Source: Patescibacteria group bacterium | GTDB taxonomy: Bacteria > Patescibacteriota > Patescibacteriia > UBA2591 > UBA6264 | Assembly (NCBI GenBank): GCA_021735685.1 | Contig: JAIPGN010000004.1 | Coordinates: 959 to 64,958, forward strand | Length of the DNA stretch: 64,000 bases | Reading direction: 5' to 3' | Shown here: in pieces, positions 1-64,000 of the stretch | Layout: the number at the start of each line of letters is the position of its first letter | How positions within the stretch are numbered: the first letter of the stretch is position 1 | Position numbers and translations under genes: made by a program | Notes under the pieces: generated by a model | Told to the model about the DNA's origin: nothing | The model's input: the letters and a program-made list of their open reading frames with translations, nothing else | The model's database searches: none

Positions 1-2
1 AA

Positions 3-1079
3 ATTAACTTAAGCGAAGGACAAGTTTTGGGAACTTTAGAATTTCGCGACGGCTCTTTACTTAAAACTCCTAATCAAGAAGCTGTTTATTTGATTGAGGG
101 TGGAATGAAACATGTTTTCCCACACGTTGCTGTTTATTATTCTTGGGATTATCCGCAAGATTTTTCTACAGTAATGATAGTTTCTCCAGATGTTTTAGAT
201 CGCATTCCGGAAGGGGAGCCAATCCGTTTTAGGGACGGTTCTTTGTTTAGGGGGACAGAGCAAGGCATTTGGGCTAAAGACAAAACAACTGTTTTTTACG
301 TGGAGTGTGGAATGATTCGTCCCATTATTAAAGAAAGCGCTTATCAAAGATTTTTTAGTGATCCTAATTGGAATTTAGTGGTTTGGGTTCCAGATGATCT
401 TCTGGATAAATTTACTTATCCTTTAGGAGATATGATTTATGACGAGGAAGCTTATTTGGGAGGCTGTCGCCATACTTTTGCTGATGGCACTTTAATTAAA
501 AGTAAAGATTCTCAGGTCTACGAAATTGTTGATGGTCAAAGATATCACATTAAAGATTTAGATGAATTAAAACAAAATTATGCTGGTCAAGAGATTAAAA
601 GAGTTAGCGAGGCAGTGGTCAATCATTACCCTCTTTTGTCTAGTAGCCAACTAGCAGCACGAGAAGGGAATAGAGGAATGGTTTTAGGAAGCAAAGATTA
701 TCGAGACGGAGCCTTGATTAAAGGCGATGCTCAACCTACAATTTACATGATGGAAGGGGGAGAAAAACACGCCTTTCTTCACCAAACAGTCTATGAGGCC
801 AGAAATTTTCCGCAAGACTTTAATTCGGTCTTAACTCTTCCTCAAACTGAGGTTGATGATATCCCTGAAGGCTGGGCCGTGAATTTTCAAGAAGGAACTC
901 TTTTAAGGGAAGACCAAGGAGGAACCATTTTTAAGGTAGAGGGCGGGCTTTTGCGTCCTTTTCATTCAGCAGCGGTTTATCAGAGAATCAATAATGACCC
1001 TAATTGGGAATTAGTTAAACAAGTTCCAAATGGTTTATTGGATCAATTTCATTATTCTTTAGGGCCTGTTATTTATTAA
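3..1079 (+). CDS. Secreted repeat protein, 5'-truncated by the window edge. Five tandem ~65-aa repeats of the type (F/Y)RDGSL(I/L)K...VY.IE.G.K...F....W..V..V.
   Basis: The reading frame is open from position 3 with no upstream stop. The track ORF (27-1079) begins at an alternative TTG. Internal repeats are visible in the translation, and the same module occurs in CDS 25494-27446 and CDS 35803-37167. Confidence 0.55.
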   Translation: MNLSEGQVLGTLEFRDGSLLKTPNQEAVYLIEGGMKHVFPHVAVYYSWDYPQDFSTVMIVSPDVLDRIPEGEPIRFRDGSLFRGTEQGIWAKDKTTVFYVECGMIRPIIKESAYQRFFSDPNWNLVVWVPDDLLDKFTYPLGDMIYDEEAYLGGCRHTFADGTLIKSKDSQVYEIVDGQRYHIKDLDELKQNYAGQEIKRVSEAVVNHYPLLSSSQLAAREGNRGMVLGSKDYRDGALIKGDAQPTIYMMEGGEKHAFLHQTVYEARNFPQDFNSVLTLPQTEVDDIPEGWAVNFQEGTLLREDQGGTIFKVEGGLLRPFHSAAVYQRINNDPNWELVKQVPNGLLDQFHYSLGPVIY

Positions 1080-1136
1080 TTAATTTCTCTTTAATTTAAT
1101 TATATTTAATTAATAAATTATAATTAAATAATTATT

Positions 1137-1325
1137 ATGAAATTTTTTAGAACTTGGTCTTTTCGTTGGTGGGAGGTTGGTTTAATGAAATTATGTCTTA
1201 TTTCTTTAGGCATAATTTTGGGAGTATGTTGTCGCGATTATTTGATTAACCTCTTAGGCCTTTGGTGGTTTCTTTTTGCTGTCACTACTGTCTATTTTTT
1301 AATTAAGTGGATCAAGGAAAATTAG
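1137..1325 (+). CDS. Small hydrophobic membrane protein (hypothetical)
   Basis: 62-aa ORF with two hydrophobic segments; no recognisable family. Confidence 0.3.
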   Translation: MKFFRTWSFRWWEVGLMKLCLISLGIILGVCCRDYLINLLGLWWFLFAVTTVYFLIKWIKEN

Positions 1326-1539
1326 AAAGAAAAGGAGAATATTTTTTGATTAGTCTTTATAGCTGAGAAAAGATGAAGTTTTTAAAATTCAATCATTTGA
1401 TTGCCTTGGTTGGGATAGGCGGATATTTTGTTTTATTGTTTTTTCCTGAGCCTCAAACTAACTTTTTGGCATATTTGGCTACAGTTTTATTTTTTTTAGC
1501 TTTAATTATTTTTATAATAAAATTGAAAAATAAAAAATA

Positions 1540-1896
1540 ATGGAATTATTTGTTAGAAATGAGACTTTTTTGGATATAATGAGCTTATTGCACGTTGCTT
1601 CAGGCTTAGGCTTTGGTTTAATTTTGGTTTGTGTTCTTAAGAAGATGAGTTGGCAAAGGTATTTTTTAATCATGTTTGCTTTTTTGTTAATTTGGGAATT
1701 TTTTGAGGCTTTTCTGAGGTCAGTAGAAGAATATTATTATTATCTCAGAAATTTTTTGGATTTTTTGCCAGATGGCTGGTTTTCTTCAGAGACTTTAATT
1801 AATATTTTAGGCGATATGTTAACTGGATTACTGGGAGCCCTTTTGATTTATTTAATTTTTAGAAAATATTATTTTGTTTCTAAGAAGATAAAATAA
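1540..1896 (+). CDS. Membrane protein (hypothetical)
   Basis: 118 aa with several predicted TM helices. Confidence 0.4.
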   Translation: MELFVRNETFLDIMSLLHVASGLGFGLILVCVLKKMSWQRYFLIMFAFLLIWEFFEAFLRSVEEYYYYLRNFLDFLPDGWFSSETLINILGDMLTGLLGALLIYLIFRKYYFVSKKIK

Positions 1897-1913
1897 CTAA
1901 AATATTTTAAGTT

Positions 1914-2438
1914 ATGACCAGATTAATTAAATGGTTTTTTAGAGTTTTAGTTTTAGTCATCTTTGTATGTTTTTTTTATAATCAATTTTTAGCCCCTCAA
2001 AGAGAAAATTTTTTTCAAGAGACAGTTTGTCCTTGGGGCATTAAATTATGCTTAGACGGGTCTTTTGTTTCTAGGGTTCCGCCAGAGTGTAACTTTGCTT
2101 CTTGTCCTCAGGAGAATTTAGTTAAAATTAAAGGCCTAAAGGCTTATGATTTGATCACTAGCCCCTTGGTGATTAAAGGCGAAGCACGTGGTTATTGGTT
2201 TTTTGAAGCTGATTTCCCTGTAAAACTATTAGACCAAGGGGGGAAGGTAATGGCAGAGACCATTGCTCAAGCTCAAGGAAGTTGGATGACTGAAGGTTTT
2301 GTTCCTTTTGAGGCCAGATTAGAATTTGAAGTTCAAGAGGAAGAAGAAGGAGAGATAGTTTTTGAAAAAGATAATCCCTCTGGTTTACCTGAGCAGGAAA
2401 AGGAATTAAGAGTGCCAATTCGGTTTAAATTAAAATGA
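1914..2438 (+). CDS. Secreted/anchored protein with a Gmad2-like Ig-like domain (hypothetical)
   Basis: N-terminal TM/signal segment. The segment LVIKGEARGYWFFEADFPVKLLDQGGKVMAETIAQAQGSWMTEGFVPFEARLEF resembles the Gmad2 Ig-like fold (recalled from memory, not searched). Confidence 0.4.
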   Translation: MTRLIKWFFRVLVLVIFVCFFYNQFLAPQRENFFQETVCPWGIKLCLDGSFVSRVPPECNFASCPQENLVKIKGLKAYDLITSPLVIKGEARGYWFFEADFPVKLLDQGGKVMAETIAQAQGSWMTEGFVPFEARLEFEVQEEEEGEIVFEKDNPSGLPEQEKELRVPIRFKLK

Positions 2439-2515
2439 AATTGAAAAAATTTGCCTTTTGTTTTCTTTTTTGTTAACTTGTATTTAGATTTAATAAAATA
2501 AATTTTTTTATTTTT

Positions 2516-3280
2516 ATGAAAAAGATTGGTTTCATTATTATTTTAATAGCTATTATTATTGTTGGTTTTTTAATCTGGCGAACAGAAACTCAGAATGGCT
2601 CAGAAACAGAGTTAGGTCTTACTTTGGAAGAAAAACAAGAATTGGTAAAAACACATATTCAAGAGAATATTTCTAACCTTTCCCCGGAAAAAGAAGTTTT
2701 GGGCGGAACATTTTATATTACAGAATTTGAATTTATGGACTCGGAAACTTGTTTAATTAATTATGAGGATGGGCACATTGCTTTACAGGCAAAGGTAAAT
2801 TTTAATGTTTCTGCTCAAGGAGATGTTGAAATTGTTTCTTTTGATTTGGTTCCTTTAGAAGAAGAAACGAGGGTGAATTTTTCAAAAGAGGGGAACATTT
2901 TGGAAGTTGATCAAGGATGGGAATTAATTTATGAAGAGCCTGGAGCTCCAGCTTTGCGAGCGCTTTTAGTGTTTGATGATAACTCGATTTGCACTAAAGA
3001 AGGAGAGGAAGATCAAGCTTGTTTTCCAGTTTATTGGCAGAATGGTGATCGAGTCATGGTTGAAGGGGCCAAGACAGGGGAAAGAGTTCGAGTGGTTGAT
3101 TTTAGGCTCATTGATCCCTCTGCAGAGATTGATTTAGGGTCAGATTTGGATTTGAAAAATTCAGAAACAGAAATTTGTGTAGATGTGTGTGGTGATGGAG
3201 TTTGTCAAGAAATGGTTTGCTTGGGTTCAGGTTGTCCCTGCGCTGAAACAGTAGCTACTTGTCCGCAGGATTGTTCTTAA
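2516..3280 (+). CDS. Secreted protein with a Cys-rich C-terminus (hypothetical)
   Basis: N-terminal signal/TM (MKKIGFIIILIAIIIVGFLIW). The C-terminus CVDVCGDGVCQEMVCLGSGCPCAETVATCPQDCS is cysteine-rich. Confidence 0.5.
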   Translation: MKKIGFIIILIAIIIVGFLIWRTETQNGSETELGLTLEEKQELVKTHIQENISNLSPEKEVLGGTFYITEFEFMDSETCLINYEDGHIALQAKVNFNVSAQGDVEIVSFDLVPLEEETRVNFSKEGNILEVDQGWELIYEEPGAPALRALLVFDDNSICTKEGEEDQACFPVYWQNGDRVMVEGAKTGERVRVVDFRLIDPSAEIDLGSDLDLKNSETEICVDVCGDGVCQEMVCLGSGCPCAETVATCPQDCS

Positions 3281-3312
3281 AGATTAAAGAAAAATTATTT
3301 ATGATAAAAGAA

Positions 3313-3340
3313 GAGGAGCGATTGGATCGCTCCTCTTTTA
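3313..3340 (+). terminator. Rho-independent terminator after CDS 2516-3280
   Basis: Hairpin GAGGAGCGA-ttgga-TCGCTCCTC (9-bp stem) followed by a T-rich tract. Confidence 0.5.
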
Positions 3341-3350
3341 ATTTAATGAT

Positions 3351-3380
3351 TTGCCAAGGGGGTGATAATTTTGTTATAAT
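3351..3380 (+). promoter_or_regulatory. Sigma70-like promoter upstream of trxA
   Basis: TTGCCA, 18-bp spacer, TATAAT; sits ~30 nt before the trxA start. Confidence 0.4.
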
Positions 3381-3411
3381 AAGATTCTAATAAAAATATT
3401 TAATTTTTTTT

Positions 3412-3741
3412 ATGTCTCAAATAATTGAAGTTACAAAAAATAATTTTAAGGAAGAGGTTTTGGAATCGGATTTGCCGGTTTTAGTTGATTTTTGGGCTCC
3501 TTGGTGTGGCCCTTGTCAAATGTTGGCACCGATTTTGGAAGAAGTATCTCAAGAATTATCAGGTCAAATAAAAATATGCAAGGTTAATATTGAAGAAGAG
3601 CAAAATCAAGAATTGGCTGCCAGTTATCATATTCAAAGCATTCCCAACATGAAACTTTTTAAAAAGGAAGAAGTGGTTAAAGATTTTGTTGGCTTGCGTT
3701 CTCAGGATGCGTTGTTAGATGAATTAAAAAATGAGATTTAA
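3412..3741 (+). CDS. trxA: Thioredoxin
   Basis: WCGPC active-site motif; 109 aa; thioredoxin fold pattern. Confidence 0.9.
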   Translation: MSQIIEVTKNNFKEEVLESDLPVLVDFWAPWCGPCQMLAPILEEVSQELSGQIKICKVNIEEEQNQELAASYHIQSIPNMKLFKKEEVVKDFVGLRSQDALLDELKNEI

Positions 3742-3755
3742 TTCTTAGTTTTAAG

Positions 3756-4691
3756 ATGACAGAATTAAGGAAAAAATATCCTCTGATTATTGTAGGAGCT
3801 GGGCCAGCTGGCTTAACTTCTTCTATTTATGCTTCTCGTTTTCGAGTGAATAATTTAGTTATTGGTCAACTTTGGGGGGGATTAGTCTCTGAATCTCATC
3901 AGGTTTGTAATTTCCCTACTGAAAAGAAAATTAAGGGTTTGGAGTTAGCTCAGAAAATTAAAGATCACGCTCAAAGCCTTGACGCCTCTTTTTTAAGTGA
4001 TGAGGTAATAGCTATAGAGAAAAATTCTCTTCAGGGTTTTAGAATAACCACTAAGTCTAAAAAAGTTTTCCAAGCAGAAACTGTTTTATTAGCCCAAGGC
4101 ACCAAGCGTCGTAAACTTAACGTTCGGGATGAAGATAAATTTTTAGGGAAAGGAGTGTCTTATTGCGCTACTTGTGATGCCATGTTTTACCAGGATAGAA
4201 TTGTAGCTGTGGTGGGAGGGAGTGACAGTGCTCAAACCTCCTCTCTTTATTTGGCTCAAGTAGCAAAAAAGGTCTATCAGATTTATCGAAGAGATAAATT
4301 AAGGGGAGAGGCTATTTGGATAGAACAGGTAGAAAAAAATTCTAAAATTGAAATTATTTTTAATAGTCAAATTAAAGAATTAAAAGGTAAGGGAAATTTA
4401 GAAGCAGTAGTTATAGAAAATAACCAGCAGGAAGAAAGGCGGTTAGCGGTTGACGGTTTATTTATTGAAATTGGAACAATTCCTCATCAGCATTTAACTA
4501 AATGTTTAGGCTTAGCTGTTAATTCAGAAGGGTATATTAAGGTGAGTGCTGATCAAAAAACAAGCCAAGAAGGGATTTGGGCGGCTGGAGATATTACAGA
4601 TGGCTCTAATAATTTTCGTCAAATTATTACAGCTTGTGCAGAAGGAGCTATTGCTGCTGAAAATATTTTTAAATTTTTGCAAAAAAAATAG
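3756..4691 (+). CDS. trxB: Thioredoxin-disulfide reductase
   Basis: FAD-binding GAGPAGLTSSIYASR and the CATC redox-active motif (SYCATCDA); 311 aa. Confidence 0.9.
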   Translation: MTELRKKYPLIIVGAGPAGLTSSIYASRFRVNNLVIGQLWGGLVSESHQVCNFPTEKKIKGLELAQKIKDHAQSLDASFLSDEVIAIEKNSLQGFRITTKSKKVFQAETVLLAQGTKRRKLNVRDEDKFLGKGVSYCATCDAMFYQDRIVAVVGGSDSAQTSSLYLAQVAKKVYQIYRRDKLRGEAIWIEQVEKNSKIEIIFNSQIKELKGKGNLEAVVIENNQQEERRLAVDGLFIEIGTIPHQHLTKCLGLAVNSEGYIKVSADQKTSQEGIWAAGDITDGSNNFRQIITACAEGAIAAENIFKFLQKK

Positions 4692-4736
4692 TTAGAAAAG
4701 GTCGTTTCTAATTAAATTCTTAGATTATTATTTTAT

Positions 4737-5315
4737 ATGAAAAAAACAATCAAAAATTTAGCTTTTGCTTTTATTGGCGAAAGTCAAGCTCGTAATCGTT
4801 ATACTCGTTATGCTAAAGTTGCCAAAAAGGAAGGTTATGAAGCCATAGCTGCTAATTTTGATTTGACCGCAAATCAAGAAGCAGAACATGCTAAATGGTT
4901 AATGCGAATGATTAATCAATTAAAGGGCGAAGAAAATGCTGAAAATGACGAAATTATTGTTGAATCAGCAAGGGTGCCAACTGTATTGGGCAATACTAAA
5001 GAAAATTTACAATCAGCCATTGAGGGCGAGAATCATGAACACAGTGAGATGTATCCAGATTTTGCCAAGGTGGCCGAAGAAGAGGGTTATCGGGAAATAG
5101 CCCAAAGATTAAGGTCTATTGCTCGGGCTGAAAAAAATCACGAAGATCGGTATCAACAATTTTTGAAAGATTTAAAGGAAGAAAAAGTTTTTGCTCAAGA
5201 AGAGGAAGTAGTTTGGCAGTGTCGTAAATGTGGTTATATACATAAGGGGAAGATGGCAATCAAGGAATGCCCTTCTTGTGGGCACCCTCAAGCTTATTTT
5301 GAGGTTAAGAAATAA
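4737..5315 (+). CDS. rbr: Rubrerythrin
   Basis: Ferritin-like diiron region (E..H motifs) plus a C-terminal rubredoxin-like CxxC...CxxC (CRKCGY...CPSCG). Confidence 0.9.
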   Translation: MKKTIKNLAFAFIGESQARNRYTRYAKVAKKEGYEAIAANFDLTANQEAEHAKWLMRMINQLKGEENAENDEIIVESARVPTVLGNTKENLQSAIEGENHEHSEMYPDFAKVAEEEGYREIAQRLRSIARAEKNHEDRYQQFLKDLKEEKVFAQEEEVVWQCRKCGYIHKGKMAIKECPSCGHPQAYFEVKK

Positions 5316-5327
5316 TTTATTTTTTAT

Positions 5328-5741
5328 ATGTCATCAGATTGTATTTTCTGTCAAATTATTCGAAAAAAGATAAATTCTTGGACAATTTATGAGGACGAGA
5401 AAACACAGGCCTTTTTTGATGTTAATCCAGCTAGCCAAGGTCACGTTTTAGTGATTCCCAAGAAACACTTTAAGAATATTTATGATATCCCCCAAGACGA
5501 ATTAGCTCATTTGATAAAAGTTGTTCAAAAGATTGCTTTGAGCTATCGCCAATCTTTGGGAGTGAATAATGTTCAGATTTTACATTCGGCCGGTAAGTAT
5601 GCTCAGCAAGAGGTTCCTCATTTTCATTTTCATTTAATTCCGCGAAAGGAAAAAGATGGCTTGAATTTATCGTATCCGGCTCATTCTGAATTACAAGAAA
5701 AATTTGATCAACTTCTAGAAAAGGTAAAACAAGAATTGTAG
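5328..5741 (+). CDS. HIT-family (histidine triad) hydrolase
   Basis: Histidine triad HFHFHLIP; 137 aa. Confidence 0.85.
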   Translation: MSSDCIFCQIIRKKINSWTIYEDEKTQAFFDVNPASQGHVLVIPKKHFKNIYDIPQDELAHLIKVVQKIALSYRQSLGVNNVQILHSAGKYAQQEVPHFHFHLIPRKEKDGLNLSYPAHSELQEKFDQLLEKVKQEL

Positions 5742-5750
5742 ATAAAGAAA

Positions 5751-6383
5751 ATGTCAAAAGCGAGTCAAAAAATAACAAAAATAATCGAAAATATTTTAAG
5801 AGTTAGTTTGGTTTTTGCGATTATTTTAGCTATTTTAGAAGGGAGTTGGGAAATTGTTTTCATCTCTCTTTTAACTTTTGTTTTATCTTATTTTCCTTTT
5901 TGGCTTAAGAATAAATATCAGTTAGAGATTCCTTTAGATTTTGAATTATTAATTGTCTTATTTGTCTACGCCAGTTTATTTTTGGGAGAGATTAAACAAT
6001 TTTATGATTTGTTTTGGTGGTGGGACATTATGCTTCATACTGTTTCTGGCTTTGCTTTTGGTTGTTTGGGCTTTATTGTTTTATTTTTTCTTAATAAAAC
6101 TAATAAAATTAAAGCCAATCCTTTTTGGATTTGTCTTTTTGCTTTATCTTTTGCTTCCTTAATTGCCGTAACTTGGGAAATATTTGAATTTTTTATGGAT
6201 CAAGTTTTGGCTACTAATATGCAAAAAAGTTTATTTAATACTATGGTTGATTTAATGGTTGGTGTTGTGGGAGCAACAGTTGCAGTTTGGTCCGGGTTTA
6301 ATTTTATACAGGGCAAACAAAAATCATATTTAAGTAAATTAATTACTTTTTTGGTTGAAAAAAATTCTCACCTTAGTGATTAG
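5751..6383 (+). CDS. Polytopic membrane protein (hypothetical)
   Basis: 210 aa with 5-6 hydrophobic helices. Confidence 0.5.
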   Translation: MSKASQKITKIIENILRVSLVFAIILAILEGSWEIVFISLLTFVLSYFPFWLKNKYQLEIPLDFELLIVLFVYASLFLGEIKQFYDLFWWWDIMLHTVSGFAFGCLGFIVLFFLNKTNKIKANPFWICLFALSFASLIAVTWEIFEFFMDQVLATNMQKSLFNTMVDLMVGVVGATVAVWSGFNFIQGKQKSYLSKLITFLVEKNSHLSD

Positions 6384-6474
6384 ATTAATGTAGATTGATA
6401 ATAAATATTAACAAAAAAGAGTACAATAAATATGGCTAAATCATAGTCAACGCTAAACCCCTTCTCTAAAAAAT

Positions 6475-6499
6475 ATGTACGAGGTTCGACCTCGTACAT
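6475..6499. repeat. 25-bp perfect palindrome ATGTACGAGGT-TCG-ACCTCGTACAT (copy 1 of 3)
   Basis: Read directly from the sequence: 11-bp stem, 3-nt loop, intergenic. Confidence 0.9.
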
Positions 6500-6526
6500 T
6501 TACCCCTAAAACATCTTAACCAAGCG

Positions 6527-6551
6527 ATGTACGAGGTTCGACCTCGTACAT
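6527..6551. repeat. 25-bp perfect palindrome ATGTACGAGGTTCGACCTCGTACAT (copy 2 of 3)
   Basis: Identical to the copy at 6475 and lies 27 bp downstream of it. The flanks TTACCCCTAA and TTAGGGGATA are also inverted relative to each other. Confidence 0.9.
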
Positions 6552-6573
6552 TAGGGGATAGATAAAACAAAAA

Positions 6574-6596
6574 AACCGCCCTAAAGACGGTCTTTT
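6574..6596 (-). terminator. Rho-independent terminator for csp (usable in both directions)
   Basis: ACCGCC-ctaaa-GACGGT hairpin with an A-run on one side and a T-run on the other. Confidence 0.5.
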
Positions 6597-6618
6597 TGTT
6601 TTTATAGAAAAAGTGTTG

Positions 6619-6816
6619 CTAAGCTTTTTTAACTTGTGTAGCCGCAGGTCCTTTTGGGGTTTCATTAACCTCAAAAGTAACAGCGTCACCTTCTCTTAAG
6701 TCACTGAAATCGCAATCAACCAATTCGCTGGCGTGAAAGAATAAATCTTTCTCGCTACCTTCTTGGGTGATAAAACCGAAGTTTTTATCAGTCAACTTTT
6801 TGACGGTTCCTTCCAT
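6619..6816 (-). CDS. cspA: Cold-shock protein (CspA family)
   Basis: 65 aa; GTVKKLTDKNFGFITQEGSEKDLFFH is the cold-shock-domain RNP motif region. Confidence 0.9.
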   Translation of the reverse strand: MEGTVKKLTDKNFGFITQEGSEKDLFFHASELVDCDFSDLREGDAVTFEVNETPKGPAATQVKKA

Positions 6817-7018
6817 AGTTTGAAATTATAATAAATTAACTTGTAGTAATAGATAGAAATTCGACTCTATTCCTACACTTACTAGCTAGTATTAGATTTT
6901 AAAAAAAAGATCTAATATGTTTTATATTATAAACTATTTTTCTTTTTTGTCAAATTGAAAAGAGTGGACAGAAGTGTATTTTTTTGCTATGCTTGAAAAA
7001 TAATAACTTCTAACGACT

Positions 7019-8386
7019 TTGGTTTTTATGAAAAGTGAAAAAATTGGTGCCCAAGTTGCCGATATTTTAATACCTCGCTCGGATTTAAATTTTTATAAAT
7101 GGGCGGTAGTGGCCTGTGATCAATATACTTCTCAGCCTGAGTATTGGAAAGAGGTGGATGGTTTAGTAGGAGAGGATTATTCAACCTTGCGCTTGGTTCT
7201 GCCAGAAGTTTATTTACAGGAGAAGAAAGAGAAAAAAGAAAAAAGAATTGAAAGCATTAATCAAGCCATGGAAGCATATTTAAAAAAGGGCGTTCTGGTT
7301 GAAAAAAAGTCAGCCATGATTTATTTGGATCGTCAAACTTCGCAAAATGACTCTCGTCAAGGACTGGTTTTGGCTGTAGATTTGGAAAAATATGATTATA
7401 CTCGCGGTTCTCAAACTTTAATTAGGGCTACAGAGGGAACAATTCTAGATCGCATTCCTCCTCGTTTACAGGTTCGGGAAAAAGCTTCAATTGAATTACC
7501 ACATATTATGTTATTAATTGATGATCCTGAAGAAACGGTGATTGAGTCCTTATCTCAAAAAATCGATGAATTGGAAAAAATATATGACACAGACTTAATG
7601 ATGAAGGGAGGTCATTTAACTGGTTATTTGATTCAAAGAGAGGGGGTTATCGATCAAATTATAAAGGGTTTTGAGAAATTGATTGATCCTGATGTTTTTT
7701 TAAAAAAATATGAGGTTGATCCTCGAAAGTACAAACCTTTGCTTTTTGCTACTGGTGATGGCAATCATTCTTTGGCTACGGCTAAAGCTCATTGGGATAA
7801 TGTTAAGAAAAATCTAAACAAGAAAGAGAAAGAAAGTCACCCAGCTCGTTTAGCTCTAGTGGAAGTTGTCAATGTTCATGATCAAGGATTAGAGTTTGAG
7901 CCCATTCATCGAGTTCTTTTTCATGTTCAGCCCAATGAGATGATTAAAGATATGCAACTTTATTTCACAAAGCAAGGATTAGAAAACAAGATTATACTCA
8001 CTGACTCCTTAGTAGAAACAAAAGAGAGGTTAAGAGAATTAAACCAAGAGAATCGTCATTTGTTGGCTTTTCAATTTCAGGATCAGCATGGAATTCTAGT
8101 AATTAATGAACCTGTCTTTAATTTGTCGGTAGCTACTTTACAAGATTATTTAGATAGATTTTTAAAACAAAATTCAGAAAGCGAAATAGATTATGTTCAT
8201 GGCGAAGAAATTGTCAATAATTTAAGTTCAAAAAAGGGAAATATTGGTTTTTATCTACCAGCTATGGACAAAAATGATTTGTTTAAAACTGTTATTTTAG
8301 ATGGTTCCTTGCCTCGTAAAACTTTTTCTATGGGTGAGGCTGAAGAAAAAAGATTTTATTTTGAGGCTCGTAAAATTATTAAATAA
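7019..8386 (+). CDS. Conserved hypothetical protein, DUF1015-like
   Basis: An N-terminal KWAVVACDQYTS motif and a later GDGNHSLATAKA motif resemble the DUF1015 signatures (PPYDVIS... and ADGHHR), recalled from memory. Confidence 0.45.
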   Translation: MVFMKSEKIGAQVADILIPRSDLNFYKWAVVACDQYTSQPEYWKEVDGLVGEDYSTLRLVLPEVYLQEKKEKKEKRIESINQAMEAYLKKGVLVEKKSAMIYLDRQTSQNDSRQGLVLAVDLEKYDYTRGSQTLIRATEGTILDRIPPRLQVREKASIELPHIMLLIDDPEETVIESLSQKIDELEKIYDTDLMMKGGHLTGYLIQREGVIDQIIKGFEKLIDPDVFLKKYEVDPRKYKPLLFATGDGNHSLATAKAHWDNVKKNLNKKEKESHPARLALVEVVNVHDQGLEFEPIHRVLFHVQPNEMIKDMQLYFTKQGLENKIILTDSLVETKERLRELNQENRHLLAFQFQDQHGILVINEPVFNLSVATLQDYLDRFLKQNSESEIDYVHGEEIVNNLSSKKGNIGFYLPAMDKNDLFKTVILDGSLPRKTFSMGEAEEKRFYFEARKIIK

Positions 8387-8399
8387 TCCAAAAAATAAA

Positions 8400-9323
8400 A
8401 TGAATTCATTTGAAAATAAACAAAAAGATTCGTCAGAGAAAAAAGAGAAAATTTCTCAAACAGAAAGCAGGGAAGGGCTGATTGATTCTGCTCGTCAAAA
8501 AACCGAAAAACTGATTAAGGAATTGGAGAATAAGGTTTTTTCAGATTTTTTAGAAAAGAAAAGTCAGATTTCTTTTGAAGACTTGACTGATCAAATTTTA
8601 GAAACTGTTAATTTTATCCAAAGAACTAAAATTGGTTTAACTGGCGAAAAGGCAGAGAAAGAAATAGAGAGAGAAGAAGAAAAGGAAAATTCTCAAAAAA
8701 TTATTCTTTCTATTTTTCGGCACGACATTGGCAACAAATTAGCGGCCTTGTTCTCGGCAGTTAATCTTCTTAGGCTAGGAGACAAAGAATATGATCAAAA
8801 ATTCATTTTTCAAGATATGAGAAGTCAAATTCAGCAAATAAGAAATCTTTTGAATGAAGTGGAAAAATTAGAAAAAAGCATAGCTTCCGGAGAATTTATT
8901 CTCCAAGATGTTGAAAAGGTGTCTAAAGATATTCAGGAAGCTTACGATGATTTAAAAATTGAAATTAATCAAGAGCGTTATAAGAGAAGTTTAATTAAAA
9001 CGAATTTTTCTTTTTACTTAATTTTAGATAATATTGTGGCTAATGCAATTCGTCACGGTAAGGCCTCAGAAATAGATATTAAAATTAAAGAAGAGGAGGA
9101 TTTTATTTTGGTGGAGATAGAAAATAATGGCACTAAACTAAAAGAGGGGATTGCGGAAAAAATATTTGAAAAAGGCTTTAAAGACGAAAAAACTGGTAAT
9201 AGTGGTTTAGGTTTAACCTTAGTGCGAGAAAATATTGAAAAAAATCAGGGAAAGATTTGGGCAGAAAATACAGAAAAGGGAGTGAAGTTTATTATTAAAT
9301 TTCCTTTATTAGAGAGAGCTTAA
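8400..9323 (+). CDS. Sensor histidine kinase, soluble, with no TM segment
   Basis: H-box HDIGNKLAAL and a HATPase_c domain with N-box NAIRHG and G-boxes GNSGLGL. I chose the ATG at 8400 because the track start at 8301 overlaps the upstream gene by 86 nt. Confidence 0.6.
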   Translation: MNSFENKQKDSSEKKEKISQTESREGLIDSARQKTEKLIKELENKVFSDFLEKKSQISFEDLTDQILETVNFIQRTKIGLTGEKAEKEIEREEEKENSQKIILSIFRHDIGNKLAALFSAVNLLRLGDKEYDQKFIFQDMRSQIQQIRNLLNEVEKLEKSIASGEFILQDVEKVSKDIQEAYDDLKIEINQERYKRSLIKTNFSFYLILDNIVANAIRHGKASEIDIKIKEEEDFILVEIENNGTKLKEGIAEKIFEKGFKDEKTGNSGLGLTLVRENIEKNQGKIWAENTEKGVKFIIKFPLLERA

Positions 9324-9328
9324 AAATT

Positions 9329-9699
9329 AGGGGACAGTCCCCGTATTTTCCTCTTTCAAACCCCGCTTTCCAAGCGACTTTCCAGCTCATTTTTTCAATT
9401 TGGCGAAAAAATGGGCTTTTTGCTTTTTTAGTTATTTTTCTTTGGGAGCAGGGAAACAGCAGACAGAGAAGAAGCAATCTTCCAAAGAGCCAAGACTTTG
9501 TTTCGCCCCTTTCAGGCAAGGGCTCCCTGCCTGTCGGCAGGCAGGGCAATGACAGCAAAAAATTTGCCGGGCTACTGAAATTAGTAGGGGAGGGCTGAAC
9601 GTTTAAAAATAAGCTGATTTTTCGCCATTTTGGATTTTTGCTCTTGTTTTCTGCTTGGAGAGCTGGTTTTGAGAGCTTGCTTGAGGGGGACTGTCCCCT
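9329..9699 (+). mobile_element. MITE-like structured repeat, copy A (~370 bp), with 14-bp terminal inverted repeats AGGGGACAGTCCCC / GGGGACTGTCCCCT
   Basis: It begins ...AGGGGACAGTCCCC and ends GGGGACTGTCCCCTT. Sub-terminal segments are mutually complementary (TGGCGAAAAA / TTTTTCGCCA, CCAAGC / GCTTGG). There is an internal GC hairpin CCCTGCCTG-tcgg-CAGGCAGGG. A second copy lies at 11657-12001. Confidence 0.6.
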
Positions 9700-9826
9700 T
9701 AATTAAAAGAGTAGACTAGAATAAGGAAAATTAAACAAATACAATAGATGCATAAAAACATAGTTTGAATCTGTGTTTTTTTGCTTTTTACATCTTATTT
9801 AGGTTTGCCCTCGACATTTTTTTAGG

Positions 9827-9857
9827 TTGACAAAGGAGCTAGAATTTGCTATTCTAG
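9827..9857 (+). promoter_or_regulatory. Sigma70-like promoter (TTGACA-17-TATTCT) overlapped by the palindrome CTAGAAT-ttgct-ATTCTAG, a candidate operator
   Basis: -35 at 9827-9832, -10 at 9850-9855, palindrome at 9839-9857. A strong AGGAGG RBS lies 7 nt before the ATG at 9902. Confidence 0.45.
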
Positions 9858-9901
9858 AGCTATAAGTTCTTTAAAAAAAGAAAAAAAGAAAGGAGGATAA
9901 A

Positions 9902-10318
9902 ATGAAAAATATATTTTTCATTTTACTCGTAGTATTTTTTGTCTTTGCTTCCGCTGTGGAAGTAGAGGCAGAAAATGTTTTTTCTTCTGAGGTCGTTTAC
10001 GGCCCAGAAGAAATCCAGGGATCCCTCTCTTGGGATTACTTGGGGGCGGGGTGGCTTGCCCACTTAGGAGCCAAAACCGAGGGAGAACTATCCCTTGGTT
10101 TGGGGATTAATCTCCCAGAACTTGAATTTTTTGATTACAATAGCTTTGAGGCTATTATGGTCAATTTTCAAGCCGCCGGAGGCCTCGTCTTTGTAAAAGA
10201 CGGGGTAGCAGAAGATTACTTTTTTATCTACCCAGTCGTTCAGATAAGCGACTGGGAGGAAAGAATTTTTTTCCGAAGCGAGCAAGTGGCTCGCTTTACT
10301 AAAGAAAGTTTTGGTTGA
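9902..10318 (+). CDS. Small secreted protein (hypothetical)
   Basis: Signal peptide MKNIFFILLVVFFVFASAVEVEA. GC-richer than neighbours, with C-ending codons. Strong RBS. Confidence 0.55.
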   Translation: MKNIFFILLVVFFVFASAVEVEAENVFSSEVVYGPEEIQGSLSWDYLGAGWLAHLGAKTEGELSLGLGINLPELEFFDYNSFEAIMVNFQAAGGLVFVKDGVAEDYFFIYPVVQISDWEERIFFRSEQVARFTKESFG

Positions 10319-10551
10319 TGGGATACCACTAACCAAGTTTTCTTTAATCATGAGGATCATTCTTTTGGATTGTTTTGTCAGACTCATCATAACGGCAAGT
10401 TTTCATTTTCTTTTTTTGGGCCCCTTTATAAGAACAGGGTGTCTAAAAAAATTACGATCGAGGTCTTTCTCGGTATTAATCCCGAGAAAGAAAAAATGGG
10501 GGGAGCGAGATTTAATCTCGTTGTTCCTTAGAACTTAGAAAATCATTTTTT

Positions 10552-10585
10552 AGCTCAGGAAAAATTTCCTGAGCTAATTTTTTTG
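10552..10585 (+). terminator. Rho-independent terminator
   Basis: AGCTCAGGA-aaaattt-TCCTGAGCT followed by TAATTTTTTT. Confidence 0.5.
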
Positions 10586-10689
10586 CTTTTGTGTTTTTAT
10601 TCTGTCAATAATTTATGACAATAAAGAATATGTAAAACCCCTTAAAATAAAGATAAAACTATATTAAATAATAATACTTACAATAGCCC

Positions 10690-10718
10690 TTGACAAAAAC
10701 TAATAATTCTGCTATATT
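10690..10718 (+). promoter_or_regulatory. Sigma70-like promoter TTGACA-17-TATATT
   Basis: -35 at 10690-10695 and -10 at 10713-10718, 48 nt upstream of the RBS-supported ATG at 10766. Confidence 0.5.
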
Positions 10719-10765
10719 TTTAATATCAATGTTCTTTGAAAAAAAATGTCAAGGAGGACAAAAAA

Positions 10766-11629
10766 ATGAAAGAACGAACATTAAGAGATTTAGCCAAATC
10801 TCCCAAAATCGGAGATTTCTTGGCCAGAGAAAAAGAAATCAAGTCTTGGCCAGATTGCTGGTTTGATCCTAACGACCAATCAAAGATGAAAATCTTTACA
10901 AAAAAGGTAGAAACTGATTTACCGGCTTTTGTTCAAAAGATCAAAGAAAAAGGCAGTTTGTCTTTGGATGATATCAGGACAAACCGTGGTGAAGTTCAAG
11001 AAGAAATCAGGGAAGTAACTCAAGATTTAACCCTACTGAAGAAATATGTAGGAATGTCTTATTTCTTTCTGAAAAACAAAATTCCTTTCCCAACAATGTT
11101 ACACAAAGACAAAAAGGAGTCGGGATTGGTGTTTAGCTTTTCTTTAGAGGGCCAGTTTTATAACTGGGACGAAGAAATTGCTTTACTTCACCCTTTTATC
11201 CTTTCTACATGGAAAGGTCCAATAGATTGGCCTTGGGCGGCAAAATGTCGTTGGTTGCAAGGCGTTGGAGATTGGTTATTGATCATTGATCGTTATCTAG
11301 AAAAAGAAAAACAAGGAAATTCTTTCAAGAAAAAACTCCTTTCTTTATTGGGAGTTGATCAAAAAGTTAGAGAAATTATGGACAGAGCTAAGATGAATTT
11401 GGCGGAATTGAAAGCAGTCTTAGGCATCAATGATTTCTTCAAAAATGCTTCTCTGATCGAAAGAATTTGGGCTTCGGTAAGTGGTTCTGATTCTTCTAAA
11501 GTCAGCTTTAACGACAAAGCTCTGTGCGTAATTAAATATTACGGCGGAGCCAGTGATGAAAGAGGATGGGATGTACGCGTGGATCGTTCCACTCTCCATC
11601 TTTTCTATAATTTAAGGGGTTGCCAATAA
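10766..11629 (+). CDS. Hypothetical protein. I preferred the ATG at 10766, which has a perfect AAGGAGG RBS.
   Basis: The track ORF (10736-11629) starts at TTG. The internal ATG at 10766 sits 7 nt after AAGGAGGA. No family recognised; Trp-rich. Confidence 0.55.
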   Translation: MKERTLRDLAKSPKIGDFLAREKEIKSWPDCWFDPNDQSKMKIFTKKVETDLPAFVQKIKEKGSLSLDDIRTNRGEVQEEIREVTQDLTLLKKYVGMSYFFLKNKIPFPTMLHKDKKESGLVFSFSLEGQFYNWDEEIALLHPFILSTWKGPIDWPWAAKCRWLQGVGDWLLIIDRYLEKEKQGNSFKKKLLSLLGVDQKVREIMDRAKMNLAELKAVLGINDFFKNASLIERIWASVSGSDSSKVSFNDKALCVIKYYGGASDERGWDVRVDRSTLHLFYNLRGCQ

Positions 11630-11656
11630 TTTTTTATTAATTAAACAATTAAATCC

Positions 11657-12001
11657 AAGGGGACAGTCCCCGTATTTTTCCCTTTCAAGATTCGCTTTCC
11701 AAGCGACTTTCCAATCCATTTTTTCAATTTGGCGAAAAAATGGGTTTTTTGTTTTTTTGAGTTATTTTTTTTGATAGCAAGGAAACAGCAGAAAGGAAAG
11801 AAGTAATCTTGCAAAGAGCCGAGATTGCTTTGCCCTTATCAGGCAAGGGCAAAGATAGTAATAAATTTACTAAGCCACGGGAATTATTTAAAGGAATGAA
11901 TATTCGAAAACAAGCTGTTTTTTCGCCATTTTGGATTTTTGCTCTTGTTTTCTGCTTGGAGAGCGGGTTTTGAGAGCTTGCTTGAGGGGGACTGTCCCCT
12001 T
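11657..12001 (+). mobile_element. MITE-like structured repeat, copy B (~345 bp)
   Basis: Same terminal and sub-terminal sequences as the copy at 9329-9699 (AAGGGGACAGTCCCC ... GGGGACTGTCCCCTT). The central ~80 bp differ. Confidence 0.6.
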
Positions 12002-12050
12002 GGATAAGAAAGTTTTACTTTTGTTGATAATTTAGTATATTAAAGGAGAT

Positions 12051-12416
12051 ATGTTTAGTTTTAAAAATTTGCAAAAAAGTTTCCAGTCGGCCTTTAAAGG
12101 ATTATCAATTGCTTTTAAGGAGGAACAAACCTTTAGGATCCAGGCCAGTATTGGTTTGGTGGTTTTATTTTTAACCTTTTTTTTGGCTTTAAGAAGTTGG
12201 GAAAAGGTAGTTTTGATTTTATTGATTATTTCAGTTCTAGGTCTAGAATTAATTAATTCTCAGATTGAGAGGATTTTGGACTTTACTCATTTAGGCTTTC
12301 ACCCTAAAATTAAAAGAATTAAGGACCTTTCTGCAGCTGCAGTTTTGGTGGTTTCTTTGGGGGCAGCCTTAGGCGGAGTTTTTATTTTATTGCCTCCTTT
12401 GTTGGCTCTTTTTTAA
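12051..12416 (+). CDS. dgkA: Diacylglycerol kinase / undecaprenol kinase family (DgkA-like)
   Basis: 121 aa, three TM segments, motif GLELINSQIERILD matching the prokaryotic DAGK signature E(L)xNSAIExxxD. Confidence 0.7.
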   Translation: MFSFKNLQKSFQSAFKGLSIAFKEEQTFRIQASIGLVVLFLTFFLALRSWEKVVLILLIISVLGLELINSQIERILDFTHLGFHPKIKRIKDLSAAAVLVVSLGAALGGVFILLPPLLALF

Positions 12417-12507
12417 AAAATTACTCTTTCCTTTTTTTCTCTGCTAATAAGCAGAGATTTTTGTTTACAATTTATTTTTTTTTGGTAAAATAAAGAAAAG
12501 TAAGTTT

Positions 12508-13302
12508 ATGAAAAAACCAAAGATTATTACAATTTGTAATCGTAAAGGAGGTACTGGCAAGACTAGTGTGGCCATTAACTTGGCCGCTTATTTATCTCGT
12601 CTAGGGCACAAGGTTTTATTAATTGATTTAGATCCTCAGTCTAATGCTACTTCGGGCTTAGGCGTTGACAATCGACGTTCTGGTATTTACGAAGTTTTGA
12701 GTGGAGATGCCTCTTTTCAAGAGATAATAATGGCTGCTCGAGGTAATCTTTGGCTAGCCCCAGCCAGCGAAAATTTAGCTGGAGCAGAAGTAGAGATTGT
12801 GGGACGGGAGAATCGGGAATCAATTTTAAGAAAATCTATTAATTCTTTTATTGAAAAACAAGAAATAGATATTGATTTTATTTTAATTGACACCGCTCCT
12901 TCTTTAAGTTTGATTACTATCAACAGCTTGGTGGCCGCTGATCAGATTTTGATTCCCGTGCAAACTGAGTATTTTGCTTTAGAGGGTTTAACTCAGCTTT
13001 GCAAAACTATTGATTTGGTTAAAGAGGGCCTTCAGCCAAATTTAAGTATTTTAGGGGCAGTTTTAACTATGTATGATGGTCGCAATAAACTTTCTTCAGA
13101 AATTTGGCAAGAGCTGTATCGTCATTTTCCTTATTACATCTTTCGTACTGTAATTCCTCGTAATGTTCGTTTGGCTGAAGCTCCTAGTTATGGGCAAAGC
13201 GTTTTAGAATACGCTCCTCGTTCCCGAGGAGCTAAAGCCTTTCATCGTTTAGCTAAAGAATTTTTAGCCCTTAGTCTTAATAATAAGATTAATCATGCCT
13301 AA
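12508..13302 (+). CDS. parA: Chromosome-partitioning ATPase ParA/Soj
   Basis: Deviant Walker A KGGTGKTS, then LIDLDPQSNATSGLG; 264 aa. Confidence 0.9.
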   Translation: MKKPKIITICNRKGGTGKTSVAINLAAYLSRLGHKVLLIDLDPQSNATSGLGVDNRRSGIYEVLSGDASFQEIIMAARGNLWLAPASENLAGAEVEIVGRENRESILRKSINSFIEKQEIDIDFILIDTAPSLSLITINSLVAADQILIPVQTEYFALEGLTQLCKTIDLVKEGLQPNLSILGAVLTMYDGRNKLSSEIWQELYRHFPYYIFRTVIPRNVRLAEAPSYGQSVLEYAPRSRGAKAFHRLAKEFLALSLNNKINHA

Positions 13303-13729
13303 GTATTTAATTTCCTTTTTTGTTTTAGTTTTGATTCTTGTTGTTTTTTGGTTTGGCGTGGTCAAAAAAGAAAAAGAAATAGTTCGTTTTCAGAATTATT
13401 ATTTTGAAGTAGAGTTGGCTCAAAATTATTGGCAAAGGGCGAAGGGACTGATGTTTAAAAAAGATATGGAAGAAAATCAAGGAATGCTTTTTGTTTTTCC
13501 CAAATCCGGATTATATAATTTTTGGATGAAAAATGTAAAATTTCCCTTGGATCTTATTTGGATTGATCAAGAGAAAAAAATTGTGGATTTAAAATTACAA
13601 CAACAACCTTGTTTAAGTAATCCTTGCTCAGCTATTAAACCGAAGGCTAAGGCACGATATGTTTTAGAGCTCAAAGGAGGAATGGCTAGTAAGACGGGGA
13701 TGACCGTTGGTTCTCAGCTAGAATTTTAA
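13295..13729 (+). CDS. DUF192-family protein with an N-terminal TM segment
   Basis: MFKKDMEENQGMLFVFPKSGLYNFWMKNVKFPLDLIWID matches the DUF192 (COG1430) core. The start ATGCCTAA overlaps the parA stop. Confidence 0.6.
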   Translation: MPKYLISFFVLVLILVVFWFGVVKKEKEIVRFQNYYFEVELAQNYWQRAKGLMFKKDMEENQGMLFVFPKSGLYNFWMKNVKFPLDLIWIDQEKKIVDLKLQQQPCLSNPCSAIKPKAKARYVLELKGGMASKTGMTVGSQLEF

Positions 13730-13793
13730 AATTAGCTTTTAGGTAAAAAAATGTTATAATAAAAGATAGAAAAAAATAAATTAAAATAAATTT

Positions 13794-14648
13794 ATGTCTT
13801 TAGGTAGGGGATTAGAGTCTTTAATTCCAGTTTCAAGTATTAAGAAAGTTAGCGATCAGGGTTTAAGTCAAACCAAAGAAGAGGTTTGTGATGTTTTGGT
13901 TAATCAAATTGAGGCCAATCCTGATCAACCCCGTAAAAGCTTTCAAAGAACTAATATGGAAGAGTTGATTAATTCCATTCAAGCGCATGGCATTATCCAG
14001 CCTTTAATTCTAAGTAAAAAAGAAGGAGGTAAGTATGAAATTATTGCCGGAGAAAGACGTTGGCGCTCTGCTAAAATTTTAAATTTAAAAACAGTTCCAG
14101 CTTTAATTCGTCCCATTGATTATAATAAAAAATTGGAAATATCTTTGATTGAAAACATTCAAAGAAAAGACCTTAATGCTATGGAAAAGGCAAAGGCTTA
14201 TCAAAGATTAATGGATGAGTTTAATTTAACTCAAGAAAAAATATCGGAAAGGTTGGGCTTGGCTCGAGCTACAGTAGCCAATGCCTTGCGTTTATTAAGA
14301 TTGCCTCAAATAATTCAAGAAGCCATTGAACAGGAAAAGATTAGTGAGGGTCATGCTAAAATTCTTTGTTCTTTTGATAGCGCAGAGAAGCAAAAAGCTT
14401 TTCTTAAGAGAATATTGGGATTAGGTTTAACGGTGCGCGAAACTGATCAGATGGCTAAAGCAAAGAAATTTAAAAAAAAGAAGATAATGCTCAATCCAGA
14501 ATTAGAGGAGAGAGAAAAGAAGTTGTCGCAATTTTTAGGCACTAAAGTTAAAATAAAAAAGAGTCAATCTAAAATTAAAGTATTAATAGAGGTTTACAAA
14601 TTAGAGGATTTAGATATAATAATTAAAAAGATAAAAGCAGATAATTAA
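13794..14648 (+). CDS. parB: Chromosome-partitioning protein ParB/Spo0J
   Basis: GLGRGLESLIP start, ParB box IIAGERRWRSAKI, and an HTH region. Confidence 0.9.
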   Translation: MSLGRGLESLIPVSSIKKVSDQGLSQTKEEVCDVLVNQIEANPDQPRKSFQRTNMEELINSIQAHGIIQPLILSKKEGGKYEIIAGERRWRSAKILNLKTVPALIRPIDYNKKLEISLIENIQRKDLNAMEKAKAYQRLMDEFNLTQEKISERLGLARATVANALRLLRLPQIIQEAIEQEKISEGHAKILCSFDSAEKQKAFLKRILGLGLTVRETDQMAKAKKFKKKKIMLNPELEEREKKLSQFLGTKVKIKKSQSKIKVLIEVYKLEDLDIIIKKIKADN

Positions 14649-14671
14649 GTTAAATTTGAGATTTATAGTTT

Positions 14672-14890
14672 ATGGCTATTGAAGTTAAAAGAAAACAAAA
14701 AGAAGCGTTAAATGTTTTTTTGCGTCGTTTTTCAGAAAGAGTAAAGCGTAGCGGAATTATTAATGATTTTAAAAAGTCAAAATTTTATCTTAAGCCTAAA
14801 AGCAAAAATTTAAAAAGAAAAAGCGCTTTAGAAAGAAAAAAGAAATCTGAAAAAATGAAATTTTTGAAAAAGGTGGGTAAAGCGAAATAA
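14672..14890 (+). CDS. rpsU: 30S ribosomal protein S21
   Basis: 72-aa basic protein; N-terminus MAIEVKRKQKEALNVFLRRFSERVKRSGI resembles the S21 N-terminal signature; lysine-rich tail. Confidence 0.7.
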   Translation: MAIEVKRKQKEALNVFLRRFSERVKRSGIINDFKKSKFYLKPKSKNLKRKSALERKKKSEKMKFLKKVGKAK

Positions 14891-14907
14891 AAAATTTATC
14901 AAAAAAT

Positions 14908-17900
14908 ATGTTTTTTTCAAAAAATAAAATCAGTTTAATTGTTTTTCTGATTATTTTGCCTATATTTTTTTTATTTATCCTTGCTCCGCTTTCAGCGCAA
15001 GATTTGGGTTCAGGAATAGTAGAAGAAGCGGGAAGTAGTGCCGGTTTAGGAGAAGGTAGTTTGCCAATTGTTTTAGGAAAAATTTTTAAAATAGTTTTAA
15101 GTGTTTTGGGTTTAGTTGCTTTAATTCTTGCTATTGTTGCTGGAGTTCAATGGATGACCTCTGGTGGTAATTCTGAAAAAATAAAAAAAGCGAAAGCCCT
15201 TTTGTCAGCAGCCTTAATTGGTCTGCTGATTATTATTTTAGCTTATGCTTTGGTTAGTTTTATAGTTAATAAATTAACTGGAGTTAGCGGGGGGGGAGGA
15301 GGATGTACGCCAGGCTCGTGTTGTGCAGATGGATTGCGATGCGATGAGAATGGTCAATGCACAATTGCTGATCTTGCCTGTAGCACCACTTTCCCTTCTG
15401 AGAATTTTCTTTTGTCTCGTGGTGAAGCTAATTTTGACGCAAACAATCAAGTTTATTTATGTAGTAATATTAGGGCTGTTTTTAATCATAATATAAAATC
15501 TAATACAGTTAGTGCTGCCCTTAATGCCGATGCTTTGAAGGTGGTGGACACAGATGATAATGACACAGTAGAAGGAGAATGGCAGGTGGCGGGTAAATTT
15601 ATTACTTTTACACCTGATGAATTTTGGGAAGAAAACACGAGTTATGAAATGGTGATTCCTTTAACGATTAGTGACAGCAATAATAAATATTTAAGTGGTT
15701 GTTCGGCCGGTTTTTTGCCTAATGGCAATTGCGCGAGTTTAGCTTCGCAAGTAAAATGGTCTTTCTTGACTAATGATCAGCCTGATGATATTTCTCCCTT
15801 TATTAAGAATTCTTATCCAGTTAAAGATTTAACTACTCCTGATCGTAATGTTTCGCGAGCGCCAGTTTTAGAAATTATTTTTAATGAAAATATAGATTAC
15901 ACGACTATTATTGACACAAATCATGTAGATTATGACGCAGATGATCAAAGCACTTGGCATCCAATAGCAGGTAATTTTCAATTATGCAAAATAGCGAATC
16001 AGAGTACTGAATGTGTTGTTGGGAATGAATACAATAACGATAATCTCAAAGTTTCTTTAACTTCACAGGGTTTTCGCATTTCTTTACTGAATGCTCAATG
16101 GCTAGAGGCTTTTGGGTGGTACGAAATTAAAGTGGATGGGATTGAAGATATGTGTGGCAATGTTATGGAACAATCCGAGGCTTGGACTTTCCAGGCCAAT
16201 GATAGTGTGCCCGGAGTGCAAGAGTGGTGGCCGCAAGGCAATAATGTTTGTCCAGACGCGCCCATTGGTTTACGTTTCGGAACCAGTATGTATGAACAGG
16301 AGGTGTCGGTGGAAGTAATTAATACTGTAACCAATGCTATTGAATTTGCGGGATCCATAAAACCTTCTAATTTTCCCGCTGGTGGTGATTACAGGTCAAA
16401 TTTAACCACTGGTAATGGTTCTTTGCTAGTAATGGATGATAATGATGATGAAATTTCTAATCAATTTAAAATATTTCAATTAGAGTTAAATTCGAATCTA
16501 ACTAATGATAGCGAATACACAATTGAGATTAATACCGACTTAATAATTGATGTTGATAACAATACCTTAGGTAAAGATTGGAGTTTTGAGGTTACTAATC
16601 TGCAAGATTGTGCTTGCGCTCCCATTATTTATCAAACTCTCCCAGCTCAGGGACCGCGAGGCTCTTGCGTCACTGTCACTGGCTATTGTTTTAATGGGAC
16701 GCTAGAGAGACCAGCAACAATTAATGGTTTTTGGTTTGACGATGGTGATAATCCAGATGGAGAAATATCTGCTGAAATCATGAGCTCAACTTCCAATTCT
16801 TTAACCACTGTAATTCCGGCGGATTTTGGAGAGCCAATTGATGATGTTCCTGATGAATTAAGCGAAAGAATTAAAATAGTTTATGAAGATAATGGCGAGG
16901 AAGTAAATATTCCTTCGGCTAATCAATTTACTGTTATTAGCAATCAGTTGGCTCAAGGTCCTTGTATCTGGCGCTTGGCTCCAAACCAAGGTAAGGTAAG
17001 TACTAATTTTGAAATAAAAGGCATTCGTTTAGGTTCAGAAGAAGGAAATAATTATGTAGGGATGAATTCTTGGGCTGATCATTTAAATATTGAGGGGGCT
17101 TGGACCAATGAAGAAATTGATCAAGTAGTGGTTCCAGCTTTCAGCACGGCTGGAGAAAGGGATGTGAAGGTAGCTGTTTTTAATGAGGCAGAGGGTAATT
17201 ATTTATTCAGCAATCCCGCTCCTTTTGATGTTATCTTTGATCAACCCGAGGTTAGAGAATTTGGTTGCAACCCGCCCCCTAATTATTCCTCTCCCAGTCC
17301 TTACAAAAATACGCAAGACGCTTGCACGGGTATTGATTTAATGGTGGAATTTACTAAAAACATGAAAGCATATGGAGCTAATGGTGTTTTGAATGTCGCT
17401 AATTACACCATTCGAAATTGTGGAAGCGAAGAGAATTATAACCCGGCAGATTGTAGCAGTATTTATTATTCTCCCACTAATGCTAATTTTTATGACAGTT
17501 CTCAAAATATAGTTCAACTTTCTTTAGCTTCTTCTTTATCCACTAATACTTGGTATCAGGTCAGCATTCAAGGCAATGTTCGCTCTCAAGAAGAAGTGGC
17601 TATGGGAGAAGATTATATTTGGCATTTCAAAACTCGAGACAATGATCTTTGTCCGGTAGCTCAAATAGATTTAACTCCTCAAAATAGTATGATTACTGGT
17701 TGTTCGGGGAGCCAACAATATACAGCTCAGCCCGTGGCCAGTAATTGTAATTTTTTAACGGCGAGTAATTATACTTATTCTTGGCTTTCTTCTCAAACAG
17801 AAGTAGCTACTGTTGGATCTGGCCAAAATTATCAAAATACAGCTCAAGCCATTGGTGGTGGTTATGCTTGGATTAAAGTCACAGAAGATGATTCTCAAAA

Positions 17901-20900
17901 ATGGACTCGAGAAAAGTTAACAGTTAATTGTTGTTCAAGCGATCAGGATTGTTATGATCCAGATGACGATAGCACTAATCGATGCGCAGGAAGTATTTGT
18001 GATGACACTTATGGAATTTGTACGCCAATAATTAATGATTTTAGCCCTTCAGCTGGAGATCTTGAAGATTGGGTAACTATTAATGGTTGTTGGTTTAATA
18101 ATTATAACCAAAGTTATAGTCAGGTTAGCTTTAACGAAGAAGTTGCTTCTATTCCTTTTGACCGCTGCACTAATTCAGCCTGGCAAAATGAGCAAATTAT
18201 TGCTGAAGTTCCGGCTGAGCAAGGGAACCCTTTTGGAAAGATTCAGGTTGTTTCCGCTCCCTATGGTATTAATTTTGAAGTTTTGTCAGATAGTAATTTT
18301 TTAGAAGGTGATTCTTATGTGGGAATTTGTAATTTAAGGCCAGACCACGGCCCGACTGGTTTAATTACCGCTTTAACCACTAATGATAATTTAGCTCCTA
18401 GAGTGGGCCAAGATGCTGTTCATTATGGCAATCAAAGAGCGATGGCTTATCCAGAGCCTGGTTGGAGTGTGGCCTTTAAAGAAATTCGTTCTCAATCTCC
18501 AACAACTTTGCCTTTAGGGGAAATTTTAGTGAAAGTTAAGCAAGGCGGCCTTGATAGTAATTATTTGTCTTTTAATGTTGATCCAACTGGAGGTCAACCG
18601 GGAGATTTATGCATTGAAGGCTGTGGTCCTCTTTGTGATCTTGGCGCTCAGTTTTGTGAAAATCCTTATTTTTGTTTGCAACGTACCAGTGGCACTTGCC
18701 AAGATTGTCGTTGCTGTTGCCAAATTAGTGATCCAGAATCTTGTGGCACTGAATTAGAGTGTTTGGCTGGACAGGGTAATTGTACTGGAACGGAAAGGGG
18801 ACTTTGTTGTGGTTGTGAAAATGATGTTCAATGCGGAAGTGCTGGTTGTGGATTTTTAGATTCTAATCGTTGTTGCTATGCGCATCCCAGCGCAGTTTTT
18901 AATGCTTGTTCAGCTACTGATTTTCCTCAATTGGTTGGTCTTAACGCTTCTTTTGCTTTAAGCTTTGATCAACCAATGGATCGAAACCGAATGAATAACG
19001 ATTATATTAAAATTTCTAAAGCTGGACTTTGCGGAAATGACTCAGGGGAATATGACCAAGACCAGGGGAGATGTTATTTAGAAGGAGACATAGTTAGCGT
19101 TAATTCTGAAAATAATAATTCTACTGTTTTTTATCCTGATTCCTGCCGTTTAAGCACGAATCAAGAATATAAATTGGAATTCATAAAAGGCGAGAATGGT
19201 GCGGGGATTAGGTCTTTTCAGGGGGTTTCGGCTACAGCCATTGGAACCGAAGCTTGTTCTTGGGATAATTCTTTGTCTTGCGCTAATTTTGTGATTGATA
19301 CGGCCACTCAAGAGCAAGGTGGTTTTTGTGCAATAGAAACTATTAATGTTGAGCCCCGCGATTTTATAATTAAAGGATTAAATAATACGCATAATTTTTT
19401 AGCTTTAGCTTTGGACGAAGATGATAGTCCGGTTTGCGTGTCTGGCTTTGATTGGGAAAGTGAGAATCAAAGTATAGCAGCTGTTCAGCCAACTTTAGGA
19501 TTAGGGACAACGGCTCGCTCCATTAATTATGGAGAAACTTTTATCAAGGCTAGTGCTGAAGGAATAAGCTGTAGTTTAAGTGGAGATCCTTATACTTGTA
19601 CCAAACTAAAAGTTACGCCTACGGATTTACCTCAGGTGGTTGAGCAACAGAGCTGTGAAATTTGTGATTTGGGAGGTCAGTCTCCTTCGCCTTGGAAAGA
19701 TTCAGAGGAAAATTGCCCGAATGCTCAAATAGTTGTTCGTTTTAATCGTTTCTTAGAGCTAACCACTATTAACGTTAGTAATATTTTGGTTAAAGAATTT
19801 AATCCTAATACTCAGACTTATGAAGATTTTGATTATCAATCTTTAGATAAAATTAACGAAAATTCAGAAACCATTATTTACATTGATGGACCATTAAGCG
19901 CTGACAAAAATTATCAAGTTATTTTAAAAAGTGGATTATCTAATGAGGTTGGCGGTTTAAAAGATTTAAGCGGTTTACCCTTAGATGGTAATAAAAATAA
20001 TATTCAAGATGCCTCTCCTTTAGATGATTATGTCTGGGAATTTAGCACTGGTGCAACCAATTGTGTTTTGAATCAAGTTTGCGTTAATCCTCGCCAAACC
20101 ACTCAAATTAATCATCCCGGAAATCAAGTTTATTATACTGACACTTATGCTTCTAATTGTAATTATTTAGAGGCTAGTAATTTTAACGGGAATTACGTCT
20201 GGGCCTTGATCAATCAGCAACCAGCTAATCCCTCACAAGAAGTAGCAGAATTTATTTCCAGCATTGATGATTGGCAATCAGAGTTGAGCTCAAAGCATTT
20301 AGGAGAGGCTGATGTTGAAGTTAGTATTAATTCTCATCCTCAAATCAATGATAATGGCCATTTAATTGTAACTACGGTTCCGAACATAGAGTCTAGTTTG
20401 CCACAAGGAAATGAAGTTTGTCGTAATAGCATTATTCAAATTGGTTTTGATCAAGTCATGGAAGACGATTCTTTAAATGCTGATAATTTAGAAGTTTGGA
20501 GAAAATATAATAGCGCCCAGACTGGTCTGAATTGCGAAGGTAACTGTGATGAGGTTCCTCCTGTTGGTAGCAATTATCCACAAAACTTTTTGGCTAGTTT
20601 ATATTATAAAATTAAAAATATTTTTTATCCTCAGGCAGAAGCAGCTCAATTTCCTTCTGAAGATTGTTGGTGTCAATGGCCGCTTTCGGGCATTTCTTCG
20701 AGCATAGATGAGAATAATAAAAGTTTAGCTCGTCTTGATGCTGGTTTATTAAACGGAGAAGCTCAATATAAAGTGGTAATTAAAAGTGGAGTAGAGAGTC
20801 AATATGGAATTGATTTAGGATTAAATGATGAATGGCAATTTACTACTGGAGAATTATGTGAATTAACAAGAGTGGAAATTAGCCCTAGGGATGTTTATTT

Positions 20901-22245
20901 TAATAGTGCTGGTCTTTTAGAGAATTTAGAGGCGCAAGCCTTTGACGATCAGGGTAATGAAATTTTTGGAGTAAATGGTTATGATTGGGATTGGGGTTGG
21001 CAATCATCTCAACAAACTGTTGTAAATGTTAACTCGGTTGCCGGAGAACCAGAAAAAGCGGAAATTATTTCAGGTAGACAAGAGGGTATCTCTGAAATTG
21101 TGGCTACAGCTCAGTTGAATGTAGGAGGAGAGCCTACTAACACTTTAGTTGATGATCAAATTTCAGCACGAGTCTCTATTTGTGAATATCCATGGGTTTA
21201 TTTTGATGGAGGGGGGGGCGAAGGAACCAATTTTAATTTATTTTATTGTCGCGATCAAGAGCCTCTCTTGCCAAAATTACTTTATAAGGGAGGAGAAGTG
21301 AGTCCTAGTGGCTGTGGAAATGGTATTTTGCAACCCCCTGAGGCTTGTGATCTTTATGTTGGGGTTCCGTCTCATGCTACTTGTTCTTTTAATTGTTTGA
21401 GCTGGGAATGTAACGCGGGTTATTACAAAGAAAACAATATATGTCTTCCTAATATTCCCTTAGCTCCCTCTAATCTAGAAGTTGAAGTTGATAGTGATTT
21501 TCCCGGAAGTCGACTTAATTTAACTTGGAATGATAATTCTGTTAACGAAGAATTTTTTAAGATTGAAAGAAAGTCTAGGGCTTCTAATTGGCAGTTAGTG
21601 GATGAAGTAGGAGCCAATATTACTTCTTATGTCGATTCTGATTTAGATCCAGCCACTAAATATTATTATCGAGTTCGAGCCGGAAATACTTCAGGTAATT
21701 CCTCCTATACTACGGAAAGTTGGGCAATTACCCTTTGTTTAAATAATCAATGTTATTTTAACCAAGCTTGCTATAACTCTGAGCAATGTCAACCTAATTC
21801 TACCCAAATGTGCTTAAATGGCGAATGGATAAATTCTTGCGGAGATGGAATTTTAAATTGTAATGAAATTTGCGATGGGGTTATTGGAAGTATTCCCGGA
21901 AATAATACTCATTGTCAAAATGATTGTTTAAACTGGATTTGTGATGTTGGCTATGGTGATTGTGACGGAAATTCTTCTAACGGATGTGAAATTAATTTAT
22001 TAAATAACAATAGTCATTGCGGAGAATGTAATCAACCTTGTGGCGCTAATCAAAGTTGTGAAAACGGCATTTGTGTTTGTGAAAACAATTATGGTGATTG
22101 TGACGGAAATTCTTCTAACGGATGTGAAATTAATTTATTAAATAACAATAGTCATTGCGGAGAATGTAATCATCAATGTTCTGATACTGATGAATGTGAA
22201 TTTGGGCATTGTGTCGAAATAGCCCCCGCCCCCCCAACTGATTAA
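14908..22245 (+). CDS. Giant (2445-aa) cell-surface protein. The N-terminal double-TM region resembles a type IV secretion pilin (VirB2/TrbC-like). It continues into Ig-like regions, Myxococcus-type CGDG...CD cysteine-rich repeats, one FN3 domain, and C-terminal GDCDGN..NGCE..HCGEC repeats.
   Basis: Single long ORF. The N-terminus VQWMTSGGNSEKIKKAKALLSAALIGLLIIILAYALVSFIV matches the ...YMTSAGNPEKVSKAKK..IGLIIIL.AY motif of T4SS pilins (from memory). FN3: LNLTWNDNS...YYYRVRAGNTSG. Cys repeats: CGNGILQPPEACD, CGDGILNCNEICDG. Confidence 0.85.
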   Translation: MFFSKNKISLIVFLIILPIFFLFILAPLSAQDLGSGIVEEAGSSAGLGEGSLPIVLGKIFKIVLSVLGLVALILAIVAGVQWMTSGGNSEKIKKAKALLSAALIGLLIIILAYALVSFIVNKLTGVSGGGGGCTPGSCCADGLRCDENGQCTIADLACSTTFPSENFLLSRGEANFDANNQVYLCSNIRAVFNHNIKSNTVSAALNADALKVVDTDDNDTVEGEWQVAGKFITFTPDEFWEENTSYEMVIPLTISDSNNKYLSGCSAGFLPNGNCASLASQVKWSFLTNDQPDDISPFIKNSYPVKDLTTPDRNVSRAPVLEIIFNENIDYTTIIDTNHVDYDADDQSTWHPIAGNFQLCKIANQSTECVVGNEYNNDNLKVSLTSQGFRISLLNAQWLEAFGWYEIKVDGIEDMCGNVMEQSEAWTFQANDSVPGVQEWWPQGNNVCPDAPIGLRFGTSMYEQEVSVEVINTVTNAIEFAGSIKPSNFPAGGDYRSNLTTGNGSLLVMDDNDDEISNQFKIFQLELNSNLTNDSEYTIEINTDLIIDVDNNTLGKDWSFEVTNLQDCACAPIIYQTLPAQGPRGSCVTVTGYCFNGTLERPATINGFWFDDGDNPDGEISAEIMSSTSNSLTTVIPADFGEPIDDVPDELSERIKIVYEDNGEEVNIPSANQFTVISNQLAQGPCIWRLAPNQGKVSTNFEIKGIRLGSEEGNNYVGMNSWADHLNIEGAWTNEEIDQVVVPAFSTAGERDVKVAVFNEAEGNYLFSNPAPFDVIFDQPEVREFGCNPPPNYSSPSPYKNTQDACTGIDLMVEFTKNMKAYGANGVLNVANYTIRNCGSEENYNPADCSSIYYSPTNANFYDSSQNIVQLSLASSLSTNTWYQVSIQGNVRSQEEVAMGEDYIWHFKTRDNDLCPVAQIDLTPQNSMITGCSGSQQYTAQPVASNCNFLTASNYTYSWLSSQTEVATVGSGQNYQNTAQAIGGGYAWIKVTEDDSQKWTREKLTVNCCSSDQDCYDPDDDSTNRCAGSICDDTYGICTPIINDFSPSAGDLEDWVTINGCWFNNYNQSYSQVSFNEEVASIPFDRCTNSAWQNEQIIAEVPAEQGNPFGKIQVVSAPYGINFEVLSDSNFLEGDSYVGICNLRPDHGPTGLITALTTNDNLAPRVGQDAVHYGNQRAMAYPEPGWSVAFKEIRSQSPTTLPLGEILVKVKQGGLDSNYLSFNVDPTGGQPGDLCIEGCGPLCDLGAQFCENPYFCLQRTSGTCQDCRCCCQISDPESCGTELECLAGQGNCTGTERGLCCGCENDVQCGSAGCGFLDSNRCCYAHPSAVFNACSATDFPQLVGLNASFALSFDQPMDRNRMNNDYIKISKAGLCGNDSGEYDQDQGRCYLEGDIVSVNSENNNSTVFYPDSCRLSTNQEYKLEFIKGENGAGIRSFQGVSATAIGTEACSWDNSLSCANFVIDTATQEQGGFCAIETINVEPRDFIIKGLNNTHNFLALALDEDDSPVCVSGFDWESENQSIAAVQPTLGLGTTARSINYGETFIKASAEGISCSLSGDPYTCTKLKVTPTDLPQVVEQQSCEICDLGGQSPSPWKDSEENCPNAQIVVRFNRFLELTTINVSNILVKEFNPNTQTYEDFDYQSLDKINENSETIIYIDGPLSADKNYQVILKSGLSNEVGGLKDLSGLPLDGNKNNIQDASPLDDYVWEFSTGATNCVLNQVCVNPRQTTQINHPGNQVYYTDTYASNCNYLEASNFNGNYVWALINQQPANPSQEVAEFISSIDDWQSELSSKHLGEADVEVSINSHPQINDNGHLIVTTVPNIESSLPQGNEVCRNSIIQIGFDQVMEDDSLNADNLEVWRKYNSAQTGLNCEGNCDEVPPVGSNYPQNFLASLYYKIKNIFYPQAEAAQFPSEDCWCQWPLSGISSSIDENNKSLARLDAGLLNGEAQYKVVIKSGVESQYGIDLGLNDEWQFTTGELCELTRVEISPRDVYFNSAGLLENLEAQAFDDQGNEIFGVNGYDWDWGWQSSQQTVVNVNSVAGEPEKAEIISGRQEGISEIVATAQLNVGGEPTNTLVDDQISARVSICEYPWVYFDGGGGEGTNFNLFYCRDQEPLLPKLLYKGGEVSPSGCGNGILQPPEACDLYVGVPSHATCSFNCLSWECNAGYYKENNICLPNIPLAPSNLEVEVDSDFPGSRLNLTWNDNSVNEEFFKIERKSRASNWQLVDEVGANITSYVDSDLDPATKYYYRVRAGNTSGNSSYTTESWAITLCLNNQCYFNQACYNSEQCQPNSTQMCLNGEWINSCGDGILNCNEICDGVIGSIPGNNTHCQNDCLNWICDVGYGDCDGNSSNGCEINLLNNNSHCGECNQPCGANQSCENGICVCENNYGDCDGNSSNGCEINLLNNNSHCGECNHQCSDTDECEFGHCVEIAPAPPTD
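21952..22170 (+). repeat. Perfect 81-bp tandem duplication with a 138-bp period (copies at 21952-22032 and 22090-22170), inside the giant gene
   Basis: The identical string TATGGTGATTGTGACGGAAATTCTTCTAACGGATGTGAAATTAATTTATTAAATAACAATAGTCATTGCGGAGAATGTAAT occurs twice. Each copy encodes YGDCDGNSSNGCEINLLNNNSHCGECN. Confidence 0.9.
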
Positions 22246-22281
22246 ACAAAATTTAAGCCTAAGAGATTTTAAAATTAATAA

Positions 22282-25200
22282 ATGTATATTAAGGTACAAA
22301 AAAATATGATTAGCCGAAAAAATATTAAAAATTTGATTTTCCTCGGCTTGCTAACTTTTTTAGCTGGAATTTTTTGGTTTAATTTGCAAACAGATTTAGT
22401 TCATGCTGATCAAGCGGGCTTGGTTAAAGAATTTTTGTTTACTGTTCAGGGATCATCCGGAGATGCTATTGGAGTTAAAATAATGGAAAATCCACAACGA
22501 TTGACTCCTTCAGCTTGGTATCAACAGAATGTTCAAAATCCGGGAAATCCCAGTATTTTTATGGTCGATGGTTATTATGCTTTACGAGAGGGAAGAACTG
22601 TTTATGTGGGAGCAACTAATGTCAGCGGAGTTTCAAATGAAAACATTTCTTCTTATATTTATATTATTTCTTATAACGAAGGAGCTTCTGCGGAAACTGT
22701 TAATATTTTTAATCAATTACTAGAGAAATTTACTTTTAACACTAATCTTACTAACGCTGATCAAAGAGGAGAGATTCAAAGAGATTTGTTTAGAATTTAT
22801 GATTTAGATCAAATTTCTAGTGAACTAGAATCTTACTATGGTCAGCATGGGTCTTACCCTCCTATATCTTCTGGTTCTTATTTGAAGGGGGAGACCTATA
22901 GTGCTTGGCCTTCTTGGCAATATACTTTTGGCCAAGCTTTGGGGAAATCTTTGCCGGTTGATCCTTTAAATCGTTTTTATGGATCTTGTGCTGGTTGTCC
23001 CGATAACCCTCAACAATCCAATTATCAGTGTGATGGGACTTGTTATAATCCTTTAAATAAAGAATTTGCCCATCCCAACAATTCACATGTTTATGGTTAT
23101 TATACGCCAACTGAAAATGATTGTAGTGGGCAAGGATATGAGTTGTCAGCTAATTTTGAATATTATCCTTTTTCGGCCACTCCTCCTTTGCCAGCAGTAA
23201 GATGGTTAGGGGATAATGAAATTCAAATTTCTTTGCCAGATATCCTTGGTAAAAATAATTATATTGTTTCTCAAGGATTGGGGGAATGTGGTGATCAGGT
23301 TTTAAATGCTTGTGAGGAGTGTGAAATTATTGACAGCAATATGGTTCCTTCTGGCAAAACTTGTGCCAGTTTAGGATTGGGCTCTGGGTCCTTGAGTTGT
23401 GTTGATTGTCATTGGGATGGTTGTGGTAAACTAAGTAATGGAGAAAATTGTTCTTTGGATGTTGAGTGTTCTTCTGGCTATTGCAGCCCAGATGGAGTTT
23501 GTTGTAATACAGCTTGTCAAGGTCTTTGTCAGTCTTGTAATCAGTCTGGTCAAGAAGGCACCTGTCTTTTGGTGCCATCTGGAGAGGACCCAGGAGACGT
23601 TTGTTCGGACACAGCTCCTTGTTTAACTGGTAACTGCGATGGCCTTGGAGCTTGTGAGCTAGAATCAAGTGGTACTTCTTGTGGTGATTGTCAGTATTGT
23701 TCAGTAAATGGACAATGCTTGCCAGTTCCTTTTGGAGAAGATTACAATAATCAGTGTTCAGAAGATTCTAGTAATTGTGAGGCTGGCTATTGCGATGGTT
23801 ACGGCTCTTGTACTTACTATCCCGCTGGTTTTATTTGTGGTGATTGTAGATATTGTAGTAGCGCTTACCCACCTGATTGTAATGTTGTCCCCGGAGGCAC
23901 TAATTGGGGTTTTAATTATTATTGTGATAATAATGGTAATTTTGCTTGTTATGTCAATTGGGGAAATTGTGACGGGGATTGGAATACAGGTTGCGGAACT
24001 AATCTTTTGCTTGATCCGGAAAATTGCGGAGAATGTGATAATTCTTGTAGCGATAATCAAACTTGTCAATCAGGAGAATGCGTTTGTTTGCCTGGATATG
24101 CGGATTGCAATGGTGATCCCAGTGATGGCTGTGAAGCTTCTCTAAATAGCACTGATCATTGTGGTTACTGTGGCAACGATTGTCCTTCGGGTTATGACTG
24201 CTTAAATGGATCTTGCTCTCGTCCTGGTTCTTGCGGAGACGGAATTGTTCAGCCTGATTTTGAAGATTGCGATCCTAACGAAGATCCTATTCTTTCTTGG
24301 AGTCCAGGATTAGGACAACACTGCAACGATGTTTGTGAGATTGTGATTGATTTGAATATTTTACAAAACTATCCAGGAACAACTAATGATATTGATTTAC
24401 CGTCCATTGTTAATGAGTATAAAAATGACTCTGAGTTTCAATTAGCAATGAGAGACGTTGTTGTTACGTCTCAATCTTTAAGTTATTTTAACGATGATCC
24501 CGATTTTTTTATTCCTTCGGGAAACAGATTGGAATATTATAATGTCCTGGTTTTTGGTTGGAAAGATTGCAATGGTTCCGAAGATTTAAGCCCAGAGGCA
24601 GCAGCAGCAGTTGACGATTTTATTGACCAAGGTGGTTCTGTTATTTTTGGACATGATACTATTTGGCAAGAAGCTAATTCTGTTTGCGGAGGAACACATA
24701 CTAATTTTAATACTCTAAAGCATCATGCCGGCATTGGAGAGCTTAATAATTTTTCTGGCGTTGATCTTTTTAATAATGTGGGAGCTAATTTTAATTTAGC
24801 TGGGGGAAAACTTTTTACCATTCCTTATGTTTTAGAAGAAGAATTCGATGTTCTTTCTACTCATTTAAGTGGTCAAGTTTTAGATCCAGACACTTGTGAA
24901 GCTCCTGAAGGACTCAAAGTTTGGTATTATGCTAAAATTGATGGTTCTTTGGATTATAATAAACCTTGGGCTAACACTTGCGGAAAAGTGGAGATGATTC
25001 AATTGGGGCACATTACCGGAGAACCAGAGGATATGGAGAAAAAAGCTTTAATTAATATGCTTTATTATGTCGCTACAGCTGGAACTGATGTAGCTAATAA
25101 TCCTTCTGGCGGAGGAGGCGCACTAGGCACTGGCATATTTGGTGATTCTTGTGAGAGTGATGATGATTGCAGTGGCGACTTAAATTTAATTTGTGGCTTA

Positions 25201-25380
25201 GATGATACTTGTGCTTGTGGTGATGATTGGGGGAATTGTAATGGTAATCCTGATGATGGTTGCGAGACAAATTTATTAACTACTTGGTTACATTGTGGGG
25301 CTTGCACAAATCAATGTGACCCTGACGAAGATTGTGTAGATGGAACATGTGAGGGAGGAGGCGGTGGTAACCAATGGTAA
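22282..25380 (+). CDS. Large (1032-aa) secreted Cys-rich protein with CGDG...CD (Myxococcus-type) and xDCNGxPxDGCE..L....HCG.C repeats
   Basis: N-terminal signal/TM. Repeats include NWGNCDGDWNTGCGTNLLLDPENCGECDNSC, GYADCNGDPSDGCEASLNSTDHCGYCGNDC and DWGNCNGNPDDGCETNLLTTWLHCGACTNQC. The repeat type matches the C-terminus of the giant gene. Confidence 0.8.
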   Translation: MYIKVQKNMISRKNIKNLIFLGLLTFLAGIFWFNLQTDLVHADQAGLVKEFLFTVQGSSGDAIGVKIMENPQRLTPSAWYQQNVQNPGNPSIFMVDGYYALREGRTVYVGATNVSGVSNENISSYIYIISYNEGASAETVNIFNQLLEKFTFNTNLTNADQRGEIQRDLFRIYDLDQISSELESYYGQHGSYPPISSGSYLKGETYSAWPSWQYTFGQALGKSLPVDPLNRFYGSCAGCPDNPQQSNYQCDGTCYNPLNKEFAHPNNSHVYGYYTPTENDCSGQGYELSANFEYYPFSATPPLPAVRWLGDNEIQISLPDILGKNNYIVSQGLGECGDQVLNACEECEIIDSNMVPSGKTCASLGLGSGSLSCVDCHWDGCGKLSNGENCSLDVECSSGYCSPDGVCCNTACQGLCQSCNQSGQEGTCLLVPSGEDPGDVCSDTAPCLTGNCDGLGACELESSGTSCGDCQYCSVNGQCLPVPFGEDYNNQCSEDSSNCEAGYCDGYGSCTYYPAGFICGDCRYCSSAYPPDCNVVPGGTNWGFNYYCDNNGNFACYVNWGNCDGDWNTGCGTNLLLDPENCGECDNSCSDNQTCQSGECVCLPGYADCNGDPSDGCEASLNSTDHCGYCGNDCPSGYDCLNGSCSRPGSCGDGIVQPDFEDCDPNEDPILSWSPGLGQHCNDVCEIVIDLNILQNYPGTTNDIDLPSIVNEYKNDSEFQLAMRDVVVTSQSLSYFNDDPDFFIPSGNRLEYYNVLVFGWKDCNGSEDLSPEAAAAVDDFIDQGGSVIFGHDTIWQEANSVCGGTHTNFNTLKHHAGIGELNNFSGVDLFNNVGANFNLAGGKLFTIPYVLEEEFDVLSTHLSGQVLDPDTCEAPEGLKVWYYAKIDGSLDYNKPWANTCGKVEMIQLGHITGEPEDMEKKALINMLYYVATAGTDVANNPSGGGGALGTGIFGDSCESDDDCSGDLNLICGLDDTCACGDDWGNCNGNPDDGCETNLLTTWLHCGACTNQCDPDEDCVDGTCEGGGGGNQW

Positions 25381-25493
25381 AATAATATCATCCAGAAACA
25401 GAACAGGTTGTTCAATTGTTTGTGGTTGTTAATCAAAAAATATGACTAAATTCAAAATTTATCAAAAGAATTAAAAATAATAATTAAAAAAAT

Positions 25494-27446
25494 ATGTTTG
25501 ATGAAATTAAAACCGAGGGAAATCAAGATAAAAAAAATTCTGATCAAGGATTGAATCAGAAATCAGCTCCCTCTTTTAAAGCTCCTTCTTCGTCTCCACA
25601 ACCAGAAGTTAATTCAGGCAATTCCTCGTCTCAAAAATCAAAAGAATTTGAAGTTCCAGAATTAATCAAAAAAGATATTTTGAAGAAAGTTGAAGATAGT
25701 CAAGAAAAAAAAGAATCAGTGTCTCCTCAAGAAGAAAAAATTTACGTAATGCCTGATAAATTTAAACAAAATTCTGGATCAGGTTCAGGAAGAAAGGGCA
25801 AGAAAGGAGTAAAAATTTTTTTAATTATTCTTTTTGTGCTTTTGATTGGCGGAGGCGCTTATTATTATTTTTGGTCGCAACAATACATTGAACCCGAAAT
25901 AATTGCTCCAGAAGAAGAGGTAATTCCTGAAGAAGGTGAAGGAGAAGAAGTGTTGCCAGAAGAAGAGGTAATTCCTGAAGAAGGCGAAGGAGAAGAAGTG
26001 TTGCCAGAAGAAGAGTTAATTCCTGAAGAAGAAACTGAGGAAGAATTTTTTGAAGAAACTAATATAGAAATTGAAGTCAGAGATCAAGAAGAGATGTTAA
26101 TTTCCAAATTTAATTTTCTTTTACCGGAAGGTTCTTTAGACGCAGGATCAATAGTAGAGGCTAGCGGGACCTGGGACCAAGAGGAGGTTGCCCTCGGAGA
26201 TGACCTGTATACAGTTTTGGGAGCGATTTATGAAATTGATTCTGAAGCAGATTTAGTTTTTTTGAAAACCGCTAGTTTAGAAATATTATATAATCAAGAA
26301 TTAGTGGAAGATTTTTGGGAAGATGAAATTACTTTAGGCTATCTTAAGAATGAAACTTGGACCCCCTTACTTAGCACTGTTGATTCAGAAGAAAATGTAG
26401 TAAAAACAGAATTAGACTTCTTGCCAGCTAATACTATTGCTTTGATTGTAGAGAAAGATAAATTGATTCCGGAGATTGAGAAATTACAGATTGCGCCCCA
26501 TATTTCTTCCAGCCTAGATGATGATAATGATGGTCTGACCAACATTGAAGAATCTATTTTTGGTTCAGAGCCTAATAACCCAGATACAGATGCCGATGAA
26601 GTCCCAGACGGGCAAGAAGTTCTTAATTTAACCGATCCTCTCCAGTCTGATAATCAGCTATCTACTTCTGGACTAATAAAGGTTTATATTAACCCTACTT
26701 TTTCTTATAGTCTTTTTTATCCTTCTTCTTGGTTAACGCGGCCCATTCCAGAAACGGACAATCAAGAAGTTTTAATCGTTACTAATACTGGTGAATTTTT
26801 TAGCATTAATGTTGAAAATAATCCTGAAGAATTAAGCCCAACTGATTGGTATTTGCGTCAATCTCCTAATCTTGATTCAGAAACTCTTTTAGAGGTAATG
26901 GTCCATGAACAGCCAGCAGTTTGGAGTGCAGATCGCTTAACGATTTATGTGTCTCGACAAGATAAAATTTATCTTTTGTCTTATTTGTTGGGAACCAGCT
27001 CAGAAGCTAACTTCAAAACTACTTTTCAGATGATGATTAATAGTTTTCAGTTTGTTACTCAACCTCAGGGCAGGGCTAATGGAACTTTAGTTAGTTATCC
27101 TGATCAACCAGAAGTTTACTTAATTGAAAATAACAAGAAGCGAGCTTTCATCTCTGGAGAAATTTTTGAAAAATTGGGATTTAACTGGGAAGATGTTATT
27201 GAGATTCCTTTAGAAGAAGAATATGAAGATGGCCAAGATATTGTTGGATACTTAGACGGAACTTTAATTAAGTATCCCGATCAATCAGAGGTTTACTTGA
27301 TTGAAAATAACAAAAAACGTGTTTTTGTTTCGGGAGAAGTTTTTGAGGGTTTAGGATTTAACTGGGAAGATGTCATTGAGATTCCTCTAGAAGAAGAGTA
27401 TGAAGATGGTCCTCCTATTGAAAGTGCAGGTGGGGGCGTTAATTAG
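25494..27446 (+). CDS. Membrane-anchored (single TM, type-II-like) surface protein. It has an acidic PEEEVIPEEGEGEEVL tandem repeat, a DDDNDGLTN...DTDADEVPDGQE calcium-binding-like motif, and two C-terminal ~60-aa repeats of the DGTLIK...VYLIENNKKR type.
   Basis: TM segment VKIFLIILFVLLIGGGAYYYFW after a low-complexity Ser/Lys-rich N-terminus. DNA tandem repeats are at 25909-26030 and 27079-27411. Confidence 0.7.
   Translation: MFDEIKTEGNQDKKNSDQGLNQKSAPSFKAPSSSPQPEVNSGNSSSQKSKEFEVPELIKKDILKKVEDSQEKKESVSPQEEKIYVMPDKFKQNSGSGSGRKGKKGVKIFLIILFVLLIGGGAYYYFWSQQYIEPEIIAPEEEVIPEEGEGEEVLPEEEVIPEEGEGEEVLPEEELIPEEETEEEFFEETNIEIEVRDQEEMLISKFNFLLPEGSLDAGSIVEASGTWDQEEVALGDDLYTVLGAIYEIDSEADLVFLKTASLEILYNQELVEDFWEDEITLGYLKNETWTPLLSTVDSEENVVKTELDFLPANTIALIVEKDKLIPEIEKLQIAPHISSSLDDDNDGLTNIEESIFGSEPNNPDTDADEVPDGQEVLNLTDPLQSDNQLSTSGLIKVYINPTFSYSLFYPSSWLTRPIPETDNQEVLIVTNTGEFFSINVENNPEELSPTDWYLRQSPNLDSETLLEVMVHEQPAVWSADRLTIYVSRQDKIYLLSYLLGTSSEANFKTTFQMMINSFQFVTQPQGRANGTLVSYPDQPEVYLIENNKKRAFISGEIFEKLGFNWEDVIEIPLEEEYEDGQDIVGYLDGTLIKYPDQSEVYLIENNKKRVFVSGEVFEGLGFNWEDVIEIPLEEEYEDGPPIESAGGGVN
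25909..26030 (+). repeat. 45-bp tandem repeat (about 2.7 copies) encoding PEEEVIPEEGEGEEVL
   Basis: CCAGAAGAAGAGGTAATTCCTGAAGAAGGTGAAGGAGAAGAAGTGTTG is repeated head to tail. Confidence 0.85.
27079..27411 (+). repeat. ~180-bp tandem duplication, roughly 85% identical, encoding two copies of the ~60-aa surface repeat
   Basis: GGAACTTTAGTTAGTTATCCTGATCAACCAGAAGTTTACTTAATTGAAAATAAC... recurs at 27259. Confidence 0.8.
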
Positions 27447-27486
27447 TCAAAAAATAAATTTTTCTATTGAATTGATTAAATAAAAT

Positions 27487-28233
27487 ATGAAGAAATTTCT
27501 TCCTATCTTTTTTGTAATTTTATTATTTTATGTTTTGTCTTTTCTTCTTCACGGAGAAAATCTTTTTTTTCTTGTTTTTCGTCCCACCCAAAGGTATCTT
27601 TATGATCATCAGCAAAGCTCGGTAGATGAAAAGAAAATTTGTGAAGATTTGAAAACAGAAAATTTAAAATTAAAGTTTCTTCGTTCGGAAAATGAAATTT
27701 TAAGAGAACATCTCGATTTTTTGACTTCCTCTCAAGATAAATTTATTTTAGCTAATGTTTTAGGTCGCCAACAAGAATCAGAGCTTAATTGGATTATTAT
27801 CAACCAAGGCAGGAAAAAGGGATTAACTCCGGGCTTGGCTGTAGTTGACCAAAAGGGGTCTTTAATTGGAACCATAATTGAAGTTAAAGATTATGTTTCT
27901 TATGTTCGGCCTTTAATTAATTTACACTCTCTAGTGGCTGCTGATGTGATTAGCTTTAATTCTCAGAAAGAAAAAAGTCGTATTACATCTGGGATTATTC
28001 AAGGAGAGTACAATTTAATCTTAAAGATGAAAAATGTCCCACTGAGCAAAGAAGTAAAAATAGGGGATTCGGTGATAACTTCTGGACTAGAAAAAAAGAT
28101 TAGAAGAGGACTTCTTATTGGTGAAATTTTAGAAATAAAAAAGACTCCCAATGATATTTTTCAAGAATTAATAATTGATCCCTTAGGAGATCAGAACCCT
28201 CGAATTGTTTCAGTTTTGCTATTAGCTGATTAA
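27487..28233 (+). CDS. mreC: Rod-shape-determining protein MreC
   Basis: N-terminal TM, coiled coil, then GLTPGLAVVDQKGSLIGTIIEV...YVRPLINLHSLVAADV, typical of the MreC beta-domain. Directly followed by mreD and PBP2. Confidence 0.7.
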   Translation: MKKFLPIFFVILLFYVLSFLLHGENLFFLVFRPTQRYLYDHQQSSVDEKKICEDLKTENLKLKFLRSENEILREHLDFLTSSQDKFILANVLGRQQESELNWIIINQGRKKGLTPGLAVVDQKGSLIGTIIEVKDYVSYVRPLINLHSLVAADVISFNSQKEKSRITSGIIQGEYNLILKMKNVPLSKEVKIGDSVITSGLEKKIRRGLLIGEILEIKKTPNDIFQELIIDPLGDQNPRIVSVLLLAD

Positions 28234-28247
28234 AAAATTATTCTGCT

Positions 28248-28760
28248 ATGAGTAACAACAAAAATATTTTTTCTTTATTTAAAATTGTCGCTTTTGTTTT
28301 TTTAATTATTTTCGTTGTAATTATTTCTGTTTCTTGGCCCCATTTTCCCTTGTCCCTTTCCTTGGTTTTTGTTCTTTTGTTGCTTTGTTTTCTTAAAAAT
28401 TGGAAAACAGGAGTTTGGTTGACAATTGTTTTTGGTGGATTTTTTCTAGATCTATATTCTATCTTTCCCCCTGGGTTTTTTCTTTTAAGCTTAGGTTTTT
28501 TTTATTTGGTTATTAAAAAAATTTCTCGACGTTTTAATGTTAGTTCAGGCAGCGGTTTTTTCTTTTTAATTTTGGGTAGCGCCCTGATTTACAAAATTAT
28601 AATTTTAGCCCTATCTTCAATTTTTTATTTTTTGAAACTTTCTAATCAATTAATCGCTATTAACTATTTTTATTTTTTAGATGTATTTTGGTTTATGATT
28701 GTTAATAGTTTTTTTGTTTTTTTAATTTTAGCGACTTTTAAAGTTTGGTCTCAAAAATAA
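28248..28760 (+). CDS. mreD: Rod-shape-determining protein MreD (putative)
   Basis: 170-aa polytopic membrane protein sitting between mreC and mrdA. Confidence 0.45.
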   Translation: MSNNKNIFSLFKIVAFVFLIIFVVIISVSWPHFPLSLSLVFVLLLLCFLKNWKTGVWLTIVFGGFFLDLYSIFPPGFFLLSLGFFYLVIKKISRRFNVSSGSGFFFLILGSALIYKIIILALSSIFYFLKLSNQLIAINYFYFLDVFWFMIVNSFFVFLILATFKVWSQK

Positions 28761-28770
28761 TTATTTAAAA

Positions 28771-30645
28771 ATGGATGAAATTATTTTTAACAATGATGGT
28801 TTTTCGGACGGTCAAGAGTCTATGTTATCTCCGATCAAGATAAAAAAGATTAATGTTTTTTATTTTTTAATCTTCGTTATTTTTTTTGCTTTGGCAGGGC
28901 GTTTAATTTGGCTACAATTGGTTCGTGGAGAAAAATATCGGATGGCTTCAGAAGGTAATCGAGCTAAAATTGAAATCATTAAAGCTAAAAGAGGACTAGC
29001 TTATGATTCTCAAGGCCTTCCTCTAGTTAAGAATATAGCTTCTTTTTCATTATTAATATCTCCACAAAATTTACCCTTTTTAGAAAATGACCGTCAAGAT
29101 GTTTTCAATTTATTCTTGGAACAAACTGAAGGAATCAAGGGTATTGATCAAGAAGTTAAAGAAAGAATAGAAATTGTTCAGAGAGAGATAAACGAAAATG
29201 TTCTTGAGTCTCAACCTTCTATTGTGGCCAAACGATTAGATTATCAATCTGCCATTGAATTGAAATTAATTACTAACAATTTACCTGGCTTTTCGGTTGA
29301 AGTTAGCGCTCAAAGAGATTATCTTTATGGACCAACTTTGTCGCATATTTTAGGTTATGTGGCGCCGGTAACCAAAGAAGATTTGGCTGAACACAAAGAG
29401 TATCAAGTCGTTGATTTTATTGGTCGCACCGGTTTAGAATTGTATTACGAAAAAGAGTTAAGGGGACATGATGGCAAAAGGGTTATTGAAGTTAATGCTT
29501 TGGGACAAGCAAGAAAAATTATTAACCAAGAAGCTCCTCAGGACGGAGATGATATTATTCTAACTGTTAATTTAGACTTACAACAATATGTAAAGAAAAT
29601 TTTAGAAGAATACATTGAAGAGGCCGATAGTTCAGCTGGCACTATTATTGTTATGGATCCTTCTCAAGGAGAAGTTAAGGCTATGGCTAGTTATCCTTAT
29701 TATGATAATAATATTTTTATTCAATCAGATCAGGAAAGATATCAAGAATTAAGTCAAGATCCAACGAATCCTTTTCTTTTTCGAGCTATTGCCGGAGAAT
29801 ATCCTCCGGGGTCCACTATTAAGCCCTTAATTTCTTTGGCCGGCCTTAAGGAGGGAGTAATTGATGCTCAAACTAGTATTTTTTCCCAAGGAGGAATTAG
29901 GATTGGTCAGTGGTTTTACCCAGATTGGAAGGTTGGTGGGCATGGTTCTACTGATTTAATTAAAGCTTTAGCGGAATCAGTTAACACTTTTTATTATTAT
30001 TTAGGGGGAGGTTTTGAGAATTTCACGGGTCTTGGACCAGAAAAAATTAAAGAAAATCTATCTTTTTTGGGAATAAATCAAAAAACCGGCATTGATTTGC
30101 CTGGAGAAAAAGAGGGCTTTATAGGTTCACCATCCTGGAAGAAAGAAGAAAGAGGGAAGCCTTGGTATATTGGCGACACTTATCATTTATCTATTGGCCA
30201 AGGTTATATTTCAGTTACTCCCTTACAGGTGGCAACTTATACTATGGCTTTAGCTAACGCAGGATCTTATTATCAGCCTCATTTTTTAAAAGGATTCCGC
30301 GACTCAAATCAAAATTTTACGGAAAATAAAGATTTTTATTTTAGGGACTTAACTAATGTCTTTTCTGTTGAAGATTTTAATTTGGTGCGAGAGGGAATGA
30401 GAGCGGCGGTTTTAAAAGGAAGTGCTCGTCGGCTTAATAATTTAGAAGTAACTATAGCTGGCAAGACCGGAACCGCTCAAGTTGATAATCATAATTTGCC
30501 TCACGCTTGGTTTACCGGTTTTGCGCCTTACGAAAATCCAGAAATTGTTGTGGTTGTTTTAATTGAAAACGGGGGAGAGGGTAGCGATTTGGCGGTTTCG
30601 GCAGCTCAGAAAATTTTCTCTTTTTGGTTTGCAGAAAATAAATAA
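28771..30645 (+). CDS. mrdA: Penicillin-binding protein 2 (peptidoglycan D,D-transpeptidase)
   Basis: N-terminal TM, PBP dimerisation region, then SxxK (GSTIKP), SxN (ESVN) and KTG (KTGTAQ) motifs. Confidence 0.9.
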   Translation: MDEIIFNNDGFSDGQESMLSPIKIKKINVFYFLIFVIFFALAGRLIWLQLVRGEKYRMASEGNRAKIEIIKAKRGLAYDSQGLPLVKNIASFSLLISPQNLPFLENDRQDVFNLFLEQTEGIKGIDQEVKERIEIVQREINENVLESQPSIVAKRLDYQSAIELKLITNNLPGFSVEVSAQRDYLYGPTLSHILGYVAPVTKEDLAEHKEYQVVDFIGRTGLELYYEKELRGHDGKRVIEVNALGQARKIINQEAPQDGDDIILTVNLDLQQYVKKILEEYIEEADSSAGTIIVMDPSQGEVKAMASYPYYDNNIFIQSDQERYQELSQDPTNPFLFRAIAGEYPPGSTIKPLISLAGLKEGVIDAQTSIFSQGGIRIGQWFYPDWKVGGHGSTDLIKALAESVNTFYYYLGGGFENFTGLGPEKIKENLSFLGINQKTGIDLPGEKEGFIGSPSWKKEERGKPWYIGDTYHLSIGQGYISVTPLQVATYTMALANAGSYYQPHFLKGFRDSNQNFTENKDFYFRDLTNVFSVEDFNLVREGMRAAVLKGSARRLNNLEVTIAGKTGTAQVDNHNLPHAWFTGFAPYENPEIVVVVLIENGGEGSDLAVSAAQKIFSFWFAENK

Positions 30646-30698
30646 AGTGTTAAAATAATAAGCAAGAGGTCGATTTATAAATTAGTCAATTAATTTAC

Positions 30699-31004
30699 AT
30701 GAATATGAAAAATAAATCTTCTAAATTAATTTTAGGAATAGTTCTTTTGGTTATAGCGATTGTGGTTTGGTTAACCGACCTTACTTCTTATTGGGTTTCT
30801 ATTGCTTTGGCGGCCATTGGTTTAATTTTAATTATTTCTGACTCTTCTTCCCCTTCTTTTGAAGAAAAAAAAGAAGCTCCTTTGGAAACTAAAGAGGAGG
30901 AGCTAATAGAAAAAGAAAACGTGATGGAATCTTCTCCTGACGAAGAGGGCTCAGAAGAGGTTGAAGAAGGCGAAGAAGGCGAAGAAGAAAAGAAAAATTT
31001 TTAA
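30699..31004 (+). CDS. Small membrane protein with an acidic tail (hypothetical)
   Basis: Two TM segments, then an EEGSEEVEEGEEGEEEKK tail. Confidence 0.4.
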   Translation: MNMKNKSSKLILGIVLLVIAIVVWLTDLTSYWVSIALAAIGLILIISDSSSPSFEEKKEAPLETKEEELIEKENVMESSPDEEGSEEVEEGEEGEEEKKNF

Positions 31005-31016
31005 TTTTAATAAAGA

Positions 31017-31967
31017 TTATTTTATAATCTGACTTAAGAATTGAGAATAACCGTTAACAAATTCTTTCCCGTTGATAGTATTTTTTCCGGCTATTTGCAA
31101 TTCTTTGAGGATTAAAGCATCTTTCCCGCAGGCAACTGCGGGAATTTTGTTTTGTAAAAATATAGTGCCCGGTTTTTTTCTATGTTTCATTTTAAGTAAT
31201 TCAACTTTAATAATTGTTATTTTTTTTGTATTCAAAAAACCATAACTTCCCGGCCAGGGACGATAAGCCCGAATTGCTCTTTCTATTTTTTCAGCGGTTT
31301 GATTCCAATCAATTTTTCCGTCTTCTTTTTTTATTTTTTTGGTAAAAGAGGCTAAATTATGATCTTGCTCTTGAGGTTTAATTAAGCCATTTAAGAATTG
31401 CGGGAGAGTTAATAAAAGAATTTCGGTGCTTAATTCAGCTAAAGCCATGTTGAGGCTTGGATAATCCATGCTCTCTACTTTTTGGTCTAATTTTTTTTGA
31501 CTAATAATGGGGCCATGATCCACTTTTTCGTCCATTAAAATTAAAGTAGTGCCAGTTTCGGCGTCATTATCTAAAATAGTTTGTTGCAGGGGAGAAGCGC
31601 CGCGATGGCGAGGAAGAAGCGAAGGATGAACATTAAGACACCCTTGGTAAGGAATAGATAAAATTTTAGAAGGTAAAATTAAACCATAAGCTGCCACTAT
31701 AAATAAGTCAGCTTTTGTTTCTTTCAGTTTTTTCTCAATTTCTTTGTTGTTTTTGAAAGAAACTGGTTGCCAAACAGGTATTTTTGCTTCTTTGGCCATT
31801 TTTTTAACTGGAGAAGGCTGAAGAATCCTTTTTCTTCCTTGGGGTTTATCTGGAGCAGTAATTACAATTTGAGGACAAAAAAGAGAACTCTTAATTAGTT
31901 TTTCTAAAATAAGAGCACTAAACTCGGGCGTACCCATGAAAACGATTTTATGTTTTGTTTTTTTCAT
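31017..31967 (-). CDS. fmt: Methionyl-tRNA formyltransferase
   Basis: FMGTPEFS N-terminus and the HPSLLPRHRGASPLQ catalytic motif; 316 aa. Confidence 0.9.
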   Translation of the reverse strand: MKKTKHKIVFMGTPEFSALILEKLIKSSLFCPQIVITAPDKPQGRKRILQPSPVKKMAKEAKIPVWQPVSFKNNKEIEKKLKETKADLFIVAAYGLILPSKILSIPYQGCLNVHPSLLPRHRGASPLQQTILDNDAETGTTLILMDEKVDHGPIISQKKLDQKVESMDYPSLNMALAELSTEILLLTLPQFLNGLIKPQEQDHNLASFTKKIKKEDGKIDWNQTAEKIERAIRAYRPWPGSYGFLNTKKITIIKVELLKMKHRKKPGTIFLQNKIPAVACGKDALILKELQIAGKNTINGKEFVNGYSQFLSQIIK

Positions 31968-31970
31968 ATA

Positions 31971-31999
31971 TTGACAAAAAGACTTAAAATTGTTTTAAT
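31971..31999 (+). promoter_or_regulatory. Sigma70-like promoter TTGACA-17-TTTAAT for thyX
   Basis: -35 at 31971-31976, -10 at 31994-31999, AAGGAGG RBS, ATG at 32027. Confidence 0.45.
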
Positions 32000-32026
32000 T
32001 TAGATAAATGAAAAAGGAGGACAAAA

Positions 32027-32752
32027 ATGAAGATCCTTAAAAATGCAGGGGGTTTTGAAGTTTTAACCCCTTTTAAAAACCTCAAAAGGCAATTATTGGA
32101 CATAGAGAAAGCCGGTAGAACTTGTTATCAGTCAGAAAAAAAAGAGATAACAGAGGGGTCCGCTAAAAAATTCGTCCAAATGTTGATGAAAAGAGGCCAT
32201 TATAGCGTTTTAGAGCATAGCAACATGACGGTGAAATTCAAAAATATTTCTCGTGGCTTTACTCATGAACAAGTGCGACATAGGCTGACGGCTATTTCTC
32301 AAGAATCTACTAGATATGTAGATTATGCCAAAAAAGGAAAAGGGCCGGATTTAATGAAATTTCAGCTTAAATGTGTAGTCCCTCCACATAGGAACGAGGG
32401 GGAAAACGTAGAGTTGGAAAATGGACGCAAACTATCCCTTAAAGAAATGTTTACAGAAATTGAAGATTTTTACAGAGCCTTGCGTAAAGCTGGCTGGGCA
32501 CCAGAAGACGCGCGTCAGATTTTACCAATCGGCATTAAAGCAGAAATTGTTATATCCGCGAATTTCAGAGAATGGAGACATATCTTTAAAATGCGTACTT
32601 CAAAATTTGCTCATTGGGAAATTAGAAAGGTTATGGGTGATCTTTTGGTAAAAACACAAAGGCTAATACCCGGAGTGTTTGACGACTTTGTTCAAACTGG
32701 AGTGGACCAGAATGGCCTGCGCTACTTTGCCCCTCTCCCTCATAATCCATAA
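32027..32752 (+). CDS. thyX: Flavin-dependent thymidylate synthase ThyX
   Basis: ThyX signature RHR-x7-S (RHRLTAISQESTRY) with HYSVLEH upstream; 241 aa. Confidence 0.85.
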   Translation: MKILKNAGGFEVLTPFKNLKRQLLDIEKAGRTCYQSEKKEITEGSAKKFVQMLMKRGHYSVLEHSNMTVKFKNISRGFTHEQVRHRLTAISQESTRYVDYAKKGKGPDLMKFQLKCVVPPHRNEGENVELENGRKLSLKEMFTEIEDFYRALRKAGWAPEDARQILPIGIKAEIVISANFREWRHIFKMRTSKFAHWEIRKVMGDLLVKTQRLIPGVFDDFVQTGVDQNGLRYFAPLPHNP

Positions 32753-32792
32753 AAAACTTCAGAGAGCTCTAGTTGTTTAATCGCTAGAGCTT

Positions 32793-33254
32793 TTATTTTA
32801 TTATTTTCCACTTAATGTCTTTTTCTTCGCCCACAAATTCATGCCATTCTCCATCTTCATCTATCACAAACCATTTTTTCTTGGTTTGGCTCCAAATCAT
32901 GGGACTACCAGCGTAAAAAGGTTTCTTGACAACTTCTTTGGGCTTTAAGCGGTCTATTTCTAACCATTTTTTAAAAACGGTTTCAATAGCATAATCCAAA
33001 TTGCGAGATTGGGCCCATTTAGCTACACGATCAATAGCTTTTTGAGCTTTTTGAACCGAACCGGCTAAATCTAATAATTGTTTAGCTGGACGGGTAAAGC
33101 GAGAATAAATTATTTTTCGCTTTTTAGCGTTATTTTTTATTTCTTCCAAAGATAAACCTTTAGTATAAAAATAATAATTGACAATTTGTTGAATTTCAGT
33201 TTCTTTCTTTTTTTTAGTAATTTTTCTTTTTCCTTTTTGGGAAGAAATGACCAT
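32793..33254 (-). CDS. Hypothetical basic protein
   Basis: 153 aa, K-rich N-terminus, no recognised family. Confidence 0.45.
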   Translation of the reverse strand: MVISSQKGKRKITKKKKETEIQQIVNYYFYTKGLSLEEIKNNAKKRKIIYSRFTRPAKQLLDLAGSVQKAQKAIDRVAKWAQSRNLDYAIETVFKKWLEIDRLKPKEVVKKPFYAGSPMIWSQTKKKWFVIDEDGEWHEFVGEEKDIKWKIIK

Positions 33255-33356
33255 AAGATTTGATGATAAATTTTTTGTATCTACTTAGATTTATCTATAT
33301 GTCTATTATATTTTACCAAATTCTCTATTTTTTATCCAATCTTTTTGCTTAGGAGT

Positions 33357-33381
33357 TACTTAGGAGCCGAGCTCCTAAGTA
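33357..33381. repeat. 25-bp perfect palindrome TACTTAGGAGC-CGA-GCTCCTAAGTA. A partial third half-site CTTAGGAG sits at 33348. The reverse-complement twin is at 58020.
   Basis: Read directly from the sequence. This copy is not followed by a U-tract on either strand. Confidence 0.85.
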
Positions 33382-33422
33382 ATTAAAAAAGTTTGGAAGC
33401 TCAACCTCCAAGCTTTTAGTGA

Positions 33423-33451
33423 TTTACACAATTGAGGAAAGGTGATAAAAT
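33423..33451 (+). promoter_or_regulatory. Sigma70-like promoter TTTACA-17-TAAAAT for the e2b2-RuBisCO operon
   Basis: -35 at 33423-33428, -10 at 33446-33451, ~50 nt upstream of the ATG at 33502. Confidence 0.45.
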
Positions 33452-33501
33452 ATAAATATATAGTTTTATTTTAAAATAGAATTTTATTTAATTTAGTAAA
33501 T

Positions 33502-34422
33502 ATGGATAATTTAATCCAAAAAACTTTTAAAGATATCAAATCTTTGAAAGTCCAAGGAGCAACTGATGTTGCTATAGCCATTATGCAAGCAATTTCAGAT
33601 TATAGCTCCAGAATCAAAACTAATGATTTATCTGTTTTTAAGGAAAAAATTAAACAAGCAGCTGATTTATTGTTGTCAGCTCGACCCACAGAACCCATGG
33701 CTCAAAATGGCATTAAGGCTGTTTTGTCTCAACTAAAAAAAGAAAATAAGAATTTTATTTTAGCTCAAGATATTGTTCAAAGAACAGCAGAAGATTTTTT
33801 GATAATGATGGCTGATGCTGGAGATTTAGTTGTTAAACACGGAGAAGAATTAATTAAAAATAAAGAAAATATTTTTACTCATTGTCATTCCTGGTTGGTT
33901 GAACAAATTTTAATTAAAGCTTGGCAAAATCAGAAAAAAATTAAAGTTTATAATACTGAAACTCGACCCCTTTTTCAAGGCAGAGTGACGGCCCGAGAAT
34001 TATTAGCTGTGGGGATTCCCACTACTATGGTAGTTGATTCTTCGGCCGGTTTTTTAATTTCTCATCACTCAGGAAAAGAATTAATGATGGATAAAATTAT
34101 TTTAGGAGCAGACGCAATTTTATCTGATGGTTCAGTGATTAATAAAATTGGTAGCTTTACTATCGCCCTGGTAGCTAAACAGGAAGGAGTTCCTCTTTAT
34201 GTAGCTGCTAATTTATTAAAGTTTCACGATCAAATTGAAATAAAGATTGAAGAGCGTTCTCTTCAGGAATTATGGAAGGAGGCCCCTGATGATCTTAAGA
34301 TTATTAATTTTGCTTTTGATCGAATCCCTGCCGAATATATTACGGGTGGTATTATTTGTGAAGAGGGAATTATTAAACCCAAACAAGCAAAAACATTGAC
34401 TCAAAAAAATTATCAGCTTTAA
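33502..34422 (+). CDS. eIF-2B alpha/beta/delta-family isomerase. In this context probably ribose-1,5-bisphosphate isomerase (e2b2); MtnA-like is the alternative.
   Basis: Family pattern ...GADAILSDGSVINKIGSFTIALVAKQEGVPLYVAA...; 14 nt upstream of the RuBisCO gene. Confidence 0.7.
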   Translation: MDNLIQKTFKDIKSLKVQGATDVAIAIMQAISDYSSRIKTNDLSVFKEKIKQAADLLLSARPTEPMAQNGIKAVLSQLKKENKNFILAQDIVQRTAEDFLIMMADAGDLVVKHGEELIKNKENIFTHCHSWLVEQILIKAWQNQKKIKVYNTETRPLFQGRVTARELLAVGIPTTMVVDSSAGFLISHHSGKELMMDKIILGADAILSDGSVINKIGSFTIALVAKQEGVPLYVAANLLKFHDQIEIKIEERSLQELWKEAPDDLKIINFAFDRIPAEYITGGIICEEGIIKPKQAKTLTQKNYQL

Positions 34423-34436
34423 TTTAAAAAAATTTT

Positions 34437-35702
34437 ATGAAAGAAAAAAACAAATATCTTCAATTGGAATATAAGCCAAATTATCAAGAAGAAATCATCG
34501 CCACTTTTTATGGAGAATCAAATGGCAGTTTAGAAGAATTGAGTGAGCAAGTGGCTGGAGAGTCCTCAATTGGCACCTGGACTAAATTAACTACCCTTTC
34601 TGACGAGGTTTTTCAAAGATTGGGGGCCCGAATTTTTAGTTTAGACAAAAAGAATAATATTTTTAAAATTGCTTATCCTTTGTCTTTATTTGAAAAGGGG
34701 AGTATTCCTCAGCTTTTGTCTAGTGTGGGAGGAAATATTTTTAGCATGAAAGCAGTAAAGAATTTGCGTTTAGAAAATATAGAATTTCCAGAAAAATATA
34801 TTAAAAGTTATCCTGGTCCTTATTGGGGGATAGAAGGAATTAGAAAAATGTTAAATGTCTATGATCGCCCAATTATTGGTTGCATTATGAAGCCTAAAAT
34901 AGGATTAACTTCAAAGCAAAATGCTCAAATGGCTAGTCAAATTTTTGCTAATGGAGTGGATTTAATCAAAGATGACGAAAATTTAACTAGTTTAAGTTTT
35001 AATAAATTTGAAGATCGAGTTAAAAAAGTTTTAGAATTAAAGAAAAAAGTAGAAAAAAAGACCAATCAAAAGAAAATTTATGTTTTTAATGTTACGGCCC
35101 CAGTTAGTTTGATGTTAGAAAGGGCTCGACTAGTAAAAAAATTGGGTGGTCGTTGCGTGATGGTAGATGTTATTTCTGTTGGTTGGGGAGCGGTTCAAGA
35201 ATTAAGGCGACAAAATTTAAAACTTATTATCCATGGTCATCGAGCTGGACACTCTGCTTTTACTCGTAATAAAAAGCATGGAATTTCCATGCTGGTTCTC
35301 GCTAATTTAGCTCGCTTAGCCGGCATAGATCAATTTCACACTGGTACGGTTGTAGGAAAAATGGAAGGAGGAGAAGAGGAGGTTTGTTCTATTAATGATT
35401 TATTAAGAGAAGATTGGAGAGAATTTGATCAATTGAGGGAAAATTGGGCTTCTTTAAAGCCAATTTTACCAATTGCTTCTGGCGGCTTGCATCCAGGATT
35501 AGTTCCGCAATTGGTTGAAATTTTGGGGCAAAATTTAGTAATTAATTTTGGAGGTGGCCTGCATGGTCATCCCCAAGGAAGCGAAGCTGGAGCTCGAGCC
35601 GCAATTCAGTCTATAGAGGCTGTTCAAAAGGGTATTAAAATAAAAGAATACGCTAAAACTCATCCTGAATTAAAAGTAGCTCTCAATTATTGGAAATTTT
35701 AA
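34437..35702 (+). CDS. rbcL: RuBisCO large-subunit homologue, form III / II-III-like, with catalytic residues retained
   Basis: GCIMKPKIGL (the KPK Lys175 equivalent), GVDLIKDDEN (carbamylated Lys), IHGHRAGHSAF, PIASGGLH (loop 6) and FGGGLHGHPQG. Confidence 0.85.
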   Translation: MKEKNKYLQLEYKPNYQEEIIATFYGESNGSLEELSEQVAGESSIGTWTKLTTLSDEVFQRLGARIFSLDKKNNIFKIAYPLSLFEKGSIPQLLSSVGGNIFSMKAVKNLRLENIEFPEKYIKSYPGPYWGIEGIRKMLNVYDRPIIGCIMKPKIGLTSKQNAQMASQIFANGVDLIKDDENLTSLSFNKFEDRVKKVLELKKKVEKKTNQKKIYVFNVTAPVSLMLERARLVKKLGGRCVMVDVISVGWGAVQELRRQNLKLIIHGHRAGHSAFTRNKKHGISMLVLANLARLAGIDQFHTGTVVGKMEGGEEEVCSINDLLREDWREFDQLRENWASLKPILPIASGGLHPGLVPQLVEILGQNLVINFGGGLHGHPQGSEAGARAAIQSIEAVQKGIKIKEYAKTHPELKVALNYWKF

Positions 35703-35744
35703 AATTAGCTTAAGTCTTTTTAAGCAGTTTTTGAATAAAACAAA

Positions 35745-35776
35745 ACACTGAAGAAATTGATTCTTCAGTGTTTTTT
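35745..35776 (+). terminator. Bidirectional rho-independent terminator between rbcL (+) and the convergent minus-strand gene
   Basis: ACACTGAAGAA-attga-TTCTTCAGTGT (11-bp stem) with TTTTTT after it and AAAA before it. Confidence 0.7.
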
Positions 35777-35802
35777 AGAAATTGTATAAATTTTTGGAAA
35801 AG

Positions 35803-37167
35803 TTAAATTTTAATCATTTCGCCAGCAGAATGAATGTTTAAAATTTCTGGAGATACTTCAATTATTGATTCCCATTGATACCCCAAGGCTTCAAAGGTTT
35901 TTTCTGAAAGAATAGGGCGATATTGGCCCTGACTAATAACATAAACTGCTGGAGACTCTGATGTTTTTAACAAAGAGCCGTCTCTAAACTTAAGGTGTTC
36001 TCCGGTTTGATATCTTTCTAGCTCTTCAGAATCTACTTTAATGATATTATTATAAGGAAAGTTATTTTCTAAAATACTTAAATCAACAATTGGTCTTTTA
36101 ATGATATCTTTAACGTAATAAACTCCTTTGTTTTCTTTATCTTGCAAAAGGGCTCCGTTAGGGTAGGGGGAACTAATTCTGGCTCCTTCTTGATAACTCA
36201 ATAAATCTTTTTCTTCAACTTGAATAATCTCTTCTGGATTGAATCCAATTGCCCTAAACATTTTTTCAGAAATAGGTCTTTTTTGGCCATCAATTAATAA
36301 GAATATCTCTTCTTTATTTTGAACTAAAGAATAATTAGGGAAATTAACTGGGCTCCCAATTTCATATTTTTCTAATATTTTTGGGTCTACTATTTTTACT
36401 TCTTCAAATTTGTGATTTAGTAAAAAGATTGTAGCGGAATGAAAGGGACGTTTTTTGTTATTTTGAATCAACCAGACCCCATTTTCATTATTGGTCCTGA
36501 CTAAAGATCCTTCTTCTATTTGTCCTTGTTCGGGAGGGAACCAATTGTGCCAGAGGATCCAGAAAAGTCGATTGCCGGCGATATGTGGGGTGTAATTATA
36601 AAGAGCGGCTGTGGCTGAATTTTGTGGCACCACTCGTTGCCAACTAATTCTATAAACTTGACCGGATCGATAAGTAAATTCCCAGGGATGTTCTAAAAAA
36701 TATTTTAAACGCCAAGCGGCTCGATCTACCTGAATCGCAAACCCTCGAAAACTTTTTACCGGGCCTCGATGATCATAGCAAGCAAATCCCGTTGCCCAAT
36801 TATAATCATCTAAACTAGGGTTAGTTTTGGTAATTAACCCTTTTTCTTTTTGAAGAAGAGTTAAAATTACTTGTGGATTGATTTGATATTCTTGGGTGAC
36901 GCGATAAATAATTTCTGAAGCTGTTTTCTCTCGACCATCAATATCTTGAGTTTGATAATTTTTAATTCCTCCACCAGAACTTTCTAGAAAATTCTGAATT
37001 TCTTCTTGACTCATTGATTGAAAATTGGTTAATTCATAATCAGAAATAATATAATCAGGTCTAAAAGAAGAGGCTTTTCCTGGCCAAGGAATGAAAACCA
37101 AAGAAGCAATTAAAAGAATTAATATCTTTTCCTTGGTAAGGTTAGTGAACTTGAAAAAATTTTTCAT
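35803..37167 (-). CDS. Secreted protein with an N-terminal unknown domain and three C-terminal ~65-aa repeats of the (F)RDGSLLK...VY.I..G.KR type
   Basis: Signal peptide. The C-terminus LKFRDGSLLKTSESPAVYVISQGQYRPILSEKTFEALGYQWESIIEV matches the repeats of CDS 3-1079 and CDS 25494-27446. Confidence 0.6.
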   Translation of the reverse strand: MKNFFKFTNLTKEKILILLIASLVFIPWPGKASSFRPDYIISDYELTNFQSMSQEEIQNFLESSGGGIKNYQTQDIDGREKTASEIIYRVTQEYQINPQVILTLLQKEKGLITKTNPSLDDYNWATGFACYDHRGPVKSFRGFAIQVDRAAWRLKYFLEHPWEFTYRSGQVYRISWQRVVPQNSATAALYNYTPHIAGNRLFWILWHNWFPPEQGQIEEGSLVRTNNENGVWLIQNNKKRPFHSATIFLLNHKFEEVKIVDPKILEKYEIGSPVNFPNYSLVQNKEEIFLLIDGQKRPISEKMFRAIGFNPEEIIQVEEKDLLSYQEGARISSPYPNGALLQDKENKGVYYVKDIIKRPIVDLSILENNFPYNNIIKVDSEELERYQTGEHLKFRDGSLLKTSESPAVYVISQGQYRPILSEKTFEALGYQWESIIEVSPEILNIHSAGEMIKI

Positions 37168-39792
37168 TTATTTTTTTGCTTGTTGAATAACTATTTTTTC
37201 GTTTTTAGCATCGACCTTAAAACTGGAAAAAGATTGTTCGTCTTTATTTACGATTTGCAAAGCAAGGGGATCGAGAATTTGTTTTTGAATAACCCTTTTT
37301 AAAGGACGTGCTCCGTAAACTGAGTCAAAGCCCAAAGAGACCAAAAGAGTTTTTACCTTTCCTGAAACCTGTAATTTAATATTTTTACTTTTTAATCTTT
37401 CGATAATTAATTTTAATTGTAAATTCACTATTTGACGAATAGCTTTTTTATCAAGTACATGGAAAATTATGATTTCATCAATTCGATTTAGGAATTCAGG
37501 TTTAAATTTTTCTCGCAAAGCTTCTTGAATTTTATTTTTAATATTTGCTTCAGACCCATTTTTTTCATTTTGAGAAAGGAAACCAAAATTTATTTTTTGA
37601 GCATAATCTCGAATTAATTCACTGCCCAAATTTGAGGTCATAATAATTACTGTATTCTTAAAATTTACTTCTCTTCCTTTAGCATCAGTCAAATGACCTT
37701 CATCCAAAATTTGTAATAAGATATTAAAGACCTGAGGATGAGCTTTTTCAATTTCGTCCAAGAGGATCACGCTATAAGGTCTTCTCCTGACCATTTCTGT
37801 TAGCTGTCCTCCTTCTTCATGCCCAACATACCCAGGGGGAGAGCCAATTATCTTAGAAGCTGTGTGCCGTTCCATATATTCAGACATATCTAATCTAATC
37901 AAAGAATTTTCTGTATTAAAAAGAAATTCCGCCAAACGTTTAGCTAATTCTGTTTTTCCCACTCCACTGGGTCCTAAAAAAATGAAAGAACCAATGGGTT
38001 TATCTTCTTCGGCAATTCCAGCTCGAGAGCGACGAATGGCATTAGCCACTGCACTTACTGCCTCTTCTTGGTCAATAAATTTCTTGTGAATTTCTTTTTC
38101 CATTTTTACCAATTTTTTGCTTTCTTTTTCTAGCATCTTAGTAACTGGGATACCGGTCCAAGTAGAAACTACTTTCGCGATCTCTTCAGCCGATATTTCT
38201 TCTTTTAAAATACGAGAATCCTTTTGGATTTTGGCTAATTTTTTTTCCGCATTCTTAATTTTTTTCTCCAAGCTTGGAATTTCGCCATATTTAATTTCAG
38301 CTACTTTTTGCAAACTGCCTTCTCTTTCTGCTATTTCTGCCTTTTGCTTAAGGTGATCAATTTCTTCTTTAGCCTTATGAATATTCGTAATAATGTCTTT
38401 TTCTGTTTTCCAGCGAATTTCAAATTCATTAATCTTTTCTTTAAGGTTGGCAGCTTGTTTCTTAAGGTTCCTTAATTTATCTTTAGAGTCTTTATCTTTT
38501 TTAAGAATAGTGATTTCAATTTCAATCTGACGCAATTTTCTTTTGATTCTATCTAATTCTTCGGGTTGACTTTCTATTTCTAATCTAAGGGCAGAGGCAG
38601 CTTCATCCATTAAATCAATGGCCTTGTCTGGCAAAAAACGATCAGTAATGTATCGATGAGATAATTGAGCGGCAGCAATTAAAGCATCATCAGCAATACG
38701 AATGCCGTGATGAACTTCGTACTTCTCTTTAATTCCTCGTAAAATAGCAATAGTGTCTTCGGGGCTAGGTTCTTTTATTTGTACGGGCTGAAAACGTCTT
38801 TCTAGGGCGGCATCTTTTTCAATATATTTTTGATATTCTTTGAGAGTAGTTGCTCCAACACAATGTAATTCACCGCGAGCCAAAGCTGGTTTAAGCATGT
38901 TGGAGGCGTCAATAGATCCTTCCGCTCCACCAGCTCCCACTAAAGTGTGCAATTCATCGATAAAAAGGATGTATTGGGCGCTTTTTTTAATCTCCTTTAA
39001 GACTGATTTTAAACGATTTTCAAATTCGCCTCTAAATTTAGCACCAGCAATTAATCCTCCTAAATCTAAAGAAATTAATTCGCGACCCCTTAGAGATTCG
39101 GGAATGTCGTTAGAAATAATTCTTTGGGCTAAGCCTTCAGCAATAGCTGTTTTTCCTACTCCTGCTTCTCCAATTAGAACTGGATTATTCTTGGTGCGAC
39201 GGCTAAGAACTTGAATCACTCTCCTGATTTCGTCATCACGGCCAATAATGGGGTCTAATTTTTCTTGCCGTGCCATTTCGGTTAAATTAATCGTATATTT
39301 TTTTAAAGCGCTGTATTGACCTCTTTCATTCCCTTCTTGACCTTCTTCTTGATGAACACTTTCTAAAACTTTAACAACATTTTCATAATTAATTTTTTCT
39401 TCTAAAAACATATCTTTCAAAGGAGAGGGGGTAGACAAGAGGGCCAAAAAAAGGTGTTCAGTGCCCACATATTCATTTTTAAGATGACGCGCTTCTTTAT
39501 TGGCTTTAATTATTGCCTTTTGGAATAATTGAGTAACATATAAATCAGCTAAACCGCTTTCTATGTCTTCAGACTTAATCTTCGGTAAAGTTTCAATATT
39601 TTTAACAATCTTTTTTTCTATTCTTTCTAGATTAGCTTCCATTTTTTTAAGTACAGCCAAAACTACGCCTTCCTCTTGTTTGAGCAGGGCCAAAGCTAAA
39701 TGAAGAATATCTACCTGTTGTTGGTTGTAACGCATAGCAATATTATGCGCTGCTTGAATAGCTTCTTGAGCTTTGAAAGTAAATTTATTCAT
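37168..39792 (-). CDS. clpB: ATP-dependent chaperone ClpB
   Basis: Clp N-domain, two AAA+ modules (GEAGVGKTAIAEGLAQRI and GPSGVGKTELAKRLA) and a middle coiled coil. I chose the start MNKFTF (ATG at 39790-39792); the track start 22 codons upstream is probably spurious. Confidence 0.93.
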   Translation of the reverse strand: MNKFTFKAQEAIQAAHNIAMRYNQQQVDILHLALALLKQEEGVVLAVLKKMEANLERIEKKIVKNIETLPKIKSEDIESGLADLYVTQLFQKAIIKANKEARHLKNEYVGTEHLFLALLSTPSPLKDMFLEEKINYENVVKVLESVHQEEGQEGNERGQYSALKKYTINLTEMARQEKLDPIIGRDDEIRRVIQVLSRRTKNNPVLIGEAGVGKTAIAEGLAQRIISNDIPESLRGRELISLDLGGLIAGAKFRGEFENRLKSVLKEIKKSAQYILFIDELHTLVGAGGAEGSIDASNMLKPALARGELHCVGATTLKEYQKYIEKDAALERRFQPVQIKEPSPEDTIAILRGIKEKYEVHHGIRIADDALIAAAQLSHRYITDRFLPDKAIDLMDEAASALRLEIESQPEELDRIKRKLRQIEIEITILKKDKDSKDKLRNLKKQAANLKEKINEFEIRWKTEKDIITNIHKAKEEIDHLKQKAEIAEREGSLQKVAEIKYGEIPSLEKKIKNAEKKLAKIQKDSRILKEEISAEEIAKVVSTWTGIPVTKMLEKESKKLVKMEKEIHKKFIDQEEAVSAVANAIRRSRAGIAEEDKPIGSFIFLGPSGVGKTELAKRLAEFLFNTENSLIRLDMSEYMERHTASKIIGSPPGYVGHEEGGQLTEMVRRRPYSVILLDEIEKAHPQVFNILLQILDEGHLTDAKGREVNFKNTVIIMTSNLGSELIRDYAQKINFGFLSQNEKNGSEANIKNKIQEALREKFKPEFLNRIDEIIIFHVLDKKAIRQIVNLQLKLIIERLKSKNIKLQVSGKVKTLLVSLGFDSVYGARPLKRVIQKQILDPLALQIVNKDEQSFSSFKVDAKNEKIVIQQAKK

Positions 39793-39983
39793 AAGTGCTT
39801 TAATTAATATTTTTTCTATCTTAATACTTATTTTAATAAAAAAAGAGACGCTTGTCAAAAGATTGACAAAAGACTTAGAAGAGAGTAAAGAGGTGTTACT
39901 TAGAAGTGCAAAACTTTCTGAAGAGTTAAAGAAAAAATTACCCCTATTTTTTTTCTCAAGGAAAAATGTTATAATTAATCAAT

Positions 39984-40868
39984 ATGATATCTATTGTAAT
40001 TACCACTTTTAAAGAACCGGAAACCCTGAAACAGGCTTTAATTAAAATTTTGAAGGAAGAGATAAGAGAGAAGTATGAGATTTTGGTAGTCGGTCCAGAT
40101 AAAGAGACAGAAGATGTAGCTTGGGAATTTTCTCAACATTACACAGGGGTAAAATATCTCAAAGATTCAGGAGAGGGAAAGCCTGCGGCTCTTAACTTGG
40201 CTTTTGAAAAAGCTCAAGGGGATGTTATAATCTCTACAGACGGAGATGTCATAATTGGAAGCAACGCTATTAATCAACTTGTGTCTGTTTTTAAAGATCC
40301 TCGAGTGGGAGTTGCTAGTGGCCAGCCCTTAAGTGTTAATTTACGCAACACTTTTTTGGGTTATTGGTCTCATTTTTTAACGGCAGCCGCTCATCAAACA
40401 AGAAGCAAGAAGAAAATCTGGCCCTGTTCGGGTTATTTATATGCCTTTCGCAATATAATTAAAGAAATTCCAAAAGAGTCATTCTCGGAAGACGGATTAA
40501 TCACCGAAATAATTAGACAAAAAAAATACAAGATAAAATACGTTTCAAAGGCCAAGGTATATGTGAAGTATCCCACTAATTTAAAAGATTGGTTTAGGCA
40601 GAAAATTCGTTCTGCCGGAGGTTATTCCCAGATATTTACGATGAATAATGGCACTAGAATTAAAACAAAAAAAATGAGAAATATTATTCAAGAAATTAAA
40701 GACGGGGCTCTTCTTTTTATCACTTATCCGCGCAACCTCAAAGAATACCTCTGGACCATTTTATTGTTTTTGAACAGAATAATATTGTGGCTGGTAATTT
40801 TTTGGAAAATTAAAATAAAGAAATCAAAATTTTCTTCCATTTGGAAAAGAGTGGAAAGCACCAAATAA
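39984..40868 (+). CDS. Family-2 glycosyltransferase
   Basis: ISIVITTFKE start and a DGD (DxD) motif, with a C-terminal TM. Confidence 0.7.
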   Translation: MISIVITTFKEPETLKQALIKILKEEIREKYEILVVGPDKETEDVAWEFSQHYTGVKYLKDSGEGKPAALNLAFEKAQGDVIISTDGDVIIGSNAINQLVSVFKDPRVGVASGQPLSVNLRNTFLGYWSHFLTAAAHQTRSKKKIWPCSGYLYAFRNIIKEIPKESFSEDGLITEIIRQKKYKIKYVSKAKVYVKYPTNLKDWFRQKIRSAGGYSQIFTMNNGTRIKTKKMRNIIQEIKDGALLFITYPRNLKEYLWTILLFLNRIILWLVIFWKIKIKKSKFSSIWKRVESTK

Positions 40869-40915
40869 CCTAATTTAAAATAAAATTTTAATAAGCGTAT
40901 AATTAAATATTTTTT

Positions 40916-42373
40916 ATGATTCGTGTTCGTTTTGCTCCTTCTCCCACTGGATTTTTGCATATTGGTGGCCTTCGTACTTGTTTTTATAATTGGCTTTATG
41001 CTCGTCAAAATAAAGGTCAATTTGTGCTTCGCATCGAAGATACAGATCAAAAAAGAATGGTACCTCAAGCCATTGAAGGCTTAACTCAAACTTTAAAAAA
41101 GATGGGCTTAGAGTGGGATGAATTTTATCAGCAATCAAATAGGTTAGACATTTATCAAAAATACGTTAAAGAGCTTGTTGCAAACGGTCACGCTTATCAT
41201 TGTTTTTGCTCTTCGGAACGTCTAGAAAAGGTCAGGGAAAGACAAATTGCAGAAAAAAAGGCTCCCCAATATGATCGTCATTGTCGCTTTTTAAGCCAAA
41301 AAGAAATTGAAGAGAAGGTCAAAGCAGGAGAGTCTTATGTTATTCGTTTAAAAGTGCCAGAGAAGGGGATGGGTCATTTTTTTGATTCCATTCGAGGAAA
41401 AATTGAAATAGACTTAGCTAATATTGACGATCAAGTTCTTTTAAAGTCAGATCATTGGCCCACTTATCATTTGGCCAACGTGATTGATGATCATTTAATG
41501 GGGATAACTCATGTCATTCGCGGGGAAGAATGGCTACCATCAACCATTAAACATATCCTTCTTTATCAGTATTTGGGCTGGAAAGAACCAAAATTTGTTC
41601 ATCTTCCTTTATTGTTAAATTCTGATAAATCTAAGCTCTCTAAAAGGCAAGGAGATGTAGCTGTAGAAGATTATTTAAAACAAGGCTATTTACCGGAGGC
41701 TTTGTTGAATTTTATAGCCCTTCTTGGTTGGAATCCGGGAAATGATCGAGAAATTTTTAAAGTTTCAGATTTGATTAAACATTTTTCTCTAAAAAAAGTT
41801 CAAAAAGCAGGAGCAGTTTTCAATCTCGAGAAACTGAATTGGCTCAATGGTCTTTATGTTAGAGAAATGAATTCTGATCAATTACTAGAAAAAATTTTGC
41901 CTTTTTTGAAAAAATCAAAAATAATTAAAAAAATTGATGAAAAATATTTTGAAGTTATTCCTAGCGGAAAAAAGGTTAATCAAAATTGGCTAAAAAAAGT
42001 AATCATTTTAGAGCAAGGCAGAATGAAAAGATTAAAAGATGTTGAAAAACTAGGTTATTGTTTTTGGAATGATAATTTAGAATACAAGCGAGAATCTTTA
42101 CTTTGGAAAAATTTTTCAGTCAATGAAATTAAAAATAATTTATTAAAGATAAAAACAATCCTTGCTAATATTAAAGAAAAAGATTTTCAAAGTGAAACAA
42201 TAAATCAAGAGGTCTTGGAACAAATTCCAGTCAAAGAAAGAGGGGCTTTTTTTTGGCCTTGGCGAGTCGCCTTATCTGGTCAAGAATCTTCTCCTCCTCC
42301 TAATGAAATCGCAGAAATTCTTGGACCTGAAGAAACATTAAAAAGAGTTGAAAAGGCTATTAATAAATTATGA
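40916..42373 (+). CDS. gltX: Glutamyl-tRNA synthetase
   Basis: Class-I HIGH motif (PSPTGFLHIGG) and KMSKS motif (KLSKR); 485 aa. Confidence 0.95.
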   Translation: MIRVRFAPSPTGFLHIGGLRTCFYNWLYARQNKGQFVLRIEDTDQKRMVPQAIEGLTQTLKKMGLEWDEFYQQSNRLDIYQKYVKELVANGHAYHCFCSSERLEKVRERQIAEKKAPQYDRHCRFLSQKEIEEKVKAGESYVIRLKVPEKGMGHFFDSIRGKIEIDLANIDDQVLLKSDHWPTYHLANVIDDHLMGITHVIRGEEWLPSTIKHILLYQYLGWKEPKFVHLPLLLNSDKSKLSKRQGDVAVEDYLKQGYLPEALLNFIALLGWNPGNDREIFKVSDLIKHFSLKKVQKAGAVFNLEKLNWLNGLYVREMNSDQLLEKILPFLKKSKIIKKIDEKYFEVIPSGKKVNQNWLKKVIILEQGRMKRLKDVEKLGYCFWNDNLEYKRESLLWKNFSVNEIKNNLLKIKTILANIKEKDFQSETINQEVLEQIPVKERGAFFWPWRVALSGQESSPPPNEIAEILGPEETLKRVEKAINKL

Positions 42374-43623
42374 AATTTAGAAAAACAAAGAAAATAATTT
42401 TATTTATAAGTTTATTTGCAATTATTCTTTTAGCGAGTAATTCATGGACCTTTTCTGCACAAGGCCTAGAAATTAATAACGAAGAAATTGAAAAAATACA
42501 AAAAGAAATTGAAATCCGAGAAGACAACATTAAACAGCTAGAAGCTCAAAGAAAAATTTATCAAGAAAAAATTAGCATTAAAAGATCAGAAGTTGGTACT
42601 TTAAAAGAAGAATTAAATTTTATTAACAACAAAATTAATAAGAGTCAATTAGAGATTGAAAGCCAAGAAGAAGAAATTAGTAAAACTGATTTATCTATCC
42701 AAAAAATTCAATTAGAAATTATTGCCAAAAAAAAAGAAGCCGAAAAGACCAAAGATCAACTTCAGGAACTATTACTAACGATTCACGAGTATGACCAGAA
42801 AAATCCTTTAGAAATTATTCTTTTAAATCCTTCTCTTTCTAGCGTTTTTAATCATTGGCAGTATTTAAATTCTTGTCAGCAAAAGATGGCTAGAAATTTA
42901 CAAAGAATATCTACCCTTAAGGAAGGTTTAGAAATTCAAGAGGAAAAATTACGACAAGAAAGACAAAATTTAGTCAATCTTAAAAATGAACTTGATGGTC
43001 AAAAAATACAATTAATAGCTGATAAAGAAATTAATGAGTATCTTTTAGAACAAACCAGGGGAGCAGAGTGGAAATTCCAAAGTTTATTGGCTGAGGTGAT
43101 CACCGAACAACAAAAAATTGATCAAGAAATTAACTCTTTGGAGGAAACCGCTCGAGCTAAAATTGCCCAGGAAAAAGAAAGACAAGCAGAATTAATGGAG
43201 AAAGAGGGGATTTTGATCTTCTCTTGGCCAGTTCCTTTAGAGAAAATAACTTCTCCTTTTCATGACCCAGAATACCCCTTTCGTCATTTAATTGGTGAGC
43301 ACTCTGGGATTGATCTTCGAGCGCACCAAGGTATTCCAGTAAGAGCTTCGGCTTCCGGCTATATAGCTCGAGCTAAGGAGGGAGGAGTAGGGGAATACAG
43401 CTATGTTATGATTATTCACAATAATAGTTTTTCTACAGTTTATGGCCATCTCAGCGACGTTCAGGTAAAAGAAAATCAGTATATTAAGAGAGGAGAGGTG
43501 ATTGGCTTAAGTGGAGGAATGCCGGGCACTCCTGGAGCAGGAATGTTTTGTACAGGGCCACATTTACATTTTGAGATAAGAATGAACGGAATTCCGGTAA
43601 ATCCACAGGATTATTTATTGTGA
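42370..43623 (+). CDS. M23-family murein endopeptidase with an N-terminal coiled coil (EnvC-like architecture, catalytic motifs intact)
   Basis: HxxxD (HSGIDLRA) and HxH (HLHFEI); a long coiled coil; 4-nt overlap with gltX. Confidence 0.85.
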   Translation: MKFRKTKKIILFISLFAIILLASNSWTFSAQGLEINNEEIEKIQKEIEIREDNIKQLEAQRKIYQEKISIKRSEVGTLKEELNFINNKINKSQLEIESQEEEISKTDLSIQKIQLEIIAKKKEAEKTKDQLQELLLTIHEYDQKNPLEIILLNPSLSSVFNHWQYLNSCQQKMARNLQRISTLKEGLEIQEEKLRQERQNLVNLKNELDGQKIQLIADKEINEYLLEQTRGAEWKFQSLLAEVITEQQKIDQEINSLEETARAKIAQEKERQAELMEKEGILIFSWPVPLEKITSPFHDPEYPFRHLIGEHSGIDLRAHQGIPVRASASGYIARAKEGGVGEYSYVMIIHNNSFSTVYGHLSDVQVKENQYIKRGEVIGLSGGMPGTPGAGMFCTGPHLHFEIRMNGIPVNPQDYLL

Positions 43624-43681
43624 AAAAAAATAATAGTGTTATAATAAATAAGGTTATTATTTAAATAATTAAAATAAGTTT

Positions 43682-43993
43682 ATGAGAAACTTTAAACTTT
43701 ATTCTGGTGTTAAAAGTCCTAAACAGCAAACTATTTGGATTGGTTGTCTTTTGTTGGTAATTGCTATTGCCATTGCAGTCGTAGGATTTTTTAATTATGC
43801 CAATTTGCCGGCTCGAGATATTCAAGATGCCGATAATTCTTTAGAAAAACTGGTTTTTCAACAATTATATATTGCAGGAGGAATGGGAGTAATTGGCATT
43901 ATTCTTTTAGTAGGAGGAGCTTTTGCTGCTTTTGACATTAGTAATGAAAACGAAAAAATTAAAAAAACACAAATTGATTCAGAGAATAATTAA
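43682..43993 (+). CDS. Small membrane protein (hypothetical)
   Basis: Two TM helices; 103 aa. Confidence 0.35.
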   Translation: MRNFKLYSGVKSPKQQTIWIGCLLLVIAIAIAVVGFFNYANLPARDIQDADNSLEKLVFQQLYIAGGMGVIGIILLVGGAFAAFDISNENEKIKKTQIDSENN

Positions 43994-43995
43994 GA

Positions 43996-44295
43996 ATGTT
44001 AGTTGATAAAAACATTATTAGAAAAAATACGGAACACCTTACTTCTTTTCTAAAAAGAAGTGGAGGAGGTGGATTTAATGGTAGTTGGGGACAAAAAGAG
44101 CTTAGCCCCGCCTTATCTTTTATGATTTTAGGAATGGTTTTGCTGACGGTCTTTGTAATGGGAGCGTATTTTATGAAAGAATACATTAAAGCTTGGGACA
44201 TTGTTACAGAGAAAATAGATTACGATTTAGAATCTTTAATAAATGATTCCCAGAACAATGTTAATCAAGAATTAGACGACCTGCCTTCTATATAA
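43996..44295 (+). CDS. Small membrane protein (hypothetical)
   Basis: One TM; 99 aa. Confidence 0.35.
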   Translation: MLVDKNIIRKNTEHLTSFLKRSGGGGFNGSWGQKELSPALSFMILGMVLLTVFVMGAYFMKEYIKAWDIVTEKIDYDLESLINDSQNNVNQELDDLPSI

Positions 44296-44393
44296 TTATT
44301 ATTCAAAGGAATAATGGGGAAGGGGTATGTTAAGGGACGCACAAGGTAGCTTTTACGACCCAATGTAATAAAGTAATACAAATTATAACAAAA

Positions 44394-44417
44394 AACGGCC
44401 AAATTAGCCGTTTTTTT
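44394..44417. terminator. Bidirectional terminator between convergent genes
   Basis: AACGGC-caaatta-GCCGTT, with a T-run on the plus side and an A-run before it. Confidence 0.5.
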
Positions 44418-44444
44418 ATAATCTAAGAAATAATTTAGTTTTTG

Positions 44445-45392
44445 TTACTTTTCTTCAGTGAATTTATAAAAAATTTTATCACCAAAGCGCAAATCAATAT
44501 ATTCTAAACCCTTTCTTTCTTTAATTTCTTTTTCTATAATGCCAGACAATTTATCTAATTGTTTTTTAAGTTCTACTTCGGAATTAATTAAAATTTCCCA
44601 TCCCTCAGATGATAATATTTGAACATCAATAACGTCTCCAATGTTATTGATTTCGCATTCAAGGAAATAAATATCATGACTACGCAAAATATCGCTTTGA
44701 ACGAAAAATAAGAGATCTTTTAAGAAATTCTGATAATCTTCTTCAGTTAAAATTAAGTCGCTTTGATCATAAAAAACTAAATCGTCATTAAACGCCTCTT
44801 GGTCGTTTTTTGCTTTTAATAAGCCTTCAGGAGCCTTGATTAATTGTCCCTCCTGATTTAAATAATAACTTTGAGTATCTCCCAGAACCTCAAATCTGAC
44901 TAAAGGTTGATACTCTTTTAAGGTAATCTGTAATTTAGCCGGCCATTTCTTTTTGATTCGTATTGATTTTAAACGAGAATCCTGCCCTATTTCTTTTTCA
45001 GCTAAAGAAGTATCAAAGAAAATTAAATTGCGTCCACTCCAAATCCCAGGTGAGATTAAATCGTTCAAAGAATCCATTATTTCTTGATGAGAAATCAGTT
45101 GATAGTCCTCTTTTTTACTAATTTCAACGTCATTGATTTGAAAAAAAGAAGAAAAAAGCAAAAAATAAGTTAAAAGTCCCAATAAAATTAATAAAATAAA
45201 GCCTAAAGCTAAACGTTTTAGGATTTTTAAACGCTTTTGGCGAATATATTTTCGGCTAATCTTTTCTCGAGAAAAGCCCTTTCTTCTTTTCTTCTTTTGA
45301 AAGTCTTTTTTGTTCAAATTTAAAGACTGCACATATTTATCTGACATATTTTTGAAATCTAGTCCTAAAAAAACAGAGATAAAAAAAGTCAC
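44445..45392 (-). CDS. ftsQ: Cell-division protein FtsQ/DivIB-like (POTRA)
   Basis: Basic N-terminus, single TM, then a POTRA-like region; FtsQ-like size and topology. Confidence 0.5.
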   Translation of the reverse strand: MTFFISVFLGLDFKNMSDKYVQSLNLNKKDFQKKKRRKGFSREKISRKYIRQKRLKILKRLALGFILLILLGLLTYFLLFSSFFQINDVEISKKEDYQLISHQEIMDSLNDLISPGIWSGRNLIFFDTSLAEKEIGQDSRLKSIRIKKKWPAKLQITLKEYQPLVRFEVLGDTQSYYLNQEGQLIKAPEGLLKAKNDQEAFNDDLVFYDQSDLILTEEDYQNFLKDLLFFVQSDILRSHDIYFLECEINNIGDVIDVQILSSEGWEILINSEVELKKQLDKLSGIIEKEIKERKGLEYIDLRFGDKIFYKFTEEK

Positions 45393-45452
45393 TCTCTAAG
45401 TAAATTTTATAGGATCATTTTCTTAAAAATGATTTTATTAAATTAAAGAACT

Positions 45453-46751
45453 TTAATATTTTTCTTCGAAAAGTTTTATTAAATTGCTTTTTTCAAATTC
45501 AAAATTTCCCATTTCTTCCGGAGCAATTGGGCTAACCGGCTCAAAATCTTGAGCTAAAGGATTAATCCATTGACTATATTTGCTCATGGCATAATCTAGA
45601 TGACATCCAGTTGAGGTCCCAGTAGTGCCCACAAAGCCAATTATTTGACCTTGAGATACTTTACTTCCGTACTTGATCCCCCTTGCAAAAGCCGAGAGAT
45701 GGCCATAAAAAGTTTTATAAACCCCGTTGTGGTTAATTTCTGCTCGATAACCATAAACGTTATTACGCCAACCAGCAAAAACTATCACGCCATTACCAGC
45801 TGCAGAGACCGGTGTTCCGCAAGGAGCGGCAAAATCAATAGCTTGATGACTGGTATAGGTGTTCCAAACCGGATGCCAGCGCTTTAGACTATAATAAGAT
45901 GAAATATATTTGTAATGTAAAGGAGATTTCAAGAATTGTTTGCGTAAATTATTGCCTTCTAAATCGTAATAATCAAAATTACCTTCTTGGTCCTCATAGA
46001 AAACTGCCCAATGTTTTTCCTCTTTTTTCTGAAAATAGGCCATTAAAATTTTTCCTGGCCGAATAAATTCTCCATCTAAATAATAATTTTCGTACAAAAC
46101 TTTAAACTTATCCCCTGCTCTCACCTCTAAAGCAAAATTAATATCCCAAGCAAAAATGTCAGCCATTTCAATAATAGTTTTGTCAGCTAATCCTGCTCTT
46201 TTTCCGCTTTGAAATAAAGAATCTTCAATGGTTCCTTCGGCAATTTTTAGCTCTGTTTGGTATTCAATTTCTTTGATTTGAGCCTTCAACTGACCGCTGT
46301 CTTCCTTATTTACTTCTAGAGTCCTTTGATCGTCAATTTGATACTCTAGCTTCAAAAAATTATGAGAATCTTGAGGATCGAAAAAAGATCGTAAAGAGTG
46401 TCCCGCTTTAATTTGGGACAAATCATAAATATCTTGAGTTGCTTCTAAAATTTCTTGTAATTTTTTATCAGTTAAACTTAAAGCAGTGTTCATTTTTGAA
46501 AAAACTTCTCCGTTTTCAATGAAATGTTCCTTAATAGTTGGCAAAAGTTCTCGTTGCTCTTCTTCGGTTTTAGTAAAAAAATTTGATTCAGCTTGAGGTT
46601 TTTTTTCTTGATTGTTTATTTTTTGCCAAATCAAAAAAAAGATAACAAAAAGAATGATCCCTCCAAGAAGATAAAGGTTTTTTTTCCTTTTCTCTTTTCT
46701 TTGCTGGGACTTTCTTATTTTAATTCTGGATGGAGGCATTCTGAGTATCAT
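45453..46751 (-). CDS. M23 peptidase-family protein, membrane-anchored. The second zinc motif reads HLD rather than HxH.
   Basis: HQAIDFAAPCGTPVSAAGNG (HxxxD) is present but the later motif is CHLDYAM. Has an N-terminal TM. Confidence 0.7.
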   Translation of the reverse strand: MILRMPPSRIKIRKSQQRKEKRKKNLYLLGGIILFVIFFLIWQKINNQEKKPQAESNFFTKTEEEQRELLPTIKEHFIENGEVFSKMNTALSLTDKKLQEILEATQDIYDLSQIKAGHSLRSFFDPQDSHNFLKLEYQIDDQRTLEVNKEDSGQLKAQIKEIEYQTELKIAEGTIEDSLFQSGKRAGLADKTIIEMADIFAWDINFALEVRAGDKFKVLYENYYLDGEFIRPGKILMAYFQKKEEKHWAVFYEDQEGNFDYYDLEGNNLRKQFLKSPLHYKYISSYYSLKRWHPVWNTYTSHQAIDFAAPCGTPVSAAGNGVIVFAGWRNNVYGYRAEINHNGVYKTFYGHLSAFARGIKYGSKVSQGQIIGFVGTTGTSTGCHLDYAMSKYSQWINPLAQDFEPVSPIAPEEMGNFEFEKSNLIKLFEEKY

Positions 46752-46833
46752 CTTTTATTATTATAACAAAATTAAAATATTTTAAGAAGTAAAAAATCTT
46801 TTCTTTTTTAGCTTAGATTGCTAAAATTAAAAC

Positions 46834-48393
46834 ATGTTAATTTTAAATAAAAAACGAATTATAATTTTTTTATTATTAATTATTTTAGGAGGGGTTATTT
46901 GTTATTCTAATATATTTTCTCATCAATTTCTTTGGGATGATGAATTTCTAATTGAAAAAAATCAATTTATTCGCTCCTTTGACCATCTTCCTCAAGTCTT
47001 TTCTTCCCCAAGCGGAGCTGGGGCAGGACGCTCAGACAACTTTTATCGCCCTTTACAAATTTTAAACTATACCGGACTTTATGCTTTGGCCGGGGCAACT
47101 CCTTGGATTTTTCTTCTAAATAATTTATTTCTGCACATTTTTAGCGGAATTTTAATTTTCTTTTTAATTAGAAAAATCTTTAAAAAAGATTTTTTGGCTT
47201 TTCTGGTATCTTTTTTTTGGATTATTCATCCCGTGCACACTGAGGTCGTTACTTACATGAGCGGAACCGCCGATCCCCTCTCAACTTTATTGGGCCTTGG
47301 GTCCTTTTATTTTTATTTGATTTTTCGTGAAAAAAAACAGTTTTGTTTTTTAATCTTTGCTTTAGTCTCTTTCCTTCTAGCTCTTTTGGCAAAAGAAACT
47401 ATCATTATCTTACCAGGCCTAATTTTGTTTTACGAAATTATTTTTAATCAAAATCCCAAAAAAATATCTAACTACGCTCCCCTTATTTGGTTTTTTAACA
47501 TTGCCTTAGCTTATTTTTGCTTAAGGCTTAGCTTTTTAAATTTTGGCGGAACCCTTAATCTTTACGCGACAAGCAACATTTATACAGAGAATATATTGGT
47601 TCGTTTTTTCACTTTTTTGGCGTCTTTGTTAATGTACTATTCTTTTTTCTTTTATCCTGTCAACCTGCACATGGAGAGAAAATTTTCCGTTTTTTCAAAC
47701 TGGCAATCGCCCTGGGTCCTGTCTTCTTTCTTAATCTTGGTTGGTTTTATTATTCTTGGTTTTTGGGCTCAAAGAAAAAACAAGAAATATATTAGTTTTG
47801 GACTAGGTTGGTTTTTTCTTGCCTTTATTCCTCTTAGCGGTATTATTATCCCAATTAACTCTTTTTTGCTAGAGCATTGGCTTTATTTCACTTCTATTGG
47901 TCTTTTTCTTTGTTTAGCGGGGTTAATTAATGCTCTTTGGGAAAAAATAGCTAAAATAAGAAAAGGTTTATTAATTGTTTTGCTTTTAATAGGCATTCTA
48001 TTAATGAATGGCACCAGACAAAGAAATAAAGTCTGGGAAAACCCCCTCACTTTTTATCATGACATTTTACAATATCATGAAGGAACAGCTAGGATTCATA
48101 ATAATTTAGGAATGGCCTATGCCGACCAAAATGATTTAAATAAAGCGGAAGAACATTATCTAAAAGCTGTTGCCCTTGGTGATCAATACCCTCAAACTCA
48201 TTATAATTTAGCTCAATTATATTTAGAAAAAGAAGAAGAAGAAAAAGCCATAATTCATTTGGAAAAAAGTTTAGTAATTAATCCTCGCTTTTTTTTCTCT
48301 TATTATCTTTTGAGCCAGATTTACCAAGAAGAAGGAGAAATAAAAAAAGCGCAAGAATATTTACAAAAAGCGGAAGCTATTGAGTATTATTAA
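46834..48393 (+). CDS. Polytopic membrane protein with C-terminal TPR repeats (PMT/ArnT-like, TMTC-type putative glycosyltransferase)
   Basis: About 10 TM helices followed by TPR-like repeats (NNLGMAYADQNDLNKAEEHYLKAV..., YNLAQLYLEKEEEEKAIIHLEKSL). Confidence 0.5.
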   Translation: MLILNKKRIIIFLLLIILGGVICYSNIFSHQFLWDDEFLIEKNQFIRSFDHLPQVFSSPSGAGAGRSDNFYRPLQILNYTGLYALAGATPWIFLLNNLFLHIFSGILIFFLIRKIFKKDFLAFLVSFFWIIHPVHTEVVTYMSGTADPLSTLLGLGSFYFYLIFREKKQFCFLIFALVSFLLALLAKETIIILPGLILFYEIIFNQNPKKISNYAPLIWFFNIALAYFCLRLSFLNFGGTLNLYATSNIYTENILVRFFTFLASLLMYYSFFFYPVNLHMERKFSVFSNWQSPWVLSSFLILVGFIILGFWAQRKNKKYISFGLGWFFLAFIPLSGIIIPINSFLLEHWLYFTSIGLFLCLAGLINALWEKIAKIRKGLLIVLLLIGILLMNGTRQRNKVWENPLTFYHDILQYHEGTARIHNNLGMAYADQNDLNKAEEHYLKAVALGDQYPQTHYNLAQLYLEKEEEEKAIIHLEKSLVINPRFFFSYYLLSQIYQEEGEIKKAQEYLQKAEAIEYY

Positions 48394-48394
48394 T

Positions 48395-49081
48395 TTATTT
48401 TTTAAACCGATACTTAAATAAAGTCCAAAGAGCTTTGATGCCGTCTTGATAATTTATTTTTTTGCCTTCTTGGCGAGGAAAGTATTGAATGGGCACTTCT
48501 TTAATTGGAAGGCCCTTTTTTAGTATTTTAGCAGTAATCTCTGGTTCCCACTCAAAACCATTTCCCTCAATGACTAAAGATTTAATTAATTCAGCTTGAA
48601 AGCATTTATAACAAGTAGGTTCATCAGTTAAATGGGAGCCATATAATAAATTACAAAACCAAGTTATCGTTTTCCCCCCCAGAAAAAAAATCCATTTGCT
48701 CCTTTTGTTTTTTTTATTTAACTCTCTGCTCCCATAAACCACTTGAGTCTCCCCTTGTAGAATTGGTTGCAGGCATTTTTTAATATCTTGAGGGTCATAT
48801 TCTAAATCTGCGTCTTGAACGATTATTATGTCTCCTTGTGTCTTTTTTAACCCCACTTTAAAAGCAGCTCCTTTGCCTTGATTTTTTTTCTGTTCTAATA
48901 ATATAATCCCTTCTTGCTTTCTTAAAATCTCTTTAGTTTTATCTTGACTAGCGTCATCAACCACGATGATTTCTTTTTTTATGCCAGGGATTTCTAGGGC
49001 TTTAACTTTTTCCAAAAGAGGAAGAATGGTTTTTTCTTCGTTGTAAGCGGGTATAACGATGGATAATAATTTTTTTTTCAT
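48395..49081 (-). CDS. Family-2 glycosyltransferase (dolichyl-/polyprenyl-phosphate glycosyltransferase-like)
   Basis: LSIVIPAYNEE, VDDASQD and DADLEYDP motifs. Confidence 0.8.
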   Translation of the reverse strand: MKKKLLSIVIPAYNEEKTILPLLEKVKALEIPGIKKEIIVVDDASQDKTKEILRKQEGIILLEQKKNQGKGAAFKVGLKKTQGDIIIVQDADLEYDPQDIKKCLQPILQGETQVVYGSRELNKKNKRSKWIFFLGGKTITWFCNLLYGSHLTDEPTCYKCFQAELIKSLVIEGNGFEWEPEITAKILKKGLPIKEVPIQYFPRQEGKKINYQDGIKALWTLFKYRFKK

Positions 49082-49758
49082 TCTAAATAGATTGAATTAT
49101 CTTTGTTAAACTCCCCTACCCTGGTTCTTTCTAAATCAAATAGATATCCTCCACAATTTAGCTTTTGCCCTAGGTCTCGTGCTAAACTTCTAACGTATGC
49201 TCCTGGACCAGTTAAAACTTTAATTTCTAAATAAGGCCATTGATATTCTAGTAATTCTATGTTCTTGATTTCAACTAAACGAGATTTAATGATTGGCCTT
49301 TGGCCTTGGCGAGCTAATTGATAGGCCCTTTTTCCCTTGATTTTAATTGCACTAAAAAAAGGAGGAACTTGTTCGATTTTTCCTTGAAATTGAGGAAGAA
49401 TTTCTAAAATTTCTTTCTTTGATGGTCGATTAATGTTTTCTTTTATTGTTTTTTTTCCTTCTTGGTCATCAGTAGTACTCTCTTCTCCTAATTTAATAAC
49501 AGCCAAATATTCTTTTTCTTTTTTAACTTCTTTCTCTAAGGATCGACAGGCTGATCTACCTATACCTACCACCAAAATGCCTCGAGCCAGAGGGTCTAAA
49601 GTGCCAGCATGACCTATTTTCTTAACTCCGGTTAAAATTCGTAAGCGCCTAATCATATCAAAAGATGAGGGACCAACTGGCTTATAAACTCCTATAATTC
49701 CTTCTTTTATTTCTTGAGAATTAATCATATAAATATATTTTAACAAAAAAATTAGCAA
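49078..49758 (-). CDS. truB: tRNA pseudouridine(55) synthase TruB
   Basis: GIIGVYKPVGPSSFD...GHAGTLDPLARGILVVGIG, with the catalytic Asp in GTLDP. Confidence 0.9.
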   Translation of the reverse strand: MLIFLLKYIYMINSQEIKEGIIGVYKPVGPSSFDMIRRLRILTGVKKIGHAGTLDPLARGILVVGIGRSACRSLEKEVKKEKEYLAVIKLGEESTTDDQEGKKTIKENINRPSKKEILEILPQFQGKIEQVPPFFSAIKIKGKRAYQLARQGQRPIIKSRLVEIKNIELLEYQWPYLEIKVLTGPGAYVRSLARDLGQKLNCGGYLFDLERTRVGEFNKDNSIYLE

Positions 49759-49823
49759 AAAACAAAGAACCTCAAACAGAATTAAGGTTCTTTATTTCTT
49801 CGCCTTTGATTGCAAATCAAATT

Positions 49824-50591
49824 TTATTTTTCCTGATCACTTTTAATCAAAAGCTTATTATTTTTACTGATTCCCTCAAAAGCTCTTAAAACTTCTAAAG
49901 GGACAGCAAAAACTATGGTATTAGATTGATCTGAGCTAATGTCATTAATAGATTGCAGGGTACGTAAATGCAAAGCTCCAGTAGAAGCTGATAAAGCTTG
50001 AGCAGCTTCCGCCATATTTTTGGCAGCAATTTTTTCCCCCTCGGCCTTGATAATTAATGATCTTTTTTCTCTTTCTGCTTCAGCTTGACGACCAATTACC
50101 CTTTTCATCTCTTCTGGCAAGGTAATATCTTTTAATTCTACATTATCCACTTTAATCCCCCAAGGATCACTAGCCACGTCAATGACTTTTCTAATATTTT
50201 CAGAAACGCTTTCTCTTTCCGAGAGCAATTCATCTAAGCTCACCCCTCCCACTGCGTTGCGCATGGTGGTTTGAGCTAATTGAGAAATGGCATAATAAAA
50301 CCTTTCTACTCCTAAAATTGCTTTTTCAGCATGAATTACTTTATAATAAATAACCGCATTTACGCTAACTGAGATATTATCTTTAGTAATGGCTTCTTGA
50401 TTGGGCACGTCAACTGCCTTAACCCTTAAATCCACTTTCCTATATGATTGAAAAATAGGAATGACTAATCGCCAACCGGGTTGCATAATTCCAGTATATT
50501 TTCCTAAAGTAAATTTAACTCCTTTTTCGTATTCATTGATTTGTTTAATAGAAATCAATAAAATAATGAAAATAATTATTCCTAAAGGCAT
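49824..50591 (-). CDS. SPFH/band-7 (stomatin/prohibitin-like) membrane protein
   Basis: N-terminal TM, then a band-7 core (EYEKGVKFTLGKY...AEAEREKRSLIIKAEGE). Confidence 0.85.
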   Translation of the reverse strand: MPLGIIIFIILLISIKQINEYEKGVKFTLGKYTGIMQPGWRLVIPIFQSYRKVDLRVKAVDVPNQEAITKDNISVSVNAVIYYKVIHAEKAILGVERFYYAISQLAQTTMRNAVGGVSLDELLSERESVSENIRKVIDVASDPWGIKVDNVELKDITLPEEMKRVIGRQAEAEREKRSLIIKAEGEKIAAKNMAEAAQALSASTGALHLRTLQSINDISSDQSNTIVFAVPLEVLRAFEGISKNNKLLIKSDQEK

Positions 50592-50614
50592 ATTTTTCTA
50601 TGTTATTTTTTTAG

Positions 50615-51892
50615 TTAAACGACCTTTGTGGTTTTAAATAATTTTTGAATTCTCTTGCGACTTTCAGTAATAATTTTTTCTTCATCTTTAATTCGATAAT
50701 CACGCATAATAGCTTGACCATTACAGAAAACATCCGAAATTAAACCCGCCGAACTTTGAGCGTAAATTAAATTAGACAAAAGATCGTGATTGGGAATAAA
50801 ATTTAAATGGTTTAAGTCAATTAAGATAAAGTCCGCTAGTTTTCCTATTTTTAATTCTCCAGCATTGAGATTAAAAGCTTGAGCGGCATTTTTAGTAGCA
50901 AGGTTGAAAACTTCCTGAACCGGTAAAAGGCTAGAATTTTCATTTTGTGCCCTTTGCAATAAAGAAGCAAATTTCATTTCCGACCAAAGATTTAAACTGT
51001 TATTTGAGGCAGATCCGTCTGTGCCCAAGCAAATATTGATTCCCGCTTCCTTTAATTGAGAATAAGGGAAAATTCCAGAGCCTAATTTCATGTTAGAGCA
51101 AGGACTATAAACAATTTGGCATTTTTTTTCTTTTAATATTTCAATTTCTTTTTTAGAGAGCCAGATTGCATGCACCAAAAGGGTTTGAGGGGCCAATAGA
51201 CCAATTTCGTTTAAATATTCAACTGGTCTCATTTGATTTGTTTTAAGACAATCTTCAACCTCTTTTTTGGTTTCTGAGCAATGAATATGAATTGGCAATT
51301 TGTTTCTCTGACTAAAATTTTTAGCCCAGGTTAAATTTTCTAAAGAAAGGGTGTAAATAGAATGAGGGGCTAAAGTTAGGGAAAGCAAACTGGTTTCTTT
51401 TTTACTTAAAATTTCCCATTTTTTTTGCACTTCTTCTTTACTCCCCCCGTTTGATTGAGAATCTATTAAAAAAAGACCTAAATGGGCCCTTAAACCCATT
51501 TCTTGGACAGCTAACCAAGAAGCGTCAACTTGCCAATACATATCATTAAAACAAGTGGTGCCAGCTTTAATCATCTTCAAGGCTGCTAATTTAGTAGCCC
51601 AATAAATATCTTCTGAACCTAATTGAGCTTCTTTGGGCCATATTTTTTTCTCTAGCCAATCTTTTAATGGTAAATCATCAGCATAACCCTGCAAAAAAGA
51701 CATTGCTGCGTGAGTGTGACTATTAATTAAGCCCGGTAAAATAGCCTTTTTTGCTTGACAATCAATAACTAAATCAGCTTTTGTCTTAATTTCTTTGGTT
51801 ATTTCCACTATGCTTTCGTTTTCTATATAAAAATCCTTTAAAGAGTGGTCTAAGTCAACAGCATTTTTAATTAAAATAGTTCTTTTTTTCAT
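50615..51892 (-). CDS. Amidohydrolase-superfamily nucleoside/base deaminase (MtaD or guanine-deaminase-like)
   Basis: Metal-binding HxH (LPGLINSHTHAAMS), a downstream HxHxxE-type region, and DG near the C-terminus; 425 aa. Confidence 0.7.
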   Translation of the reverse strand: MKKRTILIKNAVDLDHSLKDFYIENESIVEITKEIKTKADLVIDCQAKKAILPGLINSHTHAAMSFLQGYADDLPLKDWLEKKIWPKEAQLGSEDIYWATKLAALKMIKAGTTCFNDMYWQVDASWLAVQEMGLRAHLGLFLIDSQSNGGSKEEVQKKWEILSKKETSLLSLTLAPHSIYTLSLENLTWAKNFSQRNKLPIHIHCSETKKEVEDCLKTNQMRPVEYLNEIGLLAPQTLLVHAIWLSKKEIEILKEKKCQIVYSPCSNMKLGSGIFPYSQLKEAGINICLGTDGSASNNSLNLWSEMKFASLLQRAQNENSSLLPVQEVFNLATKNAAQAFNLNAGELKIGKLADFILIDLNHLNFIPNHDLLSNLIYAQSSAGLISDVFCNGQAIMRDYRIKDEEKIITESRKRIQKLFKTTKVV

Positions 51893-52032
51893 TTCTTTCC
51901 CTTGGTTAAATCCATAATTGTACGAAAGGTGTCTTTATTCTCTAAATAATCTTCAATAGTTTCAAAGGGAACTCTTTTCATAAAATTATAATTAAAATTG
52001 CTCTTTTCTACTATATTATACTTTAATTTTGA

Positions 52033-52118
52033 GAAAATAAAAAGTGGTGCTTGCCTGGCGTCAAAAAAGGAAATCCTTTCTATCCACCGCCAGAACCGAA
52101 ATTCTGGGCAAGCACCAT
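52033..52118 (-). other. Compound hairpin plus U-tract (second of two tandem terminators, or a cis-regulatory leader element)
   Basis: On the minus strand: GGTGCTTGCC...TGGCG...AAAGGA-tt-TCCTTT...CGCCA-GGCAAGCACC, then TTTTTATTTT. Confidence 0.4.
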
Positions 52119-52140
52119 TAATAAAATAACATAATTATAA

Positions 52141-52178
52141 AAATAAAGCAAGTTAAAAGGGAGGCGCAAGCGCCTCCC
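52141..52178 (-). terminator. Strong rho-independent terminator on the minus strand
   Basis: GGGAGGCG-caag-CGCCTCCC (8-bp all-G/C stem) followed on the minus strand by TTTTAACTTGCTTTATTTTT. Confidence 0.7.
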
Positions 52179-52180
52179 AA

Positions 52181-52475
52181 AGTCTTAATACATCAGGAGT
52201 TTGCCGTAACAACGGCATTCTCCTTTCTTTGATGGGATGTTTGGCGGCTCCGAAGTGAAGCCGTCAACATACTCGGGAACTTGCCCATTACTAGGGCAAG
52301 TTTGTCCCCTGAAGTAAACATCCCCGTTAGACCCCAGAGGCTTAACCTCCTGAAGTCTAACTCCCAAGTAAAAAATTTTTTCCTTCCCGTTTTGGGACAA
52401 AGGAAAAACAATTTCTTGATTTTTTTGATAGGCCCGCAGGGCCGATCTGGTTCGAGAAATGATATTAAAAACCAT
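52181..52475 (-). other. GC-rich, helix-dense ~300-nt segment. Candidate structured ncRNA, or alternatively a 96-aa ORF with atypical codon usage.
   Basis: GC is far above the local ~33%. Several perfect helices: GGGATGTTT...AAACATCCC enclosing CTTGCCC-tagtaat-GGGCAAG; and AGGAG-aat-GCCGT-tgtt-ACGGC-aaa-CTCCT. The ORF has an AAGGAG RBS but uses CTG, CGG, GCC and GGG codons that are rare elsewhere in the window. Confidence 0.3.
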
Positions 52476-52575
52476 TTTTGTCTCCTTTTTTCTTTATTTT
52501 TTAAAACAAAAAGAAAAAACGATGGGTAGTTTCAATTTCATCTCTGCCTCCTTTCACGTTATTATTTTTAGTATA

Positions 52576-53835
52576 TTACTTATTTTCTTTTTTGTCAAGC
52601 TTAACACTATTCCCCACTACCCAGCCGGTAGCCCAGCAAACCTGCAAATTATACCCTCCGGTAGGTCCGTTTAGGTCTAAAATTTCTCCAGCTAAATAAA
52701 GATTATCAATTATTTTAGATTGCATAGTTAAAGGATTAACCTCTTTCAAGTCTACGCCTCCAGCGGTAATAATCGCTTTTTGATAACCATCTAATTTTTT
52801 AATTTTCAATTTAAACTCTTTGCATAAATGCAAAATTATCTTTCTTTCTTCTTTGGTTAAAGAGTGAACCTTTTTGCTTAAAGGAATTTGAGAAAGTTGA
52901 AGAATGACGGGAATTAATTTTTGAGGCAACAAATCATCTAAACTATTTTTAAAAAATCGGTTGCTTTTTTTAGCAAAGTCTTTTTGAATTCTTTGATCTA
53001 ATTGCGAAAAGCTTAAAGCTGGTTTAAGGTCAATAGACAAACAAAGGTCTGCCTTTTTTTCTAATTCTTGGCCTATTCTTGAGCTTAAATCTAAAATAAT
53101 GGGTCCACTCATTCCTTTATGAGTAAAAAGAGCTTCTCCAAAACGAGAATCTATTTTTTTGTTTTTTTGGTATAAACTAATCTCTACATTTTTTAAACTT
53201 AAACCCTCTAATTGGGAGAGAAAATTTTCCGCACAAATTAAAGGAGTTAAGGCTGGCCTTAGTTTATTAATTCGATGCCCCATTTTTTTTAACCAAAAAT
53301 AACCGTCTCCAGTGGATCCGGTTTGAGGATAAGATTTACCGCCAGTTGCTATTAAAAAATTATTAGCTTTAATTTCCTGGCCATCTTCTAAGATTATTTT
53401 CTCAATTCTTCTTTTCTTAATTACTATTTTTTTAACTGGGCTATTTGTTTTAACTTCTACACCCGACTTCTTTAAGTTTTTGATCAAAACCCGACAAACG
53501 TTTTGCGCCGAATTACTTTGGGGAAAAATGCGTCCTCCTCTTTCTGTTTTTAATCGCAAACCCTTTTTTTCAAAAAAATCAATAATTTCTATTAAGCCAA
53601 ATTGATGTAAAGCCGAAAAAAGAAAATTGCCTTGAGGGCCAAATTCTTTGACAAAATCTCTGGGCTGGTTATCTTGATGAGCTAAATTACAACGCCCCTT
53701 GCCGGTTAACAAAAGTTTAATTCCTAATTTTCTATTTTTTTCAAGCAAAATTACTTTAGAACCCTTGGCTGCAGCCCGCCCAGCAGCCATCATTCCAGCT
53801 GGTCCCCCACCAATTACCACTAAATTATATTTCAT
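52576..53835 (-). CDS. HI0933-family flavoprotein (NAD(FAD)-utilising dehydrogenase, BaiN-like)
   Basis: N-terminal FAD motif YNLVVIGGGPAGMMAAGRAA with a GGG..GR pattern; 419 aa. Confidence 0.85.
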   Translation of the reverse strand: MKYNLVVIGGGPAGMMAAGRAAAKGSKVILLEKNRKLGIKLLLTGKGRCNLAHQDNQPRDFVKEFGPQGNFLFSALHQFGLIEIIDFFEKKGLRLKTERGGRIFPQSNSAQNVCRVLIKNLKKSGVEVKTNSPVKKIVIKKRRIEKIILEDGQEIKANNFLIATGGKSYPQTGSTGDGYFWLKKMGHRINKLRPALTPLICAENFLSQLEGLSLKNVEISLYQKNKKIDSRFGEALFTHKGMSGPIILDLSSRIGQELEKKADLCLSIDLKPALSFSQLDQRIQKDFAKKSNRFFKNSLDDLLPQKLIPVILQLSQIPLSKKVHSLTKEERKIILHLCKEFKLKIKKLDGYQKAIITAGGVDLKEVNPLTMQSKIIDNLYLAGEILDLNGPTGGYNLQVCWATGWVVGNSVKLDKKENK

Positions 53836-53836
53836 A

Positions 53837-54475
53837 TTATTTCTCTACTATAATAAATCTTCTTAAATTGACTGCATACGGGATCCAAGCCTCGGGCATA
53901 CAATTTTGATCTTTGAAAAATTTATCATTATAAGTCTCAGTGGATTCAAAATATTTTTTGTGTTGGTAATAAACCTCTTCTTGAGGGGCTTTACTTGCGC
54001 ATAATTTAAAAGATTTTTCATATGCTTTATGTTTACGAAGAATAACTCCAACCTTGGGGACGGTAAAAATTAAACCACTTTCTAAAGTTTTACTCACAAA
54101 AAGTTTAATCCAGGAATAAGTATTAAGCCATTGAGATAAAGATTGCAGAGGAATTGCTACCACACATTTTGGATTACCAAATTTTTGATTAAAAGAAGCT
54201 AAATCAAACCCTTGATCGCGTAATATTTGATGATCATAATTACGAAGAAAAATTAAATTAGGAATGGTTCTTGTTCTTAAAATTTCTTGATGTGCAACTT
54301 TAGGCAGAAAGCGAATCATCACTTCTTCAGATTGATCAACATTAAAAGATAAATTTTTAGAAAGATTTTCGTAAAAAAAAGCTAATTCTCGGGAAAGTTT
54401 CATCATTTCCTTGTCTTCTAACCACTTTCTGTCAAATCCTTTTTTATATTTTCTGAACCCTGTTTGATTATTCAT
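53837..54475 (-). CDS. Hypothetical protein
   Basis: 212 aa; no family recognised; 1-nt gap to the upstream gene. Confidence 0.45.
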   Translation of the reverse strand: MNNQTGFRKYKKGFDRKWLEDKEMMKLSRELAFFYENLSKNLSFNVDQSEEVMIRFLPKVAHQEILRTRTIPNLIFLRNYDHQILRDQGFDLASFNQKFGNPKCVVAIPLQSLSQWLNTYSWIKLFVSKTLESGLIFTVPKVGVILRKHKAYEKSFKLCASKAPQEEVYYQHKKYFESTETYNDKFFKDQNCMPEAWIPYAVNLRRFIIVEK

Positions 54476-54478
54476 GTT

Positions 54479-54682
54479 TTAGATTTCTTTATTCATTTCT
54501 TTCTTTACTTCTTCAAATTCATTTTCCAAACCCTGTAATTGGTGCTTGCTTTCCTTGATTAATTTGCCTCCCTCCTTAATTTTACTTAGGCCTACTTCTA
54601 AATCAATCTCTTTTTGTTGGTCAAACCATTTAACAATTTCTTCTAATTTTTTAAAATTTTGTTTTAATTTGTTGTTTTCCAT
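54479..54682 (-). CDS. xseB: Exodeoxyribonuclease VII small subunit
   Basis: 67-aa helical protein with the LEEIV...E.DLE..L.....G pattern. It sits in the same minus-strand cluster as xseA. Confidence 0.65.
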   Translation of the reverse strand: MENNKLKQNFKKLEEIVKWFDQQKEIDLEVGLSKIKEGGKLIKESKHQLQGLENEFEEVKKEMNKEI

Positions 54683-54683
54683 A

Positions 54684-55517
54684 TTAATTTATTTTTAATA
54701 TTTTTTTTATTTGACTAAGGGCTTCTTGGGTCGACCTCTCCCCTTCTTGAACCACATCTTCAATTTCTCCTTTAATTAATTTTTGCCAACCAATTGAACC
54801 CAAATATCCAACTTGAGGCTCAATAATGATATCAGCGTTCCTTAAGCTTTTTTGAGCTAAATGATATTGCAAACAATGAAAATAACGAGTTAATAGAAGA
54901 TTGTCCCAAAAATTAGTTGTTTTTTCTTTATTTTTAAAATAACTACTATTGTCTAAATTAACAGCAATTACTATTTCCGCTCCCATCTTCTTTACGGCTT
55001 CCACTGGAACTGGCTCTGATAAACCGCCATCACAAAGAAGGTGCTCTTTCCACGATACTGGTTTAAAAAACAAAGGAACCGAAGCACTTCCTCGGATCGC
55101 TAAAGCTATATTCCCTTCGTTTATCCTTACGGACTCGGCATTATTAAAATCTGTAGCCATCACAGATAAAGGAATTTTTGTGTCTTTAAAACTAGAATTC
55201 TTTGTTACTTCTTCTAAAAAATTTTTAAATTTTTCTCCTTTCATTAAGCCTTGTTTCCAAGATAAATCTAAAAGAGAGATAGATTTACTCCAGCCCCTAG
55301 AATTAATTATCTTTTTTATTTCCTCAATTTTGGGATTCAAAGCATAAAGAGAGCCAATGATTGCACCCGCACTACTACCAACAATAAAATCAATGGGTAT
55401 TTTGTTTTCTTCTAAAACTTTAATTACTCCTAGATGAGCATAACCCTTGGCCCCTCCGCTTCCTAAGGCTAACCCTACTTTAGGTTTTCTTTTTTTTAAA
55501 AAATTAAAAGTTCTCAT
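54684..55517 (-). CDS. Patatin-like phospholipase
   Basis: GxGxxG (GSGGAKG), GxSxG (GSSAG) and the catalytic DGG (CDGGLSEP). Confidence 0.85.
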   Translation of the reverse strand: MRTFNFLKKRKPKVGLALGSGGAKGYAHLGVIKVLEENKIPIDFIVGSSAGAIIGSLYALNPKIEEIKKIINSRGWSKSISLLDLSWKQGLMKGEKFKNFLEEVTKNSSFKDTKIPLSVMATDFNNAESVRINEGNIALAIRGSASVPLFFKPVSWKEHLLCDGGLSEPVPVEAVKKMGAEIVIAVNLDNSSYFKNKEKTTNFWDNLLLTRYFHCLQYHLAQKSLRNADIIIEPQVGYLGSIGWQKLIKGEIEDVVQEGERSTQEALSQIKKILKIN

Positions 55518-57028
55518 ATTTTTTTTATTTGATCAATCTTTGTTTTTAACTGACCGTCGCTTAAACGAACATCAACCTGATCACCCTTTTTTAATTTTTG
55601 AATACTTTTAATAATCTTGTTCTTGCGGCTAATGATACTATAGCCCAATTTTAATTGACGTAAGGGATTAACATCTTTTAGCTTGTTTTCAATACTTTTT
55701 AAATATTCTTTTCGAATATTAAAGTTATTTTGCCAAAGTTTAAACCAAGACCCTGGCCAACGATCAAGAGAATTTTTCTTTTCTTTTAAGGTGTATTCCC
55801 AGCGCCAAAAACTTTCTTTAATTTTAGTTTTGAGTAAATTGAATTTTTCAAAAACAAAATTAAATCGAGAAATTAATTGATGAGCCTTGTTTTCTAAATA
55901 ATGATAATTAACCATTAAATTATGTTGATACTGATTAATTATTTTTTCTTGCCAAGCTAGTAGTTGATGTTTGGCTTCGTCCCAAGATTGATTTAGAGTA
56001 ATCGCTGTAGCTGTGGGCGTAGAAACTATTAAATCAGAGGCCAAAGAAGCTAAGGGGACATCTTGATCATGACCAATACCACAAATAACTGGAACTCTGA
56101 AGTTAGCTATTTTACGAGTTAAAATTTCGTTATTAAAAGCCTGTAAGCTCTCTAAACTGCCTCCACCCCTAATTATTACCAGAACCTCAATATCTGCCTG
56201 TTGAAAATAATTTAGGGCCGCAACTAAATCCGTAACTGCTGCTTGCCCCTCTACTCGAGAGCCTTTAAATTTAATTTGATAACCATAATTGCCAAGATTA
56301 TTCAAAAAATCATGAATTACTGCTCCTGTAGAAGAAGTAATTAAACCTATTTTTTGAGGAAATTCTGGGAGAATTCTTTTTTTGGCAGGATCAAACAATC
56401 CTTCTTTTTCTAATTTTTTCTTTAATTTTTCATAAGCTTTTTTCAATGCTCCCTCCCCCACTAATTCTACAGTTTGGGAGCGAAAAGTGAGACTTCCACT
56501 TGGCTTATAAACCTCTGGCAAACCATTAACAATTATTTCCGTGCCTTCCTCTAATTTAATCCCGCAAATTTCGTAATCCCTTCTCCACATAAAACATCTT
56601 AAAATGCTCTTGCTTTGCAAATCTTTGAGAGAAAAAAATAAATAATTAGACCGAATATTAATTTCTGCTATTTCTCCCTGCACCCTTCCTTTAATCTCGC
56701 TTAAACTATCGTTCAATAAATTTAAATACTTTTCTACTGTATAAATAGTCTCCTCTCGTTCTTGCTGTTCTTCTGCCCCTACCTCTTCCTCTGATTCAAC
56801 GGGAGAACGAAGAAAATTAACTATGCTTAAAATTTCTTCTCCGTATTTTTGGTATTTCTTTTCTTTAATCCCCTTAATGCTGATTAATTCATTTTTATCT
56901 TGAGGTTTAAGCCGAGCAACATCTTCTAAAGACTTATTGTTCAAAACTCGAAACAATTCAACTCCTTCTTTTCGGGCTGTTTTTTTTCTCCACTCTCTTA
57001 ATTTTTCTAATAAAAAATTGGGGGGCAT
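55514..57028 (-). CDS. xseA: Exodeoxyribonuclease VII large subunit with an N-terminal HRDC-like extension
   Basis: XseA core: OB-fold region, then IGLITSSTGAVIHDF...IRGGGSLESLQAFNNE...VICGIGHDQDVPLASLASD. The first ~90 aa, LLEKLREWRKKTARKEGVELFRVLNNKSLEDVARLKPQDKNELISIKGIKEKKYQKYGEEIL, match the HRDC pattern of RecQ/RNase D. Confidence 0.85.
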   Translation of the reverse strand: MPPNFLLEKLREWRKKTARKEGVELFRVLNNKSLEDVARLKPQDKNELISIKGIKEKKYQKYGEEILSIVNFLRSPVESEEEVGAEEQQEREETIYTVEKYLNLLNDSLSEIKGRVQGEIAEINIRSNYLFFSLKDLQSKSILRCFMWRRDYEICGIKLEEGTEIIVNGLPEVYKPSGSLTFRSQTVELVGEGALKKAYEKLKKKLEKEGLFDPAKKRILPEFPQKIGLITSSTGAVIHDFLNNLGNYGYQIKFKGSRVEGQAAVTDLVAALNYFQQADIEVLVIIRGGGSLESLQAFNNEILTRKIANFRVPVICGIGHDQDVPLASLASDLIVSTPTATAITLNQSWDEAKHQLLAWQEKIINQYQHNLMVNYHYLENKAHQLISRFNFVFEKFNLLKTKIKESFWRWEYTLKEKKNSLDRWPGSWFKLWQNNFNIRKEYLKSIENKLKDVNPLRQLKLGYSIISRKNKIIKSIQKLKKGDQVDVRLSDGQLKTKIDQIKKI

Positions 57029-57045
57029 TTTTCAACTAACTCTTA

Positions 57046-57147
57046 TTTAAGACGGTTCTTTATTTTTCTTTTTTGGTTCTTAGAAAGTTTTTTTACTCCC
57101 TTCTCTTTAAGAACTTTGGCAATTTTACGTGCTTTTTTTCTGTGCAT
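57046..57147 (-). CDS. Possible 33-aa very basic peptide, MHRKKARKIAKVLKEKGVKKLSKNQKRKIKEPS (speculative)
   Basis: ATG-to-TAA ORF 17 nt upstream of xseA; no convincing RBS; below the track's size cut-off. Confidence 0.15.
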
Positions 57148-57244
57148 AAAAATTCTTAATTAAATTAATAATATTTTGATTAGTTTTTTAATTATAACAA
57201 ATTTGAATAGATAAAAAAAGTTGAAATTTTGAAAAATTTCTGCT

Positions 57245-57994
57245 ATGATCATCTTAATGATTAATTATATTATTTTAGGGACAATTCAAGGCATTTTTGA
57301 GTGGCTTCCTGTTTCCAGCGAAGGAATCACTGCTTTATTTACTAGCCTTTTAAATAAAAATTTTGAGCCAATTGATTTGGCTCTTTTCTTACACTTAGGC
57401 ACCCTTTTGGCGGCCTTAATTTATTTCTGGAAAGATTGGGTTAAACTTTTCAAGGGTCAAAATAAAAAATTACTTCAATTTTTAATAATTTCTACATTTA
57501 CTTCTTTGCTTATTAGTTACCCCCTCTATAAAATAATTAAAAATTTTGCCTTTGGCAGCGGCCTCCTTTTTTTAATGGGATTTGGTCTTTTGGGGACTGC
57601 TTACGCTTCTGAACATAAATTTAAATTTAAAATCAAAAACACATCTTTGGCTCTTTTGTCTGGCCTTTTGCAAGGTTTGGCTGTTATTCCCGGATTATCT
57701 CGTTCTGGCTCTACTATTTTTGGCCTTTCTTTAGGAGAGTTGCCGCCTCAAAAAATATTAAAAATTTCTTATTTGATGTCTGTGCCCATTATCGCTGCTT
57801 CCAGTTTTTATCTTTTTTTAAAAGAGCCAAATTTAATTTGGCAAACTTGGCCCGCTTTAATAGCCAGTTTTCTTGTTGGTATTCTATCTTTGCATTTTTT
57901 GCTTCGTTGGGCTCAAAAAATCAATTTTACTAAATTTGCCCTTATTTTCAGTAGTTTTTGTTTTTTGGGAGCGATTTTAGGACTTTTACTTTAA
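57245..57994 (+). CDS. uppP: Undecaprenyl-diphosphatase (BacA/UppP)
   Basis: GIFEWLPVSSEGIT and SRSGSTIFGLSLG motifs; 8 TM helices. Confidence 0.85.
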   Translation: MIILMINYIILGTIQGIFEWLPVSSEGITALFTSLLNKNFEPIDLALFLHLGTLLAALIYFWKDWVKLFKGQNKKLLQFLIISTFTSLLISYPLYKIIKNFAFGSGLLFLMGFGLLGTAYASEHKFKFKIKNTSLALLSGLLQGLAVIPGLSRSGSTIFGLSLGELPPQKILKISYLMSVPIIAASSFYLFLKEPNLIWQTWPALIASFLVGILSLHFLLRWAQKINFTKFALIFSSFCFLGAILGLLL

Positions 57995-58019
57995 ATTAAA
58001 CCGTTAAGAAAACTAAAAA

Positions 58020-58052
58020 TACTTAGGAGCTCGGCTCCTAAGTATTTTTTTT
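58020..58052 (+). terminator. Rho-independent terminator of uppP. It is the palindrome TACTTAGGAGC-TCG-GCTCCTAAGTA plus T8, the reverse-complement twin of the repeat at 33357.
   Basis: 11-bp stem followed directly by TTTTTTTT. Confidence 0.8.
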
Positions 58053-58456
58053 GTTTAGACTTCGTATAAAAAATCAGGAATCCTTAATCCCAAAAATTAG
58101 AATATTATTAAAACTTTCTCTAACAGTAACAAGAAGGGGCCAAAAGGCCCCGAAAATTTTAAGTTTTCCTCCTTTGAAAGAAAAAGAAAAACTTTCTCTT
58201 ACCTTTGGCTTTAAGCCAAAGGTTGAGATTGACCTTTGGTTTGTAAGAAAGCCAAGGTCTCTTCAAGATTTTCATACAACCTCCTTTCTGTATTTATCAT
58301 CATATCAATTTTAAGCTCTTTTGTCAATCTCCTGTTTTTATAAAAAACAAATCAAGAAAATTTATTTTTTTAAATAATTAAAACAAATTTAATTTTCGGT
58401 ATATATGATTTGCATATTGTAAATAAAAAAGGGATGAATTTAATCCTTCACCCCTA

Positions 58457-58699
58457 TCACCTTAACAATAATAATATAATTATTGTTAAGAATTCAACAA
58501 ACATCAAAAAATAAAAAACTTTTTGATGTTTATTGAAAGATGATGCTTCCGTGGCGCTAATTCCCAAAAGCGCCAAAAAACCAGCAACAACAAACCCCAT
58601 TGGAGGAGCGTCATTGCTTAACGCTAATACTATCATTATAGCCGTTAAGGCTGTACAAATGATAGCAAAAAGACGTAAAAAAAAGACCCTTTTCTTCAT
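58457..58699 (-). CDS. Small membrane protein (hypothetical)
   Basis: 80 aa, two TM helices. Confidence 0.3.
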   Translation of the reverse strand: MKKRVFFLRLFAIICTALTAIMIVLALSNDAPPMGFVVAGFLALLGISATEASSFNKHQKVFYFLMFVEFLTIIILLLLR

Positions 58700-58856
58700 G
58701 TTCGCCTCCCTTGATTGCTTGTAGTATAGTAAAAAATAGACATTTTGTCAATAAAAAATTCTCAACAATCTAAGAAAATTGCTGAGAAAATTTTTAATTA
58801 AAAAATTATTTTCTTGAGCTTGATCATCTTCTTTTGGATTTCCAAACCCACTTAAA

Positions 58857-59345
58857 TTAGTTTAAATGCCAAATAGAATAATTGAGAATACTGGCAAAAG
58901 TAACCCAAAAGAAATAAGGAATTAATAAACAACTAGCCCATTTATTAATGCGCCAAAATTTAATAATTAAAATTATAATTGAAATCCAAAGAATAATGAT
59001 ATTAACTAAGGCTCCAACTGGACTCTTTAGGCCGAAAAAAATAAGAGACCAAAGGCTATTAACAATTAAATGAATCCAAAATAAAGTAAAAGCTTTTTTA
59101 CTTTCCGCTTTTCTTTCAAAAAAAGATGAAGATGTCCAGATTAAATAAATGCTAATCCCCATTAAAAAATAAAGAGTGATCCAAGCTGGCCCAAAAAGCC
59201 AATTAGGAGGATTAAACGACGGTTTGATTAAAAAAGCATACCAACTGGATATTGTTGAACGGGTAAAAAAAGAACCGATAAAACCAGCCAATTGAGGCAA
59301 AAGAAGAGAAATTAAAAATTTTTTAAGGCTTTTTATTTTCAGCAT
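58857..59345 (-). CDS. tspO: TspO/MBR tryptophan-rich sensory protein
   Basis: Five TM helices, Trp-rich, with the NPPNWLFGPAWITLYFLMGIS motif. Confidence 0.8.
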   Translation of the reverse strand: MLKIKSLKKFLISLLLPQLAGFIGSFFTRSTISSWYAFLIKPSFNPPNWLFGPAWITLYFLMGISIYLIWTSSSFFERKAESKKAFTLFWIHLIVNSLWSLIFFGLKSPVGALVNIIILWISIIILIIKFWRINKWASCLLIPYFFWVTFASILNYSIWHLN

Positions 59346-59362
59346 AAATTTAATATTATTTT

Positions 59363-60118
59363 TTATTCAATTTCAATTTGATTCAATTCATCATAAATTT
59401 CATCTATGATCGCTTGTGTAATTTTTCCATTTTCAATGGTTACTACTAAAGAATGAGGGGTAATAACTTGCGCTAAAATTTGCCCTTCTCGATCTCCATA
59501 ACCGGAATAACGAGAATTAAATTGATAAACAAATTGATAACAATCCTCACAATCTACTAAATCAAGTAGCAAAACCTCTTCTAAATTAAGATCCATCCCG
59601 TCAAAAACATAAGTGGGCGCTTGATTAATAATCCAATTTTTTGCAATTTGTTGTGATTGTTCTTCTGTGTAGTTTATTTCTTCTAAGGGGCAATCAATGC
59701 GATCTATCTTCCATTCTTCTTCAATTTTTTTTAAAGTAACAATAGTGGATCTCATGTTGCCATAAAAATTCTGCTCAACTACCACTGAGGCTGAATTCTC
59801 GGTTTGATCAGCTTCTATAAAATTCATGGTTAAAGGTAAATCTTGAGCGCACAAAATTGGATCATAACCCCCTCCTTCAAAAGATTTAATAATTGCATCT
59901 AATTGATCCACTAAAGAATTTGTTAATTTGGGGTATTCTTGATATGCTCGCACTAAAATTGGATTATCTCCGACCTCTTCAGGATAAGACAACCAAAAAT
60001 TATAAAAATTGGCCACCACTTCTTTAGGCCCTTTTGGAGTTTGTGCAGAAGGTTTTAGCCAAAAGAAAACTAAAATTACAGCCAAAATAAATAAAATAAT
60101 AATGTTTTTCTTTTTCAT
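59363..60118 (-). CDS. Secreted hypothetical protein
   Basis: Signal peptide/TM, then a 230-aa soluble region; no family recognised. Confidence 0.5.
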   Translation of the reverse strand: MKKKNIIILFILAVILVFFWLKPSAQTPKGPKEVVANFYNFWLSYPEEVGDNPILVRAYQEYPKLTNSLVDQLDAIIKSFEGGGYDPILCAQDLPLTMNFIEADQTENSASVVVEQNFYGNMRSTIVTLKKIEEEWKIDRIDCPLEEINYTEEQSQQIAKNWIINQAPTYVFDGMDLNLEEVLLLDLVDCEDCYQFVYQFNSRYSGYGDREGQILAQVITPHSLVVTIENGKITQAIIDEIYDELNQIEIE

Positions 60119-60168
60119 TATGTTTTAATTAAATTTAATTATATTAATTAATATTATCTTTAGCTATT

Positions 60169-61437
60169 TTAACCAAACATCAACCAACCTGGCTTAAGAA
60201 TAAGTAATAAACCAATAATTAACATCAAGATTCCTCCAATTAAGCGTGAATAACGAGTGTACTTGGTAGTAATCCCAGTTATTCGTAAAGTAGTCATTGC
60301 TATAAAGAAAACCAAAAGATCGTCCAGCATAAAAATAAAAACATAAAGAAGAATATAGAGATAATATTGCCATTTAGCTAAATTACTCAAAGCTAAAACT
60401 TGAGTATAAACTGCTGGCAAACCAGCTGAACAAATTAATTCTACTAAATTAACCGCAAAAGCCAAAAGAATAATTCCCCCTAAAGCTAAATAGAAACTTT
60501 TTTGATGGGTAATATTTTTTAGTTTTTCAAAAATTTTCTTTCTTTTTTCGCTACCAGTTACCTTGCAACCTGCCTGAGGATTCTTGAAATAATCTTTAAT
60601 ACTGTAACCCCCCCCTCCCAGGGCCACTAAACCAATTAAAATTCTAATCCAAACCACAATGCCAATAAAAAGAATAAAATTAAGCCAAGCCGCCATAAAA
60701 AGAAAATAGACTGAAGCCGAGGCTATGATAAAAGCTGTTCCCAGAATCCACATTCTTTTACGATCTTTCATCCCTAAGAGCAAGCTAATCAAGAACAAAA
60801 GCACCCACATTGCACAAGGATTAAAACCATCTAAGGCTCCTATAATAATAGTCAAAATAGGTAAAGAAAAATTTTTAGTTTCTATTTCTCCTAACAAGGG
60901 GATTTTTAATTTTTCGGGAATAGAAGATTTTTCTTCTTCACAGCCACAATCTTCTTCTTGGTGTTCGTGCCCAATTTGATTTTCTAAACTTAAGACTTCT
61001 TGTCCTAAATCTCGACAACTATTTCTTAAAAGGCATTGTAACGCCTCTTCAATGGCTTTGCCCGTACTTTGCTCATCGTACCAACCAACAAAATGTTTTT
61101 CGCCAACTAAAGTAAAGGGCACGCCTCTAATATCAATATTTAGTTTTTTACCTAAATCTGATAAAAGTTGACGGTTTTCAGAGTTTTTATAAATTTCAAA
61201 ATCGTAAATTTTAATTTCGGAATATTTTTTTTCTAATTTTTCTAAAAAAAGCTCTTCTTGAGCGCAATGTGGGCAACCTTCACCCCAGAAAAAATAAATA
61301 TTGGCGCTATCATTACTTTGCGCTTTTACATTTTGGTTAACAGAGAATAAAGAAAAAATTAAAAAAAGAAAAACTACTATTTTCTTGAACATAATTTTAT
61401 TAATTTTTATTTTTTTACTGATCTTTATATTTTTCAA
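60169..61437 (-). CDS. Fusion of a periplasmic thioredoxin domain with a CcdA/DsbD-type transmembrane electron-transfer domain
   Basis: Signal peptide, thioredoxin CPHC site (FFWGEGCPHCAQ), then TM helices carrying the CcdA cysteines (DGFNPCAMW and LICSAGLP). Confidence 0.7.
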   Translation of the reverse strand: MKNIKISKKIKINKIMFKKIVVFLFLIFSLFSVNQNVKAQSNDSANIYFFWGEGCPHCAQEELFLEKLEKKYSEIKIYDFEIYKNSENRQLLSDLGKKLNIDIRGVPFTLVGEKHFVGWYDEQSTGKAIEEALQCLLRNSCRDLGQEVLSLENQIGHEHQEEDCGCEEEKSSIPEKLKIPLLGEIETKNFSLPILTIIIGALDGFNPCAMWVLLFLISLLLGMKDRKRMWILGTAFIIASASVYFLFMAAWLNFILFIGIVVWIRILIGLVALGGGGYSIKDYFKNPQAGCKVTGSEKRKKIFEKLKNITHQKSFYLALGGIILLAFAVNLVELICSAGLPAVYTQVLALSNLAKWQYYLYILLYVFIFMLDDLLVFFIAMTTLRITGITTKYTRYSRLIGGILMLIIGLLLILKPGWLMFG

Positions 61438-61684
61438 TTAGCCTCAAAAGCTCTTCCTTAGAGGGCTCTCCGCTTAAACGAGTAATTTCTTGATCTTCTT
61501 GGTCTAAAAATACAAAAGTGGGCAAAGTCTGATCAATTTTGTATTTTTCCACCATTTCCTGTTCTTGGTCGTAATCATAATATTCGGTCTTTAAATCAGG
61601 TAACTCTTCTTCAATTTCCTTCCAACGTGGTTTCATAATTATACAACCAGAGCACCATTCTGCTCCAAATTTTAATACCTTCAT
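61415..61684 (-). CDS. Small thioredoxin/glutaredoxin-like protein with a WCSGC active site
   Basis: 89 aa, KFGAEWCSGC; overlaps the downstream Trx-CcdA gene by 23 nt. Confidence 0.7.
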   Translation of the reverse strand: MKVLKFGAEWCSGCIIMKPRWKEIEEELPDLKTEYYDYDQEQEMVEKYKIDQTLPTFVFLDQEDQEITRLSGEPSKEELLRLIEKYKDQ

Positions 61685-61688
61685 AATT

Positions 61689-61991
61689 TTATTGATTAAT
61701 TTTCTTCTTTTGACGAATTTTCTCTATATAAATTTTTTGCCACCAGAAACAACCCGCTGCAAAACCTCCGCAAACCCCCATTACCAAAATAGCTATTTGG
61801 AGAAATGGACTTAAGGCGCAACCATGATAAAAAGAAACTACTCTTCTCTGTTTTTCCGCCCAATTAAGATAAATCAATTCAACTGAAACATGAACCAAAA
61901 AACTTAAAATTATTCCCAAAATTGTCCAAAAAAACAAATAAACTATTTTTTTAATTTTCTTTAATTTTTCAGTCTTAAGATTTGTTTTCAT
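61689..61991 (-). CDS. Membrane protein (hypothetical)
   Basis: 100 aa, two TM helices; first gene of the minus-strand cluster. Confidence 0.4.
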   Translation of the reverse strand: MKTNLKTEKLKKIKKIVYLFFWTILGIILSFLVHVSVELIYLNWAEKQRRVVSFYHGCALSPFLQIAILVMGVCGGFAAGCFWWQKIYIEKIRQKKKINQ

Positions 61992-62045
61992 CTAAATTTA
62001 TTATAACAATTTTTGTAAAAATCTCAAAACTAAAGAAATAAAAAA

Positions 62046-62067
62046 GCCCGAGAATAAATCCTCGGGC
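62046..62067 (-). terminator. Rho-independent terminator for the 62182-62517 gene
   Basis: GCCCGAG-aataaatc-CTCGGGC, followed on the minus strand by TTTTTTATTTCTTT. Confidence 0.6.
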
Positions 62068-62181
62068 TATCGGAATGTTTTGCTACAAAAATACTTTCAC
62101 CAGTTAATGTAAATATTATCCTTTAATTATTTTTGTTAACAATGTTTATAAAATTTCCTAATTATTAAGTAAATCACGATT

Positions 62182-62517
62182 TTAATCCCCTAACAAACAA
62201 TTACAATTCTTGTCTTTTAAGATTTTCTCTTGTTCTTCTTGGGAACAAAGAAATTGATTTTGTTTAATTTGCCCTGTAGCCTTTTTTTGATCCAAAGGAG
62301 AATGATGTTGGTACTCCCTTCTCTTCATTTCCTTAACTAATTTTTCGTGTCTTAAGTACAAGGCTTTTAATTTTCCCTCCCAACGCTTAGTTTCCGGATG
62401 ATTCCGATATCCTTTTTTGTTGTTCACTAAAATGCTCCAAAGAGCATGTAATTCTCGATGCTCTCCTAATAAATGCTGTCGGCATAATTTTTTTGGATTA
62501 ATGTCCCAAATCCGCAT
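62182..62517 (-). CDS. Pyrimidine-dimer DNA glycosylase (T4 endonuclease V / DenV family)
   Basis: The N-terminus MRIWDINPKKLCRQHLLGEHRELHAL parallels T4 endoV [27 protein letters not shown] (catalytic N-terminus and the E..REL region). Confidence 0.6.
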   Translation of the reverse strand: MRIWDINPKKLCRQHLLGEHRELHALWSILVNNKKGYRNHPETKRWEGKLKALYLRHEKLVKEMKRREYQHHSPLDQKKATGQIKQNQFLCSQEEQEKILKDKNCNCLLGD

Positions 62518-62620
62518 ATTTTATATAATTAACAATTAAAATATTATTAAACATCTTACAAGAAAAATAAAAAACAAAAAAGACCCAAAGGCAAATTATC
62601 ATCCTTCGGGTCGATTAAAT

Positions 62621-63106
62621 TCAGGGTTTTGTTGTCAAGGATTCTTTATATCTCTTGGCAACTTTTCTAATAATCTGTAAAATTTTTTTCACAGACCACA
62701 TTGGTGATTCATATAAGCATTGCCCATCTATAAGTCCAAAAACCTCACATTGATGGACGGTGTGCGGCACCCCTAATTTTAACATCTCTATACGAAGCAT
62801 TTCTGCTTTTTTGCTTCCGTCATGATGTAAGCAAAGAATGGGGTTCCATTTTTCCCAAATAAGAGGAGCCTCGCTTTCTCCTTTAAGCCCAAGATCCTTA
62901 GCCAGTTTTGTTACACTTTCATAAGAAATTCTTCTAATTTCAAATAAAACCTGGCCACCCGACCCATGATTAACGTTTAGCTTAAGCCTTTCTGTGTCTG
63001 GGTCATAAGTTAAAAAGTAATGAGACTTAACGAGAAACTCCCTAATAATTTTAGGGAACAAAATGATATCACCAACAATAACCCTATTTTTAAATTCTCT
63101 CATCAT
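62621..63106 (-). CDS. Hypothetical protein
   Basis: 161 aa, no family recognised. Confidence 0.45.
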   Translation of the reverse strand: MMREFKNRVIVGDIILFPKIIREFLVKSHYFLTYDPDTERLKLNVNHGSGGQVLFEIRRISYESVTKLAKDLGLKGESEAPLIWEKWNPILCLHHDGSKKAEMLRIEMLKLGVPHTVHQCEVFGLIDGQCLYESPMWSVKKILQIIRKVAKRYKESLTTKP

Positions 63107-63305
63107 TTACCTCCATTTGTTTTTGGTTGCCTAATAATAAAATAAATAAGTCAGGGCGTCAAGCTATATAAAAAAATGTTTAAAAAATAAAAGCGGAGTA
63201 ATTTCTCCGTCATTTTGCTATTCTAATGATACTTCTTAATCTTCTTTTCCCCTTGTATTTTGGCTATCAAATATTTTAATTAAAAGTTATCTCTGCCTCT
63301 TGCCG

Positions 63306-63719
63306 TTATATTTCGTCTTCGGTGAATACCTTAATATTATTCTTTTTAAGAATTTTAGCGAACACACCATCGCCCTTAATTAATTTCCCGGAAAAAGTAC
63401 CGTCATAGATCTTCCCAGAACCACAGGATGGTGATTTTGATTTTATAATCGCTTCCTCACAATTAACAAGCAAGGCAATTTCCAAAGCTTCTTTCGCTCC
63501 TTTCTCAAATTGAACAGTGACATTTTTTCCGTTTTTGGTGAAAATTTTATCTTTTTTTTGCTCAGCTGGAACCCTGGGTGTAGTTAAACCACCCAACTGT
63601 TCCGGACAGACAGGTATTGCTTTACCTTGCCTAACCAATTCAACCACTTTTTGACAAGGCCTAGATTCACCATCCCATCTACATTTTATTCCCGCCAAAC
63701 AAGCGCTTACTATTTTCAT
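63306..63719 (-). CDS. DUF523 / YbbK-family protein (TudS-like 2-thiouracil desulfidase fold)
   Basis: MKIVSACLAGIKCRWDG...CPE...SPSCGSG cysteine pattern typical of DUF523. Confidence 0.65.
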   Translation of the reverse strand: MKIVSACLAGIKCRWDGESRPCQKVVELVRQGKAIPVCPEQLGGLTTPRVPAEQKKDKIFTKNGKNVTVQFEKGAKEALEIALLVNCEEAIIKSKSPSCGSGKIYDGTFSGKLIKGDGVFAKILKKNNIKVFTEDEI

Positions 63720-63847
63720 AACATTTTATTTTATCTAAAAATTTTATAAACTATTGTTCTTTTAATTGTCATTAAGATCAAGCCTCGGCAGTGCTTAGCA
63801 GGATTTGAGAAAACATGTGGAGATTAAACTTCCAAATACTTTCAAAT

Positions 63848-63872
63848 ATGTACGAGGTTCGACCTCGTACAT
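63848..63872. repeat. 25-bp perfect palindrome ATGTACGAGGTTCGACCTCGTACAT (copy 3 of 3)
   Basis: Identical to the copies at 6475 and 6527; intergenic, ~57 kb away. Confidence 0.9.
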
Positions 63873-64000
63873 ATTTAAAAAATTTCAGAGTTATAATAGA
63901 CGTCGACCTCTTCCCACCAAAAGTGAGTGGGTAAACCGCGTCCTAGCTTAGCTCGGGGGCAGGGACGATGTGGGAACCTTTTTAAGAGATATAAAACGAG

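Follow-up and report, generated by a model that had tools for sequence, protein, structure and literature searches.

In a Patescibacteria contig, the spacer between a histidine-kinase (HK) gene and dgkA holds two copies, A and B, of a foldback repeat whose ends are inverted copies of one short palindrome. We give an even chance to the reading of the pair as old copies, since diverged, of a non-autonomous foldback element that is of REPIN/MITE-like type but very large. The evidence comes from the anatomy of the copies, the pattern of indels among relatives, the exact end points of a deletion in a sister species and a link between the same palindrome and RAYT genes in other phyla. The features of the locus are listed below by their positions in the window, by which we mean the whole 64-kb stretch of DNA analysed.

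9329-9700, + strand: copy A, foldback repeat of 372 nt; a clean indel relative to the outgroup L031
9330-9342, no strand: left palindrome of A, GGGGACAGTCCCC, centre A; the copy retained as the single palindrome of the sister species
9384-9427, + strand: terminator-like hairpin and T-run in the 5′ arm of A (13-bp stem, 8-nt loop; 9384-9417, then TTTTGCTTTT)
9525-9546, + strand: GC-rich central hairpin CCCTGCCTG-TCGG-CAGGCAGGG, in A only, not in B
9619-9700, + strand: 3′ block of A, 98.8% identical over 82 nt to 11920-12001 of B
9686-9698, no strand: right palindrome of A, GGGGACTGTCCCC, centre T, in inverted orientation
9902-10531, + strand: gene 1, a secreted small protein, with promoter at 9827-9855 and terminator at 10550-10577; context, not part of the element
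10616-11606, + strand: indel of ~1 kb relative to L031, containing the promoter and first ~282 codons of gene 2; context, not part of the element
11657-12001, + strand: copy B, foldback repeat of 345 nt; a clean indel relative to L031 (11653-12005 with its 19-nt perfect inverted termini ATCCAAGGGGACAGTCCCC)
11659-11671, no strand: left palindrome of B, centre A
11713-11757, + strand: terminator-like hairpin and T-run in B (11713-11746, then TTTTGTTTTT)
11987-11999, no strand: right palindrome of B, centre T; followed by TTGGATAA, which also flanks the single palindrome of the sister species on the right

Position and identity of the two copies

The initial annotation had reported two same-orientation copies of a structured repeat of ~350 bp, and these were recovered both by repeat detection, which paired 9320-9495 with 11649-11824 (176 nt, 83%) and 9591-9712 with 11892-12013 (122 nt, 89%), and by a MAFFT alignment of A and B with a mean column identity of 88%. 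The two copies are direct repeats of each other with an identity of about 84-88%. The near-identity of the 82-nt 3′ block indicates either sequence constraint or a gene-conversion tract. Copy A starts 5 nt past the HK stop codon. Copy B lies 27 nt beyond the stop codon that ends the preceding gene, with 45 nt of ancestral spacer on one side and the dgkA upstream region on the other. The repeats do not fill the whole intergenic space, as had been stated, with A occupying 64% and B 82% of their respective spacers. No conserved ORF spans either copy.

Three independent Logan contigs of SRR12088349 (L043, 6472-9647; L001, 9671-11948; L002, 11972-21981) are identical to the window and break only within the shared 3′ block. 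These contigs argue against an assembly artefact, whilst the join over the 82-nt shared block comes from the MAG assembly only.

Comparison with relatives

The outgroup L031 has the same HK-gene 1-dgkA order, with the same gene 1 promoter and terminator, and contains neither the repeats nor the palindrome at this locus. Relative to L031, copy A, a fragment of gene 2 and copy B each form an indel of their own, the three being set apart by ancestral spacer, and their polarity as insertions or deletions is read from this single outgroup. The 8 contigs of the sister species (L023-L030) lack all of the sequence that separates the two outermost palindromes and have exactly one palindrome left. The junction, ...TTAAAAATTA GGGGACAGTCCCC TTGGATAA..., matches, to the exact base, a join of A's left flank to B's right flank across one palindrome. 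Gains and losses make the HK-dgkA spacer a hot spot in this lineage.

Pairing and folding of the arms

The ends of the copies had been described as shared and mutually complementary. This description stands, the arms being colinear inverted repeats of ~100 nt that pair with one another; the pattern GGGGACAGTCCCC-N26-CCAAGC-N25-GGCGAAAA matches all four arms (4/4) and no other site. Complementarity also extends between the copies, from the 5′ arm of A to the 3′ arm of B. Between the palindromes lies a spacer of 315-343 nt, of which the outer ~100 nt on each side inter-pair, and compared with shuffles the fold has z = -4.7 in A and z = -10.2 in B. Pairing of the arms is strand-biased (12-13 G.T against 2-3 A.C) and in A and B the + strand yields a fold 17-36 kcal/mol more stable than that of the - strand. 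This bias fits the use of a hairpin on a single strand, and the G.T excess could partly stem from the strong GC/AT skew of the + strand.

When the single-sequence fold of one copy was placed on the other, 19 of the 31-34 changed pairs were still paired, against about one third expected. All consensus pairs (109/109) are kept in A and B, with three compensatory and 18 wobble-preserving changes, a tally that 52 of 500 shuffles also reached and that comes from two sequences and a structure derived from those same sequences. The substitution rate is 15.5% in paired columns and 16% in unpaired columns. The terminator-like hairpins of the two copies differ by one compensatory change, from G-C to A-U. 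In both A and B a GC-containing hairpin on the sense strand is followed by a T-run and lies behind a gene, and by these features they are predicted intrinsic terminators. The combination of poorly conserved spacer sequence and retained pairing was counted in favour of a REPIN-like hairpin.

The same folding would also be expected of a never-mobile, locally duplicated structured RNA or cis-regulatory module, such as a 3′-UTR/terminator-insulator or two paralogous ncRNAs. Both copies are sense-oriented just past a stop codon and share the terminator-like hairpin, the + strand folds far better than the - strand with numerous G.U pairs, the consensus pairs and their compensatory changes are seen in both copies, and the last 82 nt are far more alike than the centre, which is only 69-78% identical. 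However, covariation from two sequences is not significant when so many shuffles reach it, and substitutions are as frequent in paired as in unpaired columns. There is no evident promoter, and the terminator-like hairpin, at element positions ~56-100, would end transcription before the 3′ arm. A search of the window against Rfam 15 gave nothing at gathering score, and in 9250-12100 at E<10 only chance-level matches were obtained, none meaningfully covering A or B. Moreover, the element is absent from both the sister species and the outgroup, the latter retaining gene 1 without it. We consider an immobile RNA of this kind unlikely.

Terminal palindromes

The palindrome GGGGACWGTCCCC occurs exactly four times in the 64 kb, against 0.04 expected, and every occurrence is an element end. 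The left palindrome of each copy is GGGGACAGTCCCC and the right one GGGGACTGTCCCC, in the forms GGGGAC-A-GTCCCC and GGGGAC-T-GTCCCC, the centre base marking orientation. The terminal inverted repeats of 14-19 bp noted earlier were confirmed as perfect, over 14-15 nt in A and 19 nt in B. At all four termini the palindrome is perfect, whereas the arms are only ~60-65% complementary, and inward of the 13 nt the two ends differ over the next ~12 nt (GTATTTTCCTCT vs CTCAAGCAAGCT). As repeats of one another, the 13-nt palindromes are both direct and inverted.

Inspection of the flanks of A and B revealed no convincing target-site duplication, as expected for Y1/HUH transposition. The flanks of A hold a possible 3-bp duplication (TTA/TTA), those of B (CCAA/TTGG) are inverted rather than direct, and those of the whole A-to-B block (TTA/TTG) show no duplication. 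Ends of the attC, dif, parS and Tn3 types were dismissed, as the terminal sequences of A and B do not fit them.

Perfect terminal inverted repeats on small, non-coding, intergenic sequences that are indels relative to relatives could also mark classical MITEs, that is, deletion derivatives of an insertion sequence with a DDE transposase, moved by cut-and-paste through the 14-19-bp repeats. The possible TTA duplication around A is compatible with this, and an rve-type transposase directly behind the HK orthologue of a distant relative (L039) indicates that insertion sequences reach the HK-dgkA spacer. However, the ends of that insertion are unrelated to A and B and it has no palindrome, and no parent insertion sequence with the ends of A and B was found in any scan. 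Copy B has no target-site duplication, and the two ends of the element are dissimilar beyond the palindrome. Palindromic termini such as these are characteristic of REPs and not of DDE inverted repeats. A classical MITE is, in our judgement, decidedly improbable.

The enclosed genes

The initial annotation had placed gene 1 at 9902-10318, but that end is an in-frame TGA (10316-10318), a TGG codon in the L031 orthologue, and the gene continues beyond it to 10531. UGA recoding was excluded, since ORFs of 2445 and 1032 aa are open under code 11 and the orthologous codon is TGG; gene 1 is a nonsense mutant and looks damaged. Gene 2 looks damaged too, being a 5′ fragment of a larger uncharacterised family: its ORF (10766-11629) comprises only the N-terminal ~290 aa of homologues of 395-589 aa. 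The ~1-kb indel that includes most of it is flanked by ATAATTTA at 10608-10615 and 11607-11614. The gene 2 protein has no Pfam, PHROG or NCBIfam match, its homologues have no Pfam domain, and comparison of its good AF2 model (pLDDT 82) with the PDB gave nothing at E<1, which ruled it out as a hidden transposase.

These genes had been described as GC-richer than their surroundings, with C-ending codons. This is so at third positions, where, against 42 ORFs, gene 1 has a GC3 of 0.41 (z = +5.0) and a C3 of 0.22 (z = +4.6) and gene 2 a GC3 of 0.35 (z = +3.2), but hardly in bulk GC, which is 0.354 for 9701-11656 against 0.338 for the window. The GC3 and C3 of gene 1 are likewise high in L031 (0.46/0.25), so that the composition is the gene's own and not that of a repeat-bounded import. 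The C3 bias may reflect expression; the cold-shock gene of the window has a similar C3 of 0.24. The divergence of gene 1 (59% aa) alongside that of HK (69%) fits vertical descent, and gene 1 is ancestral at this locus. The suggestion that A and B delimit a foreign cassette and jointly move both genes as a composite unit draws on the precise absence of the A-gene 1-gene 2-B block from the sister species, with the outer flanks joined across one palindrome, and on the atypical GC3/C3, but it was dropped as highly improbable, since L031 has gene 1 with its promoter, terminator and codon bias at the same locus without repeats, gene 1 appears to have descended with HK, ancestral spacer separates the three indels, the block lacks a flanking duplication and a bias similar to that of the cold-shock gene may be linked to expression.

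Searches for further copies and for a transposase

Only two copies were found, at one locus and 2.3 kb apart. The 64-kb window contains no third copy, and an nhmmer profile of A and B matched, among 43 retrieved loci, only the window's own contigs. A scan of 185,579 species genomes (the source genome is not among them) for the termini returned 20 loci, all with interiors unrelated to A and B. No copies were found in viral contigs, nor by blastn (distant setting) against plasmids and phages. The arm-word pattern had 0 matches in JGI metagenomes, the sister species included, whilst the pattern GGCGAAAA/TTTTCGCC had five matches in metagenomes, all by chance. A chimeric six-frame 'protein' of the conserved arms, used as a proxy for the DNA, matched nothing among 5.8e9 proteins, and the ORFs of A and B themselves are absent from that collection. 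Of the earlier proposal of a non-autonomous transposable element family, mobility remains the best reading of these non-coding, discrete indels with inverted termini, but 'family' is unproven with two copies at one locus.

The statement that the window encodes no transposase was upheld: no RAYT or other transposase domain was detected among the window ORFs scanned, with the precomputed Pfam labels of the L023 orthologues as the sole coverage of ORFs upstream of 5751. The related CPR loci also contained no RAYT or transposase.

The palindrome in other phyla

Many phyla have 8-kb loci in which the identical 13-mer recurs as a high-copy, REP-like repeat, reaching 21 copies in a single locus; in the 20 loci from the genome scan its doublets are typically 31-50 nt apart. 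In two genomes it directly flanks genes for ~250-aa PF01797 proteins with HUH and Tyr motifs.

Lachnospiraceae, L003:4528-5271: PF01797 RAYT-like gene next to the palindrome
Verrucomicrobia, L009:1-747: PF01797 RAYT-like gene next to the palindrome

The two proteins are only ~18% identical. The 20 loci were chosen via the palindrome itself, and part of its recurrence may therefore be coincidence. Moreover, a Saccharibacteria MAG has a similarly built foldback of 344 nt (L018:3885-4228). A speculative and rather doubtful extension is that Y1/RAYT-type enzymes use GGGGACWGTCCCC as a hairpin signal in eight or more phyla, among them Firmicutes, Verrucomicrobia and CPR, and that A, B and the Saccharibacteria foldback are a 'giant REPIN' form persisting in streamlined CPR genomes, perhaps co-opted as terminator or insulator. 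If this were true, REP/RAYT specificity could be conserved or exchanged between phyla, and not lineage-specific and vertically inherited.

Relation to known elements

REPINs are REP doublets that form hairpins and are mobilised by RAYT Y1 transposases (Bertels & Rainey 2011, PMC3116915; PMC3337134; PMC5581495). Spacers of 34-110 nt have been described, an AA/TT centre marks orientation in Pseudomonas, and excision of the centre of a doublet leaves a long palindromic singlet (PMC3337134). Similarly, A and B consist of two inverted, near-perfect short palindromes with a centre base that marks orientation, and their spacer is conserved mainly as a hairpin and less in sequence than the palindromes. 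They are also non-coding, intergenic and without target duplication, loss of the centre in L023-L030 leaves one palindromic singlet, and their palindrome flanks RAYT-like genes in two other phyla. Three differences were counted against a REPIN-like element, namely a spacer 3-10 times as long as those described, only two copies in 64 kb at a single locus where REPINs have tens to hundreds, and the lack of a cognate PF01797 gene in the window or the related CPR loci. REPIN populations have been characterised mainly in Proteobacteria, a group to which the present host, a Patescibacteria with a small genome, does not belong. Repeats are rare in the ~1-Mb genomes of Patescibacteria, and we found no literature on MITEs or REPINs in these genomes.

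Other bacterial elements resemble A and B in part. The bacterial MITEs Correia/CREE of Neisseria, ERIC/IRU of enterobacteria and RUP/BOX of pneumococcus are likewise small, non-coding, intergenic inverted-repeat sequences; they form long hairpins when transcribed, often act as terminators or promoters and are polymorphic among relatives. However, elements of the Correia/ERIC/RUP type are 100-200 bp long, occur in tens to hundreds of copies and have defined target duplications (TA for Correia), whereas A and B are 345-372 bp long, number two and have no clear duplication. In the IS200/IS605 family and its non-autonomous derivatives (PATEs) the ends are recognised as hairpins on one strand and excision is seamless, with no duplications, but in IS200/IS605 the two end hairpins differ from each other, lie sub-terminally and lack terminal inverted repeats, unlike the inverted copies of one palindrome that end A and B. 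Precise excision of the Tn10/Tn5 type proceeds without transposase, by slippage between short direct repeats joined by flanking inverted repeats. The palindromes of A and B are direct repeats as well, and the 5′ arm of A pairs with the 3′ arm of B; such slippage would account only for the loss in the sister species and not for the origin of A and B.

For a REPIN-like foldback element the following history can be proposed. Two inverted REP-type palindromes enclosing pairing arms would allow one DNA strand, or an RNA copy, to fold as a long hairpin, and we infer that a Y1 (RAYT/IS200-type) enzyme acting on such single-stranded hairpins moved A and B. The two copies would have entered the AT-rich HK-dgkA spacer separately and in the same orientation, without mobilising the genes between them, and each would now provide a terminator-like hairpin behind the preceding gene. 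In the sister species the leftmost palindrome would have been kept and the sequence that follows it, through the rightmost palindrome, removed, either by transposase-catalysed excision between hairpins or by replication slippage aided by the inverted arms.

For annotation, the lesson is that the pair of genes between A and B should not be read as a foreign cassette. If A and B are of REPIN type, REP/RAYT biology would extend to CPR bacteria and to a far larger element size, and this locus would be a natural case of precise loss leaving a single palindrome.

Two direct copies of a foldback repeat

The window is a chromosomal stretch of a Patescibacteria MAG with a low GC content (33.8%), and almost all genes around the locus studied here are carried on the + strand. 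The interval between a histidine kinase (HK) gene and dgkA contains two copies of a non-coding repeat, A and B.

Features of the HK-dgkA interval
9323: stop of the HK gene
9329-9700: copy A, 372 nt, non-coding repeat
9384-9427: conserved hairpin plus T-run in copy A, terminator-like (predicted)
11657-12001: copy B, 345 nt, non-coding repeat, in direct orientation relative to A
11713-11757: conserved hairpin plus T-run in copy B, terminator-like (predicted)
12051: start of dgkA

In a repeat search the copies were 83% identical across their first 176 nt and 89% identical across their last 122 nt, and the mean column identity of a MAFFT alignment, in which a 23-26-nt GC hairpin of A is missing from B, was 88%. 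All four occurrences of the 13-nt palindrome GGGGACWGTCCCC in the 64 kb, where 0.04 would be expected, are element ends; in both copies the left one is centred on A and the right one on T. The arms are colinear inverted repeats, with the pattern palindrome-N26-CCAAGC-N25-GGCGAAAA matching all four arms and nothing else. Against dinucleotide shuffles, the fold z-scores were -4.7 (A) and -10.2 (B). Apart from small corrections, these data bear out the two-copy repeat described in the initial annotation. No third copy, tRNA gene or Rfam match at gathering score was found within the 64-kb window, and no reading frame is conserved between A and B.

Elsewhere, the window contains a RuBisCO large-subunit homologue (34437-35702) adjoining an IF-2B-family gene (33502-34422, Pfam IF-2B), and two very large ORFs at 14908-22245 (2445 aa) and 22282-25380 (1032 aa). 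The orthologue of the 2445-aa ORF on the sister-species contig L023 carries the Pfam labels T4SS-pilin and Big_5.

The HK-dgkA interval in relatives

Three useful sets of relatives were reached through the HK protein. In a sister species, whose amino-acid identities to the window are 88% (HK), 96% (dgkA) and 90% (ParB), dgkA directly follows HK in all eight contigs (L023-L030; JGI and Logan). Its 89-nt spacer, reading ...TTAAAAATTA GGGGACAGTCCCC TTGGATAA..., is composed, base-exact, of A's left flank, a single centre-A palindrome and B's right flank. The stretch lost in the sister species starts directly behind the first palindrome and includes the last one.

The outgroup locus L031 (HK 69% identity) has the order HK, a 206-aa gene, dgkA, and both the palindrome and the repeat are absent from it. 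The 206-aa gene, with 59% identity along the full length, is the orthologue of gene 1 (9902-10531), the first of two genes lying between A and B.

Blocks of blastn homology between the window and L031
9210-9326: HK end
9826-10615: gene 1 with promoter and terminator
11608-11652: 45 nt of spacer
12051-12116: dgkA start

These four blocks imply three separate indels, namely A, a ~1-kb piece (10616-11606) carrying gene 2 (ORF 10766-11629), and B. With this single outgroup as the basis, A and B would have entered the spacer in separate events. In more distant relatives the HK orthologue is followed by different content: an rve-type transposase comes immediately in L039 (3193-4287), and ~5 kb of unrelated genes (DUF5320, thioredoxin, Fe-S ParA-like, cation efflux) in L040 (2287-7199) and L041 (2273-7185). 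This differing content marks the spacer as a variable region of the lineage, and the interval from the HK orthologue to dgkA is a hot spot of gain and loss.

Logan contigs (k=31) of the read set SRR12088349 end precisely within the 3′ block that the copies share (9647-9671, 11948-11972). Taken alone, these contigs are also compatible with an HK-hybrid element-dgkA join alongside a 2.3-kb circle that holds gene 1, gene 2 and an element. However, the NCBI contig and the synteny with L031 favour the order in the window.

Age and folding of the copies

A and B are 89% identical across the first 100 nt and 69-78% identical in the centre; the identity rises to 98.8% across the last 82 nt, where 9619-9700 and 11920-12001 show a single difference whilst the remainder has diverged by 11-31%. 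The window and the sister species agree at 66-86% of third positions. The similarity of these divergences suggests a duplication about as old as the species split, which would fit both copies having been present in the common ancestor and the block later lost by the sister species. In the 3′ block, a direct repeat of the type TTGAG(A/G)G occurs three times at a period of 13 nt (TTGGAGAGC, TTTGAGAGC, TTGAGGGGG), and the near-identity of the block reflects either sequence constraint (e.g. a protein-binding site) or a gene-conversion tract.

When the MFE fold of one copy was imposed on the other, 19 changed pairs were still paired and 12-15 were broken; the number retained exceeds the roughly one third expected under neutral change. 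An RNAalifold consensus kept 109 of 109 pairs with 3 compensatory changes, but with two sequences only, and 52 of 500 shuffles equalling it, this is not significant. Arm pairing is strand-biased (G.T 12-13 vs A.C 2-3), and folding of the + strand is favoured over that of the - strand by 17-36 kcal/mol, although the strong + strand GC/AT skew could be the source of part of this bias. The hairpin and T-run of each copy look like an intrinsic terminator for the upstream gene. If working, it would halt transcription before the 3′ arm, which speaks against an RNA of full length and for a hairpin at the DNA level. A locally duplicated RNA or regulatory module, akin to the pair of structured ncRNAs offered as an alternative in the initial annotation, might draw on the retained pairs and the strand bias, and we regard it as unlikely.

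A REPIN-like reading

REPINs are pairs of inverted REPs, with orientation marked by the centre bases and a spacer conserved only as a hairpin; a RAYT present in single copy mobilises them, and when the centre is excised one long palindromic singlet remains (PMC3337134; PMC3116915; PMC5581495). The counterparts here are the inverted end palindromes with their A and T centres, the hairpin-forming spacer, the one palindrome left in the sister species and, in other phyla, RAYT-like neighbours of the palindrome, although the spacer of A and B exceeds that of known REPINs 3-10-fold in length. We give an even chance to A and B being an unusually large REPIN/MITE-like foldback element. Confidence is limited by the long spacer, by only two copies being known and by no transposase having been seen, the source genome being covered by the 64-kb window only; the element is plausible and thinly sampled. 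A DDE-type MITE is improbable.

As a REPIN/MITE-like element, A and B probably owe their movement to a Y1 enzyme, encoded elsewhere, that acted on them as single-strand hairpins, and they may now supply the predicted terminator-like hairpins. The loss in the sister species may have come about through enzyme action at two like-oriented hairpins, or through slippage between the 13-nt repeats, drawn close to each other by the complementary arms.

Genes between the copies

The segment between A and B had been thought compositionally distinct, and possibly a mobilised cassette. Its codon signal is real (gene 1: GC3 0.41, z = +5.0, C3 0.22; gene 2: GC3 0.35, z = +3.2) and fails as a mark of import, since the gene 1 orthologue in the repeat-free L031 has the same bias (GC3 0.46, C3 0.25). 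As the window's cold-shock gene also has a similar C3 (0.24), the bias is a property of the gene and not of a repeat-bounded import, possibly due to expression-linked codon choice.

Gene 1 has an in-frame TGA (10316-10318) at a codon that reads TGG in the orthologue of L031. Downstream, another 71 codons remain open up to a TAG at 10531, and behind this lies a strong terminator (10550-10577) that is the same in L031. Gene 1 is thus either a recent nonsense mutant or read through, and not a 138-aa protein.

Gene 2 is not entirely without relatives: exhaustive searching with phmmer found 12 remote homologues (P0122-P0133) of 395-589 aa, of which its protein represents only the N-terminal ~290 aa. 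This homology ends at ~11605-11611, the point at which spacer homology to L031 restarts. The ~1-kb piece is edged on both sides by ATAATTTA (10608-10615, 11607-11614), which occurs 19 times in the window and is alone weak evidence. No transposase features were recognisable in gene 2, its family of uncharacterised proteins has no Pfam domain, and its confident AF2 model (pLDDT 82) had no PDB match. A composite cassette is thus highly improbable, the segment being an ancestral gene 1, present at the same locus without repeats in L031 and now apparently a nonsense mutant, plus a gene fragment.

The palindrome in other phyla

A scan of 185,579 species genomes for both termini 314-344 nt apart returned 20 loci, which were selected for the palindrome and so give a biased estimate of its breadth. 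They span Firmicutes, Actinomycetota, Planctomycetota, Verrucomicrobiota, Betaproteobacteria, Kiritimatiellia and Saccharibacteria, and their interiors are unrelated to A and B. In many of them (e.g. L003:4453-5431, L009:1-1137, L017:843-2120) GGGGACWGTCCCC is dense and REP-like, and several 8-kb loci hold 7-21 copies. It is often extended to a perfect 19 nt with lineage-specific outer bases, and often forms A-centre/T-centre doublets 31-50 nt apart, which is the layout of REPINs. PF01797 (Y1_Tnp) was found in 2 of the 73 ORFs scanned from these loci.

PF01797 genes in the scanned loci
L003:4528-5271: Lachnospiraceae isolate, palindrome doublets on both sides
L009:1-747: Verrucomicrobia MAG, adjoins four palindromes, with the palindrome also twice inside the ORF

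Both proteins are of ~250 aa with HUH and Tyr motifs and are therefore RAYT-like, sharing only ~18% identity. By a rough estimate, chance alone would put about 0.07 PF01797 genes in ~140 kb, and the adjacency of palindrome and RAYT-like genes is informative despite the selection of loci for the palindrome. Moreover, a Saccharibacteria MAG (CAZWYU010000043.1; L018:3885-4228) contains a 344-nt AT-rich foldback with the same palindrome at its ends, arms whose complementarity covers most of the foldback (fold z = -9.7) and -10-like boxes in both arms, placed between divergent genes; nhmmer found no homology between it and A or B. More surprising than the element itself is that the same palindrome lies beside RAYT-like genes in distant phyla and ends ~350-nt foldbacks in two CPR lineages, those of the window and L018.

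Follow-up and report, generated by a model that had tools for sequence, protein, structure and literature searches.

The two larger of three adjacent genes in a Patescibacteria (CPR) genome, here called g1 and g2, encode two halves of one giant surface architecture that forms a single open reading frame (ORF) in most relatives examined, and the third, g3, encodes a partner of a different kind. The source is a metagenome-assembled genome of an uncultured, ultra-small bacterium, of which a stretch of 64,000 nucleotides (the window) was analysed. The original prediction described three consecutive large cysteine-rich surface proteins. The three genes are co-oriented as described, with products of 2445, 1032 and 650 amino acids and gaps of 36 bp (g1-g2) and 113 bp (g2-g3), and they extend over 14908-27446, that is 12,539 bp or 19.6% of the window, which agrees with the roughly 12.5 kb and 20% first given. 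The picture of three parallel cysteine-rich proteins is nevertheless wrong, as g3 contains no cysteine at all. Cysteine is enriched in the first two, at 4.5% (g1) and 7.2% (g2) compared with a level of 0.94% for 51 other window ORFs.

Hydropathy predicts that g1 and g2 are almost entirely extracellular, together with about 520 residues of g3, and the domain types found (Big_5, fn3, TSP3 and PsbP-like) are extracellular as well. N-terminal anchors or signals, which had been attributed to all three proteins, are present in g1 (a leader and two transmembrane helices) and in g2 (one hydrophobic segment, residues 15-36), but the transmembrane helix of g3 sits later (Table 1). Homology searches found no homologue with an assigned function for g1, g2 or g3, whose GenBank labels are domain-derived names alone; the searches did not reveal them to be ordinary, well-characterised S-layer or cell-wall proteins, and their description as a cell-surface apparatus with no assigned function is fair. 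That the locus also serves host contact is something we infer. Tentatively, and at somewhat less than an even chance, the locus is read as a conserved, vertically inherited cell-surface fibre or coat of a Parcubacteria-type Patescibacterium, consisting of a stalk, a head and a wall-side partner.

Table 1. Features of the locus and its flanking genes, with coordinates in the window
Feature	Coordinates	Strand	Details
Promoter-like site TTTACA-16-TATAAT	14593..14620	+	11/12, consensus match only; inside end of parB, upstream of rpsU
rpsU (ribosomal protein S21)	14672..14890	+	TIGR00030 E 8.9e-6, just under cutoff; 17 bp 5' of g1
g1 (2445 aa)	14908..22245	+	MCF7907098.1, 'Ig-like domain-containing protein'; membrane-anchored, Ig-rich, cysteine-rich extracellular giant
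g1 VirB2-like T4SS_pilin domain (residues 53-119)	15064..15264	+	Two TM helices with basic loop between, preceded by hydrophobic leader 2-33 (hydropathy)
g1 top-scoring Big_5 Ig-like domain	15448..15696	+	PF13205, E 1.3e-34 for whole protein
g1 very cysteine-dense module (residues ~1225-1320)	18580..18867	+	~23 Cys; 14 Cys within 1201-1300
g1 fn3-type domain (residues 2186-2268)	21463..21711	+	PF00041 and PF25059, both sub-threshold; PDB fn3 chains E 9e-4
g1 C-terminal tandem repeat DCDGN...GCE.NLL...HCGEC	21952..22200	+	138-bp (46-aa) unit, 1.8 copies, 88% matches (Tandem Repeats Finder)
g2 (1032 aa)	22282..25380	+	MCF7907099.1, 'DUF5057 domain-containing protein'; separately exported distal part of giant
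g2N (g2 residues 41-335, 295 aa)	22402..23286	+	Unnamed domain family
g2 cysteine-rich repeat region (residues 336-670)	23287..24291	+	~45-aa modules followed by a pair of DCDGN repeats and a CGDG motif
g2 DUF5057-matching domain (residues 671-960)	24292..25161	+	PF16480, 33.5 bits, cutoff 27.9
g2 terminal DCDGN-type repeat (residues 968-1030)	25183..25371	+	Motif search
g3 (650 aa)	25494..27446	+	MCF7907100.1, 'thrombospondin type 3 repeat-containing protein'; single-pass, cysteine-free
g3 single TM helix (residues 104-127)	25803..25874	+	Hydropathy; cytoplasmic tail of ~103 aa before
g3 acidic 16-aa (48-bp) tandem repeat PEEEVIPEEGEGEEVL	25908..26031	+	2.6 copies, 97% matches (Tandem Repeats Finder); just outside membrane
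g3 predicted beta-sandwich (residues 189-320)	26058..26453	+	AF2 pLDDT mostly 75-90
g3 TSP3-type calcium-binding motifs (residues 338-378: DDDNDGLT..EE and NNPDTDADEVPDGQE)	26505..26627	+	PF18884 E 0.0046, sub-threshold
g3 PsbP-fold domain (residues 395-521)	26676..27056	+	PF18933 E 6.4e-6, 26.7 bits, cutoff 27
g3 C-terminal tandem repeats	27081..27409	+	Two of 59 aa (177-bp), Tandem Repeats Finder
mreC, putative mreD, PBP2-type transpeptidase	27487..30645	+	27487-28233, 28248-28760 and 28771-30645; 10-40 bp apart, co-oriented

A giant divided between two genes

g1, whose full-length orthologues are 54-82% identical, is read as the stalk of a surface structure. Its anchor scores 29.2 bits against T4SS_pilin (PF18895; cutoff 26.6; profile positions 6-71 of 71) and also matches the pilin-like (conjugal-transfer) model NF045849 below threshold. 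Windowed scans placed more Big_5 matches near residues 516-561, 790-909, 1594-1693 and 1822-1860, a weak, sub-threshold TIG match lies near 1040-1115, and self-BLAST revealed no near-identical tandem Ig copies. The cysteine-dense module has no Pfam match and is kept in relatives, with tblastn matches to residues 1167-1403 in four related loci. The copies of the C-terminal 138-bp repeat are identical over the first 83 nt, their differences being grouped at unit positions 83-104, without adenine bias.

g2 is read as a head followed by cysteine-rich modules. The g2N family comprises about 1,740 representatives (50%-identity clusters) at E<=1e-3 and its AF2 model is confident (pLDDT 87.7, pTM 0.87); it has no Pfam match at E<=10 and no PDB match by sequence, and Foldseek searches of PDB and BFVD gave nothing below E 0.03. 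Its first half bears a faint likeness to the PsbP-like region of g3 (BLAST E 0.001) and to mycobacterial LpqN (6e5d, prob 0.44). g2N has two kinds of placement. It directly follows a signal or anchor segment, a hydrophobic N-terminal segment being found in 103 of 112 Met-starting proteins with N-terminal g2N, or it closes VirB2-anchored Big_5 giants at their C-terminus, a VirB2-like N-terminal anchor being found in 47 of the 64 retrieved proteins that carry g2N C-terminally or internally. Since its invariant residues are mostly aromatic or Asp/Asn, a binding domain fits better than an enzyme; weighing against a binding head, neither the PDB sequence search nor Foldseek (PDB/BFVD) recognised a ligand-binding fold in this domain. 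Further along, residues 336-670 have no Pfam match, and residues 671-960 align with DUF5057 (PF16480) only at its last 48 positions (331-378 of 378) and show faint ThuA and ABC_transp_aux similarity, their sequence suggesting a putative glutamine-amidotransferase-like fold.

Repeats common to the two proteins were confirmed: the DCDGN type occurs at residues 2351 and 2397 of g1 and 562, 608 and 985 of g2, and CG[DN]G..E.CD at 2136 and 2311 of g1 and 651 of g2. Their assignment to the Myxococcus-type cysteine-rich repeat did not hold, as no HMM scored above threshold. The likeness to these repeats (TIGR02232/DUF4215; NF041328) lies in the core CGDG(I/V)x4-6ExCD and the DCDGN...GCE...CG.C pattern, whereas NF041328 (MXAN_6577-like), the only cysteine-repeat family matching, scores no more than 18-31 bits where the cutoff is 100 (g2 336-670 scores 31), and TIGR02232 and DUF4215 give no match at all.

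In seven related loci, representing six distinct sequences, g1-like sequence to about residue 2115-2130 and g2 sequence from about residue 33-47 onward are joined in a single reading frame (1880-3050 aa from stop to stop, in several cases truncated by the contig edge); the giant is thus split in the window. The split is shared by the window, two further loci and an 80%-identical one, and in one of these, L001, the DUF5057-like module is carried by the giant and not by g2. A giant of this kind is common in this group of bacteria.

The cysteine-free partner

Full-length homologues of g3 number about 45, at 38-82% identity. The cytoplasmic tail is of low complexity and ends in a conserved PELxKK...E.IYVMP.KFK motif. 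Just outside the membrane, the acidic tandem repeat that had been predicted was recovered by Tandem Repeats Finder, and this region differs in length among homologues; the predicted beta-sandwich that comes next has no named match. The DxDxDG-like motif was also borne out, in that D342, D344 and D346 are invariant across 33 sequences and G347 is kept in at least 90%; N362, P363, D364, D366, D372 and G373 of the TSP3 motifs are invariant in the 33 sequences as well.

Residues 395-521 share the fold of PsbP/Mog1-type proteins (PsbP_2; PsbP 2xb3; LpqN 6e5d), with a Foldseek match to cyanobacterial PsbP 2xb3 at E 4e-4, prob 1.00 and TM(target) 0.52. g3 differs from these proteins in having no photosystem context, in combining a single pass with TSP3 motifs and 59-aa repeats, and in a Pfam score just below threshold. 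The tandem surface repeat expected at the C-terminus is present, but its unit is 59 rather than 65 aa. One copy occurs in the closest relative, and the repeat is also found in two ORFs of the window for exported proteins, 35803-37167 (-) and 27-1079 (+); no named family was found for it.

Genomic setting and conservation

Upstream of g1 lie parA (12508-13302), DUF192 (13295-13729), parB (13794-14648) and the S21 gene, and the order parA-DUF192-parB-rpsU is as originally described for the window. Among relatives only rpsU is kept: S21 stands upstream of the giant in five related loci and is the sole upstream neighbour staying linked; on the downstream side it is cell-shape or division genes that are conserved, and parA and parB fall outside the conserved set. 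Directly 3' of g3, mreC and mreD are found in 17 of 17 loci (about 15 distinct sequences), these being the fetched loci with g3 at least 44% identical and sufficient downstream sequence, and pbp2 follows wherever the contig extends so far; the mreD assignment is based on weak TIGR03426 similarity and gene position. All ten of these loci with at least 5 kb upstream contain g1-like and g2N sequence.

Distant relatives show the order rpsU, giant, TSP3/PsbP partner too, but next to ftsA-ftsZ, where the window has mreC-mreD-pbp2. In those relatives, with a giant 27-32% identical, S21, YqeY, a giant with g2N, a TSP3 protein and a PsbP-like g3 relative are followed by YbeY, DagK, FtsA and FtsZ. Compared with the closest relative, identity is 80-82% for g1, g2 and g3 and 84-95% for housekeeping genes nearby, a difference typical of exposed proteins but short of hypervariability.

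The promoter-like site in the end of parB is a possible candidate start of an rpsU-g1-g2-g3-mreCD-pbp2 transcript, and no terminator-like site was found in the intergenic gaps between g1 and pbp2. Spacing and consensus scans make co-transcription of g1-g3 with rpsU and mreCD-pbp2 probable, in which case the structure would be made constitutively during envelope growth.

A proposed surface fibre and competing explanations

For the fibre or coat, g1 would be exported and held by its N-terminal VirB2-like two-helix hairpin, with about 2,300 residues projecting outward, in which Big_5 and fn3 domains, and perhaps the weak sub-threshold TIG, would be stiffened by cysteine-rich modules. g2 would supply the same architecture as a separate Sec-exported protein beginning with the g2N head, and its cysteine-rich modules after g2N, of the type at the g1 C-terminus, could dock it onto g1. 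At the membrane/wall interface, g3, with its calcium-binding TSP3 motifs, PsbP fold and two 59-aa repeats, may act as partner or organiser. From this arrangement we infer possible ligand binding and attachment to hosts or particles; cultivated Saccharibacteria need adhesins and VirB2-like pilins for epibiotic growth (PMC10633639; 10.1101/2025.01.22.634366). Against this reading, no oxidising system, as needed for extracellular disulfides, was identified within the window, and conservation this deep, syntenic and housekeeping-like is more characteristic of structural parts of the envelope than of host-specific adhesins.

With giant Ig-like adhesins (Bap/BAP, the RTX-type MpAFP/LapA class and SiiE), the locus shares huge extracellular size, many Ig-like domains, calcium-binding elements and a presumed outward reach (PMC4083281, PMC4647330). 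It differs from them in the VirB2-like hairpin anchor of g1 and in Ig domains that are not near-identical tandem copies, and dense cysteine modules, an unnamed head domain and a two-gene split are features of this locus. No sequence homology to the Bap/BAP, MpAFP/LapA-class or SiiE adhesins was found, Pfam scans detected no RTX/T1SS or autotransporter domain, and no LPXTG signal is visible on reading the C-termini of g1 and g2.

The conservation just mentioned, with the giant kept directly behind rpsU in a housekeeping-like neighbourhood across deep lineages, would also suit an S-layer-like coat built from g1 by itself or from g1 and g2 together, as an anchored stalk with an Ig-like canopy tiling the cell, with g3 as a calcium-dependent organiser. 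The moderate divergence of g1-g3, the bead-on-a-string Ig-like chain of g1 and the calcium-type motifs of g3 are consistent with this, and Ig-array and calcium-dependent S-layers exist (PMC10120038, PMC13635256, PMC5425405). Two-component and Ig-array S-layers (Sulfolobus SlaA/SlaB, Deinococcus HPI, Geobacillus SbsC) likewise share an anchored stalk with an outer part, Ig-like chains and a conserved genomic position (PMC10903991, PMC10120038, PMC13635256). Such a coat is nonetheless unlikely. The locus has no homology to these systems, is rich in cysteine and is variable in module order. A cysteine content of 4.5-7% is unusual among S-layer proteins, and so is a size of 270 kDa. SLH, CWB2 and other S-layer families gave no match, and because modules shift from one of the two proteins g1 and g2 to the other and homologues differ in domain content, a fibre fits better than a lattice requiring fixed contacts.

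Rather improbable is a role in wall growth or division, in which g3, and possibly g1 and g2, would be envelope scaffolds working with MreC-MreD-PBP2, or elsewhere FtsA-FtsZ, and positioning or regulating peptidoglycan synthesis. The unvarying place of g3 immediately 5' of mreC-mreD in its clade, with pbp2 next where the contig is long enough, argues for it, as do the distance of three genes between the cluster of distant relatives and ftsA-ftsZ, the single pass and conserved short cytoplasmic motif of g3, its weak Foldseek match to periplasmic EccB1 (3x3n; E 0.017, prob 0.91), and the 59-aa repeat on two other exported proteins of the window. However, the downstream partner differs by lineage (mreCD-pbp2 or ybeY-dagK-ftsAZ), which leaves no one morphogenetic partner common to all; sequence comparison did not tie the repeat to EccB or to any family of wall-binding proteins; and adjacency in small, streamlined genomes may mirror inheritance and not function. 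To our knowledge, known elongasomes and divisomes have no counterpart of a 2,400-aa Ig-rich extracellular protein.

Little credence is given to g1 as a VirB2-type pilin-adhesin fusion, assembled as a pilus tip or minor subunit by a type IV secretion system (T4SS) encoded elsewhere. VirB2-like pilins occur widely across Patescibacteria, one cultivated species of which requires them, and a PrgB-type adhesin was looked for in Patescibacteria systems and not found (10.1101/2025.01.22.634366; PMC12857230); were the fusion real, g1 would supply this missing adhesin. The first 120 residues of g1 do share the leader and two-helix hairpin of Patescibacteria VirB2/TrbC-type pilins, with a T4SS_pilin match above gathering threshold over a nearly full profile and the sub-threshold conjugal-transfer model. 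The described pilins, however, are small and arrayed beside virB4 (10.1101/2025.01.22.634366), whereas g1 has about 2,300 additional residues, which would be hard to fit into a VirB2 helical filament, and is linked to rpsU and cell-shape or division genes. No T4SS gene (VirB4, VirB6, VirD4 etc.) occurs among the Pfam-scanned ORFs of the window, which included all large ones and the whole locus neighbourhood, or in the related neighbourhoods examined.

Finally, DCDGN and cysteine-rich modules occur in many unrelated multi-domain proteins and could be promiscuous, but chance adjacency of three unrelated exported proteins is very improbable, being contradicted by at least seven loci in which g1 and g2 are fused into a single ORF and by the order of giant and TSP3/PsbP partner, which persists down to 27% identity.

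Gene order, composition and repeats

Three predicted surface-protein genes, g1, g2 and g3, follow one another in a window of 33% G+C whose genes are dense and mostly co-oriented. The original prediction placed three large open reading frames here downstream of parA, DUF192 and parB; the frames were recovered where claimed, separated by gaps of 36 bp (g1-g2) and 113 bp (g2-g3), and ParA, DUF192 and ParB all give clear Pfam matches. Downstream of g3 lie genes for MreC, probably MreD, and a transpeptidase of the PBP2 type.

The prediction called all three proteins cysteine-rich, which fits g1 (4.5% cysteine) and g2 (7.2%), against 0.94% across 51 other ORFs of the window, and is wrong for g3, as it contains no cysteine. 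The cysteine modules said to be shared are indeed common to the first two proteins: g1 has two copies and g2 three of the DCDGN...GCE.NL...CG.C module (the DCDGN repeat), and the CG[DN]G...E.CD motif is found in both. Self-BLAST gave nothing useful on the internal repeats of g1, and Tandem Repeats Finder, used in its place, detected a 138-bp repeat ending g1, a 48-bp acidic repeat within g3 and a 177-bp repeat ending g3. The acidic tandem repeat expected in g3 is therefore present, whereas the C-terminal unit measures 59 aa and not 65.

The GenBank names of the exact matches are automatic and domain-derived, and among the homologues of g1-g3 retrieved in homology searches there is none whose structure has been solved or whose function has been assigned. 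In a 90%-identity protein collection, the representative of the g3 cluster is a 45-aa protein called 'solute carrier family 25 phosphate transporter', a clustering artefact that arises from the acidic low-complexity stretch of g3 and masked its exact match in the homology search.

Coordinates of the surface-protein genes and of other features in the window and in related loci
Sequence	Position	Strand	Feature	Remark
Window	27-1079	+	Exported ORF	Bears 59-aa repeats
Window	2516-3280	+	254-aa N-anchored protein	CGDG-type cysteine-rich tail (CVDVCGDGVCQEMVCLGSGCPCAETVATCPQDCS)
Window	3412-5315		Thioredoxin, thioredoxin-reductase-like flavoprotein, rubrerythrin	Just downstream of the 254-aa protein
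Window	12051-12416		dagK	Upstream of parA
Window	14672-14890		S21 (rpsU), 72 aa	Between ParB and g1; TIGR00030, E 8.9e-6
Window	14908-22245	+	g1, 2445 aa	MCF7907098.1, 'Ig-like domain-containing protein'
Window	22282-25380	+	g2, 1032 aa	MCF7907099.1, 'DUF5057 domain-containing protein'
Window	25494-27446	+	g3, 650 aa	MCF7907100.1, 'thrombospondin type 3 repeat-containing protein'
Window	32027-32752		thyX	Absent from L026 at that place
Window	33502-35702	+	IF-2B-family protein	Adjoins RuBisCO large-chain homologue
Window	35803-37167	-	Exported ORF	Bears 59-aa repeats
Window	~36000-44500		Sign switch	GC skew and gene orientation
Window	42370-46751		Two M23 peptidases, FtsQ-like POTRA protein	Flank the sign switch
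L003	231-9362		Giant homologue, 3043 aa	Same sequence in L011
L026	5578-6705		375-aa gene	Separates g1 and g2
L026	10001-11779		g3	One 59-aa repeat

Anchor, stalk and head: g1 and g2

The N-terminus of g1 matches the VirB2-like family T4SS_pilin (PF18895) at residues 53-119; the score is 29.2 bits (cutoff 26.6), and the match covers profile positions 6-71 of 71. Hydropathy marks a putative leader (residues 2-33) and two transmembrane helices (51-85 and 92-126) joined by a basic loop, TSGGNSEKIKKAKA, and on this topology the other ~2,300 residues are predicted to lie outside the cell. At least six Big_5 Ig-like domains (PF13205, E 1.3e-34, 119.5 bits over three stretches, with more copies in windowed scans) lie in this extracellular part, together with a domain of fn3 type, a weak match to TIG, a module very dense in cysteine (residues ~1225-1320) and a C-terminal DCDGN tandem. 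Full-length orthologues are 54-82% identical to g1, and more distant giants that combine T4SS_pilin with Big_5 are 26-36% identical.

The pilin match brings in a link of g1-g3 to a type IV secretion system as a lesser rival explanation. However, g1 is unlike T4SS_pilin members in size and setting, being a protein of 2445 aa and not a small one encoded with T4SS genes, and this context was rejected because VirB4, VirB6, VirD4 and other T4SS genes are absent from the Pfam-scanned ORFs of the window and from the related loci examined. A sortase-anchored (LPXTG) adhesin was dismissed on the C-termini, ...HCVEIAPAPPTD in g1 and ...CEGGGGGNQW in g2, neither with a C-terminal hydrophobic segment. Pfam and NCBIfam scans of g1-g3 detected no S-layer or wall-anchoring modules (SLH, CWB2 and others), and PDB sequences gave no match to known S-layer proteins.

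BLAST of g2 against its own matches delimits a hydrophobic stretch at the N-terminus, the ~295-aa domain g2N (residues 41-335), cysteine-rich repeats, a DUF5057-tail region and a final DCDGN repeat. The GenBank name of g2 rests on a fragment of 48 positions, since DUF5057 (PF16480) matches residues 746-792 (33.5 bits, cutoff 27.9) through profile positions 331-378 of 378 only, and the same region is faintly ThuA-like. The assignment of the cysteine modules to a "Myxococcus-type" repeat is borne out as far as a short core motif is shared, and fails as a family assignment: NF041328 (MXAN_6577-like) has a cutoff of 100 bits and reaches 18.0 on g1 and 31.1 on g2, TIGR02232 has no match at E<=1, and Pfam, DUF4215 included, has none on the cysteine region at E<=10.

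The g2N domain is common to many Patescibacteria proteins. Its profile retrieves 1,740 proteins at E<=1e-3, 1,346 of them at E<=1e-30, from 1.84 billion cluster representatives, making it an unnamed domain of about 1,700 clusters at 50% identity. An AlphaFold2 model from 18 sequences is confident (pLDDT 87.7, pTM 0.87), and the domain is unmatched in Pfam, where there is no hit even at E 10, and by Foldseek in PDB and BFVD, where the best E is 0.03 and the query-normalised TM is at most 0.22 for all listed matches; the family profile likewise found no PDB sequence. A type IV pilin or T2SS pseudopilin-like fold for its second half, an idea that came from the motifs RD..R..DL...L..Y....G.YP and LP.DP.N, was abandoned, as pilins are missing from the PDB matches listed by Foldseek, and both Foldseek against BFVD and the family profile against PDB sequences gave nothing. 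The invariant residues are mostly aromatic together with Asp/Asn and include no obvious catalytic set, a pattern that would favour binding rather than catalysis.

Related loci were scored as split or fused by stop-to-stop ORF analysis. In L003/L011, L009, L012, L017, L018, L019 and L020, sequence resembling g1 up to residue ~2115-2130 continues in a single ORF into g2 from residue ~33-47; these fused ORFs span 1880-3050 aa, several of them ending at a contig edge. The split form, with a separate hydrophobic N-terminus on g2, is found in the window and also in L001, L015 and L026, so that the split is real and no assembly error. The g2N domain is N-terminal in 119 of 183 retrieved proteins, of which 112 start with Met and 103 of these have a preceding hydrophobic segment; in the other 64 it is C-terminal or internal in giants, and a VirB2-like anchor is present in 47 of these 64. 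ORF fusion and g2N placement together identify g1 and g2 as halves of one recurrent architecture, which, read from sequence, is predicted to comprise an anchor, an Ig-rich stalk, g2N and cysteine-rich modules. A single protein can thus be divided between neighbouring genes annotated 'Ig-like' and 'DUF5057'. The DUF5057-like module of L001 is part of the 4921-aa giant and not of g2, and the giant homologue in L003 has PT-HINT and intein-splicing matches that indicate a Hint-type module inside it.

The conserved partner g3

About 45 full-length homologues of g3, 38-82% identical, align well. From the N-terminus, the protein begins with a variable low-complexity cytoplasmic tail, ending in the conserved motif PELxKK...E.IYVMP.KFK, and one transmembrane helix, beyond which follow an acidic linker whose length varies, a domain predicted to be a beta-sandwich, Asp motifs of the TSP3 type, a PsbP-fold domain and one or two 59-aa repeats. 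The bacterial TSP3 repeat (PF18884) falls below its cutoff on g3 (17.2 bits against 25, E 0.0046); its matches are present on proteins neighbouring or homologous to g3, and the residues of DxDxDG..E and NNPDxDxD..DG do not vary across 33 homologues. PsbP-like (PF18933) is borderline at 26.7 bits against 27, and the Foldseek match to PsbP 2xb3 (prob 1.00, E 4e-4, TM(target) 0.52) supports a PsbP fold in the modelled domain, with PsbP function not implied. NCBIfam matches to MapZ and CglD (E 0.03 and 0.001, cutoffs 700 and 400 bits) were set aside as low-complexity or TSP3 noise.

No named family emerged for the 59-aa repeat from Pfam, NCBIfam or PDB sequences, with the repeat profile and two other repeat-bearing window proteins as queries. 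The whole g3 model matches EccB1 3x3n (E 0.017, prob 0.91), but with an rmsd of 19.5, and the repeat profile did not find EccB among PDB sequences; the modelled likeness is a lead only, too weak for naming the repeat. The repeat type also occurs on two exported ORFs of the window; in one, an unnamed N-terminal domain precedes four copies, and the other has at least four.

Conserved address, variation and proposed structure

Window proteins were compared with 22 related loci by tBLASTn. The mreC-mreD pair directly follows g3 in 17 of 17 loci (~15 distinct sequences) that have g3 at >=44% identity and enough downstream sequence, pbp2 comes next wherever the contig extends that far, and g1-like plus g2N sequence is present in all ten loci whose upstream sequence reaches 5 kb or more. 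Linkage of parA-parB to the cluster was rejected, since no related locus shows it; S21 occurs in L018 and L019. Three far more distant genomes, L023-L025, whose giants are 27-32% identical, encode S21, YqeY, a giant with g2N, a TSP3 protein and a PsbP-like relative of g3, followed by YbeY, DagK, FtsA and FtsZ. Close and distant orders together define a conserved core of rpsU, giant and TSP3/PsbP partner, which adjoins either elongation or division genes. In the distant genomes the giant and its partners lie between rpsU-yqeY and ybeY-dagK-ftsA-ftsZ; the position of dagK upstream of parA in the window therefore indicates rearrangement around the cluster. A consensus scan marks a promoter-like site before rpsU and no terminator-like site between g1 and pbp2.

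Against the closest relative, L026, identity is 80-82% for g1, g2 and g3, 80-95% for ten neighbouring genes and 84-95% for the nine of these ten with recognisable function or a full-length match. L026 has an additional gene between g1 and g2, further DCDGN-like sequence after g1, one 59-aa repeat in g3 where the window has two, and no thyX at the corresponding place, so the locus varies at strain or species level. Targeting of the tandem repeats by a diversity-generating retroelement was rejected: mismatches between copies lack adenine bias and hence give no sign of such a mechanism, and no reverse transcriptase is found among the annotated ORFs.

The locus is real and uncharacterised, with two genes that are one split giant and a conserved partner, in a genomic position that is itself conserved; by type it belongs with giant Ig-like surface proteins, here as a variant. 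The best-supported reading of these sequences is a conserved three-part surface structure, in which g1 would be a membrane-rooted Ig-rich stalk, g2 the distal part bearing the g2N head, separately made in the window, and g3 a wall-side partner, calcium-binding by prediction. The function of this structure is one that we infer. Read from sequence, the structure may be either a sparse adhesive fibre or a dense coat; the coat gains weight from the housekeeping-like genomic address. A role of g1-g3 in wall morphogenesis, to which the neighbouring mreC, mreD and pbp2 would point, is a lesser rival to the surface structure.

A more far-reaching reading is improbable, in which rpsU, the VirB2-anchored giant with its g2N head and the TSP3/PsbP partner would be the core of a lineage-wide, Parcubacteria-type envelope organelle, a membrane-rooted fibre with g2N as the primary host contact, assembly coupled to the machinery of wall growth or of division, and a VirB2-like hairpin repurposed from T4SS pilins as adhesin anchor. 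Such coupling would account for the placement beside mreCD-pbp2 or ftsAZ, and the hairpin, if the reading is true, would be a previously undescribed way to anchor an adhesin.

A very large part of the diversity of bacteria falls within the Patescibacteria. To our knowledge, every cultivated member lives attached to other microbes, and we know of almost no surface or contact molecules apart from type IV pili; the giant family is a concrete candidate for one. Its defined architecture, conserved address and conserved partner make it searchable in any Parcubacteria genome. VirB2-like pilins are common in the group, in which a PrgB-type adhesin was not found (10.1101/2025.01.22.634366), and a cultivated Saccharibacterium cannot grow epibiotically without adhesins and the T4SS (PMC10633639; PMC12857230); none of these sources describes giant VirB2-anchored proteins. 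A VirB2-like pilin module that anchors huge extracellular proteins in the membrane would be a new use of this module, one not found in the open-access and preprint literature searched on Patescibacteria type IV secretion.

Elsewhere in the window, the switch in GC skew and gene orientation means that genes converge there. The pairing of an IF-2B-family protein with RuBisCO occurs in CPR nucleotide-salvage pathways. Among the related loci, many GenBank titles for L005, L008-L016 and L022 read 'uncultured Gammaproteobacteria bacterium', yet the gene content fits Patescibacteria, and the titles are probably a placeholder or mislabel from a bulk MAG submission.

Follow-up and report, generated by a model that had tools for sequence, protein, structure and literature searches.

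How Patescibacteria (CPR bacteria), ultra-small cells that account for much of bacterial diversity, hold and exploit other cells is poorly understood. Their type IV secretion systems (T4SSs), with VirB2-like pilins, are reportedly unique among monoderms and recently proved essential in one cultured species. In a 2025 survey of 3,035 Patescibacteria genomes, no T4SS-associated adhesin was found (PMC12102498). The 64-kb window analysed in this study (the whole stretch of 64,000 nucleotides) carries a gene for a giant surface protein that begins like a T4SS pilin, raising the question of what a pilin-like module does at the base of such a protein, and whether the protein serves attachment, a pilus or the cell envelope itself. 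The giant gene (14908..22245, +) is one open frame with an ATG start, and its 2,445-aa product is identical to the public entry MCF7907098.1, whose label, merely 'Ig-like domain-containing protein', conceals the pilin module, the family and the genomic context.

The mature giant has a mass of ~263 kDa, a pI of 4.1 and 110 Cys, every one of them within the ectodomain. Hydropathy analysis of the entire protein gave only three hydrophobic segments (aa 1-34, 50-87 and 92-127); the C-terminus reads ...CVEIAPAPPTD, no hydrophobic segment occurs beyond aa 127, and the full length contains no LPx[TSA]G motif. Internal long repeats were not found by self-BLAST. Pfam searches detected no T4P pilin, T1SS/RTX domain or outer-membrane retention module in the giant and no enzyme domain in the ectodomain, where matches were confined to Ig-like, fn3 and Cys-rich families. 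A class III signal peptide/prepilin-peptidase motif, G|(F/M)T(L/I)xE, is absent from aa 1-60 of both the giant and the protein encoded downstream.

The N-terminus starts with a Sec-type signal peptide (aa 1-30; 14908..14997, +) ending in ...PLSA|QD, where cleavage probably takes place. This 'A|Q' end is kept across the family of the giant and resembles the cleavage site of VirB2, the mature form of which begins QSAG (10.1101/2022.04.28.489814). A VirB2-like two-helix hairpin follows (15061..15288, +), as indicated by PF18895, an AF2 model and residue conservation. The T4SS_pilin family PF18895 matched aa 52-119 with 34.2 bits (E 2.6e-8; gathering cut-off 26.6 bits) over model positions 5-71 of 71, and the AF2 model has helices at aa 52-84 and 89-127 with a pLDDT of ~90. 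Four Lys lie in the loop between hydrophobic segments 2 and 3, and the N-end of the mature protein is acidic. On the basis of its charge and of known pili (PMC5018250), this basic inter-helix loop (aa 85-98, SGGNSEKIKKAKAL; 15160..15201, +) is predicted to be cytoplasmic in the membrane state and may be the counterpart of the lumen-lining loop in T4SS pili. The hairpin is joined to a Gly5 linker (GGGGG, aa 128-132; 15289..15303, +), and Gly-rich linkers are kept in giants. Judged by its sequence, the N-terminus of the giant belongs to the VirB2-like PF18895 T4SS_pilin family.

A preliminary description of this DNA had proposed a T4SS-pilin-like N-terminus consisting of a signal/TM segment and two hydrophobic helices with a short loop, connected to a Gly linker. 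The N-terminal sequence quoted there is present, and the layout is borne out by the three hydrophobic segments, the AF2 hairpin, the GGGGG stretch and the PF18895 score above the gathering cut-off, and the alternative of a generic signal-anchor fails. The VirB2/TrbC-type motif claimed there stands only for PF18895, whereas the classical TrbC/VirB2 family PF04956, with a cut-off of 27.9 bits, scored only 13.5; what had been described is accordingly the consensus of PF18895 (YGGxxWMTSxGNxEKIxKAKxxxxxxxIGLVIILLAYAIxxFV) and not that of classical VirB2. The term 'conjugative-type' applied to the pilin is doubtful because Patescibacteria T4SSs are mostly without relaxases (PMC12102498).

PF18895 was matched by 21 of 21 aligned modules (best E 1e-13), and sub- or near-threshold TrbC/VirB2 matches were obtained for 11 of them (best E 3.1e-6). 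All 39 giants have G79, T84, G87, A95 and G105, and 36-37 of them retain W82 and K96. Mean pairwise identity across giants is 49% in the hairpin, 43% in the head domain described below and 24% in the signal region. The hairpin is thus the best-conserved part of the giant, suggesting that it is more than a greasy anchor; its conservation exceeds the needs of simple anchoring and leaves room for a pilus model. The closest relatives of the module are free-standing pilins of 120-140 aa (identity up to 59%), which stop exactly at the start of the giant's Gly5 linker, and these small-pilin relatives occur in tandem pilin arrays. No second pilin module was found by phmmer in the six frames of the window. 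Alignment by hhalign with Agrobacterium/Acetobacter VirB2, a narrow alignment of five genuine VirB2/TrbC proteins from plasmids, gave a probability of 29% and an E of 5.8e-4, in register and with the 'WM' included. Foldseek of the N-terminal model against the PDB, which cannot separate this hairpin from other helical hairpins, returned nothing at E<=0.001. The generic helical hairpins that it retrieved (F-BAR, ATP synthase c, etc.) were rejected as uninformative and not counted as negative evidence. Searching PDB sequences with the module profile brought up designed 'Pizza' propellers only, which were discarded as spurious hits via a repeated 18-residue stretch.

Beyond the linker lies an acidic ectodomain of ~2,300 residues with Big_5, TIG-like and fn3 domains and Cys-rich knots. 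A membrane-proximal Cys-rich knot (CTPGSCCADGLRCDENGQC...; 15304..15387, +), the motif of which is kept in homologues, is followed by Big_5 Ig-like domains. Pfam recognized five Big_5 stretches on the giant, including domain 1 (aa 181-263; 15448..15696, +), a domain matched best at aa 516-561 (16453..16590, +), a domain at aa 790-895 (17275..17592, +) and a partial match at aa 1822-1860 (20371..20487, +). A TIG/IPT-like domain (aa 1040-1115; 18025..18252, +) matched weakly, below the cut-off, and a central Cys-rich region (aa ~1226-1330; 18583..18897, +) is weakly similar to the Cys-rich parts of the downstream protein. Near the C-terminus, a fibronectin type III (fn3) domain (aa 2186-2268; 21463..21711, +) precedes Cys-rich repeats built of GDCDGNxxNGCExNLxxxxxHCGxC units (aa 2277-2436; 21736..22215, +). 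The Cys-rich Pfam matches on the giant are weak and Stig1 / MXAN_6577-like. These domains agree with the ~2300 aa of Ig-like segments, single FN3 domain and Cys-rich repeats described from the letters alone, and their fusion to the module is conserved.

The gene 3' of the giant (22282..25380, +) encodes a 1,032-aa secreted protein with its own signal peptide, a head domain and giant-type Cys-rich repeats, to which the C-terminal repeats of the giant are 35% identical. The head domain, delimited by a head HMM (aa 42-295; 22405..23166, +), has a Mog1/PsbP-like fold in its N-half and a type IV pilin/pseudopilin-like fold in its C-half. This HMM matched the 1,032-aa protein with E 1.4e-101, versus E 2 (no match) on the giant. 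The head sits within the giant itself in 14 homologues from the database and in the 38 genomic giants; the window clade represents a split variant, in which it lies on the gene 3' of the giant and not in the giant. Most relatives carry within the giant the head that is encoded by the next gene in the window, so these two genes belong together as one unit, and the 1,032-aa protein is a putative functional partner of the giant arisen by gene fission. Further downstream (25494..27446, +) lies the gene for a membrane protein of 650 aa that combines a TSP3-like Ca-binding motif with a PsbP-like domain, and a homologue of it occurs downstream of the giant in 45/56 related loci. Together, the giant, the head protein, the TSP3 protein and the PsbP-like protein define a four-gene module. 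The role of the downstream gene product as the head in relatives had been missed in the preliminary description.

Database searches gave ~20 giants of this architecture (82% to 26% identity), and species-representative genomes, scanned with a 4-sequence head-domain alignment as query, yielded 38 giants that are 1,434-3,733 aa long. The carriers are Kerfeld-, Kuenen-, Falkow- and Uhrbacteria relatives. In all ~20 database homologues and all 38 genomic giants, the pilin module lies in frame at the N-terminus (residues 1 to ~130-165). The giant fusion is a conserved core gene in >50 related species of a Parcubacteria-group lineage of Patescibacteria, and no description of a fusion between a pilin hairpin and a giant Ig ectodomain was found in the searched literature. 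That the giant belongs to a widespread family rather than being a singleton had likewise been missed in the preliminary description.

A synteny scan of ~56 related loci, limited to a preset list of housekeeping, division and partner genes, placed a single giant at each locus, in a constant neighbourhood of housekeeping and cell-division genes. The gene order is SPaseI-HisRS-rpsU-yqeY-GIANT-TSP3-PsbP-like-ybeY-dagK-ftsA-ftsZ, or parAB...mreCD-PBP2, and the giant ranks among the most stably positioned genes of the whole lineage. In the window, the rpsU ORF (ribosomal protein S21; 14672..14890, +) lies 17 nt upstream of the giant, and rpsU is the upstream neighbour in 33/56 loci. The best promoter-like site of the region, TTTACA-16-TATAAT (14593..14620, +; consensus match only), is located upstream of rpsU, and no terminator-like site was found between rpsU, the giant and the next gene. 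As first described, T4SS components are missing from the ~50 ORFs scanned in the window; nor were T4SS genes found in the related-locus flanks (+/-10 kb) with precomputed Pfam annotation. The genomic context points away from a T4SS locus.

On balance, we favour the view that the giant forms a surface fibril anchored in the membrane and conserved as a core envelope component, with adhesion as its most likely function. The signal peptide would direct Sec export and would be cut after Ala30. The VirB2-family hairpin would then remain in the cytoplasmic membrane like T4SS pilins before assembly, which have two TM helices in the inner membrane (10.1101/2022.04.28.489814; PMC5018250). In the topology predicted from the sequence and the AF2 model, the Lys-rich loop points toward the cytoplasm and both hairpin ends outward, so that the C-terminus of the giant would extend outside the cell. 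The flexible Gly5 linker and a disulfide knot would lead into a stalk of Big_5, TIG-like and fn3 domains with Cys-rich modules between them, which would cross the wall and, given its length, probably measures several tens of nm. In most relatives, the same chain would end in the head with its PsbP-like and pseudopilin-like halves, whereas in the window lineage the head would have been relocated to the separately secreted protein (22282-25380), which shares Cys-rich repeats with the C-terminus of the giant and probably docks there. Two more conserved downstream proteins, with TSP3 Ca-binding repeats and a PsbP-like domain, would join the same module. The hairpin itself probably keeps family-typical contacts with lipid, other pilins or pilin-handling proteins. 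From the domain types only, we infer that the fibril acts as an adhesin; the fixed position by division and elongation genes could instead reflect a structural envelope role. With a T4SS-pilin-family module bearing a putative 260-kDa Ig-domain fibril, the giant offers a specific candidate for the surface fibrils, or the attachment organelle, of these Patescibacteria cells. The episymbiotic attachment put forward in the preliminary description would be a hypothetical role for it.

The hairpin also allows a different and rather doubtful reading, in which the giant is a modular T4SS pilin whose hairpin is pulled from the membrane by the Patescibacteria T4SS into a VirB2-like pilus. As T4SS pili elongate at their base, the giant would most plausibly be the first (tip) layer of such a pilus, where its Ig stalk and head would be displayed in place of the missing VirB5/PrgB-type adhesin. 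This reading is consistent with the retention of all pilin-family signature residues in what is the most conserved part of the giant and with nearest relatives that are small pilins in tandem arrays. In solved F pili, the outer face carries the pilin C-terminus and the lumen is lined by the basic loop (PMC5018250), so a C-terminal fusion past the Gly linker is geometrically allowed. T4SS pili are initiated by a tip complex and elongate at the base (PMC12857230), 2,417/3,035 Patescibacteria genomes encode VirB4 (PMC12102498), VirB2-like pilin arrays are essential in Southlakia while no PrgB-like adhesin was found across the phylum (PMC12102498, PMC10633639), and modular type IV pilins such as PilB provide a precedent in another filament class (PMC8179133), all of which would fit a giant at the pilus tip. 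However, no T4SS genes lie beside the giant in the window or in the annotated flanks of related loci (+/-10 kb), and a 2,300-aa appendage would hardly fit every subunit of a packed filament. To our knowledge, a T4SS pilus has so far been observed in no Patescibacterium, which also speaks against this reading. Slightly less likely still is that the giant represents the first 'modular T4SS pilin', nucleating or capping a pilus in a monoderm and bearing its own very long adhesin. If true, it would stand in for the VirB5 tip protein or the adhesins of PrgB type, which Patescibacteria lack, and through its distal pseudopilin-like head the T4SS-type and the type IV pilus-type surface systems of these epibionts might be physically connected.

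The occurrence of the giant once per locus, fixed between rpsU-yqeY and ftsA-ftsZ or mreCD-PBP2 in ~50 species, would suit a structural envelope protein (an S-layer-like coat, wall-spanning scaffold or division/elongation spacer) instead of a host-binding adhesin, as would a possible co-transcription with rpsU (weak evidence), the acidic character of the giant and its Ca-binding TSP3 partner proteins. We consider such a role improbable, since the architecture follows the plan of fibrillar adhesins, with a proximal anchor, an Ig stalk and a distal head, and since the stalk and C-termini diverge fast and contain variable domains, including one PT-HINT, as is typical of proteins facing other organisms. 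Moreover, gene order is kept for many unrelated genes in reduced genomes and is therefore weak evidence of function. PT-HINT / intein-splicing domains, typical of polymorphic toxin systems, follow the head in one family member (P0019, 3,043 aa) and could be taken to indicate a contact-dependent carrier whose stalk delivers a cleavable C-terminal toxin to neighbours. For the window giant, which shows no HINT, toxin or immunity-like feature and ends in Cys-rich repeats only, this is very improbable. The probability is next to nil that the fusion is an artefact, with a frameshift, an overlooked stop codon or a chimeric assembly having merged a small pilin gene with a surface-protein gene downstream of it. 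Such an origin would accord with the free-standing pilins that stop at the junction and with a related MAG (L043) in which the pilin module and the rest are split there, but no separate signal peptide is present past the junction, 8 contigs from different samples carry an unbroken orthologue with 82% identity, and the module is in frame throughout the database and genomic giants. These independent assemblies with an intact fusion refute the artefact; the 2,445-aa ORF reported at the outset is confirmed, open in independent assemblies and free of a frameshift split.

Giant fibrillar adhesins of the LapA/SiiE and Gram-positive Ebh/Bap types and the T4SS adhesin PrgB share a proximal anchor, a long Ig-like stalk and distal binding modules. 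The giant has the same plan, and is likewise acidic with Ca-binding partners encoded nearby. Unlike in those adhesins, its anchor is a pilin-family membrane hairpin, with no LPXTG, T1SS/RTX or outer-membrane retention module. Classical VirB2/TrbC/TraA pilins (PF04956; A. tumefaciens VirB2, F TraA) resemble the giant in their long signal peptide, cleavage before Gln, two hydrophobic helices, short basic loop and residence in the membrane before assembly; the giant differs in its sub-threshold PF04956 score, the absence of a sequence match to any solved pilin, its monoderm host and its huge C-terminal extension. Patescibacteria T4SS pilins, such as those in the Southlakia epibionticum and Nanosynbacter TM7x arrays, belong to the same family PF18895 and share with the giant the A|Q signal-peptide end, two helices and a WMTSGGN...KAKK turn. 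They are 100-150 aa long and lie in arrays, often beside virB4 (PMC12102498), whereas the giant has ~2,300 extra residues and occurs once per locus in a housekeeping/division neighbourhood. Modular type IV pilins (S. sanguinis PilB, ETEC CofB; PMC8179133) combine a pilin carrier, a linker and a grafted module as the giant does, but they are an unrelated pilin class; the giant has no class III signal peptide/prepilin-peptidase motif, its appendage is ~10x larger and it is known here from sequence, not filaments. In parallel with these pilins, the giant provides evidence that VirB2-family hairpins can carry or anchor large passengers.

Apart from one PG_binding_1 fusion, use of the module as a general-purpose anchor for unrelated passengers was not found. 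Proteins of intermediate length (337-930 aa) that begin with the module are likewise Big_5 proteins, and some of them are real paralogues of 600-750 aa located directly upstream of the giant.

The preliminary description of this window had reported a giant surface protein with a VirB2/TrbC-like pilin N-terminus. The gene itself was confirmed as one ATG-initiated frame of 2,445 codons at 14908-22245 (+), and its product is identical to the public protein MCF7907098.1, annotated solely as 'Ig-like domain-containing protein'. The pilin assignment held for one family and failed for the other: the first 130 residues match PF18895 with 34.2 bits (E 2.6e-8; cut-off 26.6) over model positions 5-71 of 71, whereas TrbC/VirB2 (PF04956), with a cut-off of 27.9, gives no more than 13.5 bits. 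The 'Mbov_0395 pilin-like conjugal transfer protein' family of Mycoplasma ICE gave a sub-threshold NCBIfam match. As a database query, residues 1-142 retrieved free-standing PF18895 proteins of 122-149 aa at identities up to 59%, one of which sits within a tandem pilin-gene array. Aligned with the N-termini of the giant and its homologues, these small pilins end (...SFVISNLTGVTNA, then stop) precisely at the start of the giant's Gly5 linker (...SFIVNKLTGVSGGGGGC). PF18895 was matched by all 21 aligned modules and TrbC/VirB2 by 11 of them (best E 3e-6). Profile-profile comparison with genuine VirB2/TrbC genes from Ti-type plasmids was in register, including the 'WM' before the loop, at a probability of only 29%, and sequence search with the module detected no solved pilin. 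The N-terminus is thus established, at the level of sequence, as a member of the Patescibacteria-type pilin family (PF18895); a relation to classical VirB2 is plausible, if weak for this sequence.

Just three hydrophobic segments are present in the giant (aa 1-34, 50-87 and 92-127). The first is a predicted signal peptide ending in ...LSA|QD, followed by an acidic stretch, and is likely cleaved; mature VirB2 similarly has Gln as its first residue, next to a cleavage site rich in Ala (10.1101/2022.04.28.489814; plasmid genes). The other two form a two-helix hairpin in the AF2 model (helices 52-84 and 89-127, pLDDT about 90); the Foldseek matches of this model are generic helical hairpins only. 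The loop between the helices holds four Lys and, by the positive-inside rule, is predicted to be cytoplasmic with both hairpin ends facing outward, so that the C-terminal ~2,300 residues, the Ig-like, Cys-rich region, would lie outside the cell. T4SS pilins have the same arrangement before assembly (10.1101/2022.04.28.489814; PMC5018250), and in the F pilus the pilin termini are outside and a basic loop lines the lumen (PMC5018250). In agreement with the ectodomain described previously, Pfam detected Big_5 in five stretches, fn3 at aa 2186-2268, a weak TIG-like match and Cys-rich families in the remainder, and no enzyme domain; the probable number of beta-sandwich domains is 15-20, with only 5-7 detected by Pfam. 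All 110 Cys lie within the ectodomain, and the mature protein has a mass of ~263 kDa and a pI of 4.1. LPXTG motif and class III signal peptide are both absent from the giant.

A full-length search returned about 20 proteins of 1,700-3,500 aa with identities from 82% down to 26%, all carrying precomputed PF18895 and Big_5 matches with the module at residues 1-~140, and the 82% orthologue is unbroken on eight contigs from different samples. The architecture is therefore that of a conserved family and no accident. In a Kerfeldbacteria MAG (L043), the module lies in a 215-aa ORF (4771-5415) overlapping the start of a 1,866-aa ORF (5291-10888), probably a frameshift or sequencing error of that assembly and no natural split. 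All 39 giants compared keep G79, T84, G87, A95 and G105, and nearly all keep W82 and K96; mean pairwise identity is 49% in the hairpin core compared with 43% in the head (a PsbP-like plus pseudopilin-like domain) and 24% in the signal region, indicating that the hairpin is the best-conserved part. One homologue (P0019, 3,043 aa, L006:10001-19132) has PT-HINT/intein-splicing domains beyond the head and a C-terminus typical of polymorphic toxin systems.

Exhaustive HMMER searching with the module matched 31,505 cluster representatives at E<=1e-3, the best 150 of which include small pilins, tandem proteins of 2-17 modules and about 20 long proteins in which one module stands at the N-terminus; almost all of ten mid-length long proteins scanned were also Big_5 proteins. 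The tandem proteins account for 78 of these best 150 matches, each polypeptide containing 2-17 PF18895 hairpins in a row and reaching up to 1,775 aa (e.g. P0036, P0039, P0043 and P0044; range P0036-P0183), and two-module proteins keep a signal-peptidase-like 'AHAQ|G' motif between the modules. Such proteins could be pilin polyprotein precursors or multi-hairpin membrane proteins. Adjoining three small pilin genes, a 265-aa protein (L002:481-1278) combines weak PF18895 with PG_binding_1, suggesting that the module may be joined to other passengers too.

The next gene (22282-25380) encodes a 1,032-aa protein with its own signal peptide, and its residues ~47-294 share 28-62% identity with a domain that more distant members carry in their giants, either internally or close to the C-terminus. 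Scanning species-representative genomes for this head domain yielded 56 loci, the named genomes being Candidatus Kerfeld-, Kuenen-, Falkow-, Uhr- and Parcubacteria. We take these lineages to belong to one GTDB class (ABY1); at NCBI, Falkowbacteria is in the Parcubacteria group. About 20 of the species-representative MAGs with this Patescibacteria-specific locus (L014-L069) are titled 'uncultured Gammaproteobacteria bacterium', and one each Methylomirabilis, Planctomycetota and Thermoplasmatota, which apparently reflects placeholder titles, misnaming or contaminated bins. In the 38 loci with the 5' end present, the head-bearing ORF is a giant (1,434-3,733 aa; N-terminal pilin module E 1e-27 to 1e-41). 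The head is missing from the window's giant (head-model E 2) but present on the downstream protein (aa 42-295, E 1e-101), indicating that the window's clade is a fission variant. The C-terminal Cys-rich repeats of the giant are 35% identical to repeats of the 1,032-aa protein, suggesting an association of the two, and the head protein may dock on the giant. The 82%-identical relative has an extra 375-aa gene (L004:17759-18886; GLUG motif, weak Peptidase_M26_N) between the two, which the window does not.

Across the 56 loci, the gene order is SPase I, HisRS, rpsU, yqeY, giant, TSP3 protein, PsbP-like protein, ybeY, dagK, ftsA and ftsZ, whereas close relatives of the window have a parAB...mreCD-PBP2 version; the window itself reads dagK, parA, DUF192, parB, rpsU, giant, head protein, a 650-aa TSP3/PsbP-like membrane protein, mreC, likely mreD and PBP2. 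Near the giant are found a TSP3 protein (48/56 loci), ftsA (38/56), rpsU (33/56) and yqeY (33/56), and a homologue of the 650-aa protein follows it in 45/56. Besides Glu/Pro-rich repeats, that protein (25494-27446, +) contains a PsbP-like domain, a Ca-binding motif of the TSP3-like type and, at its C-terminus, a duplicated unit of ~50 aa (GTLVSYPDQPEVYLIENNKKRAF...). As weak evidence on transcription, the best promoter-like site of the region is upstream of rpsU, and no terminator-like site interrupts the stretch from rpsU through the giant to the gene after it. In Falkow-/Uhrbacteria-like genomes, a second PF18895+Big_5 protein of 600-750 aa lies between yqeY and the giant (e.g. L055:1952-3814; loci L040, L045, L048-L050, L054-L057, L059, L060, L064 and L065).

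The architecture is conserved, and likewise a four-gene module in a fixed neighbourhood of housekeeping and division genes. For the giant, we lean slightly towards a membrane-anchored fibril or adhesin. The ectodomain would form an extended fibril, by estimate from the sequence perhaps several tens of nm long, which may adhere to another cell or surface. A structural envelope or division-linked protein is unlikely. A toxin carrier is very improbable, and an artefact is scarcely credible.

It is possible, though doubtful, that the giant is a modular pilin extracted from the membrane into a pilus as tip or minor subunit. Patescibacteria have chromosomal T4SSs akin to monoderm conjugation systems, with VirB4 in 2,417 of 3,035 genomes, VirB2-like pilins often in arrays and relaxases mostly missing; the same survey states that 'no adhesins, such as PrgB, were detected' (PMC12102498). 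Southlakia depends on its T4SS and pilin array, both of them essential (PMC10633639). For a 2025 review, a monoderm with a pilus is an 'intriguing possibility'; the review also describes T4SS pili as growing at the base, with a VirB5 complex at the tip (PMC12857230). The strong conservation of the hairpin fits such a role and pilus geometry permits a C-terminal passenger, but the passenger is very large and T4SS genes are consistently missing from the vicinity: none was found on scanning the window, as noted before, or in the flanking regions annotated for four homologues. PilB and other modular type IV pilins, which belong to an unrelated class of filament, likewise combine a carrier with a passenger (PMC8179133). 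Our literature search turned up no account of a giant ectodomain joined to a VirB2-type module.

Elsewhere in the window, three ORFs of 350-454 aa (27-1079, +; 35803-37167, -; 60169-61437, -) lack Pfam matches at E<=0.001. An IF-2B-family (e2b2-like) gene adjoins a RuBisCO large-subunit gene at 33502-35702 (+), a pairing similar to that of the nucleoside-salvage (AMP) pathway known from CPR bacteria and archaea.
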